Made by a program: the position numbers and the translations under genes. The notes under the pieces are model-generated. The model was not told the origin of the DNA. It was given only the letters and a program-made list of their open reading frames with translations, and ran no database searches. Shown one piece after another: positions 1-64,000 of a DNA stretch of 64,000 nucleotides. Each line of letters starts with the position of its first letter. Positions within the stretch are counted from its first letter, which is position 1. The stretch is from Haliotis cracherodii (Eukaryota), in assembly GCF_022045235.1 (NCBI RefSeq), contig NW_027266265.1, forward strand, positions 36,704,001-36,768,000, in the 5' to 3' direction.

Positions 1-50
1 TTTTACTGACACAAGATAACTGTATATAATACTACCTGTTTTTGTTTCAG

Positions 51-397
51 TGTTACTGGCATCCATACAAAGCTTTATCAGCTTCCTCTCTGTAGTAGGC
101 AACGTCATCATTTTGAGCATACACCGACTCCCACCCGAACACCGCGTTCCCAGATGGATGACGGGACTTGCGGCCAAACGTAAGGGCTTAACGCCTGAAT
201 TGATGAACCATGTTCCAAATAATGAGGAATCCGAACTGTTCAACAAAAGTGACATGAGTACCAAGGACAAAAGTCGTGACAATGTTCACATAACTTGGCC
301 GGTGGTCGCTGGATTTCTGAACAAAATATGTTTTGTTGTTTTTCTTTTTGCTGTGACAGTTGTGACTGTTGTATTCGGGGTATTGATATTTGTTTAG
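51..397 (+). CDS. Terminal coding exon (TM3 - intracellular loop - TM4) of a Cys-loop ligand-gated ion channel / nicotinic acetylcholine receptor-like subunit; the upstream exons lie outside the window
   Basis: Acceptor TTTTTGTTTCAG ends at 50. The ORF has a hydrophobic helix (FISFLSVVGNVIILSIH) followed by HR..P..VPRW, a polar loop, then WPVVAGFLNKICFVVFLFAVTVVTVVFGVL before the stop. This layout matches the M3/M4 end of nAChR-type subunits. Family call is by motif recognition only. Confidence 0.65.
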
Positions 398-760
398 TTC
401 AGAATCAGTGGGACATCATTTTACACCAGTCAAATATGCTAAATAAGAATGAAATATATCTGAAAGAAAGAGATCATAAAATATAAATGTCATCATCGGT
501 TGTCAAAAGAAGCTGTTAACAGTGATTTTCAGGGATGGATCAGTTTCGGAACCAAAACCTAACACCCGTAACATTTCACGTGCAAAATGTAATTCCTTCG
601 TGCGCGTGGGTGAGGGATCATTCTTAGATTTTTACTCGAAAGTGAAAAAAACGTCCTGCGCCATTATCATTAACTACCACGGATATTCACCACGTTAATT
701 GTTTCTCCCTAATAGCATCTTATGCGTCAAAGGTTTTTCTTTTTCCACGGCACGAATTGT

Positions 761-818
761 GTTAGCGAACCCACAACCTTCTGATCAGTAGTCAGGCAAT
801 CCAACCATTAGACCTCAG
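761..818 (-). mobile_element. Degenerate tRNA-derived SINE head
   Basis: Reverse complement reads CTGAGGTCTAATGGTTGGATTGCCTGACTACTGATCAGAAGGTTGTGGGTTCGCTAAC, with an A-box-like GGTCTAATGG and a degenerate B-box-like GGTTCG. No complete cloverleaf. Confidence 0.35.
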
Positions 819-1034
819 AACTGGTTGAAGACATATGGTTCATTTGATAGAAATGAACCTGTTTTTTTTTAGATTTTAAAAAGTCAAACAAATTTACACT
901 TATCTTCTCGACACTTGGGTGCATGGTTGTTTTTTAAAAAGTGTCTTTCTCAGAAACCAATTTACGCATACGTTGAACTTTGCGATCACAACAGACATTG
1001 TCATATGAACGCAGAAATGTCTTTATGCAATTAA

Positions 1035-1276
1035 TGAAGATCCGGGGTAGAATAGGTCTTCAGCAACCACTGCTTGTCGTAAAAGGCGACTAACGGGATC
1101 GAGTGGTCAGGGTCGCTGACTTGGTTGATGCATGTCATCGTATCCCAATTGCGTGGATCGATGCTCATGATGACAATCACTGGATTGTCTGGTCCAGACT
1201 CGATTATTTTCAGACCGCCGTCATATAGGTGGCATATTGCTGAGTGCGGCGTCAAACAACACACAAACAAACAAAA
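1035..1276 (+). mobile_element. SINE copy (same family as SINE-A inside the tandem unit), with (CAAA)n tail
   Basis: Aligns by eye to 4148-4408 (GTAGAATAGGTCTTCAGCAACC...CACTGGATTGTCTGGTCCAGACTCGATTATT...GAGTGCGGCGT). Ends in a CAAACAACACACAAACAAACAAA microsatellite tail. Confidence 0.8.
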
Positions 1277-1569
1277 CTTTCTGTCAGTAACAAGATGCAT
1301 GTTTAGAAAAAATGATTTCTTATCCACCTGAATATAGTCTGAGGTAAGAATCCAGTACCTGATTCTGCACTTTGCGTAATCGCAGGGACATATCCCAGTG
1401 AACTGAGGCACCTCAATTCTCTGTGCAGAGTTGCGTCCCTTATATGTCAAAGTCTGTCTGTAACAAAACCTCAACTCAACCTCCTATCATTGCGTGAGTT
1501 ACCCTGTCGATTCTCTTGGTCTAATGTTTCTATGCGATCTATGAAGTAGGCATGGGTACAAATCGTAAC

Positions 1570-2730
1570 TATGAAGATCAAGGGTTAATTGGCATGTACT
1601 TGACTTGTTTTGTAATCATTTACATTATCCTCTAGTGAAAAGAGTCCTCAGTGGTATATGGTGAGATCATAAAATGTTTCTTCAATACATAAGGCCTCAG
1701 TGGCCGAACTGGTAGCGGAATCAATATGAATGATGAAATGTTTGGAACGTATTATTGACAATTTACATGTAGGACTGACCCATTTCAGTTTGCCTACAGA
1801 TCCGGAAGAGGTGTAGAGGATGTCACTCTTACACTGTTAAACAATATCTACAAACATCTTGAATTTCCAGTTCTATTGTTCGAATCTTGTTTGTTTCTCC
1901 TCTGCTTTTAATACCACAAAGTGTAGATGTGGCCTCATCTGCCTATGGACAGAGTATCTAACATGCCTGTTAATTCAACAGTTATTAAAAAGATAAAATT
2001 CTTTCTATTCAACAGACAGTTTGTGACTGTAAATGGTATATATCATATCACCTGTAACCTTCACATTTACGGGTGCCCCTCACGGTTGTGTACTCTCTCC
2101 TGTTCTATTATTGTATATGTATCAGTAATTTTAAGAAATGTTTAACCGTTGAGTTTGTAGATGACACAGCGCTGGTCGGATTCCCAAAGCATTCTCAAAT
2201 TGATCTTCACTCCTAAACTGAAAAATTCGTTTTACTCTAAGTAAAAAACTAAAACAAAGAAAAGGATTGTATATTTTAGAAAAAAAGGCCGAAATTCTGC
2301 CTGTTGTTAGTGATCACAAAAATATTGATTTAGTTGGACAATATAGGTATTTTGGCACCATTATTGATTCGGACTTACTTAAAATGCAAACGCAAAGAAT
2401 ATTTATACAAAGGGCCAAAAGCGGTCGTTTTGCTTACGGCATCTGAAGTATTTTAAATTTCTTTATAATAGACTGTCTCTGTGAATATTTATTGAAATCA
2501 TATTATTTTTTAGTTTGTAATGTCCACAGCTGGTATGGGAGCCTGTACAAAACTAAATCCATCTAAAATACATAAAATTGCTAATACATCAAGCAGAATT
2601 TCAGGTGCAATAATTTCAACACAACGTCGATATGTATGAGCAACAATTTGTCAAGATACTTAAAATCAAAGTGGGGATATACTTAATTCAAAATGTCAGT
2701 TTCTACCTTCAGGTATCAAAATTTACTATT
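1570..2730 (+). pseudogene. Decayed non-LTR retrotransposon RT region (Rex/Babar-like; boundaries approximate)
   Basis: Frameshifted fragments read in order: MKCLERII (~1733), DPFQFAYRSGRGVEDVTLTLLNNIYKHLE (~1777), VRILFV/FSSAFNT (~1878-1915), GAPHGCVLSPVL (~2071), FVDDTALVG (~2154), YRYFGTIIDSDL (~2343), FLPSG (~2699). Confidence 0.75.
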
Positions 2731-3070
2731 GCTGTAATATATATATATTGTGTGTGCGTGTTTGTGTATACTTTTTAAAAAGCTTCTTTATCGTCACTGT
2801 GATAATGTCAAAATTCCTACATGTTTTTACTTGTGGTTATATACGAAAGTGTTTCATTTTTTTATGTATGTGTAATCAATGTGATATTGTCTTTTTTATA
2901 TATTAGTGCTCATCAACTGTGCAATATGAATTTACTGTGGGATTATAAAGACTTATCTTATCTCTCTAATCTTTTTCCTGGCAATTTATTTTGCCTTTTA
3001 CGCTCAATGGAGTTTGTTTCGGCCATAGCATAACGCTATCGAATAATGCAATATGACGTCTCCTATTGTT

Positions 3071-3260
3071 TAGGATCGGTTCACACTGATTATGTTTCTT
3101 GGTTTGTCGGCATCATACCCGAGCTCACGGGTTTCATCGAAGTGGTAAACGTCTGAGACCTGCATCACTTCAGGCTTTCCTCCTGCATTAAGCTGACACG
3201 CCTTGACATAACTTGAATACTGTTTAAAGCGGCATCAAACCCAACTCACTCACTCATTCA
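3071..3260 (+). mobile_element. 5'-truncated SINE with (CACT)n tail and 8-bp TSD
   Basis: CTATTGTT at 3063-3070 and 3261-3268. The 3' end GAATACTGTTTAAAGCGGCATCAAACCCAACTCACTCACTCA resembles the 3' end of SINE-B (GAATATTGCTAAAAGCGGCGTAAAACCATACTCACTCACTCAC). Confidence 0.7.
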
Positions 3261-3806
3261 CTATTGTTCAAGATGTCCCAAACATAACCCAATATAATCG
3301 GAACAAAAAGTTTGCTTCAGTCAAGTTTAATGATACTGTTCAGAATCATTTATCAATACAAAGGAGATTGCATTTGGTAACTGTAGAGAGTGAAATTCAG
3401 CGGAATAAATGGTCCAACTTTAAAGCGTGTCATAAGTCTTTATAACAACAACCAGACTGTAAAAACAAGTCGTTTGATCATGTCTATCTTTGAAAACACC
3501 TTTGTGTTATACTTTAAGAGCATTTTCTTCTGAAAACACACGTCTTTACTTGTAGATGTACGGTTTTTCTGGGCAACCCTTATATAGTTACACATTGTCA
3601 AACTGATTTGCGCATGTTTTATTCTTGGTAAGAGTTTTGGTCTAAACACACCTTAAAAGAACACAATCATCACTATCACTACTGCTTCATCATGTCAAGG
3701 GCATACGTAAAGGGTAGAGACGATTTATATACTTTCTTCTAATGTTTACGACCTAATACATTTTAGCACAATCTTGCCTTTGACACCCAATGAAATCTGT
3801 TTCAGC

Positions 3807-3996
3807 AGATAATCGAGCCTGAATATTCTCTGGCGTTGACGATTTATGTAGTTAAAGGGTCATCACTGAATGATTATTATATCAATATTCAGGCGTTATC
3901 TATAGAAATTGAGATATCAAATTTAGTGATGCTCGTATTATCACAAATTCCTTGATAATGAAGCGTACAATTATCAAGATAATATGTTGAAGATAA
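3807..3996. other. Inverted-repeat/hairpin region with a WGATAR motif cluster (present in every unit)
   Basis: GCCTGAATATT (3817-3827) pairs with AATATTCAGGC (3884-3894). CTTGATAAT (3951-3959) pairs with ATTATCAAG (3970-3978). Seven WGATAR sites at 3807, 3896, 3938, 3953, 3971, 3977 and 3991. Confidence 0.5.
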
Positions 3997-4147
3997 GAGA
4001 GTTTTCTCAAGAAACGCAGTTGCAAATAAACGCCACAAAACCCTTTTCAGAATCATTCGAAAGCTGTGCTCGAAGCAGCAGAGGCCATTGTACGATTCCG
4101 ACTATAATGATCACAAGCATGTGCGTATGAATGACTATCAGATAGTG

Positions 4148-4408
4148 GAGTAGAATAGGTCTTCAGCAACCCATGCTTGCCGTAAAAGGTGGATATATAT
4201 GCTTGTCGTAAAAGGCGTCTAACGGGATCGGGTGGTCAGGCTCGCTGACTTGGTTGATGCATGTCATCGATCCCAATTGCGTGGATCGATGCTAATGATT
4301 TTAATCACTGGATTGTCTGGTCCAGACTCGATTATTTACAGACCGCCGTCATATAGCTGGAATATTGTTGAGTGCGGCGTTAAACAACCAACCAACCATC
4401 TAACCAAC
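4148..4408 (+). mobile_element. SINE-A (5'-truncated, (CAAC)n tail, 9-bp TSD); one per unit
   Basis: TSD CAGATAGTG at 4139-4147 and 4409-4417; tail AAACAACCAACCAACC; homologous to 1035-1276. Other copies begin at about 8390, 12369, 16348, 20579, 28628, 32870, 37112, 41354, 45596, 49838, 54080, 58322 and 62564. Confidence 0.85.
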
Positions 4409-5014
4409 CAGATAGTGATGATACCTGGCGGTTGCCAAAAAGTAAGCGTATCCTTCCTCATCGGTTCCACCGTCACAAACACATATAAAGACAAGTCAAC
4501 AAAGACCACAAAACAAGCTGTTGTTCATATGTCAATCATGTTTTCAGAAGACATTGGTGTACTTTCGGCTTTTAACAGATACTACACGCATAAAAAGATG
4601 TTGTGAGTTTTCATAGTGACAGTCCCTTTGTGAGAAGAAACCAATATATGTCCCTTTCAGTTAGGAAATAAAGCTGTTGTAGTTTATAGTTAATGTGCAG
4701 TAAGATAAATAAAATTCGGGGAGAATAATGTAGTATCTGGGGACTTCTGCAGTATATTCAGCAGAAGCTATTTTCTTGTGAGCAGGCTGCTGTATTACAC
4801 GGAAACGGTTAGCATAGTTGACCCCGTGTGGTACAGTGCTACTGCAGTACTGTGGCGAGGCTGTACTGGTGTGTTGCGTCAGTTTTCTGGTCTCTTGTTA
4901 TGTCGTATCACACAGATGCATTATAATGTCTGATGTATGTTGCTCCCACATCATATATTTACTGGATACACACTTTTCAGACCATTATCGAATATTTACT
5001 TAATAAAGGTTAAA

Positions 5015-5184
5015 GTGAGTGAGTGAGTATGGTTTTACGCCGCTTTTAGCAATATTCCAGCAATATCACGGCGGGGGACATCAGCAATGGGCTTCACACA
5101 TTGTACCCATGTCGGAAATCGAACCCGTGTCTTCGGCGTAACGAGCGAACGCTTTAACCACTAGGCTAGCCGACCGCCCCTAAA
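5015..5184 (-). mobile_element. SINE-B: short tRNA-derived SINE with (CACT)n tail and 14-bp TSD; one per unit
   Basis: Minus strand reads GGGGCGGTCGG.TAGCCTAGTGG (A box) TTAAAGCGTTCGCTCG...GGGTTCGATTTCC (B box)...ACTCACTCACTCAC. TSD TAATA(T/A)AGGTTAAA at 5001-5014 and 5185-5198, perfect in unit 2. Other copies begin at about 9257, 13236, 17215, 21446, 29495, 33737, 37979, 42221, 46463, 50705, 54947, 59189 and 63431. Confidence 0.88.
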
Positions 5185-5457
5185 TAATATAGGTTAAACA
5201 TTGAGTATCGAGGACTGTTTGAAATGCAATTAGACGATTCCAGAGAGAGTGTCTCTGTTTGCCACCTTTATATACGTTGTCTTGTACTTCCTTAATCGAT
5301 GTTCATGAATACCAGCTCGCATGTGTACCCGTAGGGTGATAACCTCGGGCCCTTTGATGCGAAAAGAATGCTTACTTTACACCATTAAGCTGAGGTGCGT
5401 TACTTACCTGGAAGTGGCCAGCCCAAGGTAAATCAATCACGTATAATTCACAAATGG

Positions 5458-5527
5458 TATATATAAAGGACGGGGGAAACTGTTCCATCATCTCTTATCT
5501 TCACCTTCCGTTGAGACACAGATACGA
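5458..5527 (+). promoter_or_regulatory. TATA box, Inr-like start and putative non-coding exon 1 of the Gly-rich gene (copy 1; same in every unit)
   Basis: TATATATAAA at 5458-5467 and TCATCT Inr-like site at ~5488-5493, about 30 nt downstream. Candidate donor GTAAAG at 5528 (alternative GTACTA at 5546). Acceptor ...TTACTCAATAG ends at 5824, 9 nt before AAAATG. Confidence 0.65.
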
Positions 5528-5833
5528 GTAAAGACCAAACTGCAAGTACTATTTTAAGCTTTGCTTGTGATATATATGTATACTTTTAATTTTTGATTCA
5601 TCTGCTGCGCATCTGGCTGTTTTTAACCTTCATGTTGAGCCAATTTATAAAAGTACGAATATGTAACATAAAACGTTCTTGTAAATTGGGAAATATATGA
5701 ATGCGGGTGAAATTAAAACTGATAACATAATTCACAATGAGTGGTGTGAACTGAATTTACCAGATGAGTAACGATAACATGCTATTTTACCTTTCTTGAC
5801 AATGATTTTCACGTTACTCAATAGATACTCAAA

Positions 5834-6441
5834 ATGATGAAGATAGTCGCCGCTCTTGTTGCCTGCTTGGCTGTTACCGTCTTTGCCGAGCCTACCGGTC
5901 TGTATGGTGGAATTGGCGGGTTGAAAGGAGGACTGGGCGGAATTGGCTACGGAATGGGTGGATTGTACGGAGGCCTTGGAGGTCTTGGAGGCTATGGAGG
6001 TCTGTACGGAGGCATGGGAGGTCTATACGGAGGCATGGGAGGTCTATACGGAGGCATGGGAGGTCTATACGGAGGCAAATACGGATACGGCATGGGAGGT
6101 CTGTACGGAGGATTTGGAGGCTATGGTGGTCTCTACGGAATGGGAGGATACGGAATTGGATTGGGAAAAGGTATTTCACAAAATATGATATCGTTTGTTT
6201 ATCGTATCCGTAAATATACCTCCAGTCTCGTTTGCAAAATTGTATAATTTACCTATGTGGTATTACTATTTTCCGCGACAAAGCTGATGACATTTACAAA
6301 ACATCTTTAAAACTATTCTCTGCTTTCTCTAATATTTGGTATAATTTATCATGCAGCCAGTTTCAAGACTTCGTTGTGACTTATCCATACATCCCAACTT
6401 TATTCTACTATTTTTTTGTTTCAGGTATCGGCTATTATTGA
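5834..6441 (+). CDS. Secreted Gly/Tyr-rich GGLY-repeat structural protein, 117 aa, copy 1 (exons 5834-6170 + 6425-6441; carries A16V and L94F relative to the other copies)
   Basis: Signal peptide MMKIVAALVACLAVT(V/A)FA; GGLYGG repeats; donor AAG|GTATTT at 6171; acceptor TTTTTTTGTTTCAG| at 6424. The phase-1 join gives ...GLGK-GIGYY-TGA. AATAAA at 6507-6512. Confidence 0.88.
6008..6076 (+). repeat. Coding 21-bp tandem repeat (GGAGGCATGGGAGGTCTATAC x3 = GGMGGLY)
   Basis: Three perfect units plus a partial fourth; the same count in all 13 gene copies. Confidence 0.9.
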
Positions 6442-6506
6442 GTTATTATCACCTGCAGTGTGATGCTGGCTATTTCTGTATTTTCTCAAATCAATGGAAT
6501 TGGTTC

Positions 6507-6512
6507 AATAAA
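6507..6512 (+). terminator. Polyadenylation signal AATAAA of the Gly-rich gene (present in every copy)
   Basis: AATAAA 66 nt after the spliced stop codon, followed by T/GT-rich sequence. Confidence 0.65.
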
Positions 6513-9500
6513 ATCTTGTCATATTTATTTACGCCTTGAAATTTGTTTGAAAATCTTAATCTGAATTGAATGTTCACAATGGAAGAGTGATCTATGTTTC
6601 TCCATATTGTAAACTGTGGACATAGTACGTGTTGTCGACCAATATCCAAGCACACTTCAATGATATTGCGTTTTACTGCTAGCTGAGATATCAACTACTG
6701 AAATGTGCTATTAAGTTCCTGAGGAAACCGGACATGATGATAAGAGGAGGGATTTTATGCTTGATATATCTCCCACAAAATGTCACTTACCCGAGTTCAT
6801 GTTTCACGGAATATATGATTTGGGCTGCCAGAAAAGGGTTTGATAGCCATTTAAGTACCATAATATCTTGAATTGGCTGTCTGTATTTCAATTTGCATTT
6901 TAAAAACATGCAGCGAAACAAATAAGCAGGCGTGTCAATTTTTGTCAAAGCAGTCATTGACGATATCAAGGGGTAGACAGTGTGCACTGTATTGAAATGC
7001 AAATGTGTGCGCTGTCCTTGAAAATGAGCGATAGTTGTATTCAGAATACAATCTACATGTTGTAATGGCTCTTTGTATAAGTAATATCTGAGCTGCTGCA
7101 ATAAAACAAACCCGAAAGCCATAGTGATGTAGAGCATCAAAACAAATGTTGCAAGATTCTTACTGCTTGGTTAGAAGGGAATGCAAACAGTTGGAATTTC
7201 CATGACAATAACATATCTTTACAGTTTATCAATTACACAAACAAAACGATTGAATTCAAAAGTAACTATTAAATACGCTTGTCCGGGTATAGCTTATCAA
7301 CCTACAAATTATTTGTAATTTCCATCAAACATGTACTTCTTGATTTGATGATGCAATTTAACATTTTGCATACTGCTTATGTAATTAATAGGAGAAGTAT
7401 CTATATAGATATTTAGTTGTGTGTTTACTAACCACCTTCCCTGTAGGTGCTATTTGAAAAATACATATTGATTAAATCAGACCGCGAATTTGAAGATTCC
7501 GAACTGGATTGGTAGGATTGAAGATTACAATGAACAAACAAATAGCTGATATATCCCTATTGTTTGGCTACAAAGCAAAAGTGACAATCATTTATCAATA
7601 CAAAGGAGATTGCATTTGGTAACTGTAGGGAGTGAAATTCAGCGGAATAAATAGTCCAACTTTAAAGCGTGTCATAAGTCTTTATAACAACAACCAGACT
7701 GTAAAAACAAGTCGTTTGATCATGTCTATCTTTGAAAACACCTTTGTGTTATACTTTAAGAGCATTTTCTTCTGAAAACACACGTCTTTACTTTTAGATG
7801 TACGGTTTTTCTGGGCAACCCTTATATAGTTACACATTGTCAAACTGATTTGCGCGTGTTTTATTCTTGGTAAGAGTTTTGGTCTAAACACGCCTTAAAA
7901 GAACACAATCATCACTATCACTACTGCTTCATCATGTCAAGGGCATACGTAAAGGGTAGAGACGATTTATATACTTTCTTCTAATGTTTACGACCTAATA
8001 CATTTTAGCACAATCTTGCCTTTTACACCCAATGAAATCTGTTTCAGCAGATAATCGAGCCTGAATATTCTCTGGCGTTGACGATTTATGTAGTTAAAGG
8101 GTCATCACTGAATGATTATTATATCAATATTCAGGCGTTATCTATAGAAATTGAGATATCAAATTTAGTGATGCTCGTATTATCACAAATTCCTTGATAA
8201 TGAAGCGTACAATTATCAAGATAATATGTTGAAGATAAGAGAGTTTTCTCAAGAAACGCAGTTGCAAATAAACGCCACAAAACCCTTTTCAGAATCATTC
8301 GAAAGCTGTGCTCGAAGCAGCAGAGGCCATTGTACGATTCCGACTATAATGATCACAAGCATGTGCGTATGAATGACTATCAGATAGTGGAGTAGAATAG
8401 GTCTTCAGCAACCCATGCTTGCCGTAAAAGGTGGATATATATGCTTGTCGTAAAAGGCGTCTAACGGGATCGGGTGGTCAGGCTCGCTGACTTGGTTGAT
8501 GCATGTCATCGATCCCAATTGCGTGGATCGATGCTAATGATTTTAATCACTGGATTGTCTGGTCCAGACTCGATTATTTACAGACCGCCGTCATATAGCT
8601 GGAATATTGTTGAGTGCGGCGTTAAACAACCAACCAACCATCTAACCAACCAGATAGTGATGATACCTGGCGGTTGCCAAAAAGTAAGCGTATCCTTCCT
8701 CATCGGTTCCACCGTCACAAACACATATAAAGACTAGTCAACAAAGACCACAAAACAAGCTGTTGTTCATATGTCAATCATGTTTTCAGAAGACATTGGT
8801 GTACTTTCGGCTTTTAACAGATACTACACGCATAAAAAGATGTTGTGAGTTTTCATAGTGACAGTCCCTTTGTGAGAAGAAACCAATATATGTCCCTTTC
8901 AGTTAGGAAATAAAGCTGTTGTAGTTTATAGTTAATGTGCAGTAAGATAAATAAAATTCGGGGAGAATAATGTAGTATCTGGGGACTTCTGCAGTATATT
9001 CAGCAGAAGCTATTTTCTTGTGAGCAGGCTGCTGTATTACACGGAAACGGTTAGCATAGTTGACCCCGTGTGGTACATTGCTACTGCAGTACTGTGGCGA
9101 GGCTGTACTGGTGTGTTGCGTCAGTTTTCTGGTCTCTTGTTATGTCGTATCACACAGATGCATTATAATGTCTGATGTATGTTGCTCCCACATCATATAT
9201 TTACTGGATACACACTTTTCAGACCATTATCGAATATTTACTTAATATAGGTTAAAGTGAGTGAGTGAGTATGGTTTTACGCTGCTTTTAGCAATATTCC
9301 AGCAATATCACGGCGGGGGACATCAGCAATGGGCTTCACACATTGTACCCATGTCGGAAATCGAACCCGTGTCTTCGGCGTAACGAGCGAACGCTTTAAC
9401 CACTAGGCTACCCGACCGCCCCTAAATAATATAGGTTAAACGTTGAGTATCGAGGACTGTTTGAAATGCAATTAGACGATTCCAGAGAGAGTGTCTCTGT

Positions 9501-10075
9501 TTGCCACCTTTATATACGTTGTCTTGTACTTCCTTAATCGATGTTCATGAATACCAGCTCGCATGTGTACCCGTAGGGTGATAACCTCGGGCCCTTTGAT
9601 GCGAAAAGAATGCTTACTTTACACCATTAAGCTGAGGTGCGTTACTTACCTGGAAGTGGCCAGCCCAAGGTAAATCAATCACGTATAATTCACAAATGGT
9701 ATATATAAAGGACGGGGGAAACTGTTCCATCATCTCTTATCTTCACCTTCCGTTGAGACACAGATACGAGTAAAGACCAAACTGCAAGTACTATTTTAAG
9801 CTTTGCTTGTGATATATATGTATACTTTTAATTTTTGATTCATCTGCTGCGCATCTGGCTGTTTTTAACCTTCATGTTGAGCCAATTTATAAAAGTACGA
9901 ATATGTAACATAAAACGTTCTTGTAAATTGGGAAATATATGAATGCGGGTGAAATTAAAACTGATAACATAATTCACAATGAGTGGTGTGAACTGAATTT
10001 ACCAGATGAGTAACGATAACATGCTATTTTACCTTTCTTGACAATGATTTTCACGTTACTCAATAGATACTCAAA

Positions 10076-10683
10076 ATGATGAAGATAGTCGCCGCTCTTG
10101 TTGCCTGCCTGGCTGTTACCGCCTTTGCCGAGCCTACCGGTCTGTATGGTGGAATTGGCGGGTTGAAAGGAGGACTGGGCGGAATTGGCTACGGAATGGG
10201 TGGATTGTACGGAGGCCTTGGAGGTCTTGGAGGCTATGGAGGTCTGTACGGAGGCATGGGAGGTCTATACGGAGGCATGGGAGGTCTATACGGAGGCATG
10301 GGAGGTCTATACGGAGGCAAATACGGATACGGCATGGGAGGTCTGTACGGAGGACTTGGAGGCTATGGTGGTCTCTACGGAATGGGAGGATACGGAATTG
10401 GATTGGGAAAAGGTATTTCACAAAATATGATATCGTTTGTTTATCGTATCCGTAAATATACCTCCAGTCTCGTTTGCAAAATTGTATAATTTACCTATGT
10501 GGTATTACTATTTTCCGCGACAAAGCTGATGACATTTACAAAACATCTTTAAAACTATTCTCTGCTTTCTCTAATATTTGGTATAATTTATCATGCAGCT
10601 AGTTTCAAGACTTCGTTGTGACTTATCCATACATCCCAACTTTATTCTACTATTTTTTTGTTTCAGGTATCGGCTATTATTGA
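10076..10683 (+). CDS. Secreted Gly/Tyr-rich GGLY-repeat protein, copy 2 (two coding exons)
   Basis: Same exon/intron structure as copy 1; intact frame and splice sites; TGA at 10681-10683. Confidence 0.88.
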
Positions 10684-13600
10684 GTTATTATCACCTGCAG
10701 TGTGATGCTGGCTATTTATGTATTTTCTCAAACCAATGGAATTGGTTCAATAAAATCTTGTCATATTTATTTACGCCTTGAAATTTGTTTGAAAATCTTA
10801 ATCTGAATTGAATGTTCACAATGGAAGAGTGATCTATGTTTCTCCATATTGTAAACTGTGGACATAGTACGTGTTGTCGACCAATATCCAAGCACACTTC
10901 AATGATATTGCGTTTTACTGCTAGCTGAGATATCAACTACTGAAATGTGCTATTAAGTTCCTGAGGAAACCGGACATGATGATAAGAGGAGGGATTTTAT
11001 GCTTGATATATCTCCCACAAAATGTCACTTACCCGAGTTCATGTTTCACGGAATATATGATTTGGGCTGCCAGAAAAGGGTTTGATAGCCATTTAAGTAC
11101 CATAATATCTTGAATTGGCTGTCTGTATTTCAATTTGCATTTTAAAAACATGCAGCGAAACAAATAAGCAGGCGTGTCAATTTTTGTCAAAGCAGTCATT
11201 GACGATATCAAGGGGTAGACAGTGTGCACTGTATTGAAATGCAAATGTGTGCGCTGTCCTTGAAAATGAGCGATAGTTGTATTCAGAATACAATCTACAT
11301 GTTGTTATGGCTCTTTGTATAAGTAATATCTGAGCTGCTGCAATAAAACAAACCCGAAAGCCATAGTGATGTAGAGCATCAAAACAAATGTTGCAAGATT
11401 CTTACTGCTTGGTTAGAAGGGAATGCAAACAGTTGGAATTTCCATATTGATTAAATCAGACCGCGAATTTGAAGATTCCGAACTGGATTGGTAGGATTGA
11501 AGATTACAATGAACAAACAAAAAGCTAATATATCCCTATTGTTTGACTACAAAGCAAAAGTGACAATCATTTATCAATACAAAGGAGATTGCATTTGGTA
11601 ACTGTAGAGAGTGAAATTCAGCGGAATAAATAGTCCAACTTTAAAGCGTGTCATAAGTCTTTATAACAACAACCAGACTGTAAAAACAAGTCGTTTGATC
11701 ATGTCTATCTTTGAAAACACCTTTGTGTTATACTTTAAGAGCATTTTCTTCTGAAAACACACGTCTTTACTTTTAGATGTACGGTTTTTCTGGGCAACCC
11801 TTATATAGTTACACATTGTCAAACTGATTTGCGCGTGTTTTATTCTTGGTAAGAGTTTTGGTCTAAACACGCCTTAAAAGAACACAATAATCACTATCAC
11901 TACTGCTTCATCATGTCAAGGGCATACGTAAAGGGTAGAGACGATTTATATACTTTCTTCTAATGTTTACGACCTAATACATTTTAGCACAATCTTGCCT
12001 TTTACACCCAATGAAATCTGTTTCAGCAGATAATCGAGCCTGAATATTCTCTGGCGTTGACGATTTATGTAGTTAAAGGGTCATCACTGAATGATTATTA
12101 TATCAATATTCAGGCGTTATCTATAGAAATTGAGATATCAAATTTAGTGATGCTCGTATTATCACAAATTCCTTGATAATGAAGCGTACAATTATCAAGA
12201 TAATATGTTGAAGATAAGAGAGTTTTCTCAAGAAACGCAGTTGCAAATAAACGCCACAAAACCCTTTTCAGAATCATTCGAAAGCTGTGCTCGAAGCAGC
12301 AGAGGCCATTGTACGATTCCGACTATAATGATCACAAGCATGTGCGTATGAATGACTATCAGATAGTGGAGTAGAATAGGTCTTCAGCAACCCATGCTTG
12401 CCGTAAAAGGTGGATATATATGCTTGTCGTAAAAGGCGTCTAACGGGATCGGGTGGTCAGGCTCGCTGACTTGGTTGATGCATGTCATCGATCCCAATTG
12501 CGTGGATCGATGCTAATGATTTTAATCACTGGATTGTCTGGTCCAGACTCGATTATTTACAGACCGCCGTCATATAGCTGGAATATTGTTGAGTGCGGCG
12601 TTAAACAACCAACCAACCATCTAACCAACCAGATAGTGATGATACCTGGCGGTTGCCAAAAAGTAAGCGTATCCTTCCTCATCGGTTCCACCGTCACAAA
12701 CACATATAAAGACTAGTCAACAAAGACCACAAAACAAGCTGTTGTTCATATGTCAATCATGTTTTCAGAAGACATTGGTGTACTTTCGGCTTTTAACAGA
12801 TACTACACGCATAAAAAGATGTTGTGAGTTTTCATAGTGACAGTCCCTTTGTGAGAAGAAACCAATATATGTCCCTTTCAGTTAGGAAATAAAGCTGTTG
12901 TAGTTTATAGTTAATGTGCAGTAAGATAAATAAAATTCGGGGAGAATAATGTAGTATCTGGGGACTTCTGCAGTATATTCAGCAGAGGCTATTTTCTTGT
13001 GAGCAGGCTGCTGTATTACACGGAAACGGTTAGCATAGTTGACCCCGTGTGGTACAGTGCTACTGCAGTACTGTGGCGAGGCTGTACTGGTGTGTTGCGT
13101 CAGTTTTCTGGTCTCTTGTTATGTCGTATCACACAGATGCATTATAATGTCTGATGTATGTTGCTCCCACATCATATATTTACTGGATACACACTTTTCA
13201 GACCATTATCGAATATTTACTTAATATAGGTTAAAGTGAGTGAGTGAGTATGGTTTTACGCTGCTTTTAGCAATATTCCAGCAATATCACGGCGGGGGAC
13301 ATCAGCAATGGGCTTCACACATTGTACCCATGTCGGAAATCGAACCCGTGTCTTCGGCGTAACGAGCGAACGCTTTAACCACTAGGCTACCCGACCGCCC
13401 CTAAATAATATAGGTTAAACGTTGAGTATCGAGGACTGTTTGAAATGCAATTAGACGATTCCAGAGAGAGTGTCTCTGTTTGCCACCTTTATATACGTTG
13501 TCTTGTACTTCCTTAATCGATGTTCATGAATACCAGCTCGCATGTGTACCCGTAGGGTGATAACCTCGGGCCCTTTGATGCGAAAAGAATGCTTACTTTA

Positions 13601-14054
13601 CACCATTAAGCTGAGGTGCGTTACTTACCTGGAAGTGGCCAGCCCAAGGTAAATCAATCACGTATAATTCACAAATGGTATATATAAAGGACGGGGGAAA
13701 CTGTTCCATCATCTCTTATCTTCACCTTCCGTTGAGACACAGATACGAGTAAAGACCAAACTGCAAGTACTATTTTAAGCTTTGCTTGTGATATATATGT
13801 ATACTTTTAATTTTTGATTCATCTGCTGCGCATCTGGCTGTTTTTAACCTTCATGTTGAGCCAATTTATAAAAGTACGAATATGTAACATAAAACGTTCT
13901 TGTAAATTGGGAAATATATGAATGCGGGTGAAATTAAAACTGATAACATAATTCACAATGAGTGGTGTGAACTGAATTTACCAGATGAGTAACGATAACA
14001 TGCTATTTTACCTTTCTTGACAATGATTTTCACGTTACTCAATAGATACTCAAA

Positions 14055-14662
14055 ATGATGAAGATAGTCGCCGCTCTTGTTGCCTGCCTGGCTGTTACCG
14101 CCTTTGCCGAGCCTACCGGTCTGTATGGTGGAATTGGCGGGTTGAAAGGAGGACTGGGCGGAATTGGCTACGGAATGGGTGGATTGTACGGAGGCCTTGG
14201 AGGTCTTGGAGGCTATGGAGGTCTGTACGGAGGCATGGGAGGTCTATACGGAGGCATGGGAGGTCTATACGGAGGCATGGGAGGTCTATACGGAGGCAAA
14301 TACGGATACGGCATGGGAGGTCTGTACGGAGGACTTGGAGGCTATGGTGGTCTCTACGGAATGGGAGGATACGGAATTGGATTGGGAAAAGGTATTTCAC
14401 AAAATATGATATCGTTTGTTTATCGTATCCGTAAATATACCTCCAGTCTCGTTTGCAAAATTGTATAATTTACCTATGTGGTATTACTATTTTCCGCGAC
14501 AAAGCTGATGACATTTACAAAACATCTTTAAAACTATTCTCTGCTTTCTCTAATATTTGGTATAATTTATCATGCAGCTAGTTTCAAGACTTCGTTGTGA
14601 CTTATCCATACATCCCAACTTTATTCTACTATTTTTTTGTTTCAGGTATCGGCTATTATTGA
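14055..14662 (+). CDS. Secreted Gly/Tyr-rich GGLY-repeat protein, copy 3
   Basis: Same structure as copy 2; intact frame and splice sites. Confidence 0.88.
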
Positions 14663-17600
14663 GTTATTATCACCTGCAGTGTGATGCTGGCTATTTATGT
14701 ATTTTCTCAAACCAATGGAATTGGTTCAATAAAATCTTGTCATATTTATTTACGCCTTGAAATTTGTTTGAAAATCTTAATCTGAATTGAATGTTCACAA
14801 TGGAAGAGTGATCTATGTTTCTCCATATTGTAAACTGTGGACATAGTACGTGTTGTCGACCAATATCCAAGCACACTTCAATGATATTGCGTTTTACTGC
14901 TAGCTGAGATATCAACTACTGAAATGTGCTATTAAGTTCCTGAGGAAACCGGACATGATGATAAGAGGAGGGATTTTATGCTTGATATATCTCCCACAAA
15001 ATGTCACTTACCCGAGTTCATGTTTCACGGAATATATGATTTGGGCTGCCAGAAAAGGGTTTGATAGCCATTTAAGTACCATAATATCTTGAATTGGCTG
15101 TCTGTATTTCAATTTGCATTTTAAAAACATGCAGCGAAACAAATAAGCAGGCGTGTCAATTTTTGTCAAAGCAGTCATTGACGATATCAAGGGGTAGACA
15201 GTGTGCACTGTATTGAAATGCAAATGTGTGCGCTGTCCTTGAAAATGAGCGATAGTTGGATTCAGAATACAATCTACATGTTGTTATGGCTCTTTGTATA
15301 AGTAATATCTGAGCTGCTGCAATAAAACAAACCCGAAAGCCATAGTGATGTAGAGCATCAAAACAAATGTTGCAAGATTCTTACTGCTTGGTTAGAAGGG
15401 AATGCAAACAGTTGGAATTTCCATATTGATTAAATCAGACCGCGAATTTGAAGATTCCGAACTGGATTGGTAGGATTGAAGATTACAATGAACAAACAAA
15501 AAGCTAATATATCCCTATTGTTTGACTACAAAGCAAAAGTGACAATCATTTATCAATACAAAGGAGATTGCATTTGGTAACTGTAGAGAGTGAAATTCAG
15601 CGGAATAAATAGTCCAACTTTAAAGCGTGTCATAAGTCTTTATAACAACAACCAGACTGTAAAAACAAGTCGTTTGATCATGTCTATCTTTGAAAACACC
15701 TTTGTGTTATACTTTAAGAGCATTTTCTTCTGAAAACACACGTCTTTACTTTTAGATGTACGGTTTTTCTGGGCAACCCTTATATAGTTACACATTGTCA
15801 AACTGATTTGCGCGTGTTTTATTCTTGGTAAGAGTTTTGGTCTAAACACGCCTTAAAAGAACACAATAATCACTATCACTACTGCTTCATCATGTCAAGG
15901 GCATACGTAAAGGGTAGAGACGATTTATATACTTTCTTCTAATGTTTACGACCTAATACATTTTAGCACAATCTTGCCTTTTACACCCAATGAAATCTGT
16001 TTCAGCAGATAATCGAGCCTGAATATTCTCTGGCGTTGACGATTTATGTAGTTAAAGGGTCATCACTGAATGATTATTATATCAATATTCAGGCGTTATC
16101 TATAGAAATTGAGATATCAAATTTAGTGATGCTCGTATTATCACAAATTCCTTGATAATGAAGCGTACAATTATCAAGATAATATGTTGAAGATAAGAGA
16201 GTTTTCTCAAGAAACGCAGTTGCAAATAAACGCCACAAAACCCTTTTCAGAATCATTCGAAAGCTGTGCTCGAAGCAGCAGAGGCCATTGTACGATTCCG
16301 ACTATAATGATCACAAGCATGTGCGTATGAATGACTATCAGATAGTGGAGTAGAATAGGTCTTCAGCAACCCATGCTTGCCGTAAAAGGTGGATGTATAT
16401 GCTTGTCGTAAAAGGCGTCTAACGGGATCGGGTGGTCAGGCTCGCTGACTTGGTTGATGCATGTCATCGATCCCAATTGCGTGGATCGATGCTAATGATT
16501 TTAATCACTGGATTGTCTGGTCCAGACTCGATTATTTACAGACCGCCGTCATATAGCTGGAATATTGTTGAGTGCGGCGTTAAACAACCAACCAACCAAC
16601 TAACCAACCAGATAGTGATGATACCTGGCGGTTGCCAAAAAGTAAGCGTATCCTTCCTCATCGGTTCCACCGTCACCAACACATATAAAGACTAGTCAAC
16701 AAAGACCACAAAACAAGCTGTTGTTCATATGTCAATCATGTTTTCAGAAGACATTGGTGTACTTTCGGCTTTTAACAGATACTACACGCATAAAAAGATG
16801 TTGTGAGTTTTCATAGTGACAGTCCCTTTGTGAGAAGAAACCAATATATGTCCCTTTCAGTTAGGAAATAAAGCTGTTGTAGTTTATAGTTAATGTGCAG
16901 TAAGATAAATAAAATTCGGGGAGAATAATGTAGTATCTGGGGACTTCTGCAGTATATTCAGCAGAAGCTATTTTCTTGTGAGCAGGCTGCTGTATTACAC
17001 GGAAACGGTTAGCATAGTTGACCCCGTGTGGTACAGTGCTACTGCTGTACTGTGGCGAGGCTGTACTGGTGTGTTGCGTCAGTTTTCTGGTCTCTTGTTA
17101 TGTCGTATCACACAGATGCATTATAATGTCTGATGTATGTTGCTCCCACATCATATATTTACTGGATACACACTTTTCAGACCATTATCGAATATTTACT
17201 TAATAAAGGTTAAAGTGAGTGAGTGAGTATGGTTTTACGCCGCTTTTAGCAATATTACGTCGGGGGACATCAGCAATGGGCTTCACACATTGTACCCATG
17301 TCGGAAATCGAACCCGTGTCTTCGGCGTAACGAGCGAACGCTTTAACCACTAGGCTACCCGACCGCCCCTAAATGATATAGGTTAAACGTTGAGTATCGA
17401 GGACTGTTTGAAATGCAGTTAGACGATTCCAGAGAGAGTGTCTCTGTTTGCCACCTTTATATACGTTGTCTTGTACTTCCTTAATCGATGTTCATGAATA
17501 CCAGCTCGCATGTGTACCCGTAGGGTGATAACCTCGGGCCCTTTGATGCGAAAAGAATGCTTACTTTACACCATTAAGCTGAGGTGCGTTACTTACCTGG

Positions 17601-18022
17601 AAGTGGCCAGCCCAAGGTAAATCAATCACGTATAATTCACAAATGGTATATATAAAGGACGGGGGAAACTGTTCCATCATCTCTTATCTTCGCCTTCCGT
17701 TGAGACACAGATACGAGTAAAGACCAAACTGCAAGTACTATTTTAAGCTTTGCTTGTGATATATATGTATACTTTTAATTTTTGATTCATCTGCTGCGCA
17801 TCTGGCTGTTTTTAACCTTCATGTTGAGCCAATTTATAAAAGTACGAATATGTAACATAAAACGTTCTTGTAAATTGGGAAATATATGAATGCGGGTGAA
17901 ATTAAAACTGATAACATAATTCACAATGAGTGGTGTGAACTGAATTTACCAGATGAGTAACGATAACATGCTATTTTACCTTTCTTGACAATGATTTTCA
18001 CGTTACTCAATAGATACTCAAA

Positions 18023-18630
18023 ATGATGAAGATAGTCGCCGCTCTTGTTGCCTGCCTGGCTGTTACCGCCTTTGCCGAGCCTACCGGTCTGTATGGTGGA
18101 ATTGGCGGGTTGAAAGGAGGACTGGGCGGAATTGGCTACGGAATGGGTGGATTGTACGGAGGCCTTGGAGGTCTTGGAGGCTATGGAGGTCTGTACGGAG
18201 GCATGGGAGGTCTATACGGAGGCATGGGAGGTCTATACGGAGGCATGGGAGGTCTATACGGAGGCAAATACGGATACGGCATGGGAGGTCTGTACGGAGG
18301 ACTTGGAGGCTATGGTGGTCTCTACGGAATGGGAGGATACGGAATTGGATTGGGAAAAGGTATTTCACAAAATATGATATCGTTTGTTTATCGTATCCGT
18401 AAATATACCTCCAGTCTCGTTTGCAAAATTGTATAATTTACCTATGTGGTATTACTATTTTCCGCGACAAAGCTGATGACATTTACAAAACATCTTTAAA
18501 ACTATTCTCTGCTTTCTCTAATATTTGGTATAATTTATCATGCAGCTAGTTTCAAGACTTCGTTGTGACTTATCCATACATCCCAACTTTATTCTACTAT
18601 TTTTTTGTTTCAGGTATCGGCTATTATTGA
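18023..18630 (+). CDS. Secreted Gly/Tyr-rich GGLY-repeat protein, copy 4
   Basis: Same structure as copy 2; intact frame and splice sites. Confidence 0.88.
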
Positions 18631-21600
18631 GTTATTATCACCTGCAGTGTGATGCTGGCTATTTATGTATTTTCTCAAACCAATGGAATTGGTTCAATAA
18701 AATCTTGTCATATTTATTTACGCCTTGAAATTTGTTTGAAAATCTTAATCTGAATTGAATGTTCACAATGGAAGAGTGATCTATGTTTCTCCATATTGTA
18801 AACTGTGGACATAGTACGTGTTGTCGACCAATATCCAAGCACACTTCAATGATATTGCGTTTTACTGCTAGCTGAGATATCAACTACTGAAATGTGCTAT
18901 TAAGTTCCTGAGGAAACCGGACATAATGATAAGAGGAGGGATTTTATGCTTGATATATCTCCCACAAAATGTCACTTACCCGAGTTCATGTTTCACGGAA
19001 TATATGATTTGGGCTGCCAGAAAAGGGTTTGATAGCCATTTAAGTACCATAATATCTTGAATTGGCTGTCTGTATTTCAATTTGCATTTTAAAAACATGC
19101 AGCGAAACAAATAAGCAGGCGTGTCAATTTTTGTCAAAGCAGTCATTGACGATATCAAGGGGTAGACAGTGTGCACTGTATTGAAATGCAAATGTGTGCG
19201 CTGTCCTTGAAAATGAGCGATAGTTGTATTCAGAATACAATCTACATGTTGTTATGGCTCTTTGTATAAGTAATATCTGAGCTGCTGCAATAAAACAAAC
19301 CCGAAAGCCATAGTGATGTAGAGCATCAAAACAAATGTTGCAAGATTCTTACTGCTTGGTTAGAAGGGAATGCAAACAGTTGGAATTTCCATGACAATAA
19401 CATATCTTTACAGTTTATCAATTACACAAACAAAACGATTGAATTCAAAAGTAACTATTAAATACGCTTGTCCGGGTATAGCTTATCAACCTACGAATTA
19501 TTTGTAATTTCCATCAAACATGTACTTCTTGATTTGATGATGCAATTTAACATTTTGCATACTGCTTATGTAATTAATAGGAGAAGTATCTATATAGATA
19601 TTTAGTTGTGTGTTTACTAACCACCTTCCCTGTAGGTGCTATTTGAAAAATACATATTGATTAAATCAGACCGCGAATTTGAAGATTCCGAACTGGATTG
19701 GTAGGATTGAAGATTACAATGAACAAACAAATAGCTAATATATCCCTATTGTTTGACTACAAAGCAAAAGTGACAATCATTTATCAATACAAAGGAGATT
19801 GCATTTGGTAACTGTAGAGAGTGAAATTCAGCGGAATAAATAGTCCAACTTTAAAGCGTGTCATAAGTCTTTATAACAACAACCAGACTGTAAAAACAAG
19901 TCGTTTGATCATGTCTATCTTTGAAAACACCTTTGTGTTATACTTTAAGAGCATTTTCTTCTGAAAACACACGTCTTTACTTTTAGATGTACGGTTTTTC
20001 TGGGCAACCCTTATATAGTTACACATTGTCAAACTGATTTGCGCGTGTTTTATTCTTGGTAAGAGTTTTGGTCTAAACACGCCTTAAAAGAACACAATAA
20101 TCACTATCACTACTGCTTCATCATGTCAAGGGCATACGTAAAGGGTAGAGATGATTTATATACTTTCTTCTAATGTTTACGACCTAATACATTTTAGCAC
20201 AATCTTGCCTTTTACACCCAATGAAATCTGTTTCAGCAGATAATCGAGCCTGAATATTCTCTGGCGTTGACGATTTATGTAGTTAAAGGGTCATCACTGA
20301 ATGATTATTATATCAATATTCAGGCGTTATCTATAGAAATTGAGATATCAAATTTAGTGATGCTCGTATTATCACAAATTCCTTGATAATGAAGCGTACA
20401 ATTATCAAGATAATATGTTGAAGATAAGAGAGTTTTCTCAAGAAACGCAGTTGCAAATAAACGCCACAAAACCCTTTTCAGAATCATTCGAAAGCTGTGC
20501 TCGAAGCAGCAGAGGCCATTGTACGATTCCGACTATAATGATCACAAGCATGTGCGTATGAATGACTATCAGATAGTGGAGTAGAATAGGTCTTCAGCAA
20601 CCCATGCTTGCCGTAAAAGGTGGATGTATATGCTTGTCGTAAAAGGCGTCTAACGGGATCGGGTGGTCAGGCTCGCTGACTTGGTTGATGCATGTCATCG
20701 ATCCCAATTGCGTGGATCGATGCTAATGATTTTAATCACTGGATTGTCTGGTCCAGACTCGATTATTTACAGACCGCCGTCATATAGCTGGAATATTGTT
20801 GAGTGCGGCGTTAAACAACCAACCAACCATCTAACCAACCAGATAGTGATGATACCTGGCGGTTGCCAAAAAGTAAGCGTATCCTTCCTCATCGGTTCCA
20901 CCGTCACAAACACATATAAAGACTAGTCAACAAAGACCACAAAACAAGCTGTTGTTCATATGTCAATCATGTTTTCAGAAGACATTGGTGTACTTTCGGC
21001 TTTTAACAGATACTACACGCATAAAAAGATGTTGTGAGTTTTCATAGTGACAGTCCCTTTGTGAGAAGAAACCAATATATGTCCCTTTCAGTTAGGAAAT
21101 AAAGCTGTTGTAGTTTATAGTTAATGTGCAGTAAGATAAATAAAATTCGGGGAGAATAATGTAGTATCTGGGGACTTCTGCAGTATATTCAGCAGAAGCT
21201 ATTTTCTTGTGAGCAGGCTGCTGTATTACACGGAAACGGTTAGCATAGTTGACCCCGTGTGGTACAGTGCTACTGCTGTACTGTGGCGAGGCTGTACTGG
21301 TGTGTTGCGTCAGTTTTCTGGTCTCTTGTTATGTCGTATCACACAGATGCATTATAATGTCTGATGTATGTTGCTCCCACATCATATATTTACTGGATAC
21401 ACACTTTTCAGACCATTATCGAATATTTACTTAATAAAGGTTAAAGTGAGTGAGTGAGTATGGTTTTACGCCGCTTTTAGCAATATTACGTCGGGGGACA
21501 TCAGCAATGGGCTTCACACATTGTACCCATGTCGGAAATCGAACCCGTGTCTTCGGCGTAACGAGCGAACGCTTTAACCACTAGGCTACCCGACCGCCCC

Positions 21601-22253
21601 TAAATAATATAGGTTAAACGTTGAGTATCGAGGACTGTTTGAAATGCAGTTAGACGATTCCAGAGAGAGTGTCTCTGTTTGCCACCTTTATATACGTTGT
21701 CTTGTACTTCCTTAATCGATGTTCATGAATACCAGCTCGCATGTGTACCCGTAGGGTGATAACCTCGGGCCCTTTGATGCGAAAAGAATGCTTACTTTAC
21801 ACCATTAAGCTGAGGTGCGTTACTTACCTGGAAGTGGCCAGCCCAAGGTAAATCAATCACGTATAATTCACAAATGGTATATATAAAGGACGGGGGAAAC
21901 TGTTCCATCATCTCTTATCTTCACCTTCCGTTGAGACACAGATACGAGTAAAGACCAAACTGCAAGTACTATTTTAAGCTTTGCTTGTGATATATATGTA
22001 TACTTTTAATTTTTGATTCATCTGCTGCGCATCTGGCTGTTTTTAACCTTCATGTTGAGCCAATTTATAAAAGTACGAATATGTAACATAAAACGTTCTT
22101 GTAAATTGGGAAATATATGAATGCGGGTGAAATTAAAACTGATAACATAATTCACAATGAGTGGTGTGAACTGAATTTACCAGATGAGTAACGATAACAT
22201 GCTATTTTACCTTTCTTGACAATGATTTTCACGTTACTCAATAGATACTCAAA

Positions 22254-22861
22254 ATGATGAAGATAGTCGCCGCTCTTGTTGCCTGCCTGGCTGTTACCGC
22301 CTTTGCCGAGCCTACCGGTCTGTATGGTGGAATTGGCGGGTTGAAAGGAGGACTGGGCGGAATTGGCTACGGAATGGGTGGATTGTACGGAGGCCTTGGA
22401 GGTCTTGGAGGCTATGGAGGTCTGTACGGAGGCATGGGAGGTCTATACGGAGGCATGGGAGGTCTATACGGAGGCATGGGAGGTCTATACGGAGGCAAAT
22501 ACGGATACGGCATGGGAGGTCTGTACGGAGGACTTGGAGGCTATGGTGGTCTCTACGGAATGGGAGGATACGGAATTGGATTGGGAAAAGGTATTTCACA
22601 AAATATGATATCGTTTGTTTATCGTATCCGTAAATATACCTCCAGTCTCGTTTGCAAAATTGTATAATTTACCTATGTGGTATTACTATTTTCCGCGACA
22701 AAGCTGATGACATTTACAAAACATCTTTAAAACTATTCTCTGCTTTCTCTAATATTTGGTATAATTTATCATGCAGCTAGTTTCAAGACTTCGTTGTGAC
22801 TTATCCATACATCCCAACTTTATTCTACTATTTTTTTGTTTCAGGTATCGGCTATTATTGA
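22254..22861 (+). CDS. Secreted Gly/Tyr-rich GGLY-repeat protein, copy 5
   Basis: Same structure as copy 2; intact frame and splice sites. Confidence 0.88.
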
Positions 22862-23894
22862 GTTATTATCACCTGCAGTGTGATGCTGGCTATTTATGTA
22901 TTTTCTCAAACCAATGGAATTGGTTCAATAAAATCTTGTCATATTTATTTACGCCTTGAAATTTGTTTGAAAATCTTAATCTGAATTGAATGTTCACAAT
23001 GGAAGAGTGATCTATGTTTCTCCATATTGTAAACTGTGGACATAGTACGTGTTGTCGACCAATATCCAAGCACACTTCAATGATATTGCGTTTTACTGCT
23101 AGCTGAGATATCAACTACTGAAATGTGCTATTAAGTTCCTGAGGAAACCGGACATAATGATAAGAGGAGGGATTTTATGCTTGATATATCTCCCACAAAA
23201 TGTCACTTACCCGAGTTCATGTTTCACGGAATATATGATTTGGGCTGCCAGAAAAGGGTTTGATAGCCATTTAAGTACCATAATATCTTGAATTGGCTGT
23301 CTGTATTTCAATTTGCATTTTAAAAACATGCAGCGAAACAAATAAGCAGGCGTGTCAATTTTTGTCAAAGCAGTCATTGACGATATCAAGGGGTAGACAG
23401 TGTGCACTGTATTGAAATGCAAATGTGTGCGCTGTCCTTGAAAATGAGCGATAGTTGTATTCAGAATACAATCTACATGTTGTTATGGCTCTTTGTATAA
23501 GTAATATCTGAGCTGCTGCAATAAAACAAACCCGAAAGCCATAGTGATGTAGAGCATCAAAACAAATGTTGCAAGATTCTTACTGCTTGGTTAGAAGGGA
23601 ATGCAAACAGTTGGAATTTCCATGACAATAACATATCTTTACAGTTTATCAATTACACAAACAAAACGATTGAATTCAAAAGTAACTATTAAATACGCTT
23701 GTCCGGGTATAGCTTATCAACCTACAAATTATTTGTAATTTCCATCAAACATGTACTTCTTGATTTGATGATGCAATTTAACATTTTGCATACTGCTTAT
23801 GTAATTAATAGGAGAAGTATCTATATAGATATTTAGTTGTGTGTTTACTAACCACCTTCCCTGTAGGTGCTATTTGAAAAATACATATTGATTA

Positions 23895-26800
23895 CTGACT
23901 GATATAAAAGATTTAACGTGCGCTTTCCGACTACAGCGTATTTCGCACACGGGCCTGGTCGGACCATTTAGTGTATTCCGAGAAGGGTGAAAGTGGTGTG
24001 TGCAACCCAAGAGGGGGCTTTTAGGGGTTGCTTATATTGATTTTTTGAAATTTTTAAATTTGGAATAAATGCCGAGGTGGGTGGAGGAGGGAACTAAGGG
24101 AGCCGGGTGAGGTGGGTGTTTGTATGTTTATTGGATTTTGAATTGGTAGATTAATTAATTTTTAGATGCGCTTAATTAGGTCTGTTTTGATTAGGAATAC
24201 GCCTAGGGCCTTGAAATTTTCTAGTTTATTTTGAGGGTTTAATTAGTATTTCATCTAGAGTAGGAACTTTATTTAGATTGAGGGCGGTTTGTAGTGTGGT
24301 TCTGTGTGTTTGATAGTGGGTGCAGTGAATGAGTGCGTGTTCTGTGGTTTCGGGTTGTTTGCAGTGGGGGCAGTTGCCTGTGGTGTGTCTTTTAAGTTGT
24401 TTTAGGTGGTTATTTAGGTTGGTGTGTCCTGTTTGGAGTTTTGTAATTAATCTGTCAATTTTTTTAGAGGGGTGTAGGATTTTAGGTTTGGCTAGTGGTT
24501 TTCTGAGCACTTTTTTGATTTGGCTATTTGAGTTTTGATATTGATTATGCCATTTTTTGGTTATTTTTTGTTTGTTTACACTTTTAATTTCTGATTTTGA
24601 GATGGGTAGGTTTAGGCTTATTTCTGGTATTTTGAGAGATAATTTAGCTGCTTTATCGGCGCTTTCATTGCCGTAAATTCCTACGTGGGCGGGGATCCAC
24701 AAGAAGGTTATTTGTTTGCCTGCTTTTGTTAGGTCGTTGGAGCTTTTAAGTATTTGGTTTATTAATTTAGGTCGTTTTTTGGTATTTTTGTTTTGGAGGG
24801 CTTGTAGTCCACTAAGGGAGTCAGTGAGAATTAGGATTTTTTTGTTGTTTTTAGATTGTTGGTTATGCAGGGCTGAGGCCATGCCCATAAGTTCGGCCGT
24901 GAATATAGATTGGTTGTTAGGGAGTCGGTAAGATTGTGTGGATATAACTGGTTGTGTGGTATGGACTCCGAAGCCTGTGTGGTTGGAGATCGGGTCTGAA
25001 GATCCGTCAGTGTATATGTGACACCAATTTGTCCAATTTTCGTGTATGTATGCAAGTGTGGTGGTTTTAGCTATGTTTGGGTCGGTTTGTTTATTTATTT
25101 GGTTAGCTAGCGTTGTGTCTATTTGGGGTATTTTGAGTTTAGGGGTGAAGATATTTGATTTTTTGCAGTTTTGTTTAAGATTTTGAGTTTGGTGTTCATT
25201 GAGGTAGTTAGTTATTCTTTGGGATATTGGGGTGAGTAAGGGGTGTTTGCGAGCTAGAGCTTGGTTTCTTGGGCTAATGTTTTGGTTAATTAGGTTTTGG
25301 ATGAGAGGGTTTGTTTGGGACGCGGCCCAGAAGTTAAGGCTTAGATGTTCCCTGCGTAGATTTAGTGGCATTTCTCCTGTAAGGGCCTGAAGTGAGGTGT
25401 AGGAGGTGCCATGTTGGGTGCGTGTAATTAGTTTGAGAGCCTGATATTGTATTGAGTCAAGTTTTTTAGAAAGAGAGTTGTTTAGGGTATTGTATATGGC
25501 ACAGCCGTAGTCTAGTTTTGATCTAATTAGTGTTGTATATAGTGAGAGGAGGGTATCTTTGGAGGCTCCCCAGTTAGAGCCGGTGAGACATCTTAATGTG
25601 TTAAGGTCTTTGCTGCATCTAGTTTTTAGGTTTTGGACGTGAGCCTCCCAGGTGAGGTGTTGATCGAAAATAAGTCCTAAGAATTTTGTTTGTTTTTGGA
25701 ATTTGATTGTTTGGTTGTTTAGCTGGAGGATTGGGTAGGCAGGTTTCATGTTTTTATGTTTGAATACTACTCCTGTTGTTTTATCTGAGTTAAGGGAGAA
25801 GCCCCATTTGTCTGCCCATTGTTGTATTTTATTTAGAGATTTTTGGATTAAGTTTTCTGCCATTTTAATGCTTTTAGTGCGGATCCATAGGGCTCCGTCA
25901 TCCGCGAATTTTGAAGTGTTTAGTTTAGGGGATAATCCCTCGAATAGATCATTTATCATTATATTGAAGAGGGTTGGGCTGAGGATGCTGCCCTGGGGAG
26001 TGCCATTTTCTAGGGGACACTGGTCCGATAGTGTATGGTCTATACCCACGGTAATTTTGCGATTGTTTAGGAAATCTTGGATGAAGTTTATTATTATTTG
26101 ACCTTTTAGTCCTATTTTTTTTAGTTTTTGTATGAGCCCGTGGTGCCATACCATATCGAAAGCTTTAGAGAAGTCGAGGAATATGCCTATGGTGTATTGC
26201 TTGTTTAGCTGTCCTGTTTTTATATCCTGTTCTAGTCGGGCAAGGTTATCGAGAGTTGATCGGCCAGGAGTGAAGCCGCTTTGGTCAGGATTTATGATGT
26301 TGTTTTGGTCTAGGTAGTGCTGTAGCCTATTTTTAGTCATAAGTTCCATTATTTTGCAGAGATTTGAGGTTAAGGAGATGGGCCTATAGGAGTTTGCCTG
26401 ATCTGCTGGTTTATTTGGTTTAGGTATTGGGATTACTAGAGCTTCCTTCCATGAGGATGGGACCTGTCCGTTTAGGTAGACTAGGTTGTATAGTTTAAGT
26501 AAAGTTTGGAGTAGTTTGGTAGGTAAGTGTTTGATTATTTGGTAAGAGGTGAGGTCTAGGCCAGGGGCTGTTCCTTTTTTTCTATTGTTTAGTACGTGAT
26601 TTAGTTCTTCTATGGTGTAAGGTTGATTTATTTCTAGGTTGTCTTGTCTGTTTTCTTTGGAGAATTTGGTTTCTTTATTTAGTTTATCTTGGAATTTCTT
26701 ACTGAAGTTACTGTTGCTGCTAACTTTAGAGAAGTGTTTGGCTAGGTTGTCGGCCTTTTGGGTGGGGTTAGTTGAGTTGTTTATATTGGGGCTTTTTTTG

Positions 26801-27705
26801 TGCCGTTTGATGCCTCGGATGGCGTGAATTTTGCGCCACACCTTCCTAGCGTCGGTGTGGTGATTTAGCTCCTCACAGAATTGTTTCCAGTTTTTGGTTT
26901 TAGCAGTTTTAACTAGGTTTTGCACTTGGTGGTTAAGTTCATGAGCTGTTTTGAGATGAGAGGGGTCTCGTTTAGCTCTGTTGAAAGCTGATTTGCGTTT
27001 TATTCTAGTTAGCTCTATTTCCTCATTCCACCAAGGGACAGTGGGTTTTCCTGGGTTGGATGATTTGAAGGGGATTGCGGATTTGGCTGCGTTGATTATG
27101 AAGTTAGTTAGGTTTTGACAGAATGTTTCGGGGTCTGTTGTTTCTAAATCGTTTAGATTAGCTTCGTTGCATAATTCTTGGAATTGGTCCCAGTTGGCGT
27201 TTTTGTACTGAAATTTAGGTTCCTGTTTAGGGGTTTGATTTGGTATTTTTATATTTCCTAGGGTTATATTTATGGGAAAGTGGTCGCTGCCTAGAGGTAC
27301 TGGGTGGACGTCCCACATCAGACTTTGTGCTAAGTCTGGCGTACATATTGTTAAGTCGATAGCCGACATGGTGTGGTGGGTTTTGTCGTATCTAGTTGGT
27401 TGGTTATTGTTTAATAGTATTAGGTCATTTTTTTCCATCCACTCTGATATTAGTTGTCCATGGTTGTCTAGTTTATCTGCAATGCCCCAGGTAGGATGAT
27501 GGGCATTGAAGTCTCCTAGGAAGATGGTTGATTTATTTCCTAATTGGTAAAGGACATCTAGGTCTGTATCTTTAATTGGTTTTAGTGTTGAGTGATAGAT
27601 GTTAATGATTTTTATTTTTTGGTTATTGATGGTGACTTGGATTCCATTAGCTTCTAGATTAGGAGTGTTTACTTTAACTTCCTCGTAGTTAATATCCTCT
27701 CTAAC
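23895..27705 (-). mobile_element. 5'-truncated non-LTR retrotransposon (I-group, I/Nimb-like: APE endonuclease - RT - RNase H - CCHC) with 7-bp TSD
   Basis: TSD TTGATTA at 23888-23894 and 27706-27712. 3811+7 bp accounts for the extra length of unit 5. 3' end on the minus strand is ...GCGCACGTTAAATCTTTTATATCAGTCAG. Absent from all other units. Confidence 0.95.
24226..27705 (-). CDS. LINE ORF2 (pol): truncated APE endonuclease, reverse transcriptase, RNase H, C-terminal zinc knuckle
   Basis: The frame is open from the truncation point at 27705, upstream of the track's ATG at 27438. EN motifs: IINIY, FLGDFNAHHPTWG, SAIDLT, SDHFPI. RT motifs: YRPISLTS, DFSKAFD, GTPQGSILSP, FADD. RNase H motifs: IYTDGS, AEL, LTDS, WIPAHVGIYGNESADKAAK. 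Zinc knuckle: CPHC..ETTEHALIHC. Confidence 0.93.
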   Translation of the reverse strand, partial: VREDINYEEVKVNTPNLEANGIQVTINNQKIKIINIYHSTLKPIKDTDLDVLYQLGNKSTIFLGDFNAHHPTWGIADKLDNHGQLISEWMEKNDLILLNNNQPTRYDKTHHTMSAIDLTICTPDLAQSLMWDVHPVPLGSDHFPINITLGNIKIPNQTPKQEPKFQYKNANWDQFQELCNEANLNDLETTDPETFCQNLTNFIINAAKSAIPFKSSNPGKPTVPWWNEEIELTRIKRKSAFNRAKRDPSHLKTAHELNHQVQNLVKTAKTKNWKQFCEELNHHTDARKVWRKIHAIRGIKRHKKSPNINNSTNPTQKADNLAKHFSKVSSNSNFSKKFQDKLNKETKFSKENRQDNLEINQPYTIEELNHVLNNRKKGTAPGLDLTSYQIIKHLPTKLLQTLLKLYNLVYLNGQVPSSWKEALVIPIPKPNKPADQANSYRPISLTSNLCKIMELMTKNRLQHYLDQNNIINPDQSGFTPGRSTLDNLARLEQDIKTGQLNKQYTIGIFLDFSKAFDMVWHHGLIQKLKKIGLKGQIIINFIQDFLNNRKITVGIDHTLSDQCPLENGTPQGSILSPTLFNIMINDLFEGLSPKLNTSKFADDGALWIRTKSIKMAENLIQKSLNKIQQWADKWGFSLNSDKTTGVVFKHKNMKPAYPILQLNNQTIKFQKQTKFLGLIFDQHLTWEAHVQNLKTRCSKDLNTLRCLTGSNWGASKDTLLSLYTTLIRSKLDYGCAIYNTLNNSLSKKLDSIQYQALKLITRTQHGTSYTSLQALTGEMPLNLRREHLSLNFWAASQTNPLIQNLINQNISPRNQALARKHPLLTPISQRITNYLNEHQTQNLKQNCKKSNIFTPKLKIPQIDTTLANQINKQTDPNIAKTTTLAYIHENWTNWCHIYTDGSSDPISNHTGFGVHTTQPVISTQSYRLPNNQSIFTAELMGMASALHNQQSKNNKKILILTDSLSGLQALQNKNTKKRPKLINQILKSSNDLTKAGKQITFLWIPAHVGIYGNESADKAAKLSLKIPEISLNLPISKSEIKSVNKQKITKKWHNQYQNSNSQIKKVLRKPLAKPKILHPSKKIDRLITKLQTGHTNLNNHLKQLKRHTTGNCPHCKQPETTEHALIHCTHYQTHRTTLQTALNLNKVPTLDEILIKPSK

Positions 27706-30313
27706 TTGATTAAATCAGACCGCGAATTTGAAGATTCCGAACTGGATTGGTAGGATTGAAGATTACAATGAACAAACAAAAAGCTAATATATCCCTATTG
27801 TTTGACTACAAAGCAAAAGTGACAATCATTTATCAATACAAAGGAGATTGCATTTGGTAACTGTAGAGAGTGAAATTCAGCGGAATAAATAGTCCAACTT
27901 TAAAGCGTGTCATAAGTCTTTATAACAACAACCAGACTGTAAAAACAAGTCGTTTGATCATGTCTATCTTTGAAAACACCTTTGTGTTATACTTTAAGAG
28001 CATTTTCTTCTGAAAACACACGTCTTTACTTTTAGATGTACGGTTTTTCTGGGCAACCCTTATATAGTTACACATTGTCAAACTGATTTGCGCGTGTTTT
28101 ATTCTTGGTAAGAGTTTTGGTCTAAACACGCCTTAAAAGAACACAATAATCACTATCACTACTGCTTCATCATGTCAAGGGCATACGTAAAGGGTAGAGA
28201 CGATTTATATACTTTCTTCTAATGTTTACGACCTAATACATTTTAGCACAATCTTGCCTTTTACACCCAATGAAATCTGTTTCAGCAGATAATCGAGCTT
28301 GAATATTCTCTGGCGTTGACGATTTATGTAGTTAAAGGGTCATCACTGAATGATTATTATATCAATATTCAGGCGTTATCTATAGAAATTGAGATATCAA
28401 ATTTAGTGATGCTCGTATTATCACAAATTCCTTGATAATGAAGCGTACAATTATCAAGATAATATGTTGAAGATAAGAGAGTTTTCTCAAGAAACGCAGT
28501 TGCAAATAAACGCCACAAAACCCTTTTCAGAATCATTCGAAAGCTGTGCTCGAAGCAGCAGAGGCCATTGTACGATTCCGACTATAATGATCACAAGCAT
28601 GTGCGTATGAATGACTATCAGATAGTGGAGTAGAATAGGTCTTCAGCAACCCATGCTTGCCGTAAAAGGTGGATATATATGCTTGTCGTAAAAGGCGTCT
28701 AACGGGATCGGGTGGTCAGGCTCGCTGACTTGGTTGATGCATGTCATCGATCCCAATTGCGTGGATCGATGCTAATGATTTTAATCACTGGATTGTCTGG
28801 TCCAGACTCGATTATTTACAGACCGCCGTCATATAGCTGGAATATTGTTGAGTGCGGCGTTAAACAACCAACCAACCAACTAACCAACCAGATAGTGATG
28901 ATACCTGGCGGTTGCCAAAAAGTAAGCGTATCCTTCCTCATCGGTTCCACCGTCACAAACACATATAAAGACAAGTCAACAAAGACCACAAAACAAGCTG
29001 TTGTTCATATGTCAATCATGTTTTCAGAAGACATTGGTGTACTTTCGGCTTTTAACAGATACTACACGCATAAAAAGATGTTGTGAGTTTTCATAGTGAC
29101 AGTCCCTTTGTGAGAAGAAACCAATATATGTCCCTTTCAGTTAGGAAATAAAGCTGTTGTAGTTTATAGTTAATGTGCAGTAAGATAAATAAAATTCGGG
29201 GAGAATAATGTAGTATCTGGGGACTTCTGCAGTATATTCAGCAGAGGCTATTTTCTTGTGAGCAGGCTGCTGTATTACACGGAAACGGTTAGCATAGTTG
29301 ACCCCGTGTGGTACAGTGCTACTGCTGTACTGTGGCGAGGCTGTACTGGTGTGTTGCGTCAGTTTTCTGGTCTCTTGTTATGTCGTATCACACAGATGCA
29401 TTATAATGTCTGATGTATGTTGCTCCCACATCATATATTTACTGGATACACACTTTTCAGACCATTATCGAATATTTACTTAATATAGGTTAAAGTGAGT
29501 GAGTGAGTATGGTTTTACGCCGCTTTTAGCAATATTCCAGCAATATTACGGCGGGGGACATCAGCAATGGGCTTCACACATTGTACCCATGTCGGAAATC
29601 GAACCCGTGTCTTCGGCGTAACGAGCGAACGCTTTAACCACTAGGCTACCCGACCGCCCCTAAATAATATAGGTTAAACGTTGAGTATCGAGGACTGTTT
29701 GAAATGCAGTTAGACGATTCCAGAGAGAGTGTCTCTGTTTGCCACCTTTATATACGTTGTCTTGTACTTCCTTAATCGATGTTCATGAATACCAGCTCGC
29801 ATGTGTACCCGTAGGGTGATAACCTCGGGCCCTTTGATGCGAAAAGAATGCTTACTTTACACCATTAAGCTGAGGTGCGTTACTTACCTGGAAGTGGCCA
29901 GCCCAAGGTAAATCAATCACGTATAATTCACAAATGGTATATATAAAGGACGGGGGAAACTGTTCCATCATCTCTTATCTTCACCTTCCGTTGAGACACA
30001 GATACGAGTAAAGACCAAACTGCAAGTACTATTTTAAGCTTTGCTTGTGATATATATGTATACTTTTAATTTTTGATTCATCTGCTGCGCATCTGGCTGC
30101 TTTTAACCTTCATGTTGAGCCAATTTATAAAAGTACGAATATGTAACATAAAACGTTCTTGTAAATTGGGAAATATATGAATGCGGGTGAAATTAAAACT
30201 GATAACATAATTCACAATGAGTGGTGTGAACTGAATTTACCAGATGAGTAACGATAACATGCTATTTTACCTTTCTTGACAATGATTTTCACGTTACTCA
30301 ATAGATACTCAAA

Positions 30314-30921
30314 ATGATGAAGATAGTCGCCGCTCTTGTTGCCTGCCTGGCTGTTACCGCCTTTGCCGAGCCTACCGGTCTGTATGGTGGAATTGGCGGG
30401 TTGAAAGGAGGACTGGGCGGAATTGGCTACGGAATGGGTGGATTGTACGGAGGCCTTGGAGGTCTTGGAGGCTATGGAGGTCTGTACGGAGGCATGGGAG
30501 GTCTATACGGAGGCATGGGAGGTCTATACGGAGGCATGGGAGGTCTATACGGAGGCAAATACGGATACGGCATGGGAGGTCTGTACGGAGGACTTGGAGG
30601 CTATGGTGGTCTCTACGGAATGGGAGGATACGGAATTGGATTGGGAAAAGGTATTTCACAAAATATGATATCGTTTGTTTATCGTATCCGTAAATATACC
30701 TCCAGTCTCGTTTGCAAAATTGTATAATTTACCTATGTGGTATTACTATTTTCCGCGACAAAGCTGATGACATTTACAAAACATCTTTAAAACTATTCTC
30801 TGCTTTCTCTAATATTTGGTATAATTTATCATGCAGCTAGTTTCAAGACTTCGTTGTGACTTATCCATACATCCCAACTTTATTCTACTATTTTTTTGTT
30901 TCAGGAATCGGCTATTATTGA
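30314..30921 (+). CDS. Secreted Gly/Tyr-rich GGLY-repeat protein, copy 6
   Basis: Same structure; T>A at 30906 is synonymous (G|GT>G|GA, Gly) under the spliced model. Confidence 0.88.
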
Positions 30922-33900
30922 GTTATTATCACCTGCAGTGTGATGCTGGCTATTTACGTATTTTCTCAAACCAATGGAATTGGTTCAATAAAATCTTGTC
31001 ATATTTATTTACGCCTTGAAATTTGTTTGAAAATCTTAATCTGAATTGAATGTTCACAATGGAAGAGTGATCTATGTTTCTCCATATTGTAAACTGTGGA
31101 CATAGTACGTGTTGTCGACCAATATCCAAGCACACTTCAATGATATTGCGTTTTACTGCTAGCTGAGATATCAACTACTGAAATGTGCTATTAAGTTCCT
31201 GAGGAAACCGGACATGATGATAAGAGGAGGGATTTTATGCTTGATATATCTCCCACAAAATGTCACTTACCCGAGTTCATGTTTCACGGAATATATGATT
31301 TGGGCTGCCAGAAAAGGGTTTGATAGCCATTTAAGTACCATAATATCTTGAATTGGCTGTCTGTATTTCAATTTGCATTTTAAAAACATGCAGCGAAACA
31401 AATAAGCAGGCGTGTCAATTTTTGTCAAAGCAGTCATTGACGATATCAAGGGGTAGACAGTGTGCACTGTATTGAAATGCAAATGTGTGCGCTGTCCTTG
31501 AAAATGAGCGATAGTTGTATTCAGAATACAATCTACATGTTGTTATGGCTCTTTGTATAAGTAATATCTGAGCTGCTGCAATAAAACAAACCCGAAAGCC
31601 ATAGTGATGTAGAGCATCAAAACAAATGTTGCAAGATTCTTACTGCTTGGTTAGAAGGGAATGCAAACAGTTGGAATTTCCATGACAATAACATATCTTT
31701 ACAGTTTATCAATTACACAAACAAAACGATTGAATTCAAAAGTAACTATTAAATACGCTTGTCCGGGTATAGCTTATCAACCTACAAATTATTTGTAATT
31801 TCCATCAAACATGTACTTCTTGATTTGATGATGCAATTTAACATTTTGCATACTGCTTATGTAATTAATAGGAGAAGTATCTATATAGATATTTAGTTGT
31901 GTGTTTACTAACCACCTTCCCTGTAGGTGCTATTTGAAAAATACATATTGATTAAATCAGACCGCGAATTTGAAGATTCCGAACTGGATTGGTAGGATTG
32001 AAGATTACAATGAACAAACAAATAGCTAATATATCCCTATTGTTTGACTACAAAGCAAAAGTGACAATCATTTATCAATACAAAGGAGATTGCATTTGGT
32101 AACTGTAGAGAGTGAAATTCAGCGGAATAAATAGTCCAACTTTAAAGCGTGTCATAAGTCTTTATAACAACAACCAGACTGTAAAAACAAGTCGTTTGAT
32201 CATGTCTATCTTTGAAAACACCTTTGTGTTATACTTTAAGAGCATTTTCTTCTGAAAACACACGTCTTTACTTTTAGATGTACGGTTTTTCTGGGCAACC
32301 CTTATATAGTTACACATTGTCAAACTGATTTGCGCATGTTTTATTCTTGGTAAGAGTTTTGGTCTAAACACGCCTTAAAAGAACACAATAATCACTATCA
32401 CTACTGCTTCATCATGTCAAGGGCATACGTAAATGGTAGAGACGATTTATATACTTTCTTCTAATGTTTACGACCTAATACATTTTAGCACAATCTTGCC
32501 TTTTACACCCAATGAAATCTGTTTCAGCAGATAATCGAGCTTGAATATTCTCTGGCGTTGACGATTTATGTAGTTAAAGGGTCATCACTGAATGATTATT
32601 ATATCAATATTCAGGCGTTATCTATAGAAATTGAGATATCAAATTTAGTGATGCTCGTATTATCACAAATTCCTTGATAATGAAGCGTACAATTATCAAG
32701 ATAATATGTTGAAGATAAGAGAGTTTTCTCAAGAAACGCAGTTGCAAATAAACGCCACAAAACCCTTTTCAGAATCATTCGAAAGCTGTGCTCGAAGCAG
32801 CAGAGGCCATTGTACGATTCCGACTATAATGATCACAAGCATGTGCGTATGAATGACTATCAGATAGTGGAGTAGAATAGGTCTTCAGCAACCCATGCTT
32901 GCCGTAAAAGGTGGATATATATGCTTGTCGTAAAAGGCGTCTAACGGGATCGGGTGGTCAGGCTCGCTGACTTGGTTGATGCATGTCATCGATCCCAATT
33001 GCGTGGATCGATGCTAATGATTTTAATCACTGGATTGTCTGGTCCAGACTCGATTATTTACAGACCGCCGTCATATAGCTGGAATATTGTTGAGTGCGGC
33101 GTTAAACAACCAACCAACCAACTAACCAACCAGATAGTGATGATACCTGGCGGTTGCCAAAAAGTAAGCGTATCCTTCCTCATCGGTTCCACCGTCACAA
33201 ACACATATAAAGACAAGTCAACAAAGACCACAAAACAAGCTGTTGTTCATATGTCAATCATGTTTTCAGAAGACATTGGTGTACTTTCGGCTTTTAACAG
33301 ATACTACACGCATAAAAAGATGTTGTGAGTTTTCATAGTGACAGTCCCTTTGTGAGAAGAAACCAATATATGTCCCTTTCAGTTAGGAAATAAAGCTGTT
33401 GTAGTTTATAGTTAATGTGCAGTAAGATAAATAAAATTCGGGGAGAATAATGTAGTATCTGGGGACTTCTGCAGTATATTCAGCAGAGGCTATTTTCTTG
33501 TGAGCAGGCTGCTGTATTACACGGAAACGGTTAGCATAGTTGACCCCGTGTGGTACAGTGCTACTGCTGTACTGTGGCGAGGCTGTACTGGTGTGTTGCG
33601 TCAGTTTTCTGGTCTCTTGTTATGTCGTATCACACAGATGCATTATAATGTCTGATGTATGTTGCTCCCACATCATATATTTACTGGATACACACTTTTC
33701 AGACCATTATCGAATATTTACTTAATATAGGTTAAAGTGAGTGAGTGAGTATGGTTTTACGCCGCTTTTAGCAATATTCCAGCAATATTACGGCGGGGGA
33801 CATCAGCAATGGGCTTCACACATTGTACCCATGTCGGAAATCGAACCCGTGTCTTCGGCGTAACGAGCGAACGCTTTAACCACTAGGCTACCCGACCGCC

Positions 33901-34555
33901 CCTAAATAATATAGGTTAAACGTTGAGTATCGAGGACTGTTTGAAATGCAGTTAGACGATTCCAGAGAGAGTGTCTCTGTTTGCCACCTTTATATACGTT
34001 GTCTTGTACTTCCTTAATCGATGTTCATGAATACCAGCTCGCATGTGTACCCGTAGGGTGATAACCTCGGGCCCTTTGATGCGAAAAGAATGCTTACTTT
34101 ACACCATTAAGCTGAGGTGCGTTACTTACCTGGAAGTGGCCAGCCCAAGGTAAATCAATCACGTATAATTCACAAATGGTATATATAAAGGACGGGGGAA
34201 ACTGTTCCATCATCTCTTATCTTCACCTTCCGTTGAGACACAGATACGAGTAAAGACCAAACTGCAAGTACTATTTTAAGCTTTGCTTGTGATATATATG
34301 TATACTTTTAATTTTTGATTCATCTGCTGCGCATCTGGCTGCTTTTAACCTTCATGTTGAGCCAATTTATAAAAGTACGAATATGTAACATAAAACGTTC
34401 TTGTAAATTGGGAAATATATGAATGCGGGTGAAAATAAAACTGATAACATAATTCACAATGAGTGGTGTGAACTGAATTTACCAGATGAGTAACGATAAC
34501 ATGCTATTTTACCTTTCTTGACAACGATTTTCACGTTACTCAATAGATACTCAAA

Positions 34556-35163
34556 ATGATGAAGATAGTCGCCGCTCTTGTTGCCTGCCTGGCTGTTACC
34601 GCCTTTGCCGAGCCTACCGGTCTGTATGGTGGAATTGGCGGGTTGAAAGGAGGACTGGGCGGAATTGGCTACGGAATGGGTGGATTGTACGGAGGCCTTG
34701 GAGGTCTTGGAGGCTATGGAGGTCTGTACGGAGGCATGGGAGGTCTATACGGAGGCATGGGAGGTCTATACGGAGGCATGGGAGGTCTATACGGAGGCAA
34801 ATACGGATACGGCATGGGAGGTCTGTACGGAGGACTTGGAGGCTATGGTGGTCTCTACGGAATGGGAGGATACGGAATTGGATTGGGAAAAGGTATTTCA
34901 CAAAATATGATATCGTTTGTTTATCGTATCCGTAAATATACCTCCAGTCTCGTTTGCAAAATTGTATAATTTACCTATGTGGTATTACTATTTTCCGCGA
35001 CAAAGCTGATGACATTTACAAAACATCTTTAAAACTATTCTCTGCTTTCTCTAATATTTGGTATAATTTATCATGCAGCTAGTTTCAAGACTTCGTTGTG
35101 ACTTATCCATACATCCCAACTTTATTCTACTATTTTTTTGTTTCAGGAATCGGCTATTATTGA
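34556..35163 (+). CDS. Secreted Gly/Tyr-rich GGLY-repeat protein, copy 7
   Basis: Same structure; shares the synonymous GGA junction codon (35148) with copy 6. Confidence 0.88.
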
Positions 35164-38100
35164 GTTATTATCACCTGCAGTGTGATGCTGGCTATTTACG
35201 TATTTTCTCAAACCAATGGAATTGGTTCAATAAAATCTTGTCATATTTATTTACGCCTTGAAATTTGTTTGAAAATCTTAATCTGAATTGAATGTTCACA
35301 ATGGAAGAGTGATCTATGTTTCTCCATATTGTAAACTGTGGACATAGTACGTGTTGTCGACCAATATCCAAGCACACTTCAATGATATTGCGTTTTACTG
35401 CTAGCTGAGATATCAACTACTGAAATGTGCTATTAAGTTCCTGAGGAAACCGGACATGATGATAAGAGGAGGGATTTTATGCTTGATATATCTCCCACAA
35501 AATGTCACTTACCCGAGTTCATGTTTCACGGAATATATGATTTGGGCTGCCAGAAAAGGGTTTGATAGCCATTTAAGTACCATAATATCTTGAATTGGCT
35601 GTCTGTATTTCAATTTGCATTTTAAAAACATGCAGCGAAACAAATAAGCAGGCGTGTCAATTTTTGTCAAAGCAGTCATTGACGATATCAAGGGGTAGAC
35701 AGTGTGCACTGTATTGAAATGCAAATGTGTGCGCTGTCCTTGAAAATGAGCGATAGTTGTATTCAGAATACAATCTACATGTTGTTATGGCTCTTTGTAT
35801 AAGTAATATCTGAGCTGCTGCAATAAAACAAACCCGAAAGCCATAGTGATGTAGAGCATCAAAACAAATGTTGCAAGATTCTTACTGCTTGGTTAGAAGG
35901 GAATGCAAACAGTTGGAATTTCCATGACAATAACATATCTTTACAGTTTATCAATTACACAAACAAAACGATTGAATTCAAAAGTAACTATTAAATACGC
36001 TTGTCCGGGTATAGCTTATCAACCTACAAATTATTTGTAATTTCCATCAAACATGTACTTCTTGATTTGATGATGCAATTTAACATTTTGCATACTGCTT
36101 ATGTAATTAATAGGAGAAGTATCTATATAGATATTTAGTTGTGTGTTTACTAACCACCTTCCCTGTAGGTGCTATTTGAAAAATACATATTGATTAAATC
36201 AGACCGCGAATTTGAAGATTCCGAACTGGATTGGTAGGATTGAAGATTACAATGAACAAACAAATAGCTAATATATCCCTATTGTTTGACTACAAAGCAA
36301 AAGTGACAATCATTTATCAATACAAAGGAGATTGCATTTGGTAACTGTAGAGAGTGAAATTCAGCGGAATAAATAGTCCAACTTTAAAGCGTGTCATAAG
36401 TCTTTATAACAACAACCAGACTGTAAAAACAAGTCGTTTGATCATGTCTATCTTTGAAAACACCTTTGTGTTATACTTTAAGAGCATTTTCTTCTGAAAA
36501 CACACGTCTTTACTTTTAGATGTACGGTTTTTCTGGGCAACCCTTATATAGTTACACATTGTCAAACTGATTTGCGCATGTTTTATTCTTGGTAAGAGTT
36601 TTGGTCTAAACACGCCTTAAAAGAACACAATAATCACTATCACTACTGCTTCATCATGTCAAGGGCATACGTAAATGGTAGAGACGATTTATATACTTTC
36701 TTCTAATGTTTACGACCTAATACATTTTAGCACAATCTTGCCTTTTACACCCAATGAAATCTGTTTCAGCAGATAATCGAGCTTGAATATTCTCTGGCGT
36801 TGACGATTTATGTAGTTAAAGGGTCATCACTGAATGATTATTATATCAATATTCAGGCGTTATCTATAGAAATTGAGATATCAAATTTAGTGATGCTCGT
36901 ATTATCACAAATTCCTTGATAATGAAGCGTACAATTATCAAGATAATATGTTGAAGATAAGAGAGTTTTCTCAAGAAACGCAGTTGCAAATAAACGCCAC
37001 AAAACCCTTTTCAGAATCATTCGAAAGCTGTGCTCGAAGCAGCAGAGGCCATTGTACGATTCCGACTATAATGATCACAAGCATGTGCGTATGAATGACT
37101 ATCAGATAGTGGAGTAGAATAGGTCTTCAGCAACCCATGCTTGCCGTAAAAGGTGGATATATATGCTTGTCGTAAAAGGCGTCTAACGGGATCGGGTGGT
37201 CAGGCTCGCTGACTTGATTGATGCATGTCATCGATCCCAATTGCGTGGATCGATGCTAATGATTTTAATCACTGGATTGTCTGGTCCAGACTCGATTATT
37301 TACAGACCGCCGTCATATAGCTGGAATATTGTTGAGTGCGGCGTTAAACAACCAACCAACCAACTAACCAACCAGATAGTGATGATACCTGGCGGTTGCC
37401 AAAAAGTAAGCGTATCCTTCCTCATCGGTTCCACCGTCACAAACACATATAAAGACAAGTCAACAAAGACCACAAAACAAGCTGTTGTTCATATGTCAAT
37501 CATGTTTTCAGAAGACATTGGTGTACTTTCGGCTTTTAACAGATACTACACGCATAAAAAGATGTTGTGAGTTTTCATAGTGACAGTCCCTTTGTGAGAA
37601 GAAACCAATATATGTCCCTTTCAGTTAGGAAATAAAGCTGTTGTAGTTTATAGTTAATGTGCAGTAAGATAAATAAAATTCGGGGAGAATAATGTAGTAT
37701 CTGGGGACTTCTGCAGTATATTCAGCAGAGGCTATTTTCTTGTGAGCAGGCTGCTGTATTACACGGAAACGGTTAGCATAGTTGACCCCGTGTGGTACAG
37801 TGCTACTGCTGTACTGTGGCGAGGCTGTACTGGTGTGTTGCGTCAGTTTTCTGGTCTCTTGTTATGTCGTATCACACAGATGCATTATAATGTCTGATGT
37901 ATGTTGCTCCCACATCATATATTTACTGGATACACACTTTTCAGACCGTTATCGAATATTTACTTAATAAAGGTTAAAGTGAGTGAGTGAGTATGGTTTT
38001 ACGCCGCTTTTAGCAATATTCCAGCAATATTACGTCGGGGGACATCAGCAATGGGCTTCACACATTGTACCCATGTCGGAAATCGAACCCGTGTCTTCGG

Positions 38101-38797
38101 CGTAACGAGCGAACGCTTTAACCACTAGGCTATCCGACCGCCCCTAAATGATATAGGTTAAACGTTGAGTATCGAGGACTGTTTGAAATGCAGTTAGACG
38201 ATTCCAGAGAGAGTGTCTCTGTTTGCCACCTTTATATACGTTGTCTTGTACTTCCTTAATCGATGTTCATGAATACCAGCTCGCATGTGTACCCGTAGGG
38301 TGATAACCTCGGGCCCTTTGATGCGAAAAGAATGCTTACTTTACACCATTAAGCTGAGGTGCGTTACTTACCTGGAAGTGGCCAGCCCAAGGTAAATCAA
38401 TCACGTATAATTCACAAATGGTATATATAAAGGACGGGGGAAACTGTTCCATCATCTCTTATCTTCACCTTCCGTTGAGACACAGATACGAGTAAAGACC
38501 AAACTGCAAGTACTATTTTAAGCTTTGCTTGTGATATATATGTATACTTTTAATTTTTGATTCATCTGCTGCGCATCTGGCTGCTTTTAACCTTCATGTT
38601 GAGCCAATTTATAAAAGTACGAATATGTAACATAAAACGTTCTTGTAAATTGGGAAATATATGAATGCGGGTGAAATTAAAACTGATAACATAATTCACA
38701 ATGAGTGGTGTGAACTGAATTTACCAGATGAGTAACGATAACATGCTATTTTACCTTTCTTGACAATGATTTTCACGTTACTCAATAGATACTCAAA

Positions 38798-39405
38798 ATG
38801 ATGAAGATAGTCGCCGCTCTTGTTGCCTGCCTGGCTGTTACCGCCTTTGCCGAGCCTACCGGTCTGTATGGTGGAATTGGCGGGTTGAAAGGAGGACTGG
38901 GCGGAATTGGCTACGGAATGGGTGGATTGTACGGAGGCCTTGGAGGTCTTGGAGGCTATGGAGGTCTGTACGGAGGCATGGGAGGTCTATACGGAGGCAT
39001 GGGAGGTCTATACGGAGGCATGGGAGGTCTATACGGAGGCAAATACGGATACGGCATGGGAGGTCTGTACGGAGGACTTGGAGGCTATGGTGGTCTCTAC
39101 GGAATGGGAGGATACGGAATTGGATTGGGAAAAGGTATTTCACAAAATATGATATCGTTTGTTTATCGTATCCGTAAATATACCTCCAGTCTCGTTTGCA
39201 AAATTGTATAATTTACCTATGTGGTATTACTATTTTCCGCGACAAAGCTGATGACATTTACAAAACATCTTTAAAACTATTCTCTGCTTTCTCTAATATT
39301 TGGTATAATTTATCATGCAGCTAGTTTCAAGACTTCGTTGTGACTTATCCATACATCCCAACTTTATTCTACTATTTTTTTGTTTCAGGTATCGGCTATT
39401 ATTGA
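38798..39405 (+). CDS. Secreted Gly/Tyr-rich GGLY-repeat protein, copy 8
   Basis: Same structure as copy 2; intact. Confidence 0.88.
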
Positions 39406-42400
39406 GTTATTATCACCTGCAGTGTGATGCTGGCTATTTATGTATTTTCTCAAACCAATGGAATTGGTTCAATAAAATCTTGTCATATTTATTTACGCCT
39501 TGAAATTTGTTTGAAAATCTTAATCTGAATTGAATGTTCACAATGGAAGAGTGATCTATGTTTCTCCATATTGTAAACTGTGGACATAGTACGTGTTGTC
39601 GACCAATATCCAAGCACACTTCAATGATATTGCGTTTTACTGCTAGCTGAGATATCAACTACTGAAATGTGCTATTAAGTTCCTGAGGAAACCGGACATG
39701 ATGATAAGAGGAGGGATTTTATGCTTGATATATCTCCCACAAAATGTCACTTACCCGAGTTCATGTTTCACGGAATATATCATTTGGGCTGCCAGAAAAG
39801 GGTTTGATAGCCATTTAAGTACCATAATATCTTGAATTGGCTGTCTGTATTTCAATTTGCATTTTAAAAATATGCAGCGAAACAAATAAGCAGGCGTGTC
39901 AATTTTTGTCAAAGCAGTCATTGACGATATCAAGGGGTAGACAGTGTGCACTGTATTGAAATGCAAATGTGTGCGCTGTCCTTGAAAATGAGCGATAGTT
40001 GTATTCAGAATACAATCTACATGTTGTTATGGCTCTTTGTATAAGTAATATCTGAGCTGCTGCAATAAAACAAACCCGAAAGCCATAGTGATGTAGAGCA
40101 TCAAAACAAATGTTGCAAGATTCTTACTGCTTGGTTAGAAGGGAATGCAAACAGTTGGAATTTCCATGACAATAACATATCTTTACAGTTTATCAATTAC
40201 ACAAACAAAACGATTGAATTCAAAAGTAACTATTAAATACGCTTGTCCGGGTATAGCTTATCAACCTACGAATTATTTGTAATTTCCATCAAACATGTAC
40301 TTCTTGATTTGATGATGCAATTTAACATTTTGCATACTGCTTATGTAATTAATAGGAGAAGTATCTATATAGATATTTAGTTGTGTGTTTACTAACCACC
40401 TTCCCTGTAGGTGCTATTTGAAAAATACATATTGATTAAATCAGACCGCGAATTTGAAGATTCCGAACTGGATTGGTAGGATTGAAGATTACAATGAACA
40501 AACAAATAGCTAATATATCCCTATTGTTTGACTACAAAGCAAAAGTGACAATCATTTATCAATACAAAGGAGATTGCATTTGGTAACTGTAGAGAGTGAA
40601 ATTCAGCGGAATAAATAGTCCAACTTTAAAGCGTGTCATAAGTCTTTATAACAACAACCAGACTGTAAAAACAAGTCGTTTGATCATGTCTATCTTTGAA
40701 AACACCTTTGTGTTATACTTTAAGAGCATTTTCTTCTGAAAACACACGTCTTTACTTTTAGATGTACGGTTTTTCTGGGCAACCCTTATATAGTTACACA
40801 TTGTCAAACTGATTTGCGCATGTTTTATTCTTGGTAAGAGTTTTGGTCTAAACACGCCTTAAAAGAACACAATAATCACTATCATTACTGCTTCATCATG
40901 TCAAGGGCATACGTAAATGGTAGAGACGATTTATATACTTTCTTCTAATGTTTACGACCTAATACATTTTAGCACAATCTTGCCTTTTACACCCAATGAA
41001 ATCTGTTTCAGCAGATAATCGAGCCTGAATATTCTCTGGCGTTGACGATTTATGTAGTTAAAGGGTCATCACTGAATGATTATTATATCAATATTCAGGC
41101 GTTATCTATAGAAATTGAGATATCAATTTTAGTGATGCTCGTATTATCACAACTTCCTTGATAATGAAGTGTACAATTATCAAGATAATATGTTGAAGAT
41201 AAGAGAGTTTTCTCAAGAAACGCAGTTGCAAATAAACGCCACAAAACCCTTTTCAGAATCATTCGAAAGCTGTGCTCGAAGCAGCAGAGGCCATTGTACG
41301 ATTCCGACTATAATGATCACAAGCATGTGCGTATGAATGACTATCAGATAGTGGAGTAGAATAGGTCTTCAGCAACCCATGCTTGCCGTAAAAGGTGGAT
41401 ATATATGCTTGTCGTAAAAGGCGTCTAACGGGATCGGGTGGTCAGGCTCGCTGACTTGATTGATGCATGTCATCGATCCCAATTGCGTGGATCGATGCTA
41501 ATGATTTTAATCACTGGATTGTCTGGTCCAGACTCGATTATTTACAGACCGCCGTCATATAGCTGGAATATTGTTGAGTGCGGCGTTAAACAACCAACCA
41601 ACCAACTAACCAACCAGATAGTGATGATACCTGGCGGTTGCCAAAAAGTAAGCGTATCCTTCCTCATCGGTTCCACCGTCACAAACACATATAAAGACAA
41701 GTCAACAAAGACCACAAAACAAGCTGTTGTTCATATGTCAATCATGTTTTCAGAAGACATTGGTGTACTTTCGGCTTTTAACAGATACTACACGCATAAA
41801 AAGATGTTGTGAGTTTTCATAGTGACAGTCCCTTTGTGAGAAGAAACCAATATATGTCCCTTTCAGTTAGGAAATAAAGCTGTTGTAGTTTATAGTTAAT
41901 GTGCAGTAAGATAAATAAAATTCGGGGAGAATAATGTAGTATCTGGGGACTTCTGCAGTATATTCAGCAGAGGCTATTTTCTTGTGAGCAGGCTGCTGTA
42001 TTACACGGAAACGGTTAGCATAGTTGACCCCGTGTGGTACAAAGCTACTGCAGTACTGTGGCGAGGCTGTACTGGTGTGTTGCGTCAGTTTTCTGGTCTC
42101 TTGTTATGTCGTATCACACAGATGCATTATAATGTCTGATGTATGTTGCTCCCACATCATATATTTACTGGATACACACTTTTCAGACCGTTATCGAATA
42201 TTTACTTAATAAAGGTTAAAGTGAGTGAGTGAGTATGGTTTTACGCCGCTTTTAGCAATATTCCAGCAATATTACGTCGGGGGACATCAGCAATGGGCTT
42301 CACACATTGTACCCATGTCGGAAATCGAACCCGTGTCTTCGGCGTAACGAGCGAACGCTTTAACCACTAGGCTACCCGACCGCCCCTAAATGATATAGGT

Positions 42401-43039
42401 TAAACGTTGAGTATCGAGGACTGTTTGAAATGCAGTTAGACGATTCCAGAGAGAGTGTCTCTGTTTGCCACCTTTATATACGTTGTCTTGTACTTCCTTA
42501 ATCGATGTTCATGAATACCAGCTCGCATGTGTACCCGTAGGGTGATAACCTCGGGCCCTTTGATGCGAAAAGAATGCTTACTTTACACCATTAAGCTGAG
42601 GTGCGTTACTTACCTGGAAGTGGCCAGCCCAAGGTAAATCAATCACGTATAATTCACAAATGGTATATATAAAGGACGGGGGAAACTGTTCCATCATCTC
42701 TTATCTTCACCTTCCGTTGAGACACAGATACGAGTAAAGACCAAACTGCAAGTACTATTTTAAGCTTTGCTTGTGATATATATGTATACTTTTAATTTTT
42801 GATTCATCTGCTGCGCATCTGGCTGCTTTTAACCTTTATGTTGAGCCAATTTATAAAAGTACGAATATGTAACATAAAACGTTCTTGTAAATTGGGAAAT
42901 ATATGAATGCGGGTGAAATTAAAACTGATAACATAATTCACAATGAGTGGTGTGAACTGAATTTACCAGATGAGTAACGATAACATGCTATTTTACCTTT
43001 CTTGACAATGATTTTCACGTTACTCAATAGATACTCAAA

Positions 43040-43647
43040 ATGATGAAGATAGTCGCCGCTCTTGTTGCCTGCCTGGCTGTTACCGCCTTTGCCGAGCCTA
43101 CCGGTCTGTATGGTGGAATTGGCGGGTTGAAAGGAGGACTGGGCGGAATTGGCTACGGAATGGGTGGATTGTACGGAGGCCTTGGAGGTCTTGGAGGCTA
43201 TGGAGGTCTGTACGGAGGCATGGGAGGTCTATACGGAGGCATGGGAGGTCTATACGGAGGCATGGGAGGTCTATACGGAGGCAAATACGGATACGGCATG
43301 GGAGGTCTGTACGGAGGACTTGGAGGCTATGGTGGTCTCTACGGAATGGGAGGATACGGAATTGGATTGGGAAAAGGTATTTCACAAAATATGATATCGT
43401 TTGTTTATCGTATCCGTAAATATACCTCCAGTCTCGTTTGCAAAATTGTATAATTTACCTATGTGGTATTACTATTTTCCGCGACAAAGCTGATGACATT
43501 TACAAAACATCTTTAAAACTATTCTCTGCTTTCTCTAATATTTGGTATAATTTATCATGCAGCTAGTTTCAAGACTTCGTTGTGACTTATCCATACATCC
43601 CAACTTTATTCTACTATTTTTTTGTTTCAGGTATCGGCTATTATTGA
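43040..43647 (+). CDS. Secreted Gly/Tyr-rich GGLY-repeat protein, copy 9
   Basis: Same structure as copy 2; intact. Confidence 0.88.
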
Positions 43648-46600
43648 GTTATTATCACCTGCAGTGTGATGCTGGCTATTTATGTATTTTCTCAAACCAA
43701 TGGAATTGGTTCAATAAAATCTTGTCATATTTATTTACGCCTTGAAATTTGTTTGAAAATCTTAATCTGAATTGAATGTTCACAATGGAAGAGTGATCTA
43801 TGTTTCTCCATATTGTAAACTGTGGACATAGTACGTGTTGTCGACCAATATCCAAGCACACTTCAATGATATTGCGTTTTACTGCTAGCTGAGATATCAA
43901 CTACTGAAATGTGCTATTAAGTTCCTGAGGAAACCGGACATGATGATAAGAGGAGGGATTTTATGCTTGATATATCTCCCACAAAATGTCACTTACCCGA
44001 GTTCATGTTTCACGGAATATATCATTTGGGCTGCCAGAAAAGGGTTTGATAGCCATTTAAGTACCATAATATCTTGAATTGGCTGTCTGTATTTCAATTT
44101 GCATTTTAAAAATATGCAGCGAAACAAATAAGCAGGCGTGTCAATTTTTGTCAAAGCAGTCATTGACGATATCAAGGGGTAGACAGTGTGCACTGTATTG
44201 AAATGCAAATGTGTGCGCTGTCCTTGAAAATGAGCGATAGTTGTATTCAGAATACAATCTACATGTTGTTATGGCTCTTTGTATAAGTAATATCTGAGCT
44301 GCTGCAATAAAACAAACCCGAAAGCCATAGTGATGTAGAGCATCAAAACAAATGTTGCAAGATTCTTACTGCTTGGTTAGAAGGGAATGCAAACAGTTGG
44401 AATTTCCATGACAATAACATATCTTTACAGTTTATCAATTACACAAACAAAACGATTGAATTCAAAAGTAACTATTAAATACGCTTGTCCGGGTATAGCT
44501 TATCAACCTACGAATTATTTGTAATTTCCATCAAACATGTACTTCTTGATTTGATGATGCAATTTAACATTTTGCATACTGCTTATGTAATTAATAGGAG
44601 AAGTATCTATATAGATATTTAGTTGTGTGTTTACTAACCACCTTCCCTGTAGGTTCTATTTGAAAAATACATATTGATTAAATCAGACCGCGAATTTGAA
44701 GATTCCGAACTGGATTGGTAGGATTGAAGATTACAATGAACAAACAAATAGCTAATATATCCCTATTGTTTGACTACAAAGCAAAAGTGACAATCATTTA
44801 TCAATACAAAGGAGATTGCATTTGGTAACTGTAGAGAGTGAAATTCAGCGGAATAAATAGTCCAACTTTAAAGCGTGTCATAAGTCTTTATAACAACAAC
44901 CAGACTGTAAAAACAAGTCGTTTGATCATGTCTATCTTTGAAAACACCTTTGTGTTATACTTTAAGAGCATTTTCTTCTGAAAACACACGTCTTTACTTT
45001 TAGATGTACGGTTTTTCTGGGCAACCCTTATATAGTTACACATTGTCAAACTGTTTTGCGCATGTTTTATTCTTGGTAAGAGTTTTGGTCTAAACACGCC
45101 TTAAAAGAACACAATAATCACTATCACTACTGCTTCATCATGTCAAGGGCATACGTAAATGGTAGAGACGATTTATATACTTTCTTCTAATGTTTACGAC
45201 CTAATACATTTTAGCACAATCTTGCCTTTTACACCCAATGAAATCCGTTTCAGCAGATAATCGAGCCTGAATATTCTCTGGCGTTGACGATTTATGTAGT
45301 TAAAGGGTCATCACTGAATGATTATTATATCAATATTCAGGCGTTATCTAGAGAAATTGAGATATCAAATTTAGTGATGCTCGTATTATCACAACTTCCT
45401 TGATAATGAAGCGTACAATTATCAAGATAATATGTTGAAGATAAGAGAGTTTTCTCAAGAAACGCAGTTGCAAATAAACGCCACAAAACCCTTTTCAGAA
45501 TCATTCGAAAGCTGTGCTCGAAGCAGCAGAGGCCATTGTACGATTCCGACTATAATGATCACAAGCATGTGCGTATGAATGACTATCAGATAGTGGAGTA
45601 GAATAGGTCTTCAGCAACCCATGCTTGCCGTAAAAGGTGGATATATATGCTTGTCGTAAAAGGCGTCTAACGGGATCGGGTGGTCAGGCTCGCTGACTTG
45701 ATTGATGCATGTCATCGATCCCAATTGCGTGGATCGATGCTAATGATTTTAATCACTGGATTGTCTGGTCCAGACTCGATTATTTACAGACCGCCGTCAT
45801 ATAGCTGGAATATTGTTGAGTGCGGCGTTAAACAACCAACCAACCAACTAACCAACCAGATAGTGATGATACCTGGCGGTTGCCAAAAAGTAAGCGTATC
45901 CTTCCTCATCGGTTCCACCGTCACAAACACATATAAAGACAAGTCAACAAAGACCACAAAACAAGCTGTTGTTCATATGTCAATCATGTTTTCAGAAGAC
46001 ATTGGTGTACTTTCGGCTTTTAACAGATACTACACGCATAAAAAGATGTTGTGAGTTTTCATAGTGACAGTCCCTTTGTGAGAAGAAACCAATATATGTC
46101 CCTTTCAGTTAGGAAATAAAGCTGTTGTAGTTTATAGTTAATGTGCAGTAAGATAAATAAAATTCGGGGAGAATAATGTAGTATCTGGGGACTTCTGCAG
46201 TATATTCGGCAGAGGCTATTTTCTTGTGAGCAGGCTGCTGTATTACACGGAAACGGTTAGCATAGTTGACCCCGTGTGGTACAGTGCTACTGCTGTACTG
46301 TGGCGAGGCTGTACTGGTGTGTTGCGTCAGTTTTCTGGTCTCTTGTTATGTCGTATCACACAGATGCATTATAATGTCTGATGTATGTTGCTCCCACATC
46401 ATATATTTACTGGATACACACTTTTCAGACCGTTATCGAATATTTACTTAATAAAGGTTAAAGTGAGTGAGTGAGTATGGTTTTACGCCGCTTTTAGCAA
46501 TATTCCAGCAATATTACGTCGGGGGACATCAGCAATGGGCTTCACACATTGTACCCATGTCGGAAATCGAACCCGTGTCTTCGGCGTAACGAGCGAACGC

Positions 46601-47281
46601 TTTAACCACTAGGCTACCCGACCGCCCCTAAATGATATAGGTTAAACGTTGAGTATCGAGGACTGTTTGAAATGCAGTTAGACGATTCCAGAGAGAGTGT
46701 CTCTGTTTGCCACCTTTATATACGTTGTCTTGTACTTCCTTAATCGATGTTCATGAATACCAGCTCGCATGTGTACCCGTAGGGTGATAACCTCGGGCCC
46801 TTTGATGCGAAAAGAATGCTTACTTTACACCATTAAGCTGAGGTGCGTTACTTACCTGGAAGTGGCCAGCCCAAGGTAAATCAATCACGTATAATTCACA
46901 AATGGTATATATAAAGGACGGGGGAAACTGTTCCATCATCTCTTATCTTCACCTTCCGTTGAGACACAGATACGAGTAAAGACCAAACTGCAAGTACTAT
47001 TTTAAGCTTTGCTTGTGATATATATGTATACTTTTAATTTTTGATTCATCTGCTGCGCATCTGGCTGCTTTTAACCTTCATGTTGAGCCAATTTATAAAA
47101 GTACGAATATGTAACATAAAACGTTCTTGTAAATTGGGAAATATATGAATGCGGGTGAAATTAAAACTGATAACATAATTCACAATGAGTGGTGTGAACT
47201 GAATTTACCAGATGAGTAACGATAACATGCTATTTTACCTTTCTTGACAATGATTTTCACGTTACTCAATAGATACTCAAA

Positions 47282-47889
47282 ATGATGAAGATAGTCGCCG
47301 CTCTTGTTGCCTGCCTGGCTGTTACCGCCTTTGCCGAGCCTACCGGTCTGTATGGTGGAATTGGCGGGTTGAAAGGAGGACTGGGCGGAATTGGCTACGG
47401 AATGGGTGGATTGTACGGAGGCCTTGGAGGTCTTGGAGGCTATGGAGGTCTGTACGGAGGCATGGGAGGTCTATACGGAGGCATGGGAGGTCTATACGGA
47501 GGCATGGGAGGTCTATACGGAGGCAAATACGGATACGGCATGGGAGGTCTGTACGGAGGACTTGGAGGCTATGGTGGTCTCTACGGAATGGGAGGATACG
47601 GAATTGGATTGGGAAAAGGTATTTCACAAAATATGATATCGTTTGTTTATCGTATCCGTAAATATACCTCCAGTCTCGTTTGCAAAATTGTATAATTTAC
47701 CTATGTGGTATTACTATTTTCCGCGACAAAGCTGATGACATTTACAAAACATCTTTAAAACTATTCTCTGCTTTCTCTAATATTTGGTATAATTTATCAT
47801 GCAGCTAGTTTCAAGACTTCGTTGTGACTTATCCATACATCCCAACTTTATTCTACTATTTTTTTGTTTCAGGTATCGGCTATTATTGA
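47282..47889 (+). CDS. Secreted Gly/Tyr-rich GGLY-repeat protein, copy 10
   Basis: Same structure as copy 2; intact. Confidence 0.88.
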
Positions 47890-50800
47890 GTTATTATCAC
47901 CTGCAGTGTGATGCTGGCTATTTATGTATTTTCTCAAACCAATGGAATTGGTTCAATAAAATCTTGTCATATTTATTTACGCCTTGAAATTTGTTTGAAA
48001 ATCTTAATCTGAATTGAATGTTCACAATGGAAGAGTGATCTATGTTTCTCCATATTGTAAACTGTGGACATAGTACGTGTTGTCGACCAATATCCAAGCA
48101 CACTTCAATGATATTGCGTTTTACTGCTAGCTGAGATATCAACTACTGAAATGTGCTATTAAGTTCCTGAGGAAACCGGACATGATGATAAGAGGAGGGA
48201 TTTTATGCTTGATATATCTCCCACAAAATGTCACTTACCCGAGTTCATGTTTCACGGAATATATCATTTGGGCTGCCAGAAAAGGGTTTGATAGCCATTT
48301 AAGTACCATAATATCTTGAATTGGCTGTCTGTATTTCAATTTGCATTTTAAAAATATGCAGCGAAACAAATAAGCAGGCGTGTCAATTTTTGTCAAAGCA
48401 GTCATTGACGATATCAAGGGGTAGACAGTGTGCACTGTATTGAAATGCAAATGTGTGCGCTGTCCTTGAAAATGAGCGATAGTTGTATTCAGAATACAAT
48501 CTACATGTTGTTATGGCTCTTTGTATAAGTAATATCTGAGCTGCTGCAATAAAACAAACCCGAAAGCCATAGTGATGTAGAGCATCAAAACAAATGTTGC
48601 AAGATTCTTACTGCTTGGTTAGAAGGGAATGCAAACAGTTGGAATTTCCATGACAATAACATATCTTTACAGTTTATCAATTACACAAACAAAACGATTG
48701 AATTCAAAAGTAACTATTAAATACGCTTGTCCGGGTATAGCTTATCAACCTACGAATTATTTGTAATTTCCATCAAACATGTACTTCTTGATTTGATGAT
48801 GCAATTTAACATTTTGCATACTGCTTATGTAATTAATAGGAGAAGTATCTATATAGATATTTAGTTGTGTGTTTACTAACCACCTTCCCTGTAGGTTCTA
48901 TTTGAAAAATACATATTGATTAAATCAGACCGCGAATTTGAAGATTCCGAACTGGATTGGTAGGATTGAAGATTACAATGAACAAACAAATAGCTAATAT
49001 ATCCCTATTGTTTGACTACAAAGCAAAAGTGACAATCATTTATCAATACAAAGGAGATTGCATTTGGTAACTGTAGAGAGTGAAATTCAGCGGAATAAAT
49101 AGTCCAACTTTAAAGCGTGTCATAAGTCTTTATAACAACAACCAGACTGTAAAAACAAGTCGTTTGATCATGTCTATCTTTGAAAACACCTTTGTGTTAT
49201 ACTTTAAGAGCATTTTCTTCTGAAAACACACGTCTTTACTTTTAGATGTACGGTTTTTCTGGGCAACCCTTATATAGTTACACATTGTCAAACTGATTTG
49301 CGCATGTTTTATTCTTGGTAAGAGTTTTGGTCTAAACACGCCTTAAAAGAACACAATAATCACTATCACTACTGCTTCATCATGTCAAGGGCATACGTAA
49401 ATGGTAGAGACGATTTATATACTTTCTTCTAATGTTTACGACCTAATACATTTTAGCACAATCTTGCCTTTTACACCCAATGAAATCCGTTTCAGCAGAT
49501 AATCGAGCCTGAATATTCTCTGGCGTTGACGATTTATGTAGTTAAAGGGTCATCACTGAATGATTATTATATCAATATTCAGGCGTTATCTATAGAAATT
49601 GAGATATCAAATTTAGTGATGCTCGTATTATCACAAATTCCTTGATAATGAAGCGTACAATTATCAAGATAATATGTTGAAGATAAGAGAGTTTTCTCAA
49701 GAAACGCAGTTGCAAATAAACGCCACAAAACCCTTTTCAGAATCATTCGAAAGCTGTGCTCGAAGCAGCAGAGGCCATTGTACGATTCCGACTATAATGA
49801 TCACAAGCATGTGCGTATGAATGACTATCAGATAGTGGAGTAGAATAGGTCTTCAGCAACCCATGCTTGCCGTAAAAGGTGGATATATATGCTTGTCGTA
49901 AAAGGCGTCTAACGGGATCGGGTGGTCAGGCTCGCTGACTTGATTGATGCATGTCATCGATCCCAATTGCGTGGATCGATGCTAATGATTTTAATCACTG
50001 GATTGTCTGGTCCAGACTCGATTATTTACAGACCGCCGTCATATAGCTGGAATATTGTTGAGTGCGGCGTTAAACAACCAACCAACCAACTAACCAACCA
50101 GATAGTGATGATACCTGGCGGTTGCCAAAAAGTAAGCGTATCCTTCCTCATCGGTTCCACCGTCACAAACACATATAAAGACAAGTCAACAAAGACCACA
50201 AAACAAGCTGTTGTTCATATGTCAATCATGTTTTCAGAAGACATTGGTGTACTTTCGGCTTTTAACAGATACTACACGCATAAAAAGATGTTGTGAGTTT
50301 TCATAGTGACAGTCCCTTTGTGAGAAGAAACCAATATATGTCCCTTTCAGTTAGGAAATAAAGCTGTTGTAGTTTATAGTTAATGTGCAGTAAGATAAAT
50401 AAAATTCGGGGAGAATAATGTAGTATCTGGGGACTTCTGCAGTATATTCGGCAGAGGCTATTTTCTTGTGAGCAGGCTGCTGTATTACACGGAAACGGTT
50501 AGCATAGTTGACCCCGTGTGGTACAGTGCTACTGCTGTACTGTGGCGAGGCTGTACTGGTGTGTTGCGTCAGTTTTCTGGTCTCTTGTTATGTCGTATCA
50601 CACAGATGCATTATAATGTCTGATGTATGTTGCTCCCACATCATATATTTACTGGATACACACTTTTCAGACCGTTATCGAATATTTACTTAATAAAGGT
50701 TAAAGTGAGTGAGTGAGTATGGTTTTACGCCGCTTTTAGCAATATTCCAGCAATATTACGTCGGGGGACATCAGCAATGGGCTTCACACATTGTACCCAT

Positions 50801-51523
50801 GTCGGAAATCGAACCCGTGTCTTCGGCGTAACGAGCGAACGCTTTAACCACTAGGCTACCCGACCGCCCCTAAATGATATAGGTTAAACGTTGAGTATCG
50901 AGGACTGTTTGAAATGCAGTTAGACGATTCCAGAGAGAGTGTCTCTGTTTGCCACCTTTATATACGTTGTCTTGTACTTCCTTAATCGATGTTCATGAAT
51001 ACCAGCTCGCATGTGTACCCGTAGGGTGATAACCTCGGGCCCTTTGATGCGAAAAGAATGCTTACTTTACACCATTAAGCTGAGGTGCGTTACTTACCTG
51101 GAAGTGGCCAGCCCAAGGTAAATCAATCACGTATAATTCACAAATGGTATATATAAAGGACGGGGGAAACTGTTCCATCATCTCTTATCTTCACCTTCCG
51201 TTGAGACACAGATACGAGTAAAGACCAAACTGCAAGTACTATTTTAAGCTTTGCTTGTGATATATATGTATACTTTTAATTTTTGATTCATCTGCTGCGC
51301 ATCTGGCTGCTTTTAACCTTCATGTTGAGCCAATTTATAAAAGTACGAATATGTAACATAAAACGTTCTTGTAAATTGGGAAATATATGAATGCGGGTGA
51401 AATTAAAACTGATAACATAATTCACAATGAGTGGTGTGAACTGAATTTACCAGATGAGTAACGATAACATGCTATTTTACCTTTCTTGACAATGATTTTC
51501 ACGTTACTCAATAGATACTCAAA

Positions 51524-52131
51524 ATGATGAAGATAGTCGCCGCTCTTGTTGCCTGCCTGGCTGTTACCGCCTTTGCCGAGCCTACCGGTCTGTATGGTGG
51601 AATTGGCGGGTTGAAAGGAGGACTGGGCGGAATTGGCTACGGAATGGGTGGATTGTACGGAGGCCTTGGAGGTCTTGGAGGCTATGGAGGTCTGTACGGA
51701 GGCATGGGAGGTCTATACGGAGGCATGGGAGGTCTATACGGAGGCATGGGAGGTCTATACGGAGGCAAATACGGATACGGCATGGGAGGTCTGTACGGAG
51801 GACTTGGAGGCTATGGTGGTCTCTACGGAATGGGAGGATACGGAATTGGATTGGGAAAAGGTATTTCACAAAATATGATATCGTTTGTTTATCGTATCCG
51901 TAAATATACCTCCAGTCTCGTTTGCAAAATTGTATAATTTACCTATGTGGTATTACTATTTTCCGCGACAAAGCTGATGACATTTACAAAACATCTTTAA
52001 AACTATTCTCTGCTTTCTCTAATATTTGGTATAATTTATCATGCAGCTAGTTTCAAGACTTCGTTGTGACTTATCCATACATCCCAACTTTATTCTACTA
52101 TTTTTTTGTTTCAGGTATCGGCTATTATTGA
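51524..52131 (+). CDS. Secreted Gly/Tyr-rich GGLY-repeat protein, copy 11
   Basis: Same structure as copy 2; intact. Confidence 0.88.
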
Positions 52132-55100
52132 GTTATTATCACCTGCAGTGTGATGCTGGCTATTTATGTATTTTCTCAAACCAATGGAATTGGTTCAATA
52201 AAATCTTGTCATATTTATTTACGCCTTGAAATTTGTTTGAAAATCTTAATCTGAATTGAATGTTCACAATGGAAGAGTGATCTATGTTTCTCCATATTGT
52301 AAACTGTGGACATAGTACGTGTTGTCGACCAATATCCAAGCACACTTCAATGATATTGCGTTTTACTGCTAGCTGAGATATCAACTACTGAAATGTGCTA
52401 TTAAGTTCCTGAGGAAACCGGACATGATGATAAGAGGAGGGATTTTATGCTTGATATATCTCCCACAAAATGTCACTTACCCGAGTTCATGTTTCACGGA
52501 ATATATCATTTGGGCTGCCAGAAAAGGGTTTGATAGCCATTTAAGTACCATAATATCTTGAATTGGCTGTCTGTATTTCAATTTGCATTTTAAAAATATG
52601 CAGCGAAACAAATAAGCAGGCGTGTCAATTTTTGTCAAAGCAGTCATTGACGATATCAAGGGGTAGACAGTGTGCACTGTATTGAAATGCAAATGTGTGC
52701 GCTGTCCTTGAAAATGAGCGATAGTTGTATTCACAATACAATCTACATGTTGTTATGGCTCTTTGTATAAGTAATATCTGAGCTGCTGCAATAAAACAAA
52801 CCCGAAAGCCATAGTGATGTAGAGCATCAAAACAAATGTTGCAAGATTCTTACTGCTTGGTTAGAAGGGAATGCAAACAGTTGGAATTTCCATGACAATA
52901 ACATATCTTTACAGTTTATCAATTACACAAACAAAACGATTGAATTCAAAAGTAACTATTAAATACGCTTGTCCGGGTATAGCTTATCAACCTACAAATT
53001 ATTTGTAATTTCCATCAAACATGTACTTCTTGATTTGATGATGCAATTTAACATTTTGCATACTGCTTATGTAATTAATAGGAGAAGTATCTATATAGAT
53101 ATTTAGTTGTGTGTTTACTAACCACCTTCCCTGTAGGTGCTATTTGAAAAATACATATTGATTAAATCAGACCGCGAATTTGAAGATTCCGAACTGGATT
53201 GGTAGGATTGAAGATTACAATGAACAAACAAATAGCTAATATATCCCTATTGTTTGACTACAAAGCAAAAGTGACAATCATTTATCAATACAAAGGAGAT
53301 TGCATTTGGTAACTGTAGAGAGTGAAATTCAGCGGAATAAATAGTCCAACTTTAAAGCGTGTCATAAGTCTTTATAACAACAACCAGACTGTAAAAACAA
53401 GTCGTTTGATCATGTCTATCTTTGAAAACACCTTTGTGTTATACTTTAAGAGCATTTTCTTCTGAAAACACACGTCTTTACTTTTAGATGTACGGTTTTT
53501 CTGGGCAACCCTTATATAGTTACACATTGTCAAACTGATTTGCGCATGTTTTATTCTTGGTAAGAGTTTTGGTCTAAACACGCCTTAAAAGAACACAATA
53601 ATCACTATCATTACTGCTTCATCATGTCAAGGGCATACGTAAATGGTAGAGACGATTTATATACTTTCTTCTAATGTTTACGACCTAATACATTTTAGCA
53701 CAATCTTGCCTTTTACACCCAATGAAATCTGTTTCAGCAGATAATCGAGCCTGAATATTCTCTGGCGTTGACGATTTATGTAGTTAAAGGGTCATCACTG
53801 AATGATTATTATATCAATATTCAGGCGTTATCTATAGAAATTGAGATATCAATTTTAGTGATGCTCGTATTATCACAACTTCCTTGATAATGAAGTGTAC
53901 AATTATCAAGATAATATGTTGAAGATAAGAGAGTTTTCTCAAGAAACGCAGTTGCAAATAAACGCCACAAAACCCTTTTCAGAATCATTCGAAAGCTGTG
54001 CTCGAAGCAGCAGAGGCCATTGTACGATTCCGACTATAATGATCACAAGCATGTGCGTATGAATGACTATCAGATAGTGGAGTAGAATAGGTCTTCAGCA
54101 ACCCATGCTTGCCGTAAAAGGTGGATATATATGCTTGTCGTAAAAGGCGTCTAACGGGATCGGGTGGTCAGGCTCGCTGACTTGATTGATGCATGTCATC
54201 GATCCCAATTGCGTGGATCGATGCTAATGATTTTAATCACTGGATTGTCTGGTCCAGACTCGATTATTTACAGACCGCCGTCATATAGCTGGAATATTGT
54301 TGAGTGCGGCGTTAAACAACCAACCAACCAACTAACCAACCAGATAGTGATGATACCTGGCGGTTGCCAAAAAGTAAGCGTATCCTTCCTCATCGGTTCC
54401 ACCGTCACAAACACATATAAAGACAAGTCAACAAAGACCACAAAACAAGCTGTTGTTCATATGTCAATCATGTTTTCAGAAGACATTGGTGTACTTTCGG
54501 CTTTTAACAGATACTACACGCATAAAAAGATGTTGTGAGTTTTCATAGTGACAGTCCCTTTGTGAGAAGAAACCAATATATGTCCCTTTCAGTTAGGAAA
54601 TAAAGCTGTTGTAGTTTATAGTTAATGTGCAGTAAGATAAATAAAATTCGGGGAGAATAATGTAGTATCTGGGGACTTCTGCAGTATATTCAGCAGAGGC
54701 TATTTTCTTGTGAGCAGGCTGCTGTATTACACGGAAACGGTTAGCATAGTTGACCCCGTGTGGTACAGTGCTACTGCTGTACTGTGGCGAGGCTGTACTG
54801 GTGTGTTGCGTCAGTTTTCTGGTCTCTTGTTATGTCGTATCACACAGATGCATTATAATGTCTGATGTATGTTGCTCCCACATCATATATTTACTGGATA
54901 CACACTTTTCAGACCGTTATCGAATATTTACTTAATAAAGGTTAAAGTGAGTGAGTGAGTATGGTTTTACGCCGCTTTTAGCAATATTCCAGCAATATTA
55001 CGTCGGGGGACATCAGCAATGGGCTTCACACATTGTACCCATGTCGGAAATCGAACCCGTGTCTTCGGCGTAACGAGCGAACGCTTTAACCACTAGGCTA

Positions 55101-55765
55101 CCCGACCGCCCCTAAATGATATAGGTTAAACGTTGAGTATCGAGGACTGTTTGAAATGCAGTTAGACGATTCCAGAGAGAGTGTCTCTGTTTGCCACCTT
55201 TATATACGTTGTCTTGTACTTCCTTAATCGATGTTCATGAATACCAGCTCGCATGTGTACCCGTAGGGTGATAACCTCGGGCCCTTTGATGCGAAAAGAA
55301 TGCTTACTTTACACCATTAAGCTGAGGTGCGTTACTTACCTGGAAGTGGCCAGCCCAAGGTAAATCAATCACGTATAATTCACAAATGGTATATATAAAG
55401 GACGGGGGAAACTGTTCCATCATCTCTTATCTTCACCTTCCGTTGAGACACAGATACGAGTAAAGACCAAACTGCAAGTACTATTTTAAGCTTTGCTTGT
55501 GATATATATGTATACTTTTAATTTTTGATTCATCTGCTGCGCATCTGGCTGCTTTTAACCTTCATGTTGAGCCAATTTATAAAAGTACGAATATGTAACA
55601 TAAAACGTTCTTGTAAATTGGGAAATATATGAATGCGGGTGAAATTAAAACTGATAACATAATTCACAATGAGTGGTGTGAACTGAATTTACCAGATGAG
55701 TAACGATAACATGCTATTTTACCTTTCTTGACAATGATTTTCACGTTACTCAATAGATACTCAAA

Positions 55766-56373
55766 ATGATGAAGATAGTCGCCGCTCTTGTTGCCTGCCT
55801 GGCTGTTACCGCCTTTGCCGAGCCTACCGGTCTGTATGGTGGAATTGGCGGGTTGAAAGGAGGACTGGGCGGAATTGGCTACGGAATGGGTGGATTGTAC
55901 GGAGGCCTTGGAGGTCTTGGAGGCTATGGAGGTCTGTACGGAGGCATGGGAGGTCTATACGGAGGCATGGGAGGTCTATACGGAGGCATGGGAGGTCTAT
56001 ACGGAGGCAAATACGGATACGGCATGGGAGGTCTGTACGGAGGACTTGGAGGCTATGGTGGTCTCTACGGAATGGGAGGATACGGAATTGGATTGGGAAA
56101 AGGTATTTCACAAAATATGATATCGTTTGTTTATCGTATCCGTAAATATACCTCCAGTCTCGTTTGCAAAATTGTATAATTTACCTATGTGGTATTACTA
56201 TTTTCCGCGACAAAGCTGATGACATTTACAAAACATCTTTAAAACTATTCTCTGCTTTCTCTAATATTTGGTATAATTTATCATGCAGCTAGTTTCAAGA
56301 CTTCGTTGTGACTTATCCATACATCCCAACTTTATTCTACTATTTTTTTGTTTCAGGTATCGGCTATTATTGA
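55766..56373 (+). CDS. Secreted Gly/Tyr-rich GGLY-repeat protein, copy 12
   Basis: Same structure as copy 2; intact. Confidence 0.88.
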
Positions 56374-59300
56374 GTTATTATCACCTGCAGTGTGATGCTG
56401 GCTATTTATGTATTTTCTCAAACCAATGGAATTGGTTCAATAAAATCTTGTCATATTTATTTACGCCTTGAAATTTGTTTGAAAATCTTAATCTGAATTG
56501 AATGTTCACAATGGAAGAGTGATCTATGTTTCTCCATATTGTAAACTGTGGACATAGTACGTGTTGTCGACCAATATCCAAGCACACTTCAATGATATTG
56601 CGTTTTACTGCTAGCTGAGATATCAACTACTGAAATGTGCTATTAAGTTCCTGAGGAAACCGGACATGATGATAAGAGGAGGGATTTTATGCTTGATATA
56701 TCTCCCACAAAATGTCACTTACCCGAGTTCATGTTTCACGGAATATATCATTTGGGCTGCCAGAAAAGGGTTTGATAGCCATTTAAGTACCATAATATCT
56801 TGAATTGGCTGTCTGTATTTCAATTTGCATTTTAAAAATATGCAGCGAAACAAATAAGCAGGCGTGTCAATTTTTGTCAAAGCAGTCATTGACGATATCA
56901 AGGGGTAGACAGTGTGCACTGTATTGAAATGCAAATGTGTGCGCTGTCCTTGAAAATGAGCGATAGTTGTATTCACAATACAATCTACATGTTGTTATGG
57001 CTCTTTGTATAAGTAATATCTGAGCTGCTGCAATAAAACAAACCCGAAAGCCATAGTGATGTAGAGCATCAAAACAAATGTTGCAAGATTCTTACTGCTT
57101 GGTTAGAAGGGAATGCAAACAGTTGGAATTTCCATGACAATAACATATCTTTACAGTTTATCAATTACACAAACAAAACGATTGAATTCAAAAGTAACTA
57201 TTAAATACGCTTGTCCGGGTATAGCTTATCAACCTACGAATTATTTGTAATTTCCATCAAACATGTACTTCTTGATTTGATGATGCAATTTAACATTTTG
57301 CATACTGCTTATGTAATTAATAGGAGAAGTATCTATATAGATATTTAGTTGTGTGTTTACTAACCACCTTCCCTGTAGGTGCTATTTGAAAAATACATAT
57401 TGATTAAATCAGACCGCGAATTTGAAGATTCCGAACTGGATTGGTAGGATTGAAGATTACAATGAACAAACAAATAGCTAATATATCCCTATTGTTTGAC
57501 TACAAAGCAAAAGTGACAATCATTTATCAATACAAAGGAGATTGCATTTGGTAACTGTAGAGAGTGAAATTCAGCGGAATAAATAGTCCAACTTTAAAGC
57601 GTGTCATAAGTCTTTATAACAACAACCAGACTGTAAAAACAAGTCGTTTGATCATGTCTATCTTTGAAAACACCTTTGTGTTATACTTTAAGAGCATTTT
57701 CTTCTGAAAACACACGTCTTTACTTTTAGATGTACGGTTTTTCTGGGCAACCCTTATATAGTTACACATTGTCAAACTGATTTGCGCATGTTTTATTCTT
57801 GGTAAGAGTTTTGGTCTAAACACGCCTTAAAAGAACACAATAATCACTATCACTACTGCTTCATCATGTCAAGGGCATACGTAAATGGTAGAGACGATTT
57901 ATATACTTTCTTCTAATGTTTACGACCTAATACATTTTAGCACAATCTTGCCTTTTACACCCAATGAAATCCGTTTCAGCAGATAATCGAGCCTGAATAT
58001 TCTCTGGCGTTGACGATTTATGTAGTTAAAGGGTCATCACTGAATGATTATTATATCAATATTCAGGCGTTATCTATAGAAATTGAGATATCAAATTTAG
58101 TGATGCTCGTATTATCACAAATTCCTTGATAATGAAGCGTACAATTATCAAGATAATATGTTGAAGATAAGAGAGTTTTCTCAAGAAACGCAGTTGCAAA
58201 TAAACGCCACAAAACCCTTTTCAGAATCATTCGAAAGCTGTGCTCGAAGCAGCAGAGGCCATTGTACGATTCCGACTATAATGATCACAAGCATGTGCGT
58301 ATGAATGACTATCAGATAGTGGAGTAGAATAGGTCTTCAGCAACCCATGCTTGCCGTAAAAGGTGGATATATATGCTTGTCGTAAAAGGCGTCTAACGGG
58401 ATCGGGTGGTCAGGCTCGCTGACTTGATTGATGCATGTCATCGATCCCAATTGCGTGGATCGATGCTAATGATTTTAATCACTGGATTGTCTGGTCCAGA
58501 CTCGATTATTTACAGACCGCCGTCATATAGCTGGAATATTGTTGAGTGCGGCGTTAAACAACCAACCAACCAACTAACCAACCAGATAGTGATGATACCT
58601 GGCGGTTGCCAAAAAGTAAGCGTATCCTTCCTCATCGGTTCCACCGTCACAAACACATATAAAGACAAGTCAACAAAGACCACAAAACAAGCTGTTGTTC
58701 ATATGTCAATCATGTTTTCAGAAGACATTGGTGTACTTTCGGCTTTTAACAGATACTACACGCATAAAAAGATGTTGTGAGTTTTCATAGTGACAGTCCC
58801 TTTGTGAGAAGAAACCAATATATGTCCCTTTCAGTTAGGAAATAAAGCTGTTGTAGTTTATAGTTAATGTGCAGTAAGATAAATAAAATTCGGGGAGAAT
58901 AATGTAGTATCTGGGGACTTCTGCAGTATATTCGGCAGAGGCTATTTTCTTGTGAGCAGGCTGCTGTATTACACGGAAACGGTTAGCATAGTTGACCCCG
59001 TGTGGTACAGTGCTACTGCTGTACTGTGGCGAGGCTGTACTGGTGTGTTGCGTCAGTTTTCTGGTCTCTTGTTATGTCGTATCACACAGATGCATTATAA
59101 TGTCTGATGTATGTTGCTCCCACATCATATATTTACTGGATACACACTTTTCAGACCGTTATCGAATATTTACTTAATAAAGGTTAAAGTGAGTGAGTGA
59201 GTATGGTTTTACGCCGCTTTTAGCAATATTCCAGCAATATTACGTCGGGGGACATCAGCAATGGGCTTCACACATTGTACCCATGTCGGAAATCGAACCC

Positions 59301-60007
59301 GTGTCTTCGGCGTAACGAGCGAACGCTTTAACCACTAGGCTACCCGACCGCCCCTAAATGATATAGGTTAAACGTTGAGTATCGAGGACTGTTTGAAATG
59401 CAGTTAGACGATTCCAGAGAGAGTGTCTCTGTTTGCCACCTTTATATACGTTGTCTTGTACTTCCTTAATCGATGTTCATGAATACCAGCTCGCATGTGT
59501 ACCCGTAGGGTGATAACCTCGGGCCCTTTGATGCGAAAAGAATGCTTACTTTACACCATTAAGCTGAGGTGCGTTACTTACCTGGAAGTGGCCAGCCCAA
59601 GGTAAATCAATCACGTATAATTCACAAATGGTATATATAAAGGACGGGGGAAACTGTTCCATCATCTCTTATCTTCACCTTCCGTTGAGACACAGATACG
59701 AGTAAAGACCAAACTGCAAGTACTATTTTAAGCTTTGCTTGTGATATATATGTATACTTTTAATTTTTGATTCATCTGCTGCGCATCTGGCTGCTTTTAA
59801 CCTTCATGTTGAGCCAATTTATAAAAGTACGAATATGTAACATAAAACGTTCTTGTAAATTGGGAAATATATGAATGCGGGTGAAATTAAAACTGATAAC
59901 ATAATTCACAATGAGTGGTGTGAACTGAATTTACCAGATGAGTAACGATAACATGCTATTTTACCTTTCTTGACAATGATTTTCACGTTACTCAATAGAT
60001 ACTCAAA

Positions 60008-60615
60008 ATGATGAAGATAGTCGCCGCTCTTGTTGCCTGCCTGGCTGTTACCGCCTTTGCCGAGCCTACCGGTCTGTATGGTGGAATTGGCGGGTTGAAA
60101 GGAGGACTGGGCGGAATTGGCTACGGAATGGGTGGATTGTACGGAGGCCTTGGAGGTCTTGGAGGCTATGGAGGTCTGTACGGAGGCATGGGAGGTCTAT
60201 ACGGAGGCATGGGAGGTCTATACGGAGGCATGGGAGGTCTATACGGAGGCAAATACGGATACGGCATGGGAGGTCTGTACGGAGGACTTGGAGGCTATGG
60301 TGGTCTCTACGGAATGGGAGGATACGGAATTGGATTGGGAAAAGGTATTTCACAAAATATGATATCGTTTGTTTATCGTATCCGTAAATATACCTCCAGT
60401 CTCGTTTGCAAAATTGTATAATTTACCTATGTGGTATTACTATTTTCCGCGACAAAGCTGATGACATTTACAAAACATCTTTAAAACTATTCTCTGCTTT
60501 CTCTAATATTTGGTATAATTTATCATGCAGCTAGTTTCAAGACTTCGTTGTGACTTATCCATACATCCCAACTTTATTCTACTATTTTTTTGTTTCAGGT
60601 ATCGGCTATTATTGA
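60008..60615 (+). CDS. Secreted Gly/Tyr-rich GGLY-repeat protein, copy 13
   Basis: Same structure as copy 2; intact. Confidence 0.88.
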
Positions 60616-63600
60616 GTTATTATCACCTGCAGTGTGATGCTGGCTATTTATGTATTTTCTCAAACCAATGGAATTGGTTCAATAAAATCTTGTCATATTT
60701 ATTTACGCCTTGAAATTTGTTTGAAAATCTTAATCTGAATTGAATGTTCACAATGGAAGAGTGATCTATGTTTCTCCATATTGTAAACTGTGGACATAGT
60801 ACGTGTTGTCGACCAATATCCAAGCACACTTCAATGATATTGCGTTTTACTGCTAGCTGAGATATCAACTACTGAAATGTGCTATTAAGTTCCTGAGGAA
60901 ACCGGACATGATGATAAGAGGAGGGATTTTATGCTTGATATATCTCCCACAAAATGTCACTTACCCGAGTTCATGTTTCACGGAATATATCATTTGGGCT
61001 GCCAGAAAAGGGTTTGATAGCCATTTAAGTACCATAATATCTTGAATTGGCTGTCTGTATTTCAATTTGCATTTTAAAAATATGCAGCGAAACAAATAAG
61101 CAGGCGTGTCAATTTTTGTCAAAGCAGTCATTGACGATATCAAGGGGTAGACAGTGTGCACTGTATTGAAATGCAAATGTGTGCGCTGTCCTTGAAAATG
61201 AGCGATAGTTGTATTCAGAATACAATCTACATGTTGTTATGGCTCTTTGTATAAGTAATATCTGAGCTGCTGCAATAAAACAAACCCGAAAGCCATAGTG
61301 ATGTAGAGCATCAAAACAAATGTTGCAAGATTCTTACTGCTTGGTTAGAAGGGAATGCAAACAGTTGGAATTTCCATGACAATAACATATCTTTACAGTT
61401 TATCAATTACACAAACAAAACGATTGAATTCAAAAGTAACTATTAAATACGCTTGTCCGGGTATAGCTTATCAACCTACGAATTATTTGTAATTTCCATC
61501 AAACATGTACTTCTTGATTTGATGATGCAATTTAACATTTTGCATACTGCTTATGTAATTAATAGGAGAAGTATCTATATAGATATTTAGTTGTGTGTTT
61601 ACTAACCACCTTCCCTGTAGGTGCTATTTGAAAAATACATATTGATTAAATCAGACCGCGAATTTGAAGATTCCGAACTGGATTGGTAGGATTGAAGATT
61701 ACAATGAACAAACAAATAGCTAATATATCCCTATTGTTTGACTACAAAGCAAAAGTGACAATCATTTATCAATACAAAGGAGATTGCATTTGGTAACTGT
61801 AGAGAGTGAAATTCAGCGGAATAAATAGTCCAACTTTAAAGCGTGTCATAAGTCTTTATAACAACAACCAGACTGTAAAAACAAGTCGTTTGATCATGTC
61901 TATCTTTGAAAACACCTTTGTGTTATACTTTAAGAGCATTTTCTTCTGAAAACACACGTCTTTACTTTTAGATGTACGGTTTTTCTGGGCAACCCTTATA
62001 TAGTTACACATTGTCAAACTGATTTGCGCATGTTTTATTCTTGGTAAGAGTTTTGGTCTAAACACACCTTAAAAGAACACAATAATCACTATCACTACTG
62101 CTTCATCATGTCAAGGGCATACGTAAATGGTAGAGACGATTTATATACTTTCTTCTAATGTTTACGACCTAATACATTTTAGCACAATCTTGCCTTTTAC
62201 ACCCAATGAAATCTGTTTCAGCAGATAATCGAGCCTGAATATTCTCTGGCGTTGACGATTTATGTAGTTAAAGAGTCATCACTGAATGATTATTATATCA
62301 ATATTCAGGCGTTATCTATAGAAATTGAGATATCAATTTTAGTGATGCTCGTATTATCACAACTTCCTTGATAATGAAGTGTACAATTATCAAGATAATA
62401 TGTTGAAGATAAGAGAGTTTTCTCAAGAAACGCAGTTGCAAATAAACGCCACAAAACCCTTTTCAGAATCATTCGAAAGCTGTGCTCGAAGCAGCAGAGG
62501 CCATTGTACGATTCCGACTATAATGATCACAAGCATGTGCGTATGAATGACTATCAGATAGTGGAGTAGAATAGGTCTTCAGCAACCCATGCTTGCCGTA
62601 AAAGGTGGATATATATGCTTGTCGTAAAAGGCGTCTAACGGGATCGGGTGGTCAGGCTCGCTGACTTGATTGATGCATGTCATCGATCCCAATTGCGTGG
62701 ATCGATGCTAATGATTTTAATCACTGGATTGTCTGGTCCAGACTCGATTATTTACAGACCGCCGTCATATAGCTGGAATATTGTTGAGTGCGGCGTTAAA
62801 CAACCAACCAACCAACTAACCAACCAGATAGTGATGATACCTGGCGGTTGCCAAAAAGTAAGCGTATCCTTCCTCATCGGTTCCACCGTCACAAACACAT
62901 ATAAAGACAAGTCAACAAAGACCACAAAACAAGCTGTTGTTCATATGTCAATCATGTTTTCAGAAGACATTGGTGTACTTTCGGCTTTTAACAGATACTA
63001 CACGCATAAAAAGATGTTGTGAGTTTTCATAGTGACAGTCCCTTTGTGAGAAGAAACCAATATATGTCCCTTTCAGTTAGGAAATAAAGCTGTTGTAGTT
63101 TATAGTTAATGTGCAGTAAGATAAATAAAATTCGGGGAGAATAATGTAGTATCTGGGGACTTCTGCAGTATATTCAGCAGAGGCTATTTTCTTGTGAGCA
63201 GGCTGCTGTATTACACGGAAACGGTTAGCATAGTTGACCCCGTGTGGTACAGTGCTACTGCTGTACTGTGGCGAGGCTGTACTGGTGTGTTGCGTCAGTT
63301 TTCTGGTCTCTTGTTATGTCGTATCACACAGATGCATTATAATGTCTGATGTATGTTGCTCCCACATCATATATTTACTGGATACACACTTTTCAGACCG
63401 TTATCGAATATTTACTTAATAAAGGTTAAAGTGAGTGAGTGAGTATGGTTTTACGCCGCTTTTAGCAATATTCCAGCAATATTACGTCGGGGGACATCAG
63501 CAATGGGCTTCACACATTGTACCCATGTCGGAAATCGAACCCGTGTCTTCGGCGTAACGAGCGAACGCTTTAACCACTAGGCTACCCGACCGCCCCTAAA

Positions 63601-63873
63601 TGATATAGGTTAAACGTTGAGTATCGAGGACTGTTTGAAATGCAGTTAGACGATTCCAGAGAGAGTGTCTCTGTTTGCCACCTTTATATACGTTGTCTTG
63701 TACTTCCTTAATCGATGTTCATGAATACCAGCTCGCATGTGTACCCGTAGGGTGATAACCTCGGGCCCTTTGATGCGAAAAGAATGCTTACTTTACACCA
63801 TTAAGCTGAGGTGCGTTACTTACCTGGAAGTGGCCAGCCCAAGGTAAATCAATCACGTATAATTCACAAATGG

Positions 63874-63943
63874 TATATATAAAGGACGGGGGAAACTGTT
63901 CCATCATCTCTTATCTTCACCTTCCGTTGAGACACAGATACGA
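63874..63943 (+). promoter_or_regulatory. TATA box and non-coding exon 1 of gene copy 14 (CDS falls beyond the window)
   Basis: TATATATAAA at 63874-63883, at the same offset as in the other units. Confidence 0.65.
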
Positions 63944-64000
63944 GTAAAGACCAAACTGCAAGTACTATTTTAAGCTTTGCTTGTGATATATATGTATACT

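What the first reader, a model, noticed from the sequence alone, without database searches (positions are those of the whole stretch)
3344..64000. Recent tandem amplification (at least 14 copies) of a gene for a small secreted GGLY-repeat protein
Seen: a 4.24-kb unit holding a complete Pol II gene repeats head-to-tail. All 13 complete copies keep their frame, splice sites, TATA box and AATAAA, and copies 2-13 encode an identical protein. All structural lesions fall in spacer DNA. Established: homogeneous protein-gene arrays (e.g. histone genes) are typical where large amounts of product are needed quickly. Inference: this is a dosage-amplified locus for a bulk extracellular material such as shell matrix/periostracum, operculum, radula, egg coat or adhesive. 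Such an array would collapse to 1-2 copies in short-read assemblies, so it may be undescribed.
Basis: partly seen in the sequence, partly recalled or inferred. Interest (0 to 1): 0.8.

Follow-up and report, generated by a model that had tools for sequence, protein, structure and literature searches.

The report
Abalone glycine-tyrosine secreted protein gene array
A black abalone chromosome carries about 30 near-identical, head-to-tail, heavily transcribed copies of a small gene for a secreted glycine/tyrosine/leucine-rich protein; this is probably bulk cross-linkable material for the shell's organic layers, so the locus is real and unusually large but of a known kind.

Summary
The window has a 4,242-bp head-to-tail repeat starting at 3344. 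It holds 13 complete three-exon genes and the start of a 14th. All promoters, splice sites and poly(A) signals are intact, copies 2-13 encode identical proteins, and every large lesion lies in spacer.

The array runs beyond the window. It has 31 units over about 134 kb: 30 intact and one broken outside the window. It is one of at least five arrays of an abalone-only family of more than 100 genes in this genome (Haliotis cracherodii).

RNA-like public runs show both introns spliced. Exon word depth is 10^5-10^6, against 10-80 in spacer. Between the arrays on two chromosomes the coding exon differs by 1.2%, while introns and spacer differ by 5-6%.

The product is a 99-residue secreted protein, about 54% Gly and 15% Tyr. 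I infer it is a tyrosine-cross-linked scleroprotein of the shell-forming mantle, like Has-tsfgr1, the shematrins and Lymnaea's glycine-rich candidates. The expressing tissue could not be read because sample names were coded.

This scan had already found sister arrays of the family on other DNA of this genome (s1-834462, s1-823181). RefSeq holds partly fused, automatically named models of the family. I found no paper that describes the arrays.

The parts
3344..64000 (+). Tandem array in the window: 13 complete units and the first 2.2 kb of a 14th. Basic period 4,242 bp. The array continues to about window coordinate 137,500 (31 units in all).
5460..6532 (+). Gene copy 1, TATA box to poly(A) site. 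Its protein differs from the others by A16V and L94F.
9702..10774 (+). Gene copy 2. Its unit lacks 263 bp of downstream spacer.
13681..14753 (+). Gene copy 3. Its unit lacks the same 263 bp and 11 bp more.
17649..18721 (+). Gene copy 4.
21880..22952 (+). Gene copy 5.
23896..27706 (-). 5'-truncated I-type LINE with a 1,070-codon ORF (partial endonuclease, reverse transcriptase, RNase H), inserted in the spacer of unit 5. A passenger element.
29940..31012 (+). Gene copy 6, used as the reference copy. TATA box at 29940. Exon 1 (5'UTR) runs from about 29970 to 30021. Intron 1 is 30022-30304 (GC-AG). Exon 2 is 30305-30650, with the ATG at 30314. Intron 2 is 30651-30904. Exon 3 starts at 30905, with the stop codon at 30919-30921, AATAAA at 30987 and the transcript end near 31010.
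34182..35254 (+). Gene copy 7. Shares the synonymous T>A with copy 6.
38424..39496 (+). Gene copy 8.
42666..43738 (+). Gene copy 9.
46908..47980 (+). Gene copy 10.
51150..52222 (+). Gene copy 11.
55392..56464 (+). Gene copy 12.
59634..60706 (+). Gene copy 13.
63876..64000 (+). Start of gene copy 14 (TATA box, exon 1, intron 1 donor), cut by the window's end. The rest is intact in the genome.
28628..28886 (.). Interspersed-repeat (SINE-like) insertion present in the C2 units aligned and absent from the sister array on contig C80. A 93% identical copy lies outside the array at 1071-1260.
29495..29666 (.). Second SINE-like insertion in the C2 units, absent from the C80 units. It is very abundant in all four runs laid.

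Best explanation
Shown:
- This is a genuine, young, concertedly evolving tandem array of 31 units, 14 of them in the window. Each unit holds a complete TATA-driven three-exon gene.
- Exon 1 is untranslated. Exon 2 encodes 112 of the 117 codons. Exon 3 encodes the last five residues and the 3'UTR.
- The gene family is transcribed and spliced at very high level in some samples.
- The coding exon is conserved about five times better than introns and spacer between arrays on different chromosomes.

Read from the sequence:
- An 18-residue signal peptide (cleavage after AFA) is removed, leaving a 99-residue protein.
- The 94 of its residues encoded by exon 2 are about 54% Gly, 15% Tyr, 15% Leu and 6% Met, with no Cys and pI about 8.8.
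- The protein is built of GGxGGLY heptads, and every Tyr in that part is followed by Gly.

Inferred:
- The many identical copies exist to supply a large amount of one product quickly.
- The product is a secreted scleroprotein precursor. Its Gly-flanked tyrosines are cross-linked outside the cell by peroxidase or tyrosinase into an insoluble organic layer of the shell system: periostracum, larval shell or organic framework, made at the mantle edge.
- Unequal crossing-over keeps the array uniform and varies its length.
For: Array and gene integrity.

Concerted evolution:
- Units 8-19 differ by 0-3 substitutions per kb, edge units by 6-17 per kb, and the last unit by about 59 per kb.
- Alternate units match best, so there is a two-unit higher-order repeat.
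- Two SINE-like insertions lie in the C2 units aligned but not in the sister array. The units therefore descend from one founder that already carried them.

Expression:
- In runs X1 and X2 (two labelled organisms, two studies) exon 2 word depth is 3x10^5 to 1x10^6. Introns reach 7x10^2 to 4x10^3 and spacer 10-80.
- Depth rises just after the TATA box and falls after AATAAA.
- Contigs join 30650|30905 (the 254-nt intron 2) and 30021|30305 (intron 1).

Selection:
- In units 2-13 there are no variants in 830 bp of promoter, exon 2 and intron 2. Spacer has 39 in 2,969 bp (Fisher p about 1e-4, though sites are linked).
- Between the C2 and C80 arrays, exon 2 has 4 mismatches in 331 positions. Introns have 31 in 528 (p about 6e-4).
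- All length changes in the 30 intact genes are in-frame heptad gains or losses.

Family:
- Homologues with the same signal peptide and the same C-terminal GLGKGIGYY occur in H. asinina as a run of consecutive RefSeq genes on one chromosome.
- Further arrays lie on C80, C1 (two) and C18 of this genome.

Mechanism by analogy:
- Has-tsfgr1 is a 114-residue Gly/Leu/Tyr-repeat abalone protein made at the larval shell field and mantle edge (PMC2034539).
- Lymnaea's secreted Gly/Tyr-rich candidates sit next to the peroxidase zone and were proposed as dityrosine substrates because Gly flanks their Tyr. They also escaped shell proteomics (PMC6007483).
Against: - No tissue or stage is known for the expressing runs, because names were coded.
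- Depths are sums over contigs at 90% likeness or more, so they describe the family rather than this array alone.
- The motifs are absent from the text of the H. asinina shell proteome paper and from 6.2 million characters of H. laevigata shell proteome supplements. That argues against an abundant soluble component of adult calcified layers.
- No DOPA, dityrosine or protein-level evidence exists.
- Homology to Has-tsfgr1 itself could not be tested, because its sequence is not in the tools.
- Copy number rests on the assembly. The DNA-like run X15 shows even, high depth over the unit, but there was no single-copy control.
Confidence: 0.6

Rival explanations
1. Bulk secreted structural material for something other than the shell: larval operculum, radula or jaw, egg coat, or pedal adhesive or mucus.
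For: The same sequence evidence fits: a signal peptide, a Gly/Tyr-rich cross-linkable body, many copies and very high transcript level. The motif is absent from adult shell proteomes. The motif GGLYGG also occurs in papers on squid ring-teeth tandem-repeat proteins. The nearest language-model look-alikes of the H. asinina homologue are arthropod cuticle proteins, but at scores of 0.77-0.80, which the tool rates as chance level.
Against: The only described abalone protein of this type is made in shell-forming cells. A paralogue on C18 carries that protein's motif and a homologous N-terminus. Nothing points to a particular alternative tissue.
Confidence: 0.22
2. A glycine-rich antimicrobial or defence peptide (ctenidin, acanthoscurrin or nematode NLP/CNC type), amplified for mucosal or haemocyte immunity.
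For: NCBI's automatic names for relatives are 'ctenidin-1-like' and 'neuropeptide-like protein 31'. The protein is small, secreted, Gly/Tyr-rich and mildly basic. Gastropod mucus holds Gly/Leu-rich peptides reported as antibacterial.
Against: An exhaustive profile search found no arthropod or nematode peptide, only four Haliotis proteins. Net charge is only about +2, and the C-terminus is GIGYY with no Gly-basic amidation signal. From my own knowledge, more than 100 near-identical genes is far more than known clusters of such peptide genes.
Confidence: 0.12
3. A neutral passenger amplification, or an assembly artefact, with no dosage function.
For: Copy number was not confirmed by spanning reads here. 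Spacer and gene were amplified together.
Against: Units carry distinct, phylogenetically structured indels, a LINE and SNPs, which a collapsed or expanded artefact would not give. All 30 intact genes keep their frame, and the coding exon is less variable than spacer. Transcripts are abundant and spliced. H. asinina has a comparable cluster. The DNA-like run X15 covers the whole unit evenly at about 1,100-1,200x, while single-contig variants sit at about 35-43x. That hints at tens of copies, though it is only a rough internal comparison.
Confidence: 0.04

Closest known systems
[quoted passage not shown] 2007, PMC2034539)
   Same: An abalone gene of about 114 codons with a 17-residue signal peptide and a mature protein of Gly/Leu/Tyr repeats ending in Tyr. 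It is expressed in the larval shell field and at the mantle edge. A paralogue on C18 of this genome carries its reported GGYGLGL motif and a 17-residue signal peptide. Its N-terminus is homologous to this family (hhalign probability 98%, E 4e-14).
   Different: The window's protein has GGMGGLY heptads and ends in GIGYY, not GYKGY. Direct homology to Has-tsfgr1 was not testable. Has-tsfgr1 was described as a single transcript, with no array reported.
[quoted passage not shown]
   Same: Secreted, repetitive, glycine-rich, with a C-terminus ending in Tyr, made at the mantle edge, and encoded by tandemly arranged genes: five in two scaffolds. RefSeq names a relative in this genome 'shematrin-like protein 2'.
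   Different: No detectable sequence homology. The oyster has five diverged genes, against about 30 near-identical copies per array here.
Lymnaea stagnalis glycine-rich shell-forming candidates Lstag-sfc-6, -7 and -8 (PMC6007483)
   Same: Secreted, basic, Gly/Tyr/Leu-rich low-complexity proteins with Gly-flanked Tyr. They were proposed as peroxidase substrates for periostracum cross-linking and were not detected by shell proteomics.
   Different: No homology was found, no array is reported, and they are also Asn-rich.
Classical dosage arrays (tandem histone gene repeats; own knowledge)
   Same: Head-to-tail units, each holding complete genes, homogenised by unequal exchange, with uniform centres and diverged edges, and high output.
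   Different: The product is a lineage-restricted extracellular protein. The genes have introns and poly(A) signals.
Glycine-rich antimicrobial peptides (ctenidins, acanthoscurrins, C. elegans NLP-31)
   Same: Small, secreted and Gly/Tyr-rich. They are the source of the automatic names of relatives.
   Different: No homology, weak charge, and no amidation signal.

Membership tests
Shematrin family (Pinctada) | Detectable sequence homology to shematrins | tested here: not met
   A profile HMMER search of 1.84 billion representatives returned only four proteins, all Haliotis. The word-index searches gave the same.
Shematrin family (Pinctada) | Secreted, repetitive, glycine-rich protein whose C-terminal motif ends in tyrosine (as summarised in PMC2034539) | tested here: met
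   Signal peptide, 54% Gly, heptad repeats, ends in GIGYY. The basic cluster I recall in shematrin C-termini is absent (own knowledge, not checked).
Shematrin family (Pinctada) | Mantle-edge expression and presence in the prismatic layer | not testable with these tools
   Run and sample names were coded. The motif is absent from abalone shell proteome papers.
Has-tsfgr1-type abalone Gly/Leu/Tyr mantle proteins | About 114-residue precursor: signal peptide, short N-terminal piece, Gly/Leu/Tyr repeats, short C-terminal piece ending in Tyr | tested here: met
   117 codons with the same layout.
Has-tsfgr1-type abalone Gly/Leu/Tyr mantle proteins | GGYGLGL repeat motif and GYKGY C-terminus | tested here: not met
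   The window's gene has GGMGGLY repeats and ends in GIGYY. The GGYGLGL motif occurs in a paralogous cluster on C18, whose N-terminus is homologous. No GYKGY end was found there either.
Has-tsfgr1-type abalone Gly/Leu/Tyr mantle proteins | Sequence homology to Has-tsfgr1 itself | not tested
Has-tsfgr1-type abalone Gly/Leu/Tyr mantle proteins | Expression in the shell field and the outer mantle fold | not testable with these tools
   Expression is shown, but the tissue is unknown.
Glycine-rich antimicrobial peptides (ctenidin / acanthoscurrin / NLP) | Homology, or a strongly cationic mature peptide with a C-terminal amidation signal | tested here: not met
   No such hit. Three Lys against one Glu, pI 8.8, ends in YY.
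Dosage-type tandem gene array | Head-to-tail units, each with a complete, intact gene and its own promoter | tested here: met
   13 of 13 copies intact in the window, and 30 of 31 units over the whole array.
Dosage-type tandem gene array | Concerted evolution: near-identical core, diverged edges | tested here: met
Dosage-type tandem gene array | Very high transcript output | tested here: met
   at family level and from contig word depths only.

The most novel reading that the evidence does not exclude
The five or more arrays (over 100 genes) form one concerted-evolution system. Its coding exon is kept nearly identical between different chromosomes, either by inter-array gene conversion or by selection at synonymous sites. 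Together the arrays encode the main tyrosine-cross-linked scleroprotein of the abalone periostracum or larval shell, the abalone counterpart of the Gly/Tyr/DOPA-rich periostracum precursor of mussels. Array copy number would then be a heritable dial for how fast the shell is built.
Probability: 0.2. Interest if true: 0.6.

Novelty: new member of a known kind. Interest (0 to 1): 0.4.

Why it matters
Mollusc shell-forming secretomes are known to be rich in fast-evolving, lineage-restricted, glycine-rich proteins and in small tandem clusters. Here one such gene is amplified on the scale of a macrosatellite, about 30 near-identical copies per array and more than 100 genes in the genome.

This gives three things:
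- a clean natural case of dosage amplification and concerted evolution of an extracellular structural gene;
- a warning that automatic annotation fuses such units into false long 'spidroin-like', 'PE-PGRS-like' or 'shematrin-like' models;
- a concrete candidate for the insoluble, proteomics-invisible organic layer of abalone shells.

Copy-number variation at these arrays could matter for shell growth in farmed and endangered abalone.

Tried and rejected
- Tandem Repeats Finder found nothing because its longest period is 500 bp. K-mer offsets were used instead.
- Pfam found no family for the exon 2 peptide.
- The protein atlas could not read the new sequence. For the H. asinina homologue it gave only arthropod cuticle look-alikes at chance-level scores.
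I inferred the H. asinina cluster from consecutive RefSeq accessions on one contig and did not see its DNA.
- BLASTP of the window's exon 2 peptide against the C18 paralogue was not significant, because of composition correction. A profile comparison was significant.
- A doubled GGYGLGL pattern found nothing in the genome. The single motif found the C18 cluster.
- I found no GYKGY terminal exon downstream of the C18 gene.
- The bacterial promoter and terminator scan and the tRNA scan of a unit gave nothing useful.
- Two haplotype copies of one locus: rejected for C2 against C80, because their flanks share only short repeats.
- I first read the '3,567-bp insertion' in unit 14 as a transposon. 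It is an extra unit with a 404-bp deletion.
- Searches used exon 2 alone. The joined two-exon model was not sent to any search tool. A script translated the two coding exons together only to check the frame and compare copies.


Full report
**Observation.** The window is dominated by a head-to-tail repeat. The commonest distance between repeated 20-mers is 4,242 bp (33,812 pairs). Minor classes of 3,979, 3,968, 4,231 and 8,060 bp also occur. One unit aligns to 3344-64000 at 99.0-100% identity. Exact anchors find 14 TATA boxes and 13 of each other signal: start codon, both donors, both acceptors and the AATAAA context. Copies 2-13 encode the same protein. Copy 1 has A16V and L94F.

The period variants all come from spacer lesions:
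- a 263-bp deletion in units 2 and 3;
- 11-bp indels;
- a 3.8-kb 5'-truncated LINE (reverse transcriptase and RNase H, minus strand) at 23896-27706 in unit 5.

One correction is that intron 1 has a GC-AG donor.

**Extent and genome.** The window is G000:C2:36,704,001-36,768,000. A 38-base signal-peptide pattern finds 64 sites in the genome:
- 30 in this array (C2:36,709,834-36,839,771);
- 28 in a second array on contig C80 (51.27-51.39 Mb, period about 3.99 kb);
- 6 scattered copies.

I fetched the rest of the C2 array. All 30 genes have an open exon 2, and they differ only by in-frame gains or losses of 7-residue repeats and a few substitutions. A 31st unit, at window coordinates 66002-69568, lost intron 1, the ATG and the signal peptide through a 404-bp deletion.

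A search with a RefSeq relative revealed further arrays:
- C1:76.40-76.46 Mb;
- C1:77.47-77.54 Mb;
- C80:56.20-56.22 Mb;
- C18:9.19-9.24 Mb.

That search had 748 first-look candidates. Contig C1 is 89,134,964 bases long. That is exactly the length of the contig encoding NCBI's Haliotis cracherodii protein XP_071095146.1, so the genome is the black abalone RefSeq assembly.

**Age and dynamics.** Units 8-19 differ from each other by 0-3 substitutions per kb. Units 1-7 and 20-22 differ by 3-10 per kb, units 23-29 by 11-17 per kb, and the last unit by about 59 per kb. Alternate units match best, which indicates a two-unit higher-order repeat. This is the pattern expected from repeated unequal exchange in the core of an array.

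Two SINE-like insertions lie in the C2 units aligned and are missing from the C80 units. The C2 units therefore descend from one founder that already carried them. The flanks of the two arrays are unrelated, so they are separate loci and not haplotype copies.

**Transcription.** The one run search returned coded names only, so no tissue can be named. Contigs of four runs were laid on unit 6.

| Run | Exon 2 word depth | Introns | Spacer |
|---|---|---|---|
| X1 and X2 (two organism labels, two studies) | 3x10^5 to 1x10^6 | 7x10^2 to 4x10^3 | 10-80 |
| X6 | about 5, flat over the unit | about 5 | about 5 |
| X15 | about 1,100-1,200, flat over the non-repetitive parts (DNA-like) | same | same |

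In X1 and X2, depth rises in the bin that holds the TATA box and exon 1 and collapses after AATAAA. Contigs skip exactly the 254-nt intron 2. Loose ends join 30021 to the first bases of exon 2. X2 also shows a junction 14-15 nt further downstream.

X15 had no single-copy control. Single-contig variants there sit at about 35-43x, which hints at tens of copies but does not measure them. All depths are sums over contigs at least 90% alike, so they describe the family rather than this array alone, and contigs cannot give true expression levels.

**Selection.** Among units 2-13 there is no variant in 830 bp of promoter, exon 2 and intron 2. The spacer has 39 variants in 2,969 bp. Sites are linked, so the p-value of about 1e-4 is rough.

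Divergence between one C2 unit and one C80 unit:

| Region | Mismatches |
|---|---|
| Exon 2 | 1.2% (4 of 331) |
| Intron 1 | 5.7% |
| Intron 2 | 6.1% |
| Exon 3 coding end plus 3'UTR | 6.5% |
| Downstream spacer | 5.4% |

Exon 2 against the two introns gives Fisher p about 6e-4. Three of the four exon 2 differences are conservative Met/Val/Ile exchanges, and the first 50 codons are identical at every base. So the coding exon is protected, by selection that reaches synonymous sites or by exon-limited conversion between arrays.

**The protein.** I did all searches with exon 2 alone (112 of 117 codons) and did not search the joined model. The first 18 residues form a typical signal peptide with Ala-Phe-Ala before the predicted cut. 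The 94 exon 2 residues of the mature protein are 54% Gly, 15% Tyr, 15% Leu, 6% Met, 3% Ile and 3% Lys, with one Glu, no Cys and pI 8.8. All 14 tyrosines in that part are followed by Gly, and five GGxGGLY heptads form the core. Exon 3 adds the last five residues, which end in two tyrosines.

Pfam finds nothing. Word-index searches and an exhaustive profile search of 1.84 billion representatives find only Haliotis proteins:
- H. asinina 'glycine-rich protein-like' and 'neuropeptide-like protein 31';
- H. rubra 'ctenidin-1-like';
- H. cracherodii 'shematrin-like protein 2'.

The signal peptide and the C-terminal GLGKGIGYY are conserved across species, while the repeat core varies. In H. asinina the relatives carry near-consecutive accessions (XP_067657799 to XP_067657849) on one 52.85-Mb chromosome. 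They include several genes with identical products and a 1,967-residue 'PE-PGRS-like' model that must be a fusion of units. The H. cracherodii models of 346 and 979 residues are fusions of the same kind. The family is therefore abalone-restricted as far as sequence can tell, clustered in at least two species, and poorly annotated.

**What it most likely does.** Nothing here shows the function directly. The case for a cross-linked shell-system scleroprotein rests on composition, secretion, dosage and analogy.

[quoted passage not shown] It is high in larvae and off in animals over 20 mm (PMC2034539).
- Its reported GGYGLGL motif occurs in this genome in a cluster on C18. That cluster's gene has a 17-residue signal peptide, and its N-terminus is homologous to this family (hhalign probability 98%, E 4e-14).
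- In Lymnaea, secreted Gly/Tyr-rich proteins with Gly-flanked tyrosines are expressed beside the peroxidase zone. They were proposed as dityrosine substrates of the periostracum and were also invisible to shell proteomics (PMC6007483).
- Tandem clusters of glycine-rich shell genes are known in the pearl oyster: five shematrin genes (PMC4759782).

Against a role in adult calcified layers, the motifs are absent from the text of the H. asinina shell proteome paper and from the H. laevigata supplements. Only three lysines and expected cross-linking could explain that absence, but it keeps other materials open: operculum, radula, egg coat, adhesive. The antimicrobial-peptide reading suggested by the automatic names has no homology support, and the protein lacks the charge and amidation signal of those peptides.

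**Novelty.** I found no paper describing these arrays. The kind is known: lineage-restricted, glycine-rich, tandemly duplicated mantle secretome genes. What is new is the scale and uniformity, the multi-chromosome set of arrays, and the exon-limited conservation between them. This scan had already reported sister arrays of the same family elsewhere in this genome (s1-834462, s1-823181). My results agree with those notes.

**Limits.**
- The atlas could not read the new sequence.
- The reads tools gave contigs and coded names only.

Noticed in passing
window 50-397 (+): A terminal coding exon just left of the array. It has a hydrophobic segment, a charged loop and a final transmembrane helix. 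It gives a weak, below-cut-off Pfam match to the neurotransmitter-gated ion-channel transmembrane region (E 6.5e-05, 23.7 bits against a cut-off of 28.1). Probably the last exon of a Cys-loop receptor subunit.
   Followed up: partly
window 7204-7463 (unit 1 coordinates) and 23895/23896: The right edge of the 263-bp spacer segment deleted in units 2 and 3 lies about 4 bp from the LINE insertion point in unit 5 (alignment columns 31681-31943 against 31947 of unit 6). The spot may be fragile or targeted.
   Followed up: partly
window-coordinate 66002-69568 (C2:36,770,002-36,773,568, locus L001): The only broken unit of the array. A 404-bp deletion removes most of intron 1, the ATG and the signal peptide, while the promoter and the rest of the unit remain 99.6-99.9% identical to their neighbours.
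   Followed up: yes
window 30022-30027 and the same place in all 14 units: Intron 1 uses a GC donor (GCAAGT) in every copy, confirmed by RNA contig ends. Run X2 also shows a junction 14-15 nt further downstream.
   Followed up: partly
L007:843 and L007:4945 (C80 array): Some C80 copies are longer through duplication of a block of heptads, and they carry Cys in place of Tyr (GGLCGG). These are the only cysteines I saw in the mature proteins translated from the C2 and C80 arrays.
   Followed up: no
L016:5584(-) and L016:7928(+) (C80:51.027-51.030 Mb); L015:3748 (C23): A head-to-head pair of family genes with several non-conservative changes, and a degenerate copy on C23 whose start codon is lost. 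These are likely decaying dispersed copies.
   Followed up: no
H. cracherodii and H. asinina RefSeq models (P0007, P0008, P0009): Automatic annotation chains neighbouring units into single long models of 346, 979 and 1,967 residues, named shematrin-like, spidroin-1-like and PE-PGRS-like. P0008 visibly contains three signal peptides.
   Followed up: partly
window 1071-1260 and 28628-28886 (and each unit): Copies of one interspersed repeat lie inside and outside the array (93% identity). A second, very abundant SINE-like element at 29495-29666 dominates the depth in every run laid.
   Followed up: partly

What the first reader, a model, noticed from the sequence alone, without database searches (positions are those of the whole stretch)
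5834..6441. Predicted mature protein is a 99-aa Gly/Tyr/Leu/Met polymer lacking any folded domain
Seen (hand count, copies 2-13): after an 18-aa signal peptide the chain has 53 Gly, 16 Tyr, 14 Leu, 6 Met, no Cys and one acidic residue, arranged as GGLYGG(M/L) and GGY modules. Established: GGLY/GGY modules occur in the amorphous domains of squid suckerins, and Gly/Tyr-rich chains occur in bivalve shematrins, insect chorion/cuticle proteins and spider Gly-rich antimicrobial peptides. This protein lacks the Ala/His-rich beta modules of suckerins and the basic C-terminal tail of shematrins. Inference: a distinct lineage-specific biomaterial protein that may self-assemble or be cross-linked via Tyr/DOPA; an antimicrobial role is an alternative.
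Basis: partly seen in the sequence, partly recalled or inferred. Interest (0 to 1): 0.7.

Follow-up and report, generated by a model that had tools for sequence, protein, structure and literature searches.

The report
Abalone glycine-tyrosine coat protein family
This is a real, spliced abalone gene for a small glycine- and tyrosine-rich protein, one of more than a hundred related copies in the genome, which is predicted to be secreted and likely cross-links into a tough organic coat, most likely the first skin of the larval shell, though its tissue is untested.

Summary
Observation confirmed. The spliced gene gives 117 aa: an 18-aa predicted signal peptide and a 99-aa chain (53 Gly, 16 Tyr, 14 Leu, 6 Met in copies 2-13; the copy at these coordinates has 13 Leu and 1 Phe). 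There is no Pfam or PDB match, and AlphaFold2 orders only the signal helix. Contigs from three studies skip the coding intron. A Haliotis asinina RefSeq model shares both non-repeat ends, under an automatic name only. The gene belongs to an abalone family of about 116 copies on six contigs that share the signal peptide, intron layout and a terminal Tyr. One subfamily carries the GGYGLGL motif of Has-tsfgr1, a larval shell-field gene; another concatenates suckerin-like GLYGGYG(M/L) octamers. The family is missing from an adult H. asinina mantle screen and from an adult shell proteome, and one run with spliced Lustrin A showed no spliced form of it. Best reading: a dosage-amplified scleroprotein precursor, Tyr-cross-linked into an organic coat, likely larval or early-juvenile periostracum (about 0.5; any structural coat about 0.85). 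It is a new member of a known kind. The scan noted this family before on other DNA (e1-9540137, e1-9197086).

The parts
5460..5467 (+). TATA box
   Evidence: same motif at the same offset in 13 of 13 copies
5490..5541 (+). 5' untranslated exon (start approximate; contigs cannot show a start)
   Evidence: contigs of X1 and X2 join 5541 to 5825
5542..5824 (+). intron 1, 283 nt, GC..AG type, in the 5' leader, ending 9 nt before the ATG
   Evidence: joint in X1 and X2; GC donor in 13 of 13 copies
5834..5887 (+). predicted signal peptide, 18 aa, cut before Glu-Pro
   Evidence: sequence pattern; only helix of the model; conserved across subfamilies and species
5888..6170 (+). Gly/Tyr/Leu/Met chain, coding part of exon 2
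5966..6077 (+). 21-nt tandem repeat coding the heptad GGLYGGM; its copy number varies among gene copies elsewhere in the genome
   Evidence: 5.5 copies, 88% matches
6171..6424 (+). intron 2, 254 nt, phase 1, GT..AG
   Evidence: joint in X1, X2, X9
6425..6441 (+). last coding exon (Gly-Ile-Gly-Tyr-Tyr, stop)
   Evidence: same end in H. asinina P0002
6507..6512 (+). polyadenylation signal AATAAA
   Evidence: 13 of 13 copies
10076..60615 (+). 12 further copies in tandem (ATG at 10076, 14055, 18023, 22254, 30314, 34556, 38798, 43040, 47282, 51524, 55766, 60008); unit about 4.0-4.2 kb; the array runs on beyond the window to 31 units
24226..27714 (-). non-LTR retrotransposon frame (endonuclease, reverse transcriptase, RNase H) inserted between copies 5 and 6

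Best explanation
The gene is spliced and encodes a small, predicted secreted, likely unfolded Gly/Tyr chain that most likely serves as a scleroprotein precursor: it would be released at the larval shell field or early-juvenile mantle edge, would pack through Tyr/Leu/Met contacts, and would be cross-linked through its Gly-flanked tyrosines by a peroxidase or tyrosinase into the organic skin (periostracum) on which shell mineral is laid. Shown: gene structure, splicing, composition, tandem amplification, conservation of both termini across abalone species. Inferred: secretion, tissue and stage, packing, cross-linking, and that the many copies serve to make much protein quickly.
For: Splicing in 3 of 4 runs laid. 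Orthologue in H. asinina with both termini kept while the middle drifts, also multi-copy (10 accessions listed). About 116 family genes on 6 contigs sharing signal peptide (0 of 2000 shuffles reach the score for each of 12 other members), a phase-1 intron before the last codons and a terminal Tyr. 13 of 16 Tyr sit in LYG or GYG, 14 of 16 are followed by Gly; Gly-flanked Tyr is the context that PMC6007483 proposes as peroxidase substrate for Lymnaea mantle proteins. Cepaea proteins with over 50% Gly and 13-19% Tyr are expressed in the belt and periostracal groove, one together with a peroxidase (PMC7894901). Abalone Has-tsfgr1 (114 aa, 17-aa signal, Gly/Leu/Tyr, over 52% Gly, terminal Tyr) is expressed in the trochophore shell field and juvenile mantle edge and lost in larger animals (PMC2034539). 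Its GGYGLGL motif lies in a Gly-rich frame only in the C18 subfamily of this family (6 of 12 genome hits, the other 6 are not Gly-rich genes), which also has a 17-aa signal. Pointing away from adult nacre mantle: a glycine-rich screen of adult H. asinina mantle ESTs found 2 proteins, neither of this family (PMC4944945); in run X4 contigs join Lustrin A exons while this gene is covered only by contigs that run through both introns.
Against: No tissue or stage is known for any run; the larval reading is indirect. Orthology with Has-tsfgr1 is not shown: no tandem GGYGLGL-GGYG in the genome, no GYKGY end tied to a Gly-rich gene among 30 of 62 pattern hits examined, C18 genes carry the motif once or twice and end in His-Tyr, and a search with the C18 N-terminus found no protein. 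The window's protein has 0 GGYGLGL. The family's motifs were not found in 24 of 27 supplements of the adult H. laevigata shell proteome; those shells were bleached or abraded, so this neither supports nor tests periostracum. No tyrosinase or peroxidase gene was seen in the flanks read. The X4 contrast is one run, and contigs drop rare forms. Composition alone does not fix function: this kind of protein arises repeatedly.
Confidence: 0.5

Rival explanations
1. Same chemistry, another organ: a structural protein of a non-shell coat such as the larval operculum, radula or jaw, or an epidermal cuticle.
For: All compositional and copy-number evidence applies equally. Not seen spliced in the Lustrin A-bearing run. 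The C1 subfamilies hold 5-6 GLYGGYG(M/L) octamers, matching or close to the GX8 repeats of squid sucker-ring suckerin-19, a non-shell material (PMC6839752). Nearest Atlas clusters are arthropod cuticle-type proteins, but at 0.80 or less, chance level.
Against: No chitin-binding or other domain. The best-matched characterised gastropod proteins are shell-field or mantle-edge products. A search for abalone, radula, transcriptome and glycine-rich gave 3 papers, none on this family by title or abstract.
Confidence: 0.3
2. A glycine-rich antimicrobial peptide of the ctenidin or armadillidin sort.
For: Small, predicted secreted, weakly basic (3 Lys, 1 Glu; pI 8.8); an H. rubra relative is auto-named 'ctenidin-1-like'; immune peptides are often multi-copy (own knowledge).
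Against: Armadillidins are Arg-rich with pI 11-12 and 53-59 aa (PMC7017220); this chain has no Arg and net charge about +2 over 99 aa. It ends in Tyr-Tyr with no amidation Gly. Copies are homogenised (nucleotide diversity 0.0014 in exon 2 among 13 copies), not diversified. The automatic names differ at random within one family (glycine-rich, neuropeptide-like, ctenidin-like, shematrin-like, spidroin-like).
Confidence: 0.07
3. A framework protein of the adult mineral layers, like pearl-oyster shematrins.
For: Gly/Tyr-rich, terminal Tyr; a paralogue is auto-named 'shematrin-like protein 2'.
Against: Motifs absent from 24 of 27 supplements of the H. laevigata nacre and prismatic proteome although three Lys would give tryptic peptides; absent from the adult mantle EST screen; no acidic or basic block.
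Confidence: 0.05
4. A secreted gel or mucus protein (egg coat, pedal or gland secretion) that assembles without covalent tanning.
For: Suckerin-derived GLYGGYGV gels in water and GLYGGYGL forms stiff beads without cross-linker (PMC6839752).
Against: Only the Val octamer gelled; the window's protein has 0 exact GX8 octamers; no Ser/Thr-rich or acidic mucin features.
Confidence: 0.08

Closest known systems
H. asinina RefSeq models XP_067657837-842 and 846-849 (automatic names 'glycine-rich protein-like', 'neuropeptide-like protein 31')
   Same: Near-identical signal peptide, EPTGLYG start, GGLYGGKYGYG block and GYGIGLGKGIGYY end; multi-copy on one contig
   Different: 101 aa instead of 117; middle less repetitive; uncharacterised
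H. rubra 'ctenidin-1-like' XP_046565582 and H. cracherodii 'shematrin-like protein 2' / 'spidroin-1-like' XP_071095146, 135, 156
   Same: Paralogous subfamilies of the same family (KP type and EPIGYG type)
   Different: Different first residues and repeat unit; the long H. cracherodii models repeat the signal peptide and look like tandem copies fused by gene prediction
[quoted passage not shown]
   Same: Same genus, size (114 aa), signal peptide, Gly/Leu/Tyr make-up, over 52% Gly, heptad repeats, terminal Tyr; its motif occurs in the C18 subfamily
   Different: Repeat GGYGLGL and end GYKGY against GGLYGGM and GIGYY; full sequence not available here, so homology is unproven
Lymnaea Lstag-sfc-6/7/8 and Cepaea glycine-rich-2/3 (PMC6007483, PMC7894901)
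   Same: Secreted Gly/Tyr-rich mantle-edge proteins, Gly-flanked Tyr, proposed peroxidase substrates
   Different: Other gastropod lineages; no sequence homology shown; Lymnaea proteins also Asn-rich
Suckerin-19 Gly-rich module, GX8 peptides (PMC6839752)
   Same: GGLYGG words; C1 subfamilies carry GLYGGYGL and GLYGGYGM
   Different: No Ala/His beta modules; window protein has no exact GX8; likely convergent
Pearl-oyster shematrins
   Same: Secreted, Gly/Tyr-rich, terminal Tyr, expanded gene family
   Different: No basic C-terminal motif (feature recalled); not found in abalone mineral-layer proteome; no homology hit

Membership tests
Unnamed Haliotis EP/KP Gly-Tyr family (P0002, P0003, P0007) | Shared signal peptide ending A|EP or A|KP | tested here: met
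   0 of 2000 shuffles reach the observed score for each member
Unnamed Haliotis EP/KP Gly-Tyr family (P0002, P0003, P0007) | Phase-1 intron before a last exon of 3-7 codons ending in Tyr | tested here: met
   RNA-type contigs for the window gene; predicted for 10 of 15 representatives by script and for C18 by eye
Has-tsfgr1 | Signal peptide plus Gly/Leu/Tyr chain over 52% Gly, about 114 aa, terminal Tyr | tested here: met
   117 aa, 54% Gly, ends Tyr-Tyr (paper)
Has-tsfgr1 | Eleven repeats, mostly GGYGLGL, and C-terminal GYKGY | tested here: not met
   0 GGYGLGL in the window protein, 1-2 in C18 paralogues; ends differ; so not the orthologue
Has-tsfgr1 | Homology (same family) through the signal peptide and gene structure | tested here: inconclusive
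   tsfgr1 sequence not obtainable (figure only); motif confined to the C18 subfamily
Has-tsfgr1 | Expression in shell field and anterior mantle edge | not testable with these tools
   runs are coded, contigs give no tissue or level
Shematrins | Basic C-terminal motif ending in Tyr (basic part recalled, not read) | tested here: not met
   ends GKGIGYY, one Lys in the last seven residues
Shematrins | Present in prismatic or nacre matrix | tested here: inconclusive
   no motif in 24 of 27 supplements of PMC6003135; depends on their database
Suckerins | Gly-rich modules alternating with Ala/His-rich beta modules | tested here: not met
   0 Ala, 0 His in the mature chain; definition from PMC6839752
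Suckerins | GX8 octamers GLYGGYG(V/L/F) | tested here: not met
   0 in the window protein; 5-6 with M or L at X in C1 paralogues
Gly-rich antimicrobial peptides (armadillidins, ctenidins) | Strongly cationic, Arg-rich, about 55 aa (armadillidins) | tested here: not met
   no Arg, pI 8.8, 99 aa against table in PMC7017220
Gly-rich antimicrobial peptides (armadillidins, ctenidins) | Haemocyte expression and antimicrobial activity | not testable with these tools
   ctenidin paper not held
Tanned molluscan scleroprotein precursors (functional class) | Secreted, about 50% Gly, Tyr-rich with Gly-flanked Tyr | tested here: met
Tanned molluscan scleroprotein precursors (functional class) | Dityrosine or DOPA-quinone cross-links in the native material | not testable with these tools
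   needs protein chemistry

The most novel reading that the evidence does not exclude
Abalone amplify a single Gly/Tyr scleroprotein family, which includes Has-tsfgr1, to over a hundred genes in homogenised arrays to build the larval shell's first organic layer within hours, as insects do with chorion genes; and some members are bare concatemers of suckerin-like GLYGGYGX octamers that form a stiff material without suckerin's Ala/His beta blocks.
Probability: 0.25. Interest if true: 0.62.

Novelty: new member of a known kind. Interest (0 to 1): 0.36.

Why it matters
The proteins of the gastropod periostracum and larval shell skin are poorly known because they are insoluble and repetitive, and are missed by proteomics and mangled by gene prediction. 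A defined, abalone-restricted family with clear subfamily termini gives probes, peptides and a short recombinant target for testing tanning and self-assembly. It also shows that database names and lengths for these genes (ctenidin-like, shematrin-like, spidroin-like, fused 346-979 aa models) mislead. The class itself is known, so the surprise is moderate.

Tried and rejected
No RNA holder is on record among 21 runs listed; this is no evidence either way. Lustrin A exons had no cover in X1 and X9 and one contig in X2: lack of cover is not counted as evidence, though it prompted the larval reading. X1 and X2 laid 2030 and 1630 contigs on the gene against 6 and 3 for X4 and X9, with far larger summed depth; contig depth cannot give an expression level, so 'highly expressed' is not claimed. 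Finding tsfgr1 in the genome: tandem motif pattern 0 hits; GYKGY-stop pattern 62 hits against 138 in the reversed control, 30 examined, none beside a Gly-rich frame within 1.5 kb; protein search with the C18 N-terminus 0 of 46 candidates. Homologues outside Haliotis: 13 of 16 hits are not abalone; the 8 whose sequences I read lack the signal peptide match and are repeat look-alikes; profile search returned only the two Haliotis proteins (only the best 7967 candidates were scored). Has-GRBP and Has-CL10Contig2 rejected: other repeats. Atlas hits at 0.80 or less are chance level. No fold search was run on the low-confidence model, and no complex prediction. A polyglycine-II bundle is not supported by the heptad (Gly in 16, 22, 15 of 33 positions per frame; longest G-X-X run 6 triplets) but local stretches could adopt it. 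Literature: 10 searches showed no paper on this family; GGLYGG occurs in 14 papers, none on abalone by title or abstract. Supplements of PMC1676022 could not be read and 3 of 27 of PMC6003135 were not searched; EST tables there could hold this gene. The shematrin and ctenidin primary papers were not held.

Full report
1. The observation. The window is mostly a tandem array of a 4.0-4.2 kb unit with 13 gene copies at over 99% identity. The finding is the first copy. Its ATG is at 5834, a phase-1 GT..AG intron spans 6171-6424 and the stop is at 6439-6441, giving 117 aa. All 13 copies keep the TATA box, both introns' signals and AATAAA. Pfam finds nothing for the protein or for 12 of 12 family members, the PDB profile search finds nothing, and AlphaFold2 on a 12-row alignment gives pLDDT 46.8 with only the signal helix ordered. 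A disordered monomer is the plain reading; a shallow alignment and a low-complexity chain would score low in any case.

2. It is transcribed and spliced. No holder is on record as RNA, but contigs of 3 of 4 runs laid (X1, X2, X9; three studies) skip the 254-nt intron, and X1 and X2 also skip a 283-nt GC..AG intron in the leader. Loose ends in X1 and X2 match a paralogue of the KP type, so two subfamilies occur in the same runs. Contigs give no level, strand or tissue.

3. Relatives. The only hits that share the signal peptide are abalone: H. asinina P0002 (101 aa, both termini kept; 10 accessions listed in its cluster), H. rubra P0003 and H. cracherodii P0007, P0021, P0022. All names are automatic and disagree. 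The long H. cracherodii models repeat the signal peptide two to seven times and are best read as tandem copies fused by prediction (inference). The window is therefore abalone.

4. The family in this genome. Searches with three N-termini and fetching of the loci give: the window's array, 31 units, one lacking its signal part; a second array of 29 on C80; 5 scattered copies; arrays of 17 (several frameshifted) and 15 on C1; 10 KP-type genes without stops on C80; 5 on C18; 2 on C3; 2 more on C1. That is about 116, a lower bound for matches but not a count of intact genes, and it depends on the assembly. Members share the signal peptide (0 of 2000 shuffles reach the score), an acceptor-like AG shortly before the ATG, a phase-1 intron before the last 3-7 codons and a terminal Tyr. 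Mature chains are 36-60% Gly and 8-22% Tyr with no Cys (14 representatives, leaving out the degenerate C23 copy). Copies within an array are near-identical but vary in heptad number, and carry private insertions such as a retrotransposon, which argues that the arrays are real.

5. What it most likely does. Papers read as passages or sections: Has-tsfgr1 is a 114-aa secreted Gly/Leu/Tyr protein of H. asinina, expressed in the trochophore shell field and juvenile mantle edge and absent in larger animals (PMC2034539, section 11 whole and passages). Cepaea proteins with over 50% Gly and 13-19% Tyr lie in the belt and periostracal groove, one with a peroxidase (PMC7894901, passages). Lymnaea Gly-rich proteins with Gly-flanked Tyr are proposed peroxidase substrates (PMC6007483, passages). 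In the window protein 14 of 16 Tyr are followed by Gly. The tsfgr1 motif GGYGLGL has 12 hits in the genome (8 in the reversed control); the 6 that lie in Gly-rich frames are all in the C18 subfamily, which has a 17-aa signal like tsfgr1. That makes tsfgr1 a plausible family member, not a proven one: C18 genes have 1-2 motifs and end in His-Tyr, and tsfgr1's own repeat and end were not found. Three lines point away from adult mineral-forming mantle: a screen of adult H. asinina mantle ESTs for secreted Gly-rich proteins found two, neither of this family (PMC4944945, methods part, passages and 7 supplements), though that EST set was small; the adult H. laevigata shell proteome lacks the motifs in 24 of 27 supplements (PMC6003135, passages and supplements); and run X4, whose contigs join exons of Lustrin A (identified by Pfam and its Gly-Ser domain), covers this gene only with contigs that run through both introns. 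Lustrin A is a marker of nacre-forming mantle of post-larval animals. I therefore commit to a scleroprotein precursor of the larval or early-juvenile shell skin at 0.5, another hard coat at 0.3, and a structural role of any kind at about 0.85-0.9.

6. Assembly. Suckerin-19 holds 13 GLYGGYGX octamers; the Val form gels as beta-sheet with Tyr stacking, the Leu form makes stiff beads, six variants did not gel (PMC6839752, passages). The window protein has none exactly, but the C1 subfamilies have 5-6 with Met or Leu.

7. Comparison and novelty. It works like known secreted Gly/Tyr-rich mollusc coat proteins; it is not a suckerin, not a shematrin and not the tsfgr1 orthologue by the features tested. 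Expansion of such low-complexity families is known in pearl oysters (PMC4897951, passages). Other papers seen: PMC7017220, PMC1676022, PMC4660305, PMC5048140 as passages; the rest as listings only. Ten searches showed no paper on this family (see Tried and rejected); subscription journals are largely not held. Earlier AI notes of this scan describe arrays of the same family with the same general reading; they are not independent support. What this report adds is the size and common gene layout of the whole family, the link to tsfgr1 through C18, the GX8 octamers on C1, and the hints against adult nacre mantle. Verdict: real, uncharacterised, new member of a known kind; interest 0.36.

Noticed in passing
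window 24226-27714 (-): An uninterrupted 1162-aa non-LTR retrotransposon frame (endonuclease, reverse transcriptase, RNase H) sits in the spacer between copies 5 and 6.
   Followed up: partly
window 5542-5824: The leader intron has a GC donor in all 13 copies; run X2 also shows a joint from about 5556, a possible second donor.
   Followed up: partly
window 1-400 and L015:7944-8537: The array begins just after a Cys-loop ligand-gated ion channel gene (Pfam PF02931, PF02932).
   Followed up: partly
L001:6103 (G000:C2:36772103): One array unit has lost the signal-peptide part, the leader running straight into the repeats.
   Followed up: no
P0007, P0021, P0022: RefSeq models of 200-979 aa repeat the signal peptide and appear to be tandem copies fused by gene prediction.
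   Followed up: partly
L045-L050 (G000:C23:75.60-75.65 Mb): Lustrin A gene, with a block of Cys-module exons present three times about 4 kb apart.
   Followed up: no
L066:5913-6680: A longer family member (about 260 aa) with Asn/Ala-containing repeats of 10 residues, same signal type and last-intron layout.
   Followed up: no
L116:1680 and L117:1452 (G000:C80:14.88-14.89 Mb): Two identical frames for a likely secreted protein with Pro/Met/Ile-rich and Gly/Val-rich blocks, about 9 kb apart.
   Followed up: no
window, spacer of the repeat unit (e.g. 5031, 17231): A short interspersed repeat is present in 12 places but missing from some units, explaining unit lengths of 3968-4242.
   Followed up: partly
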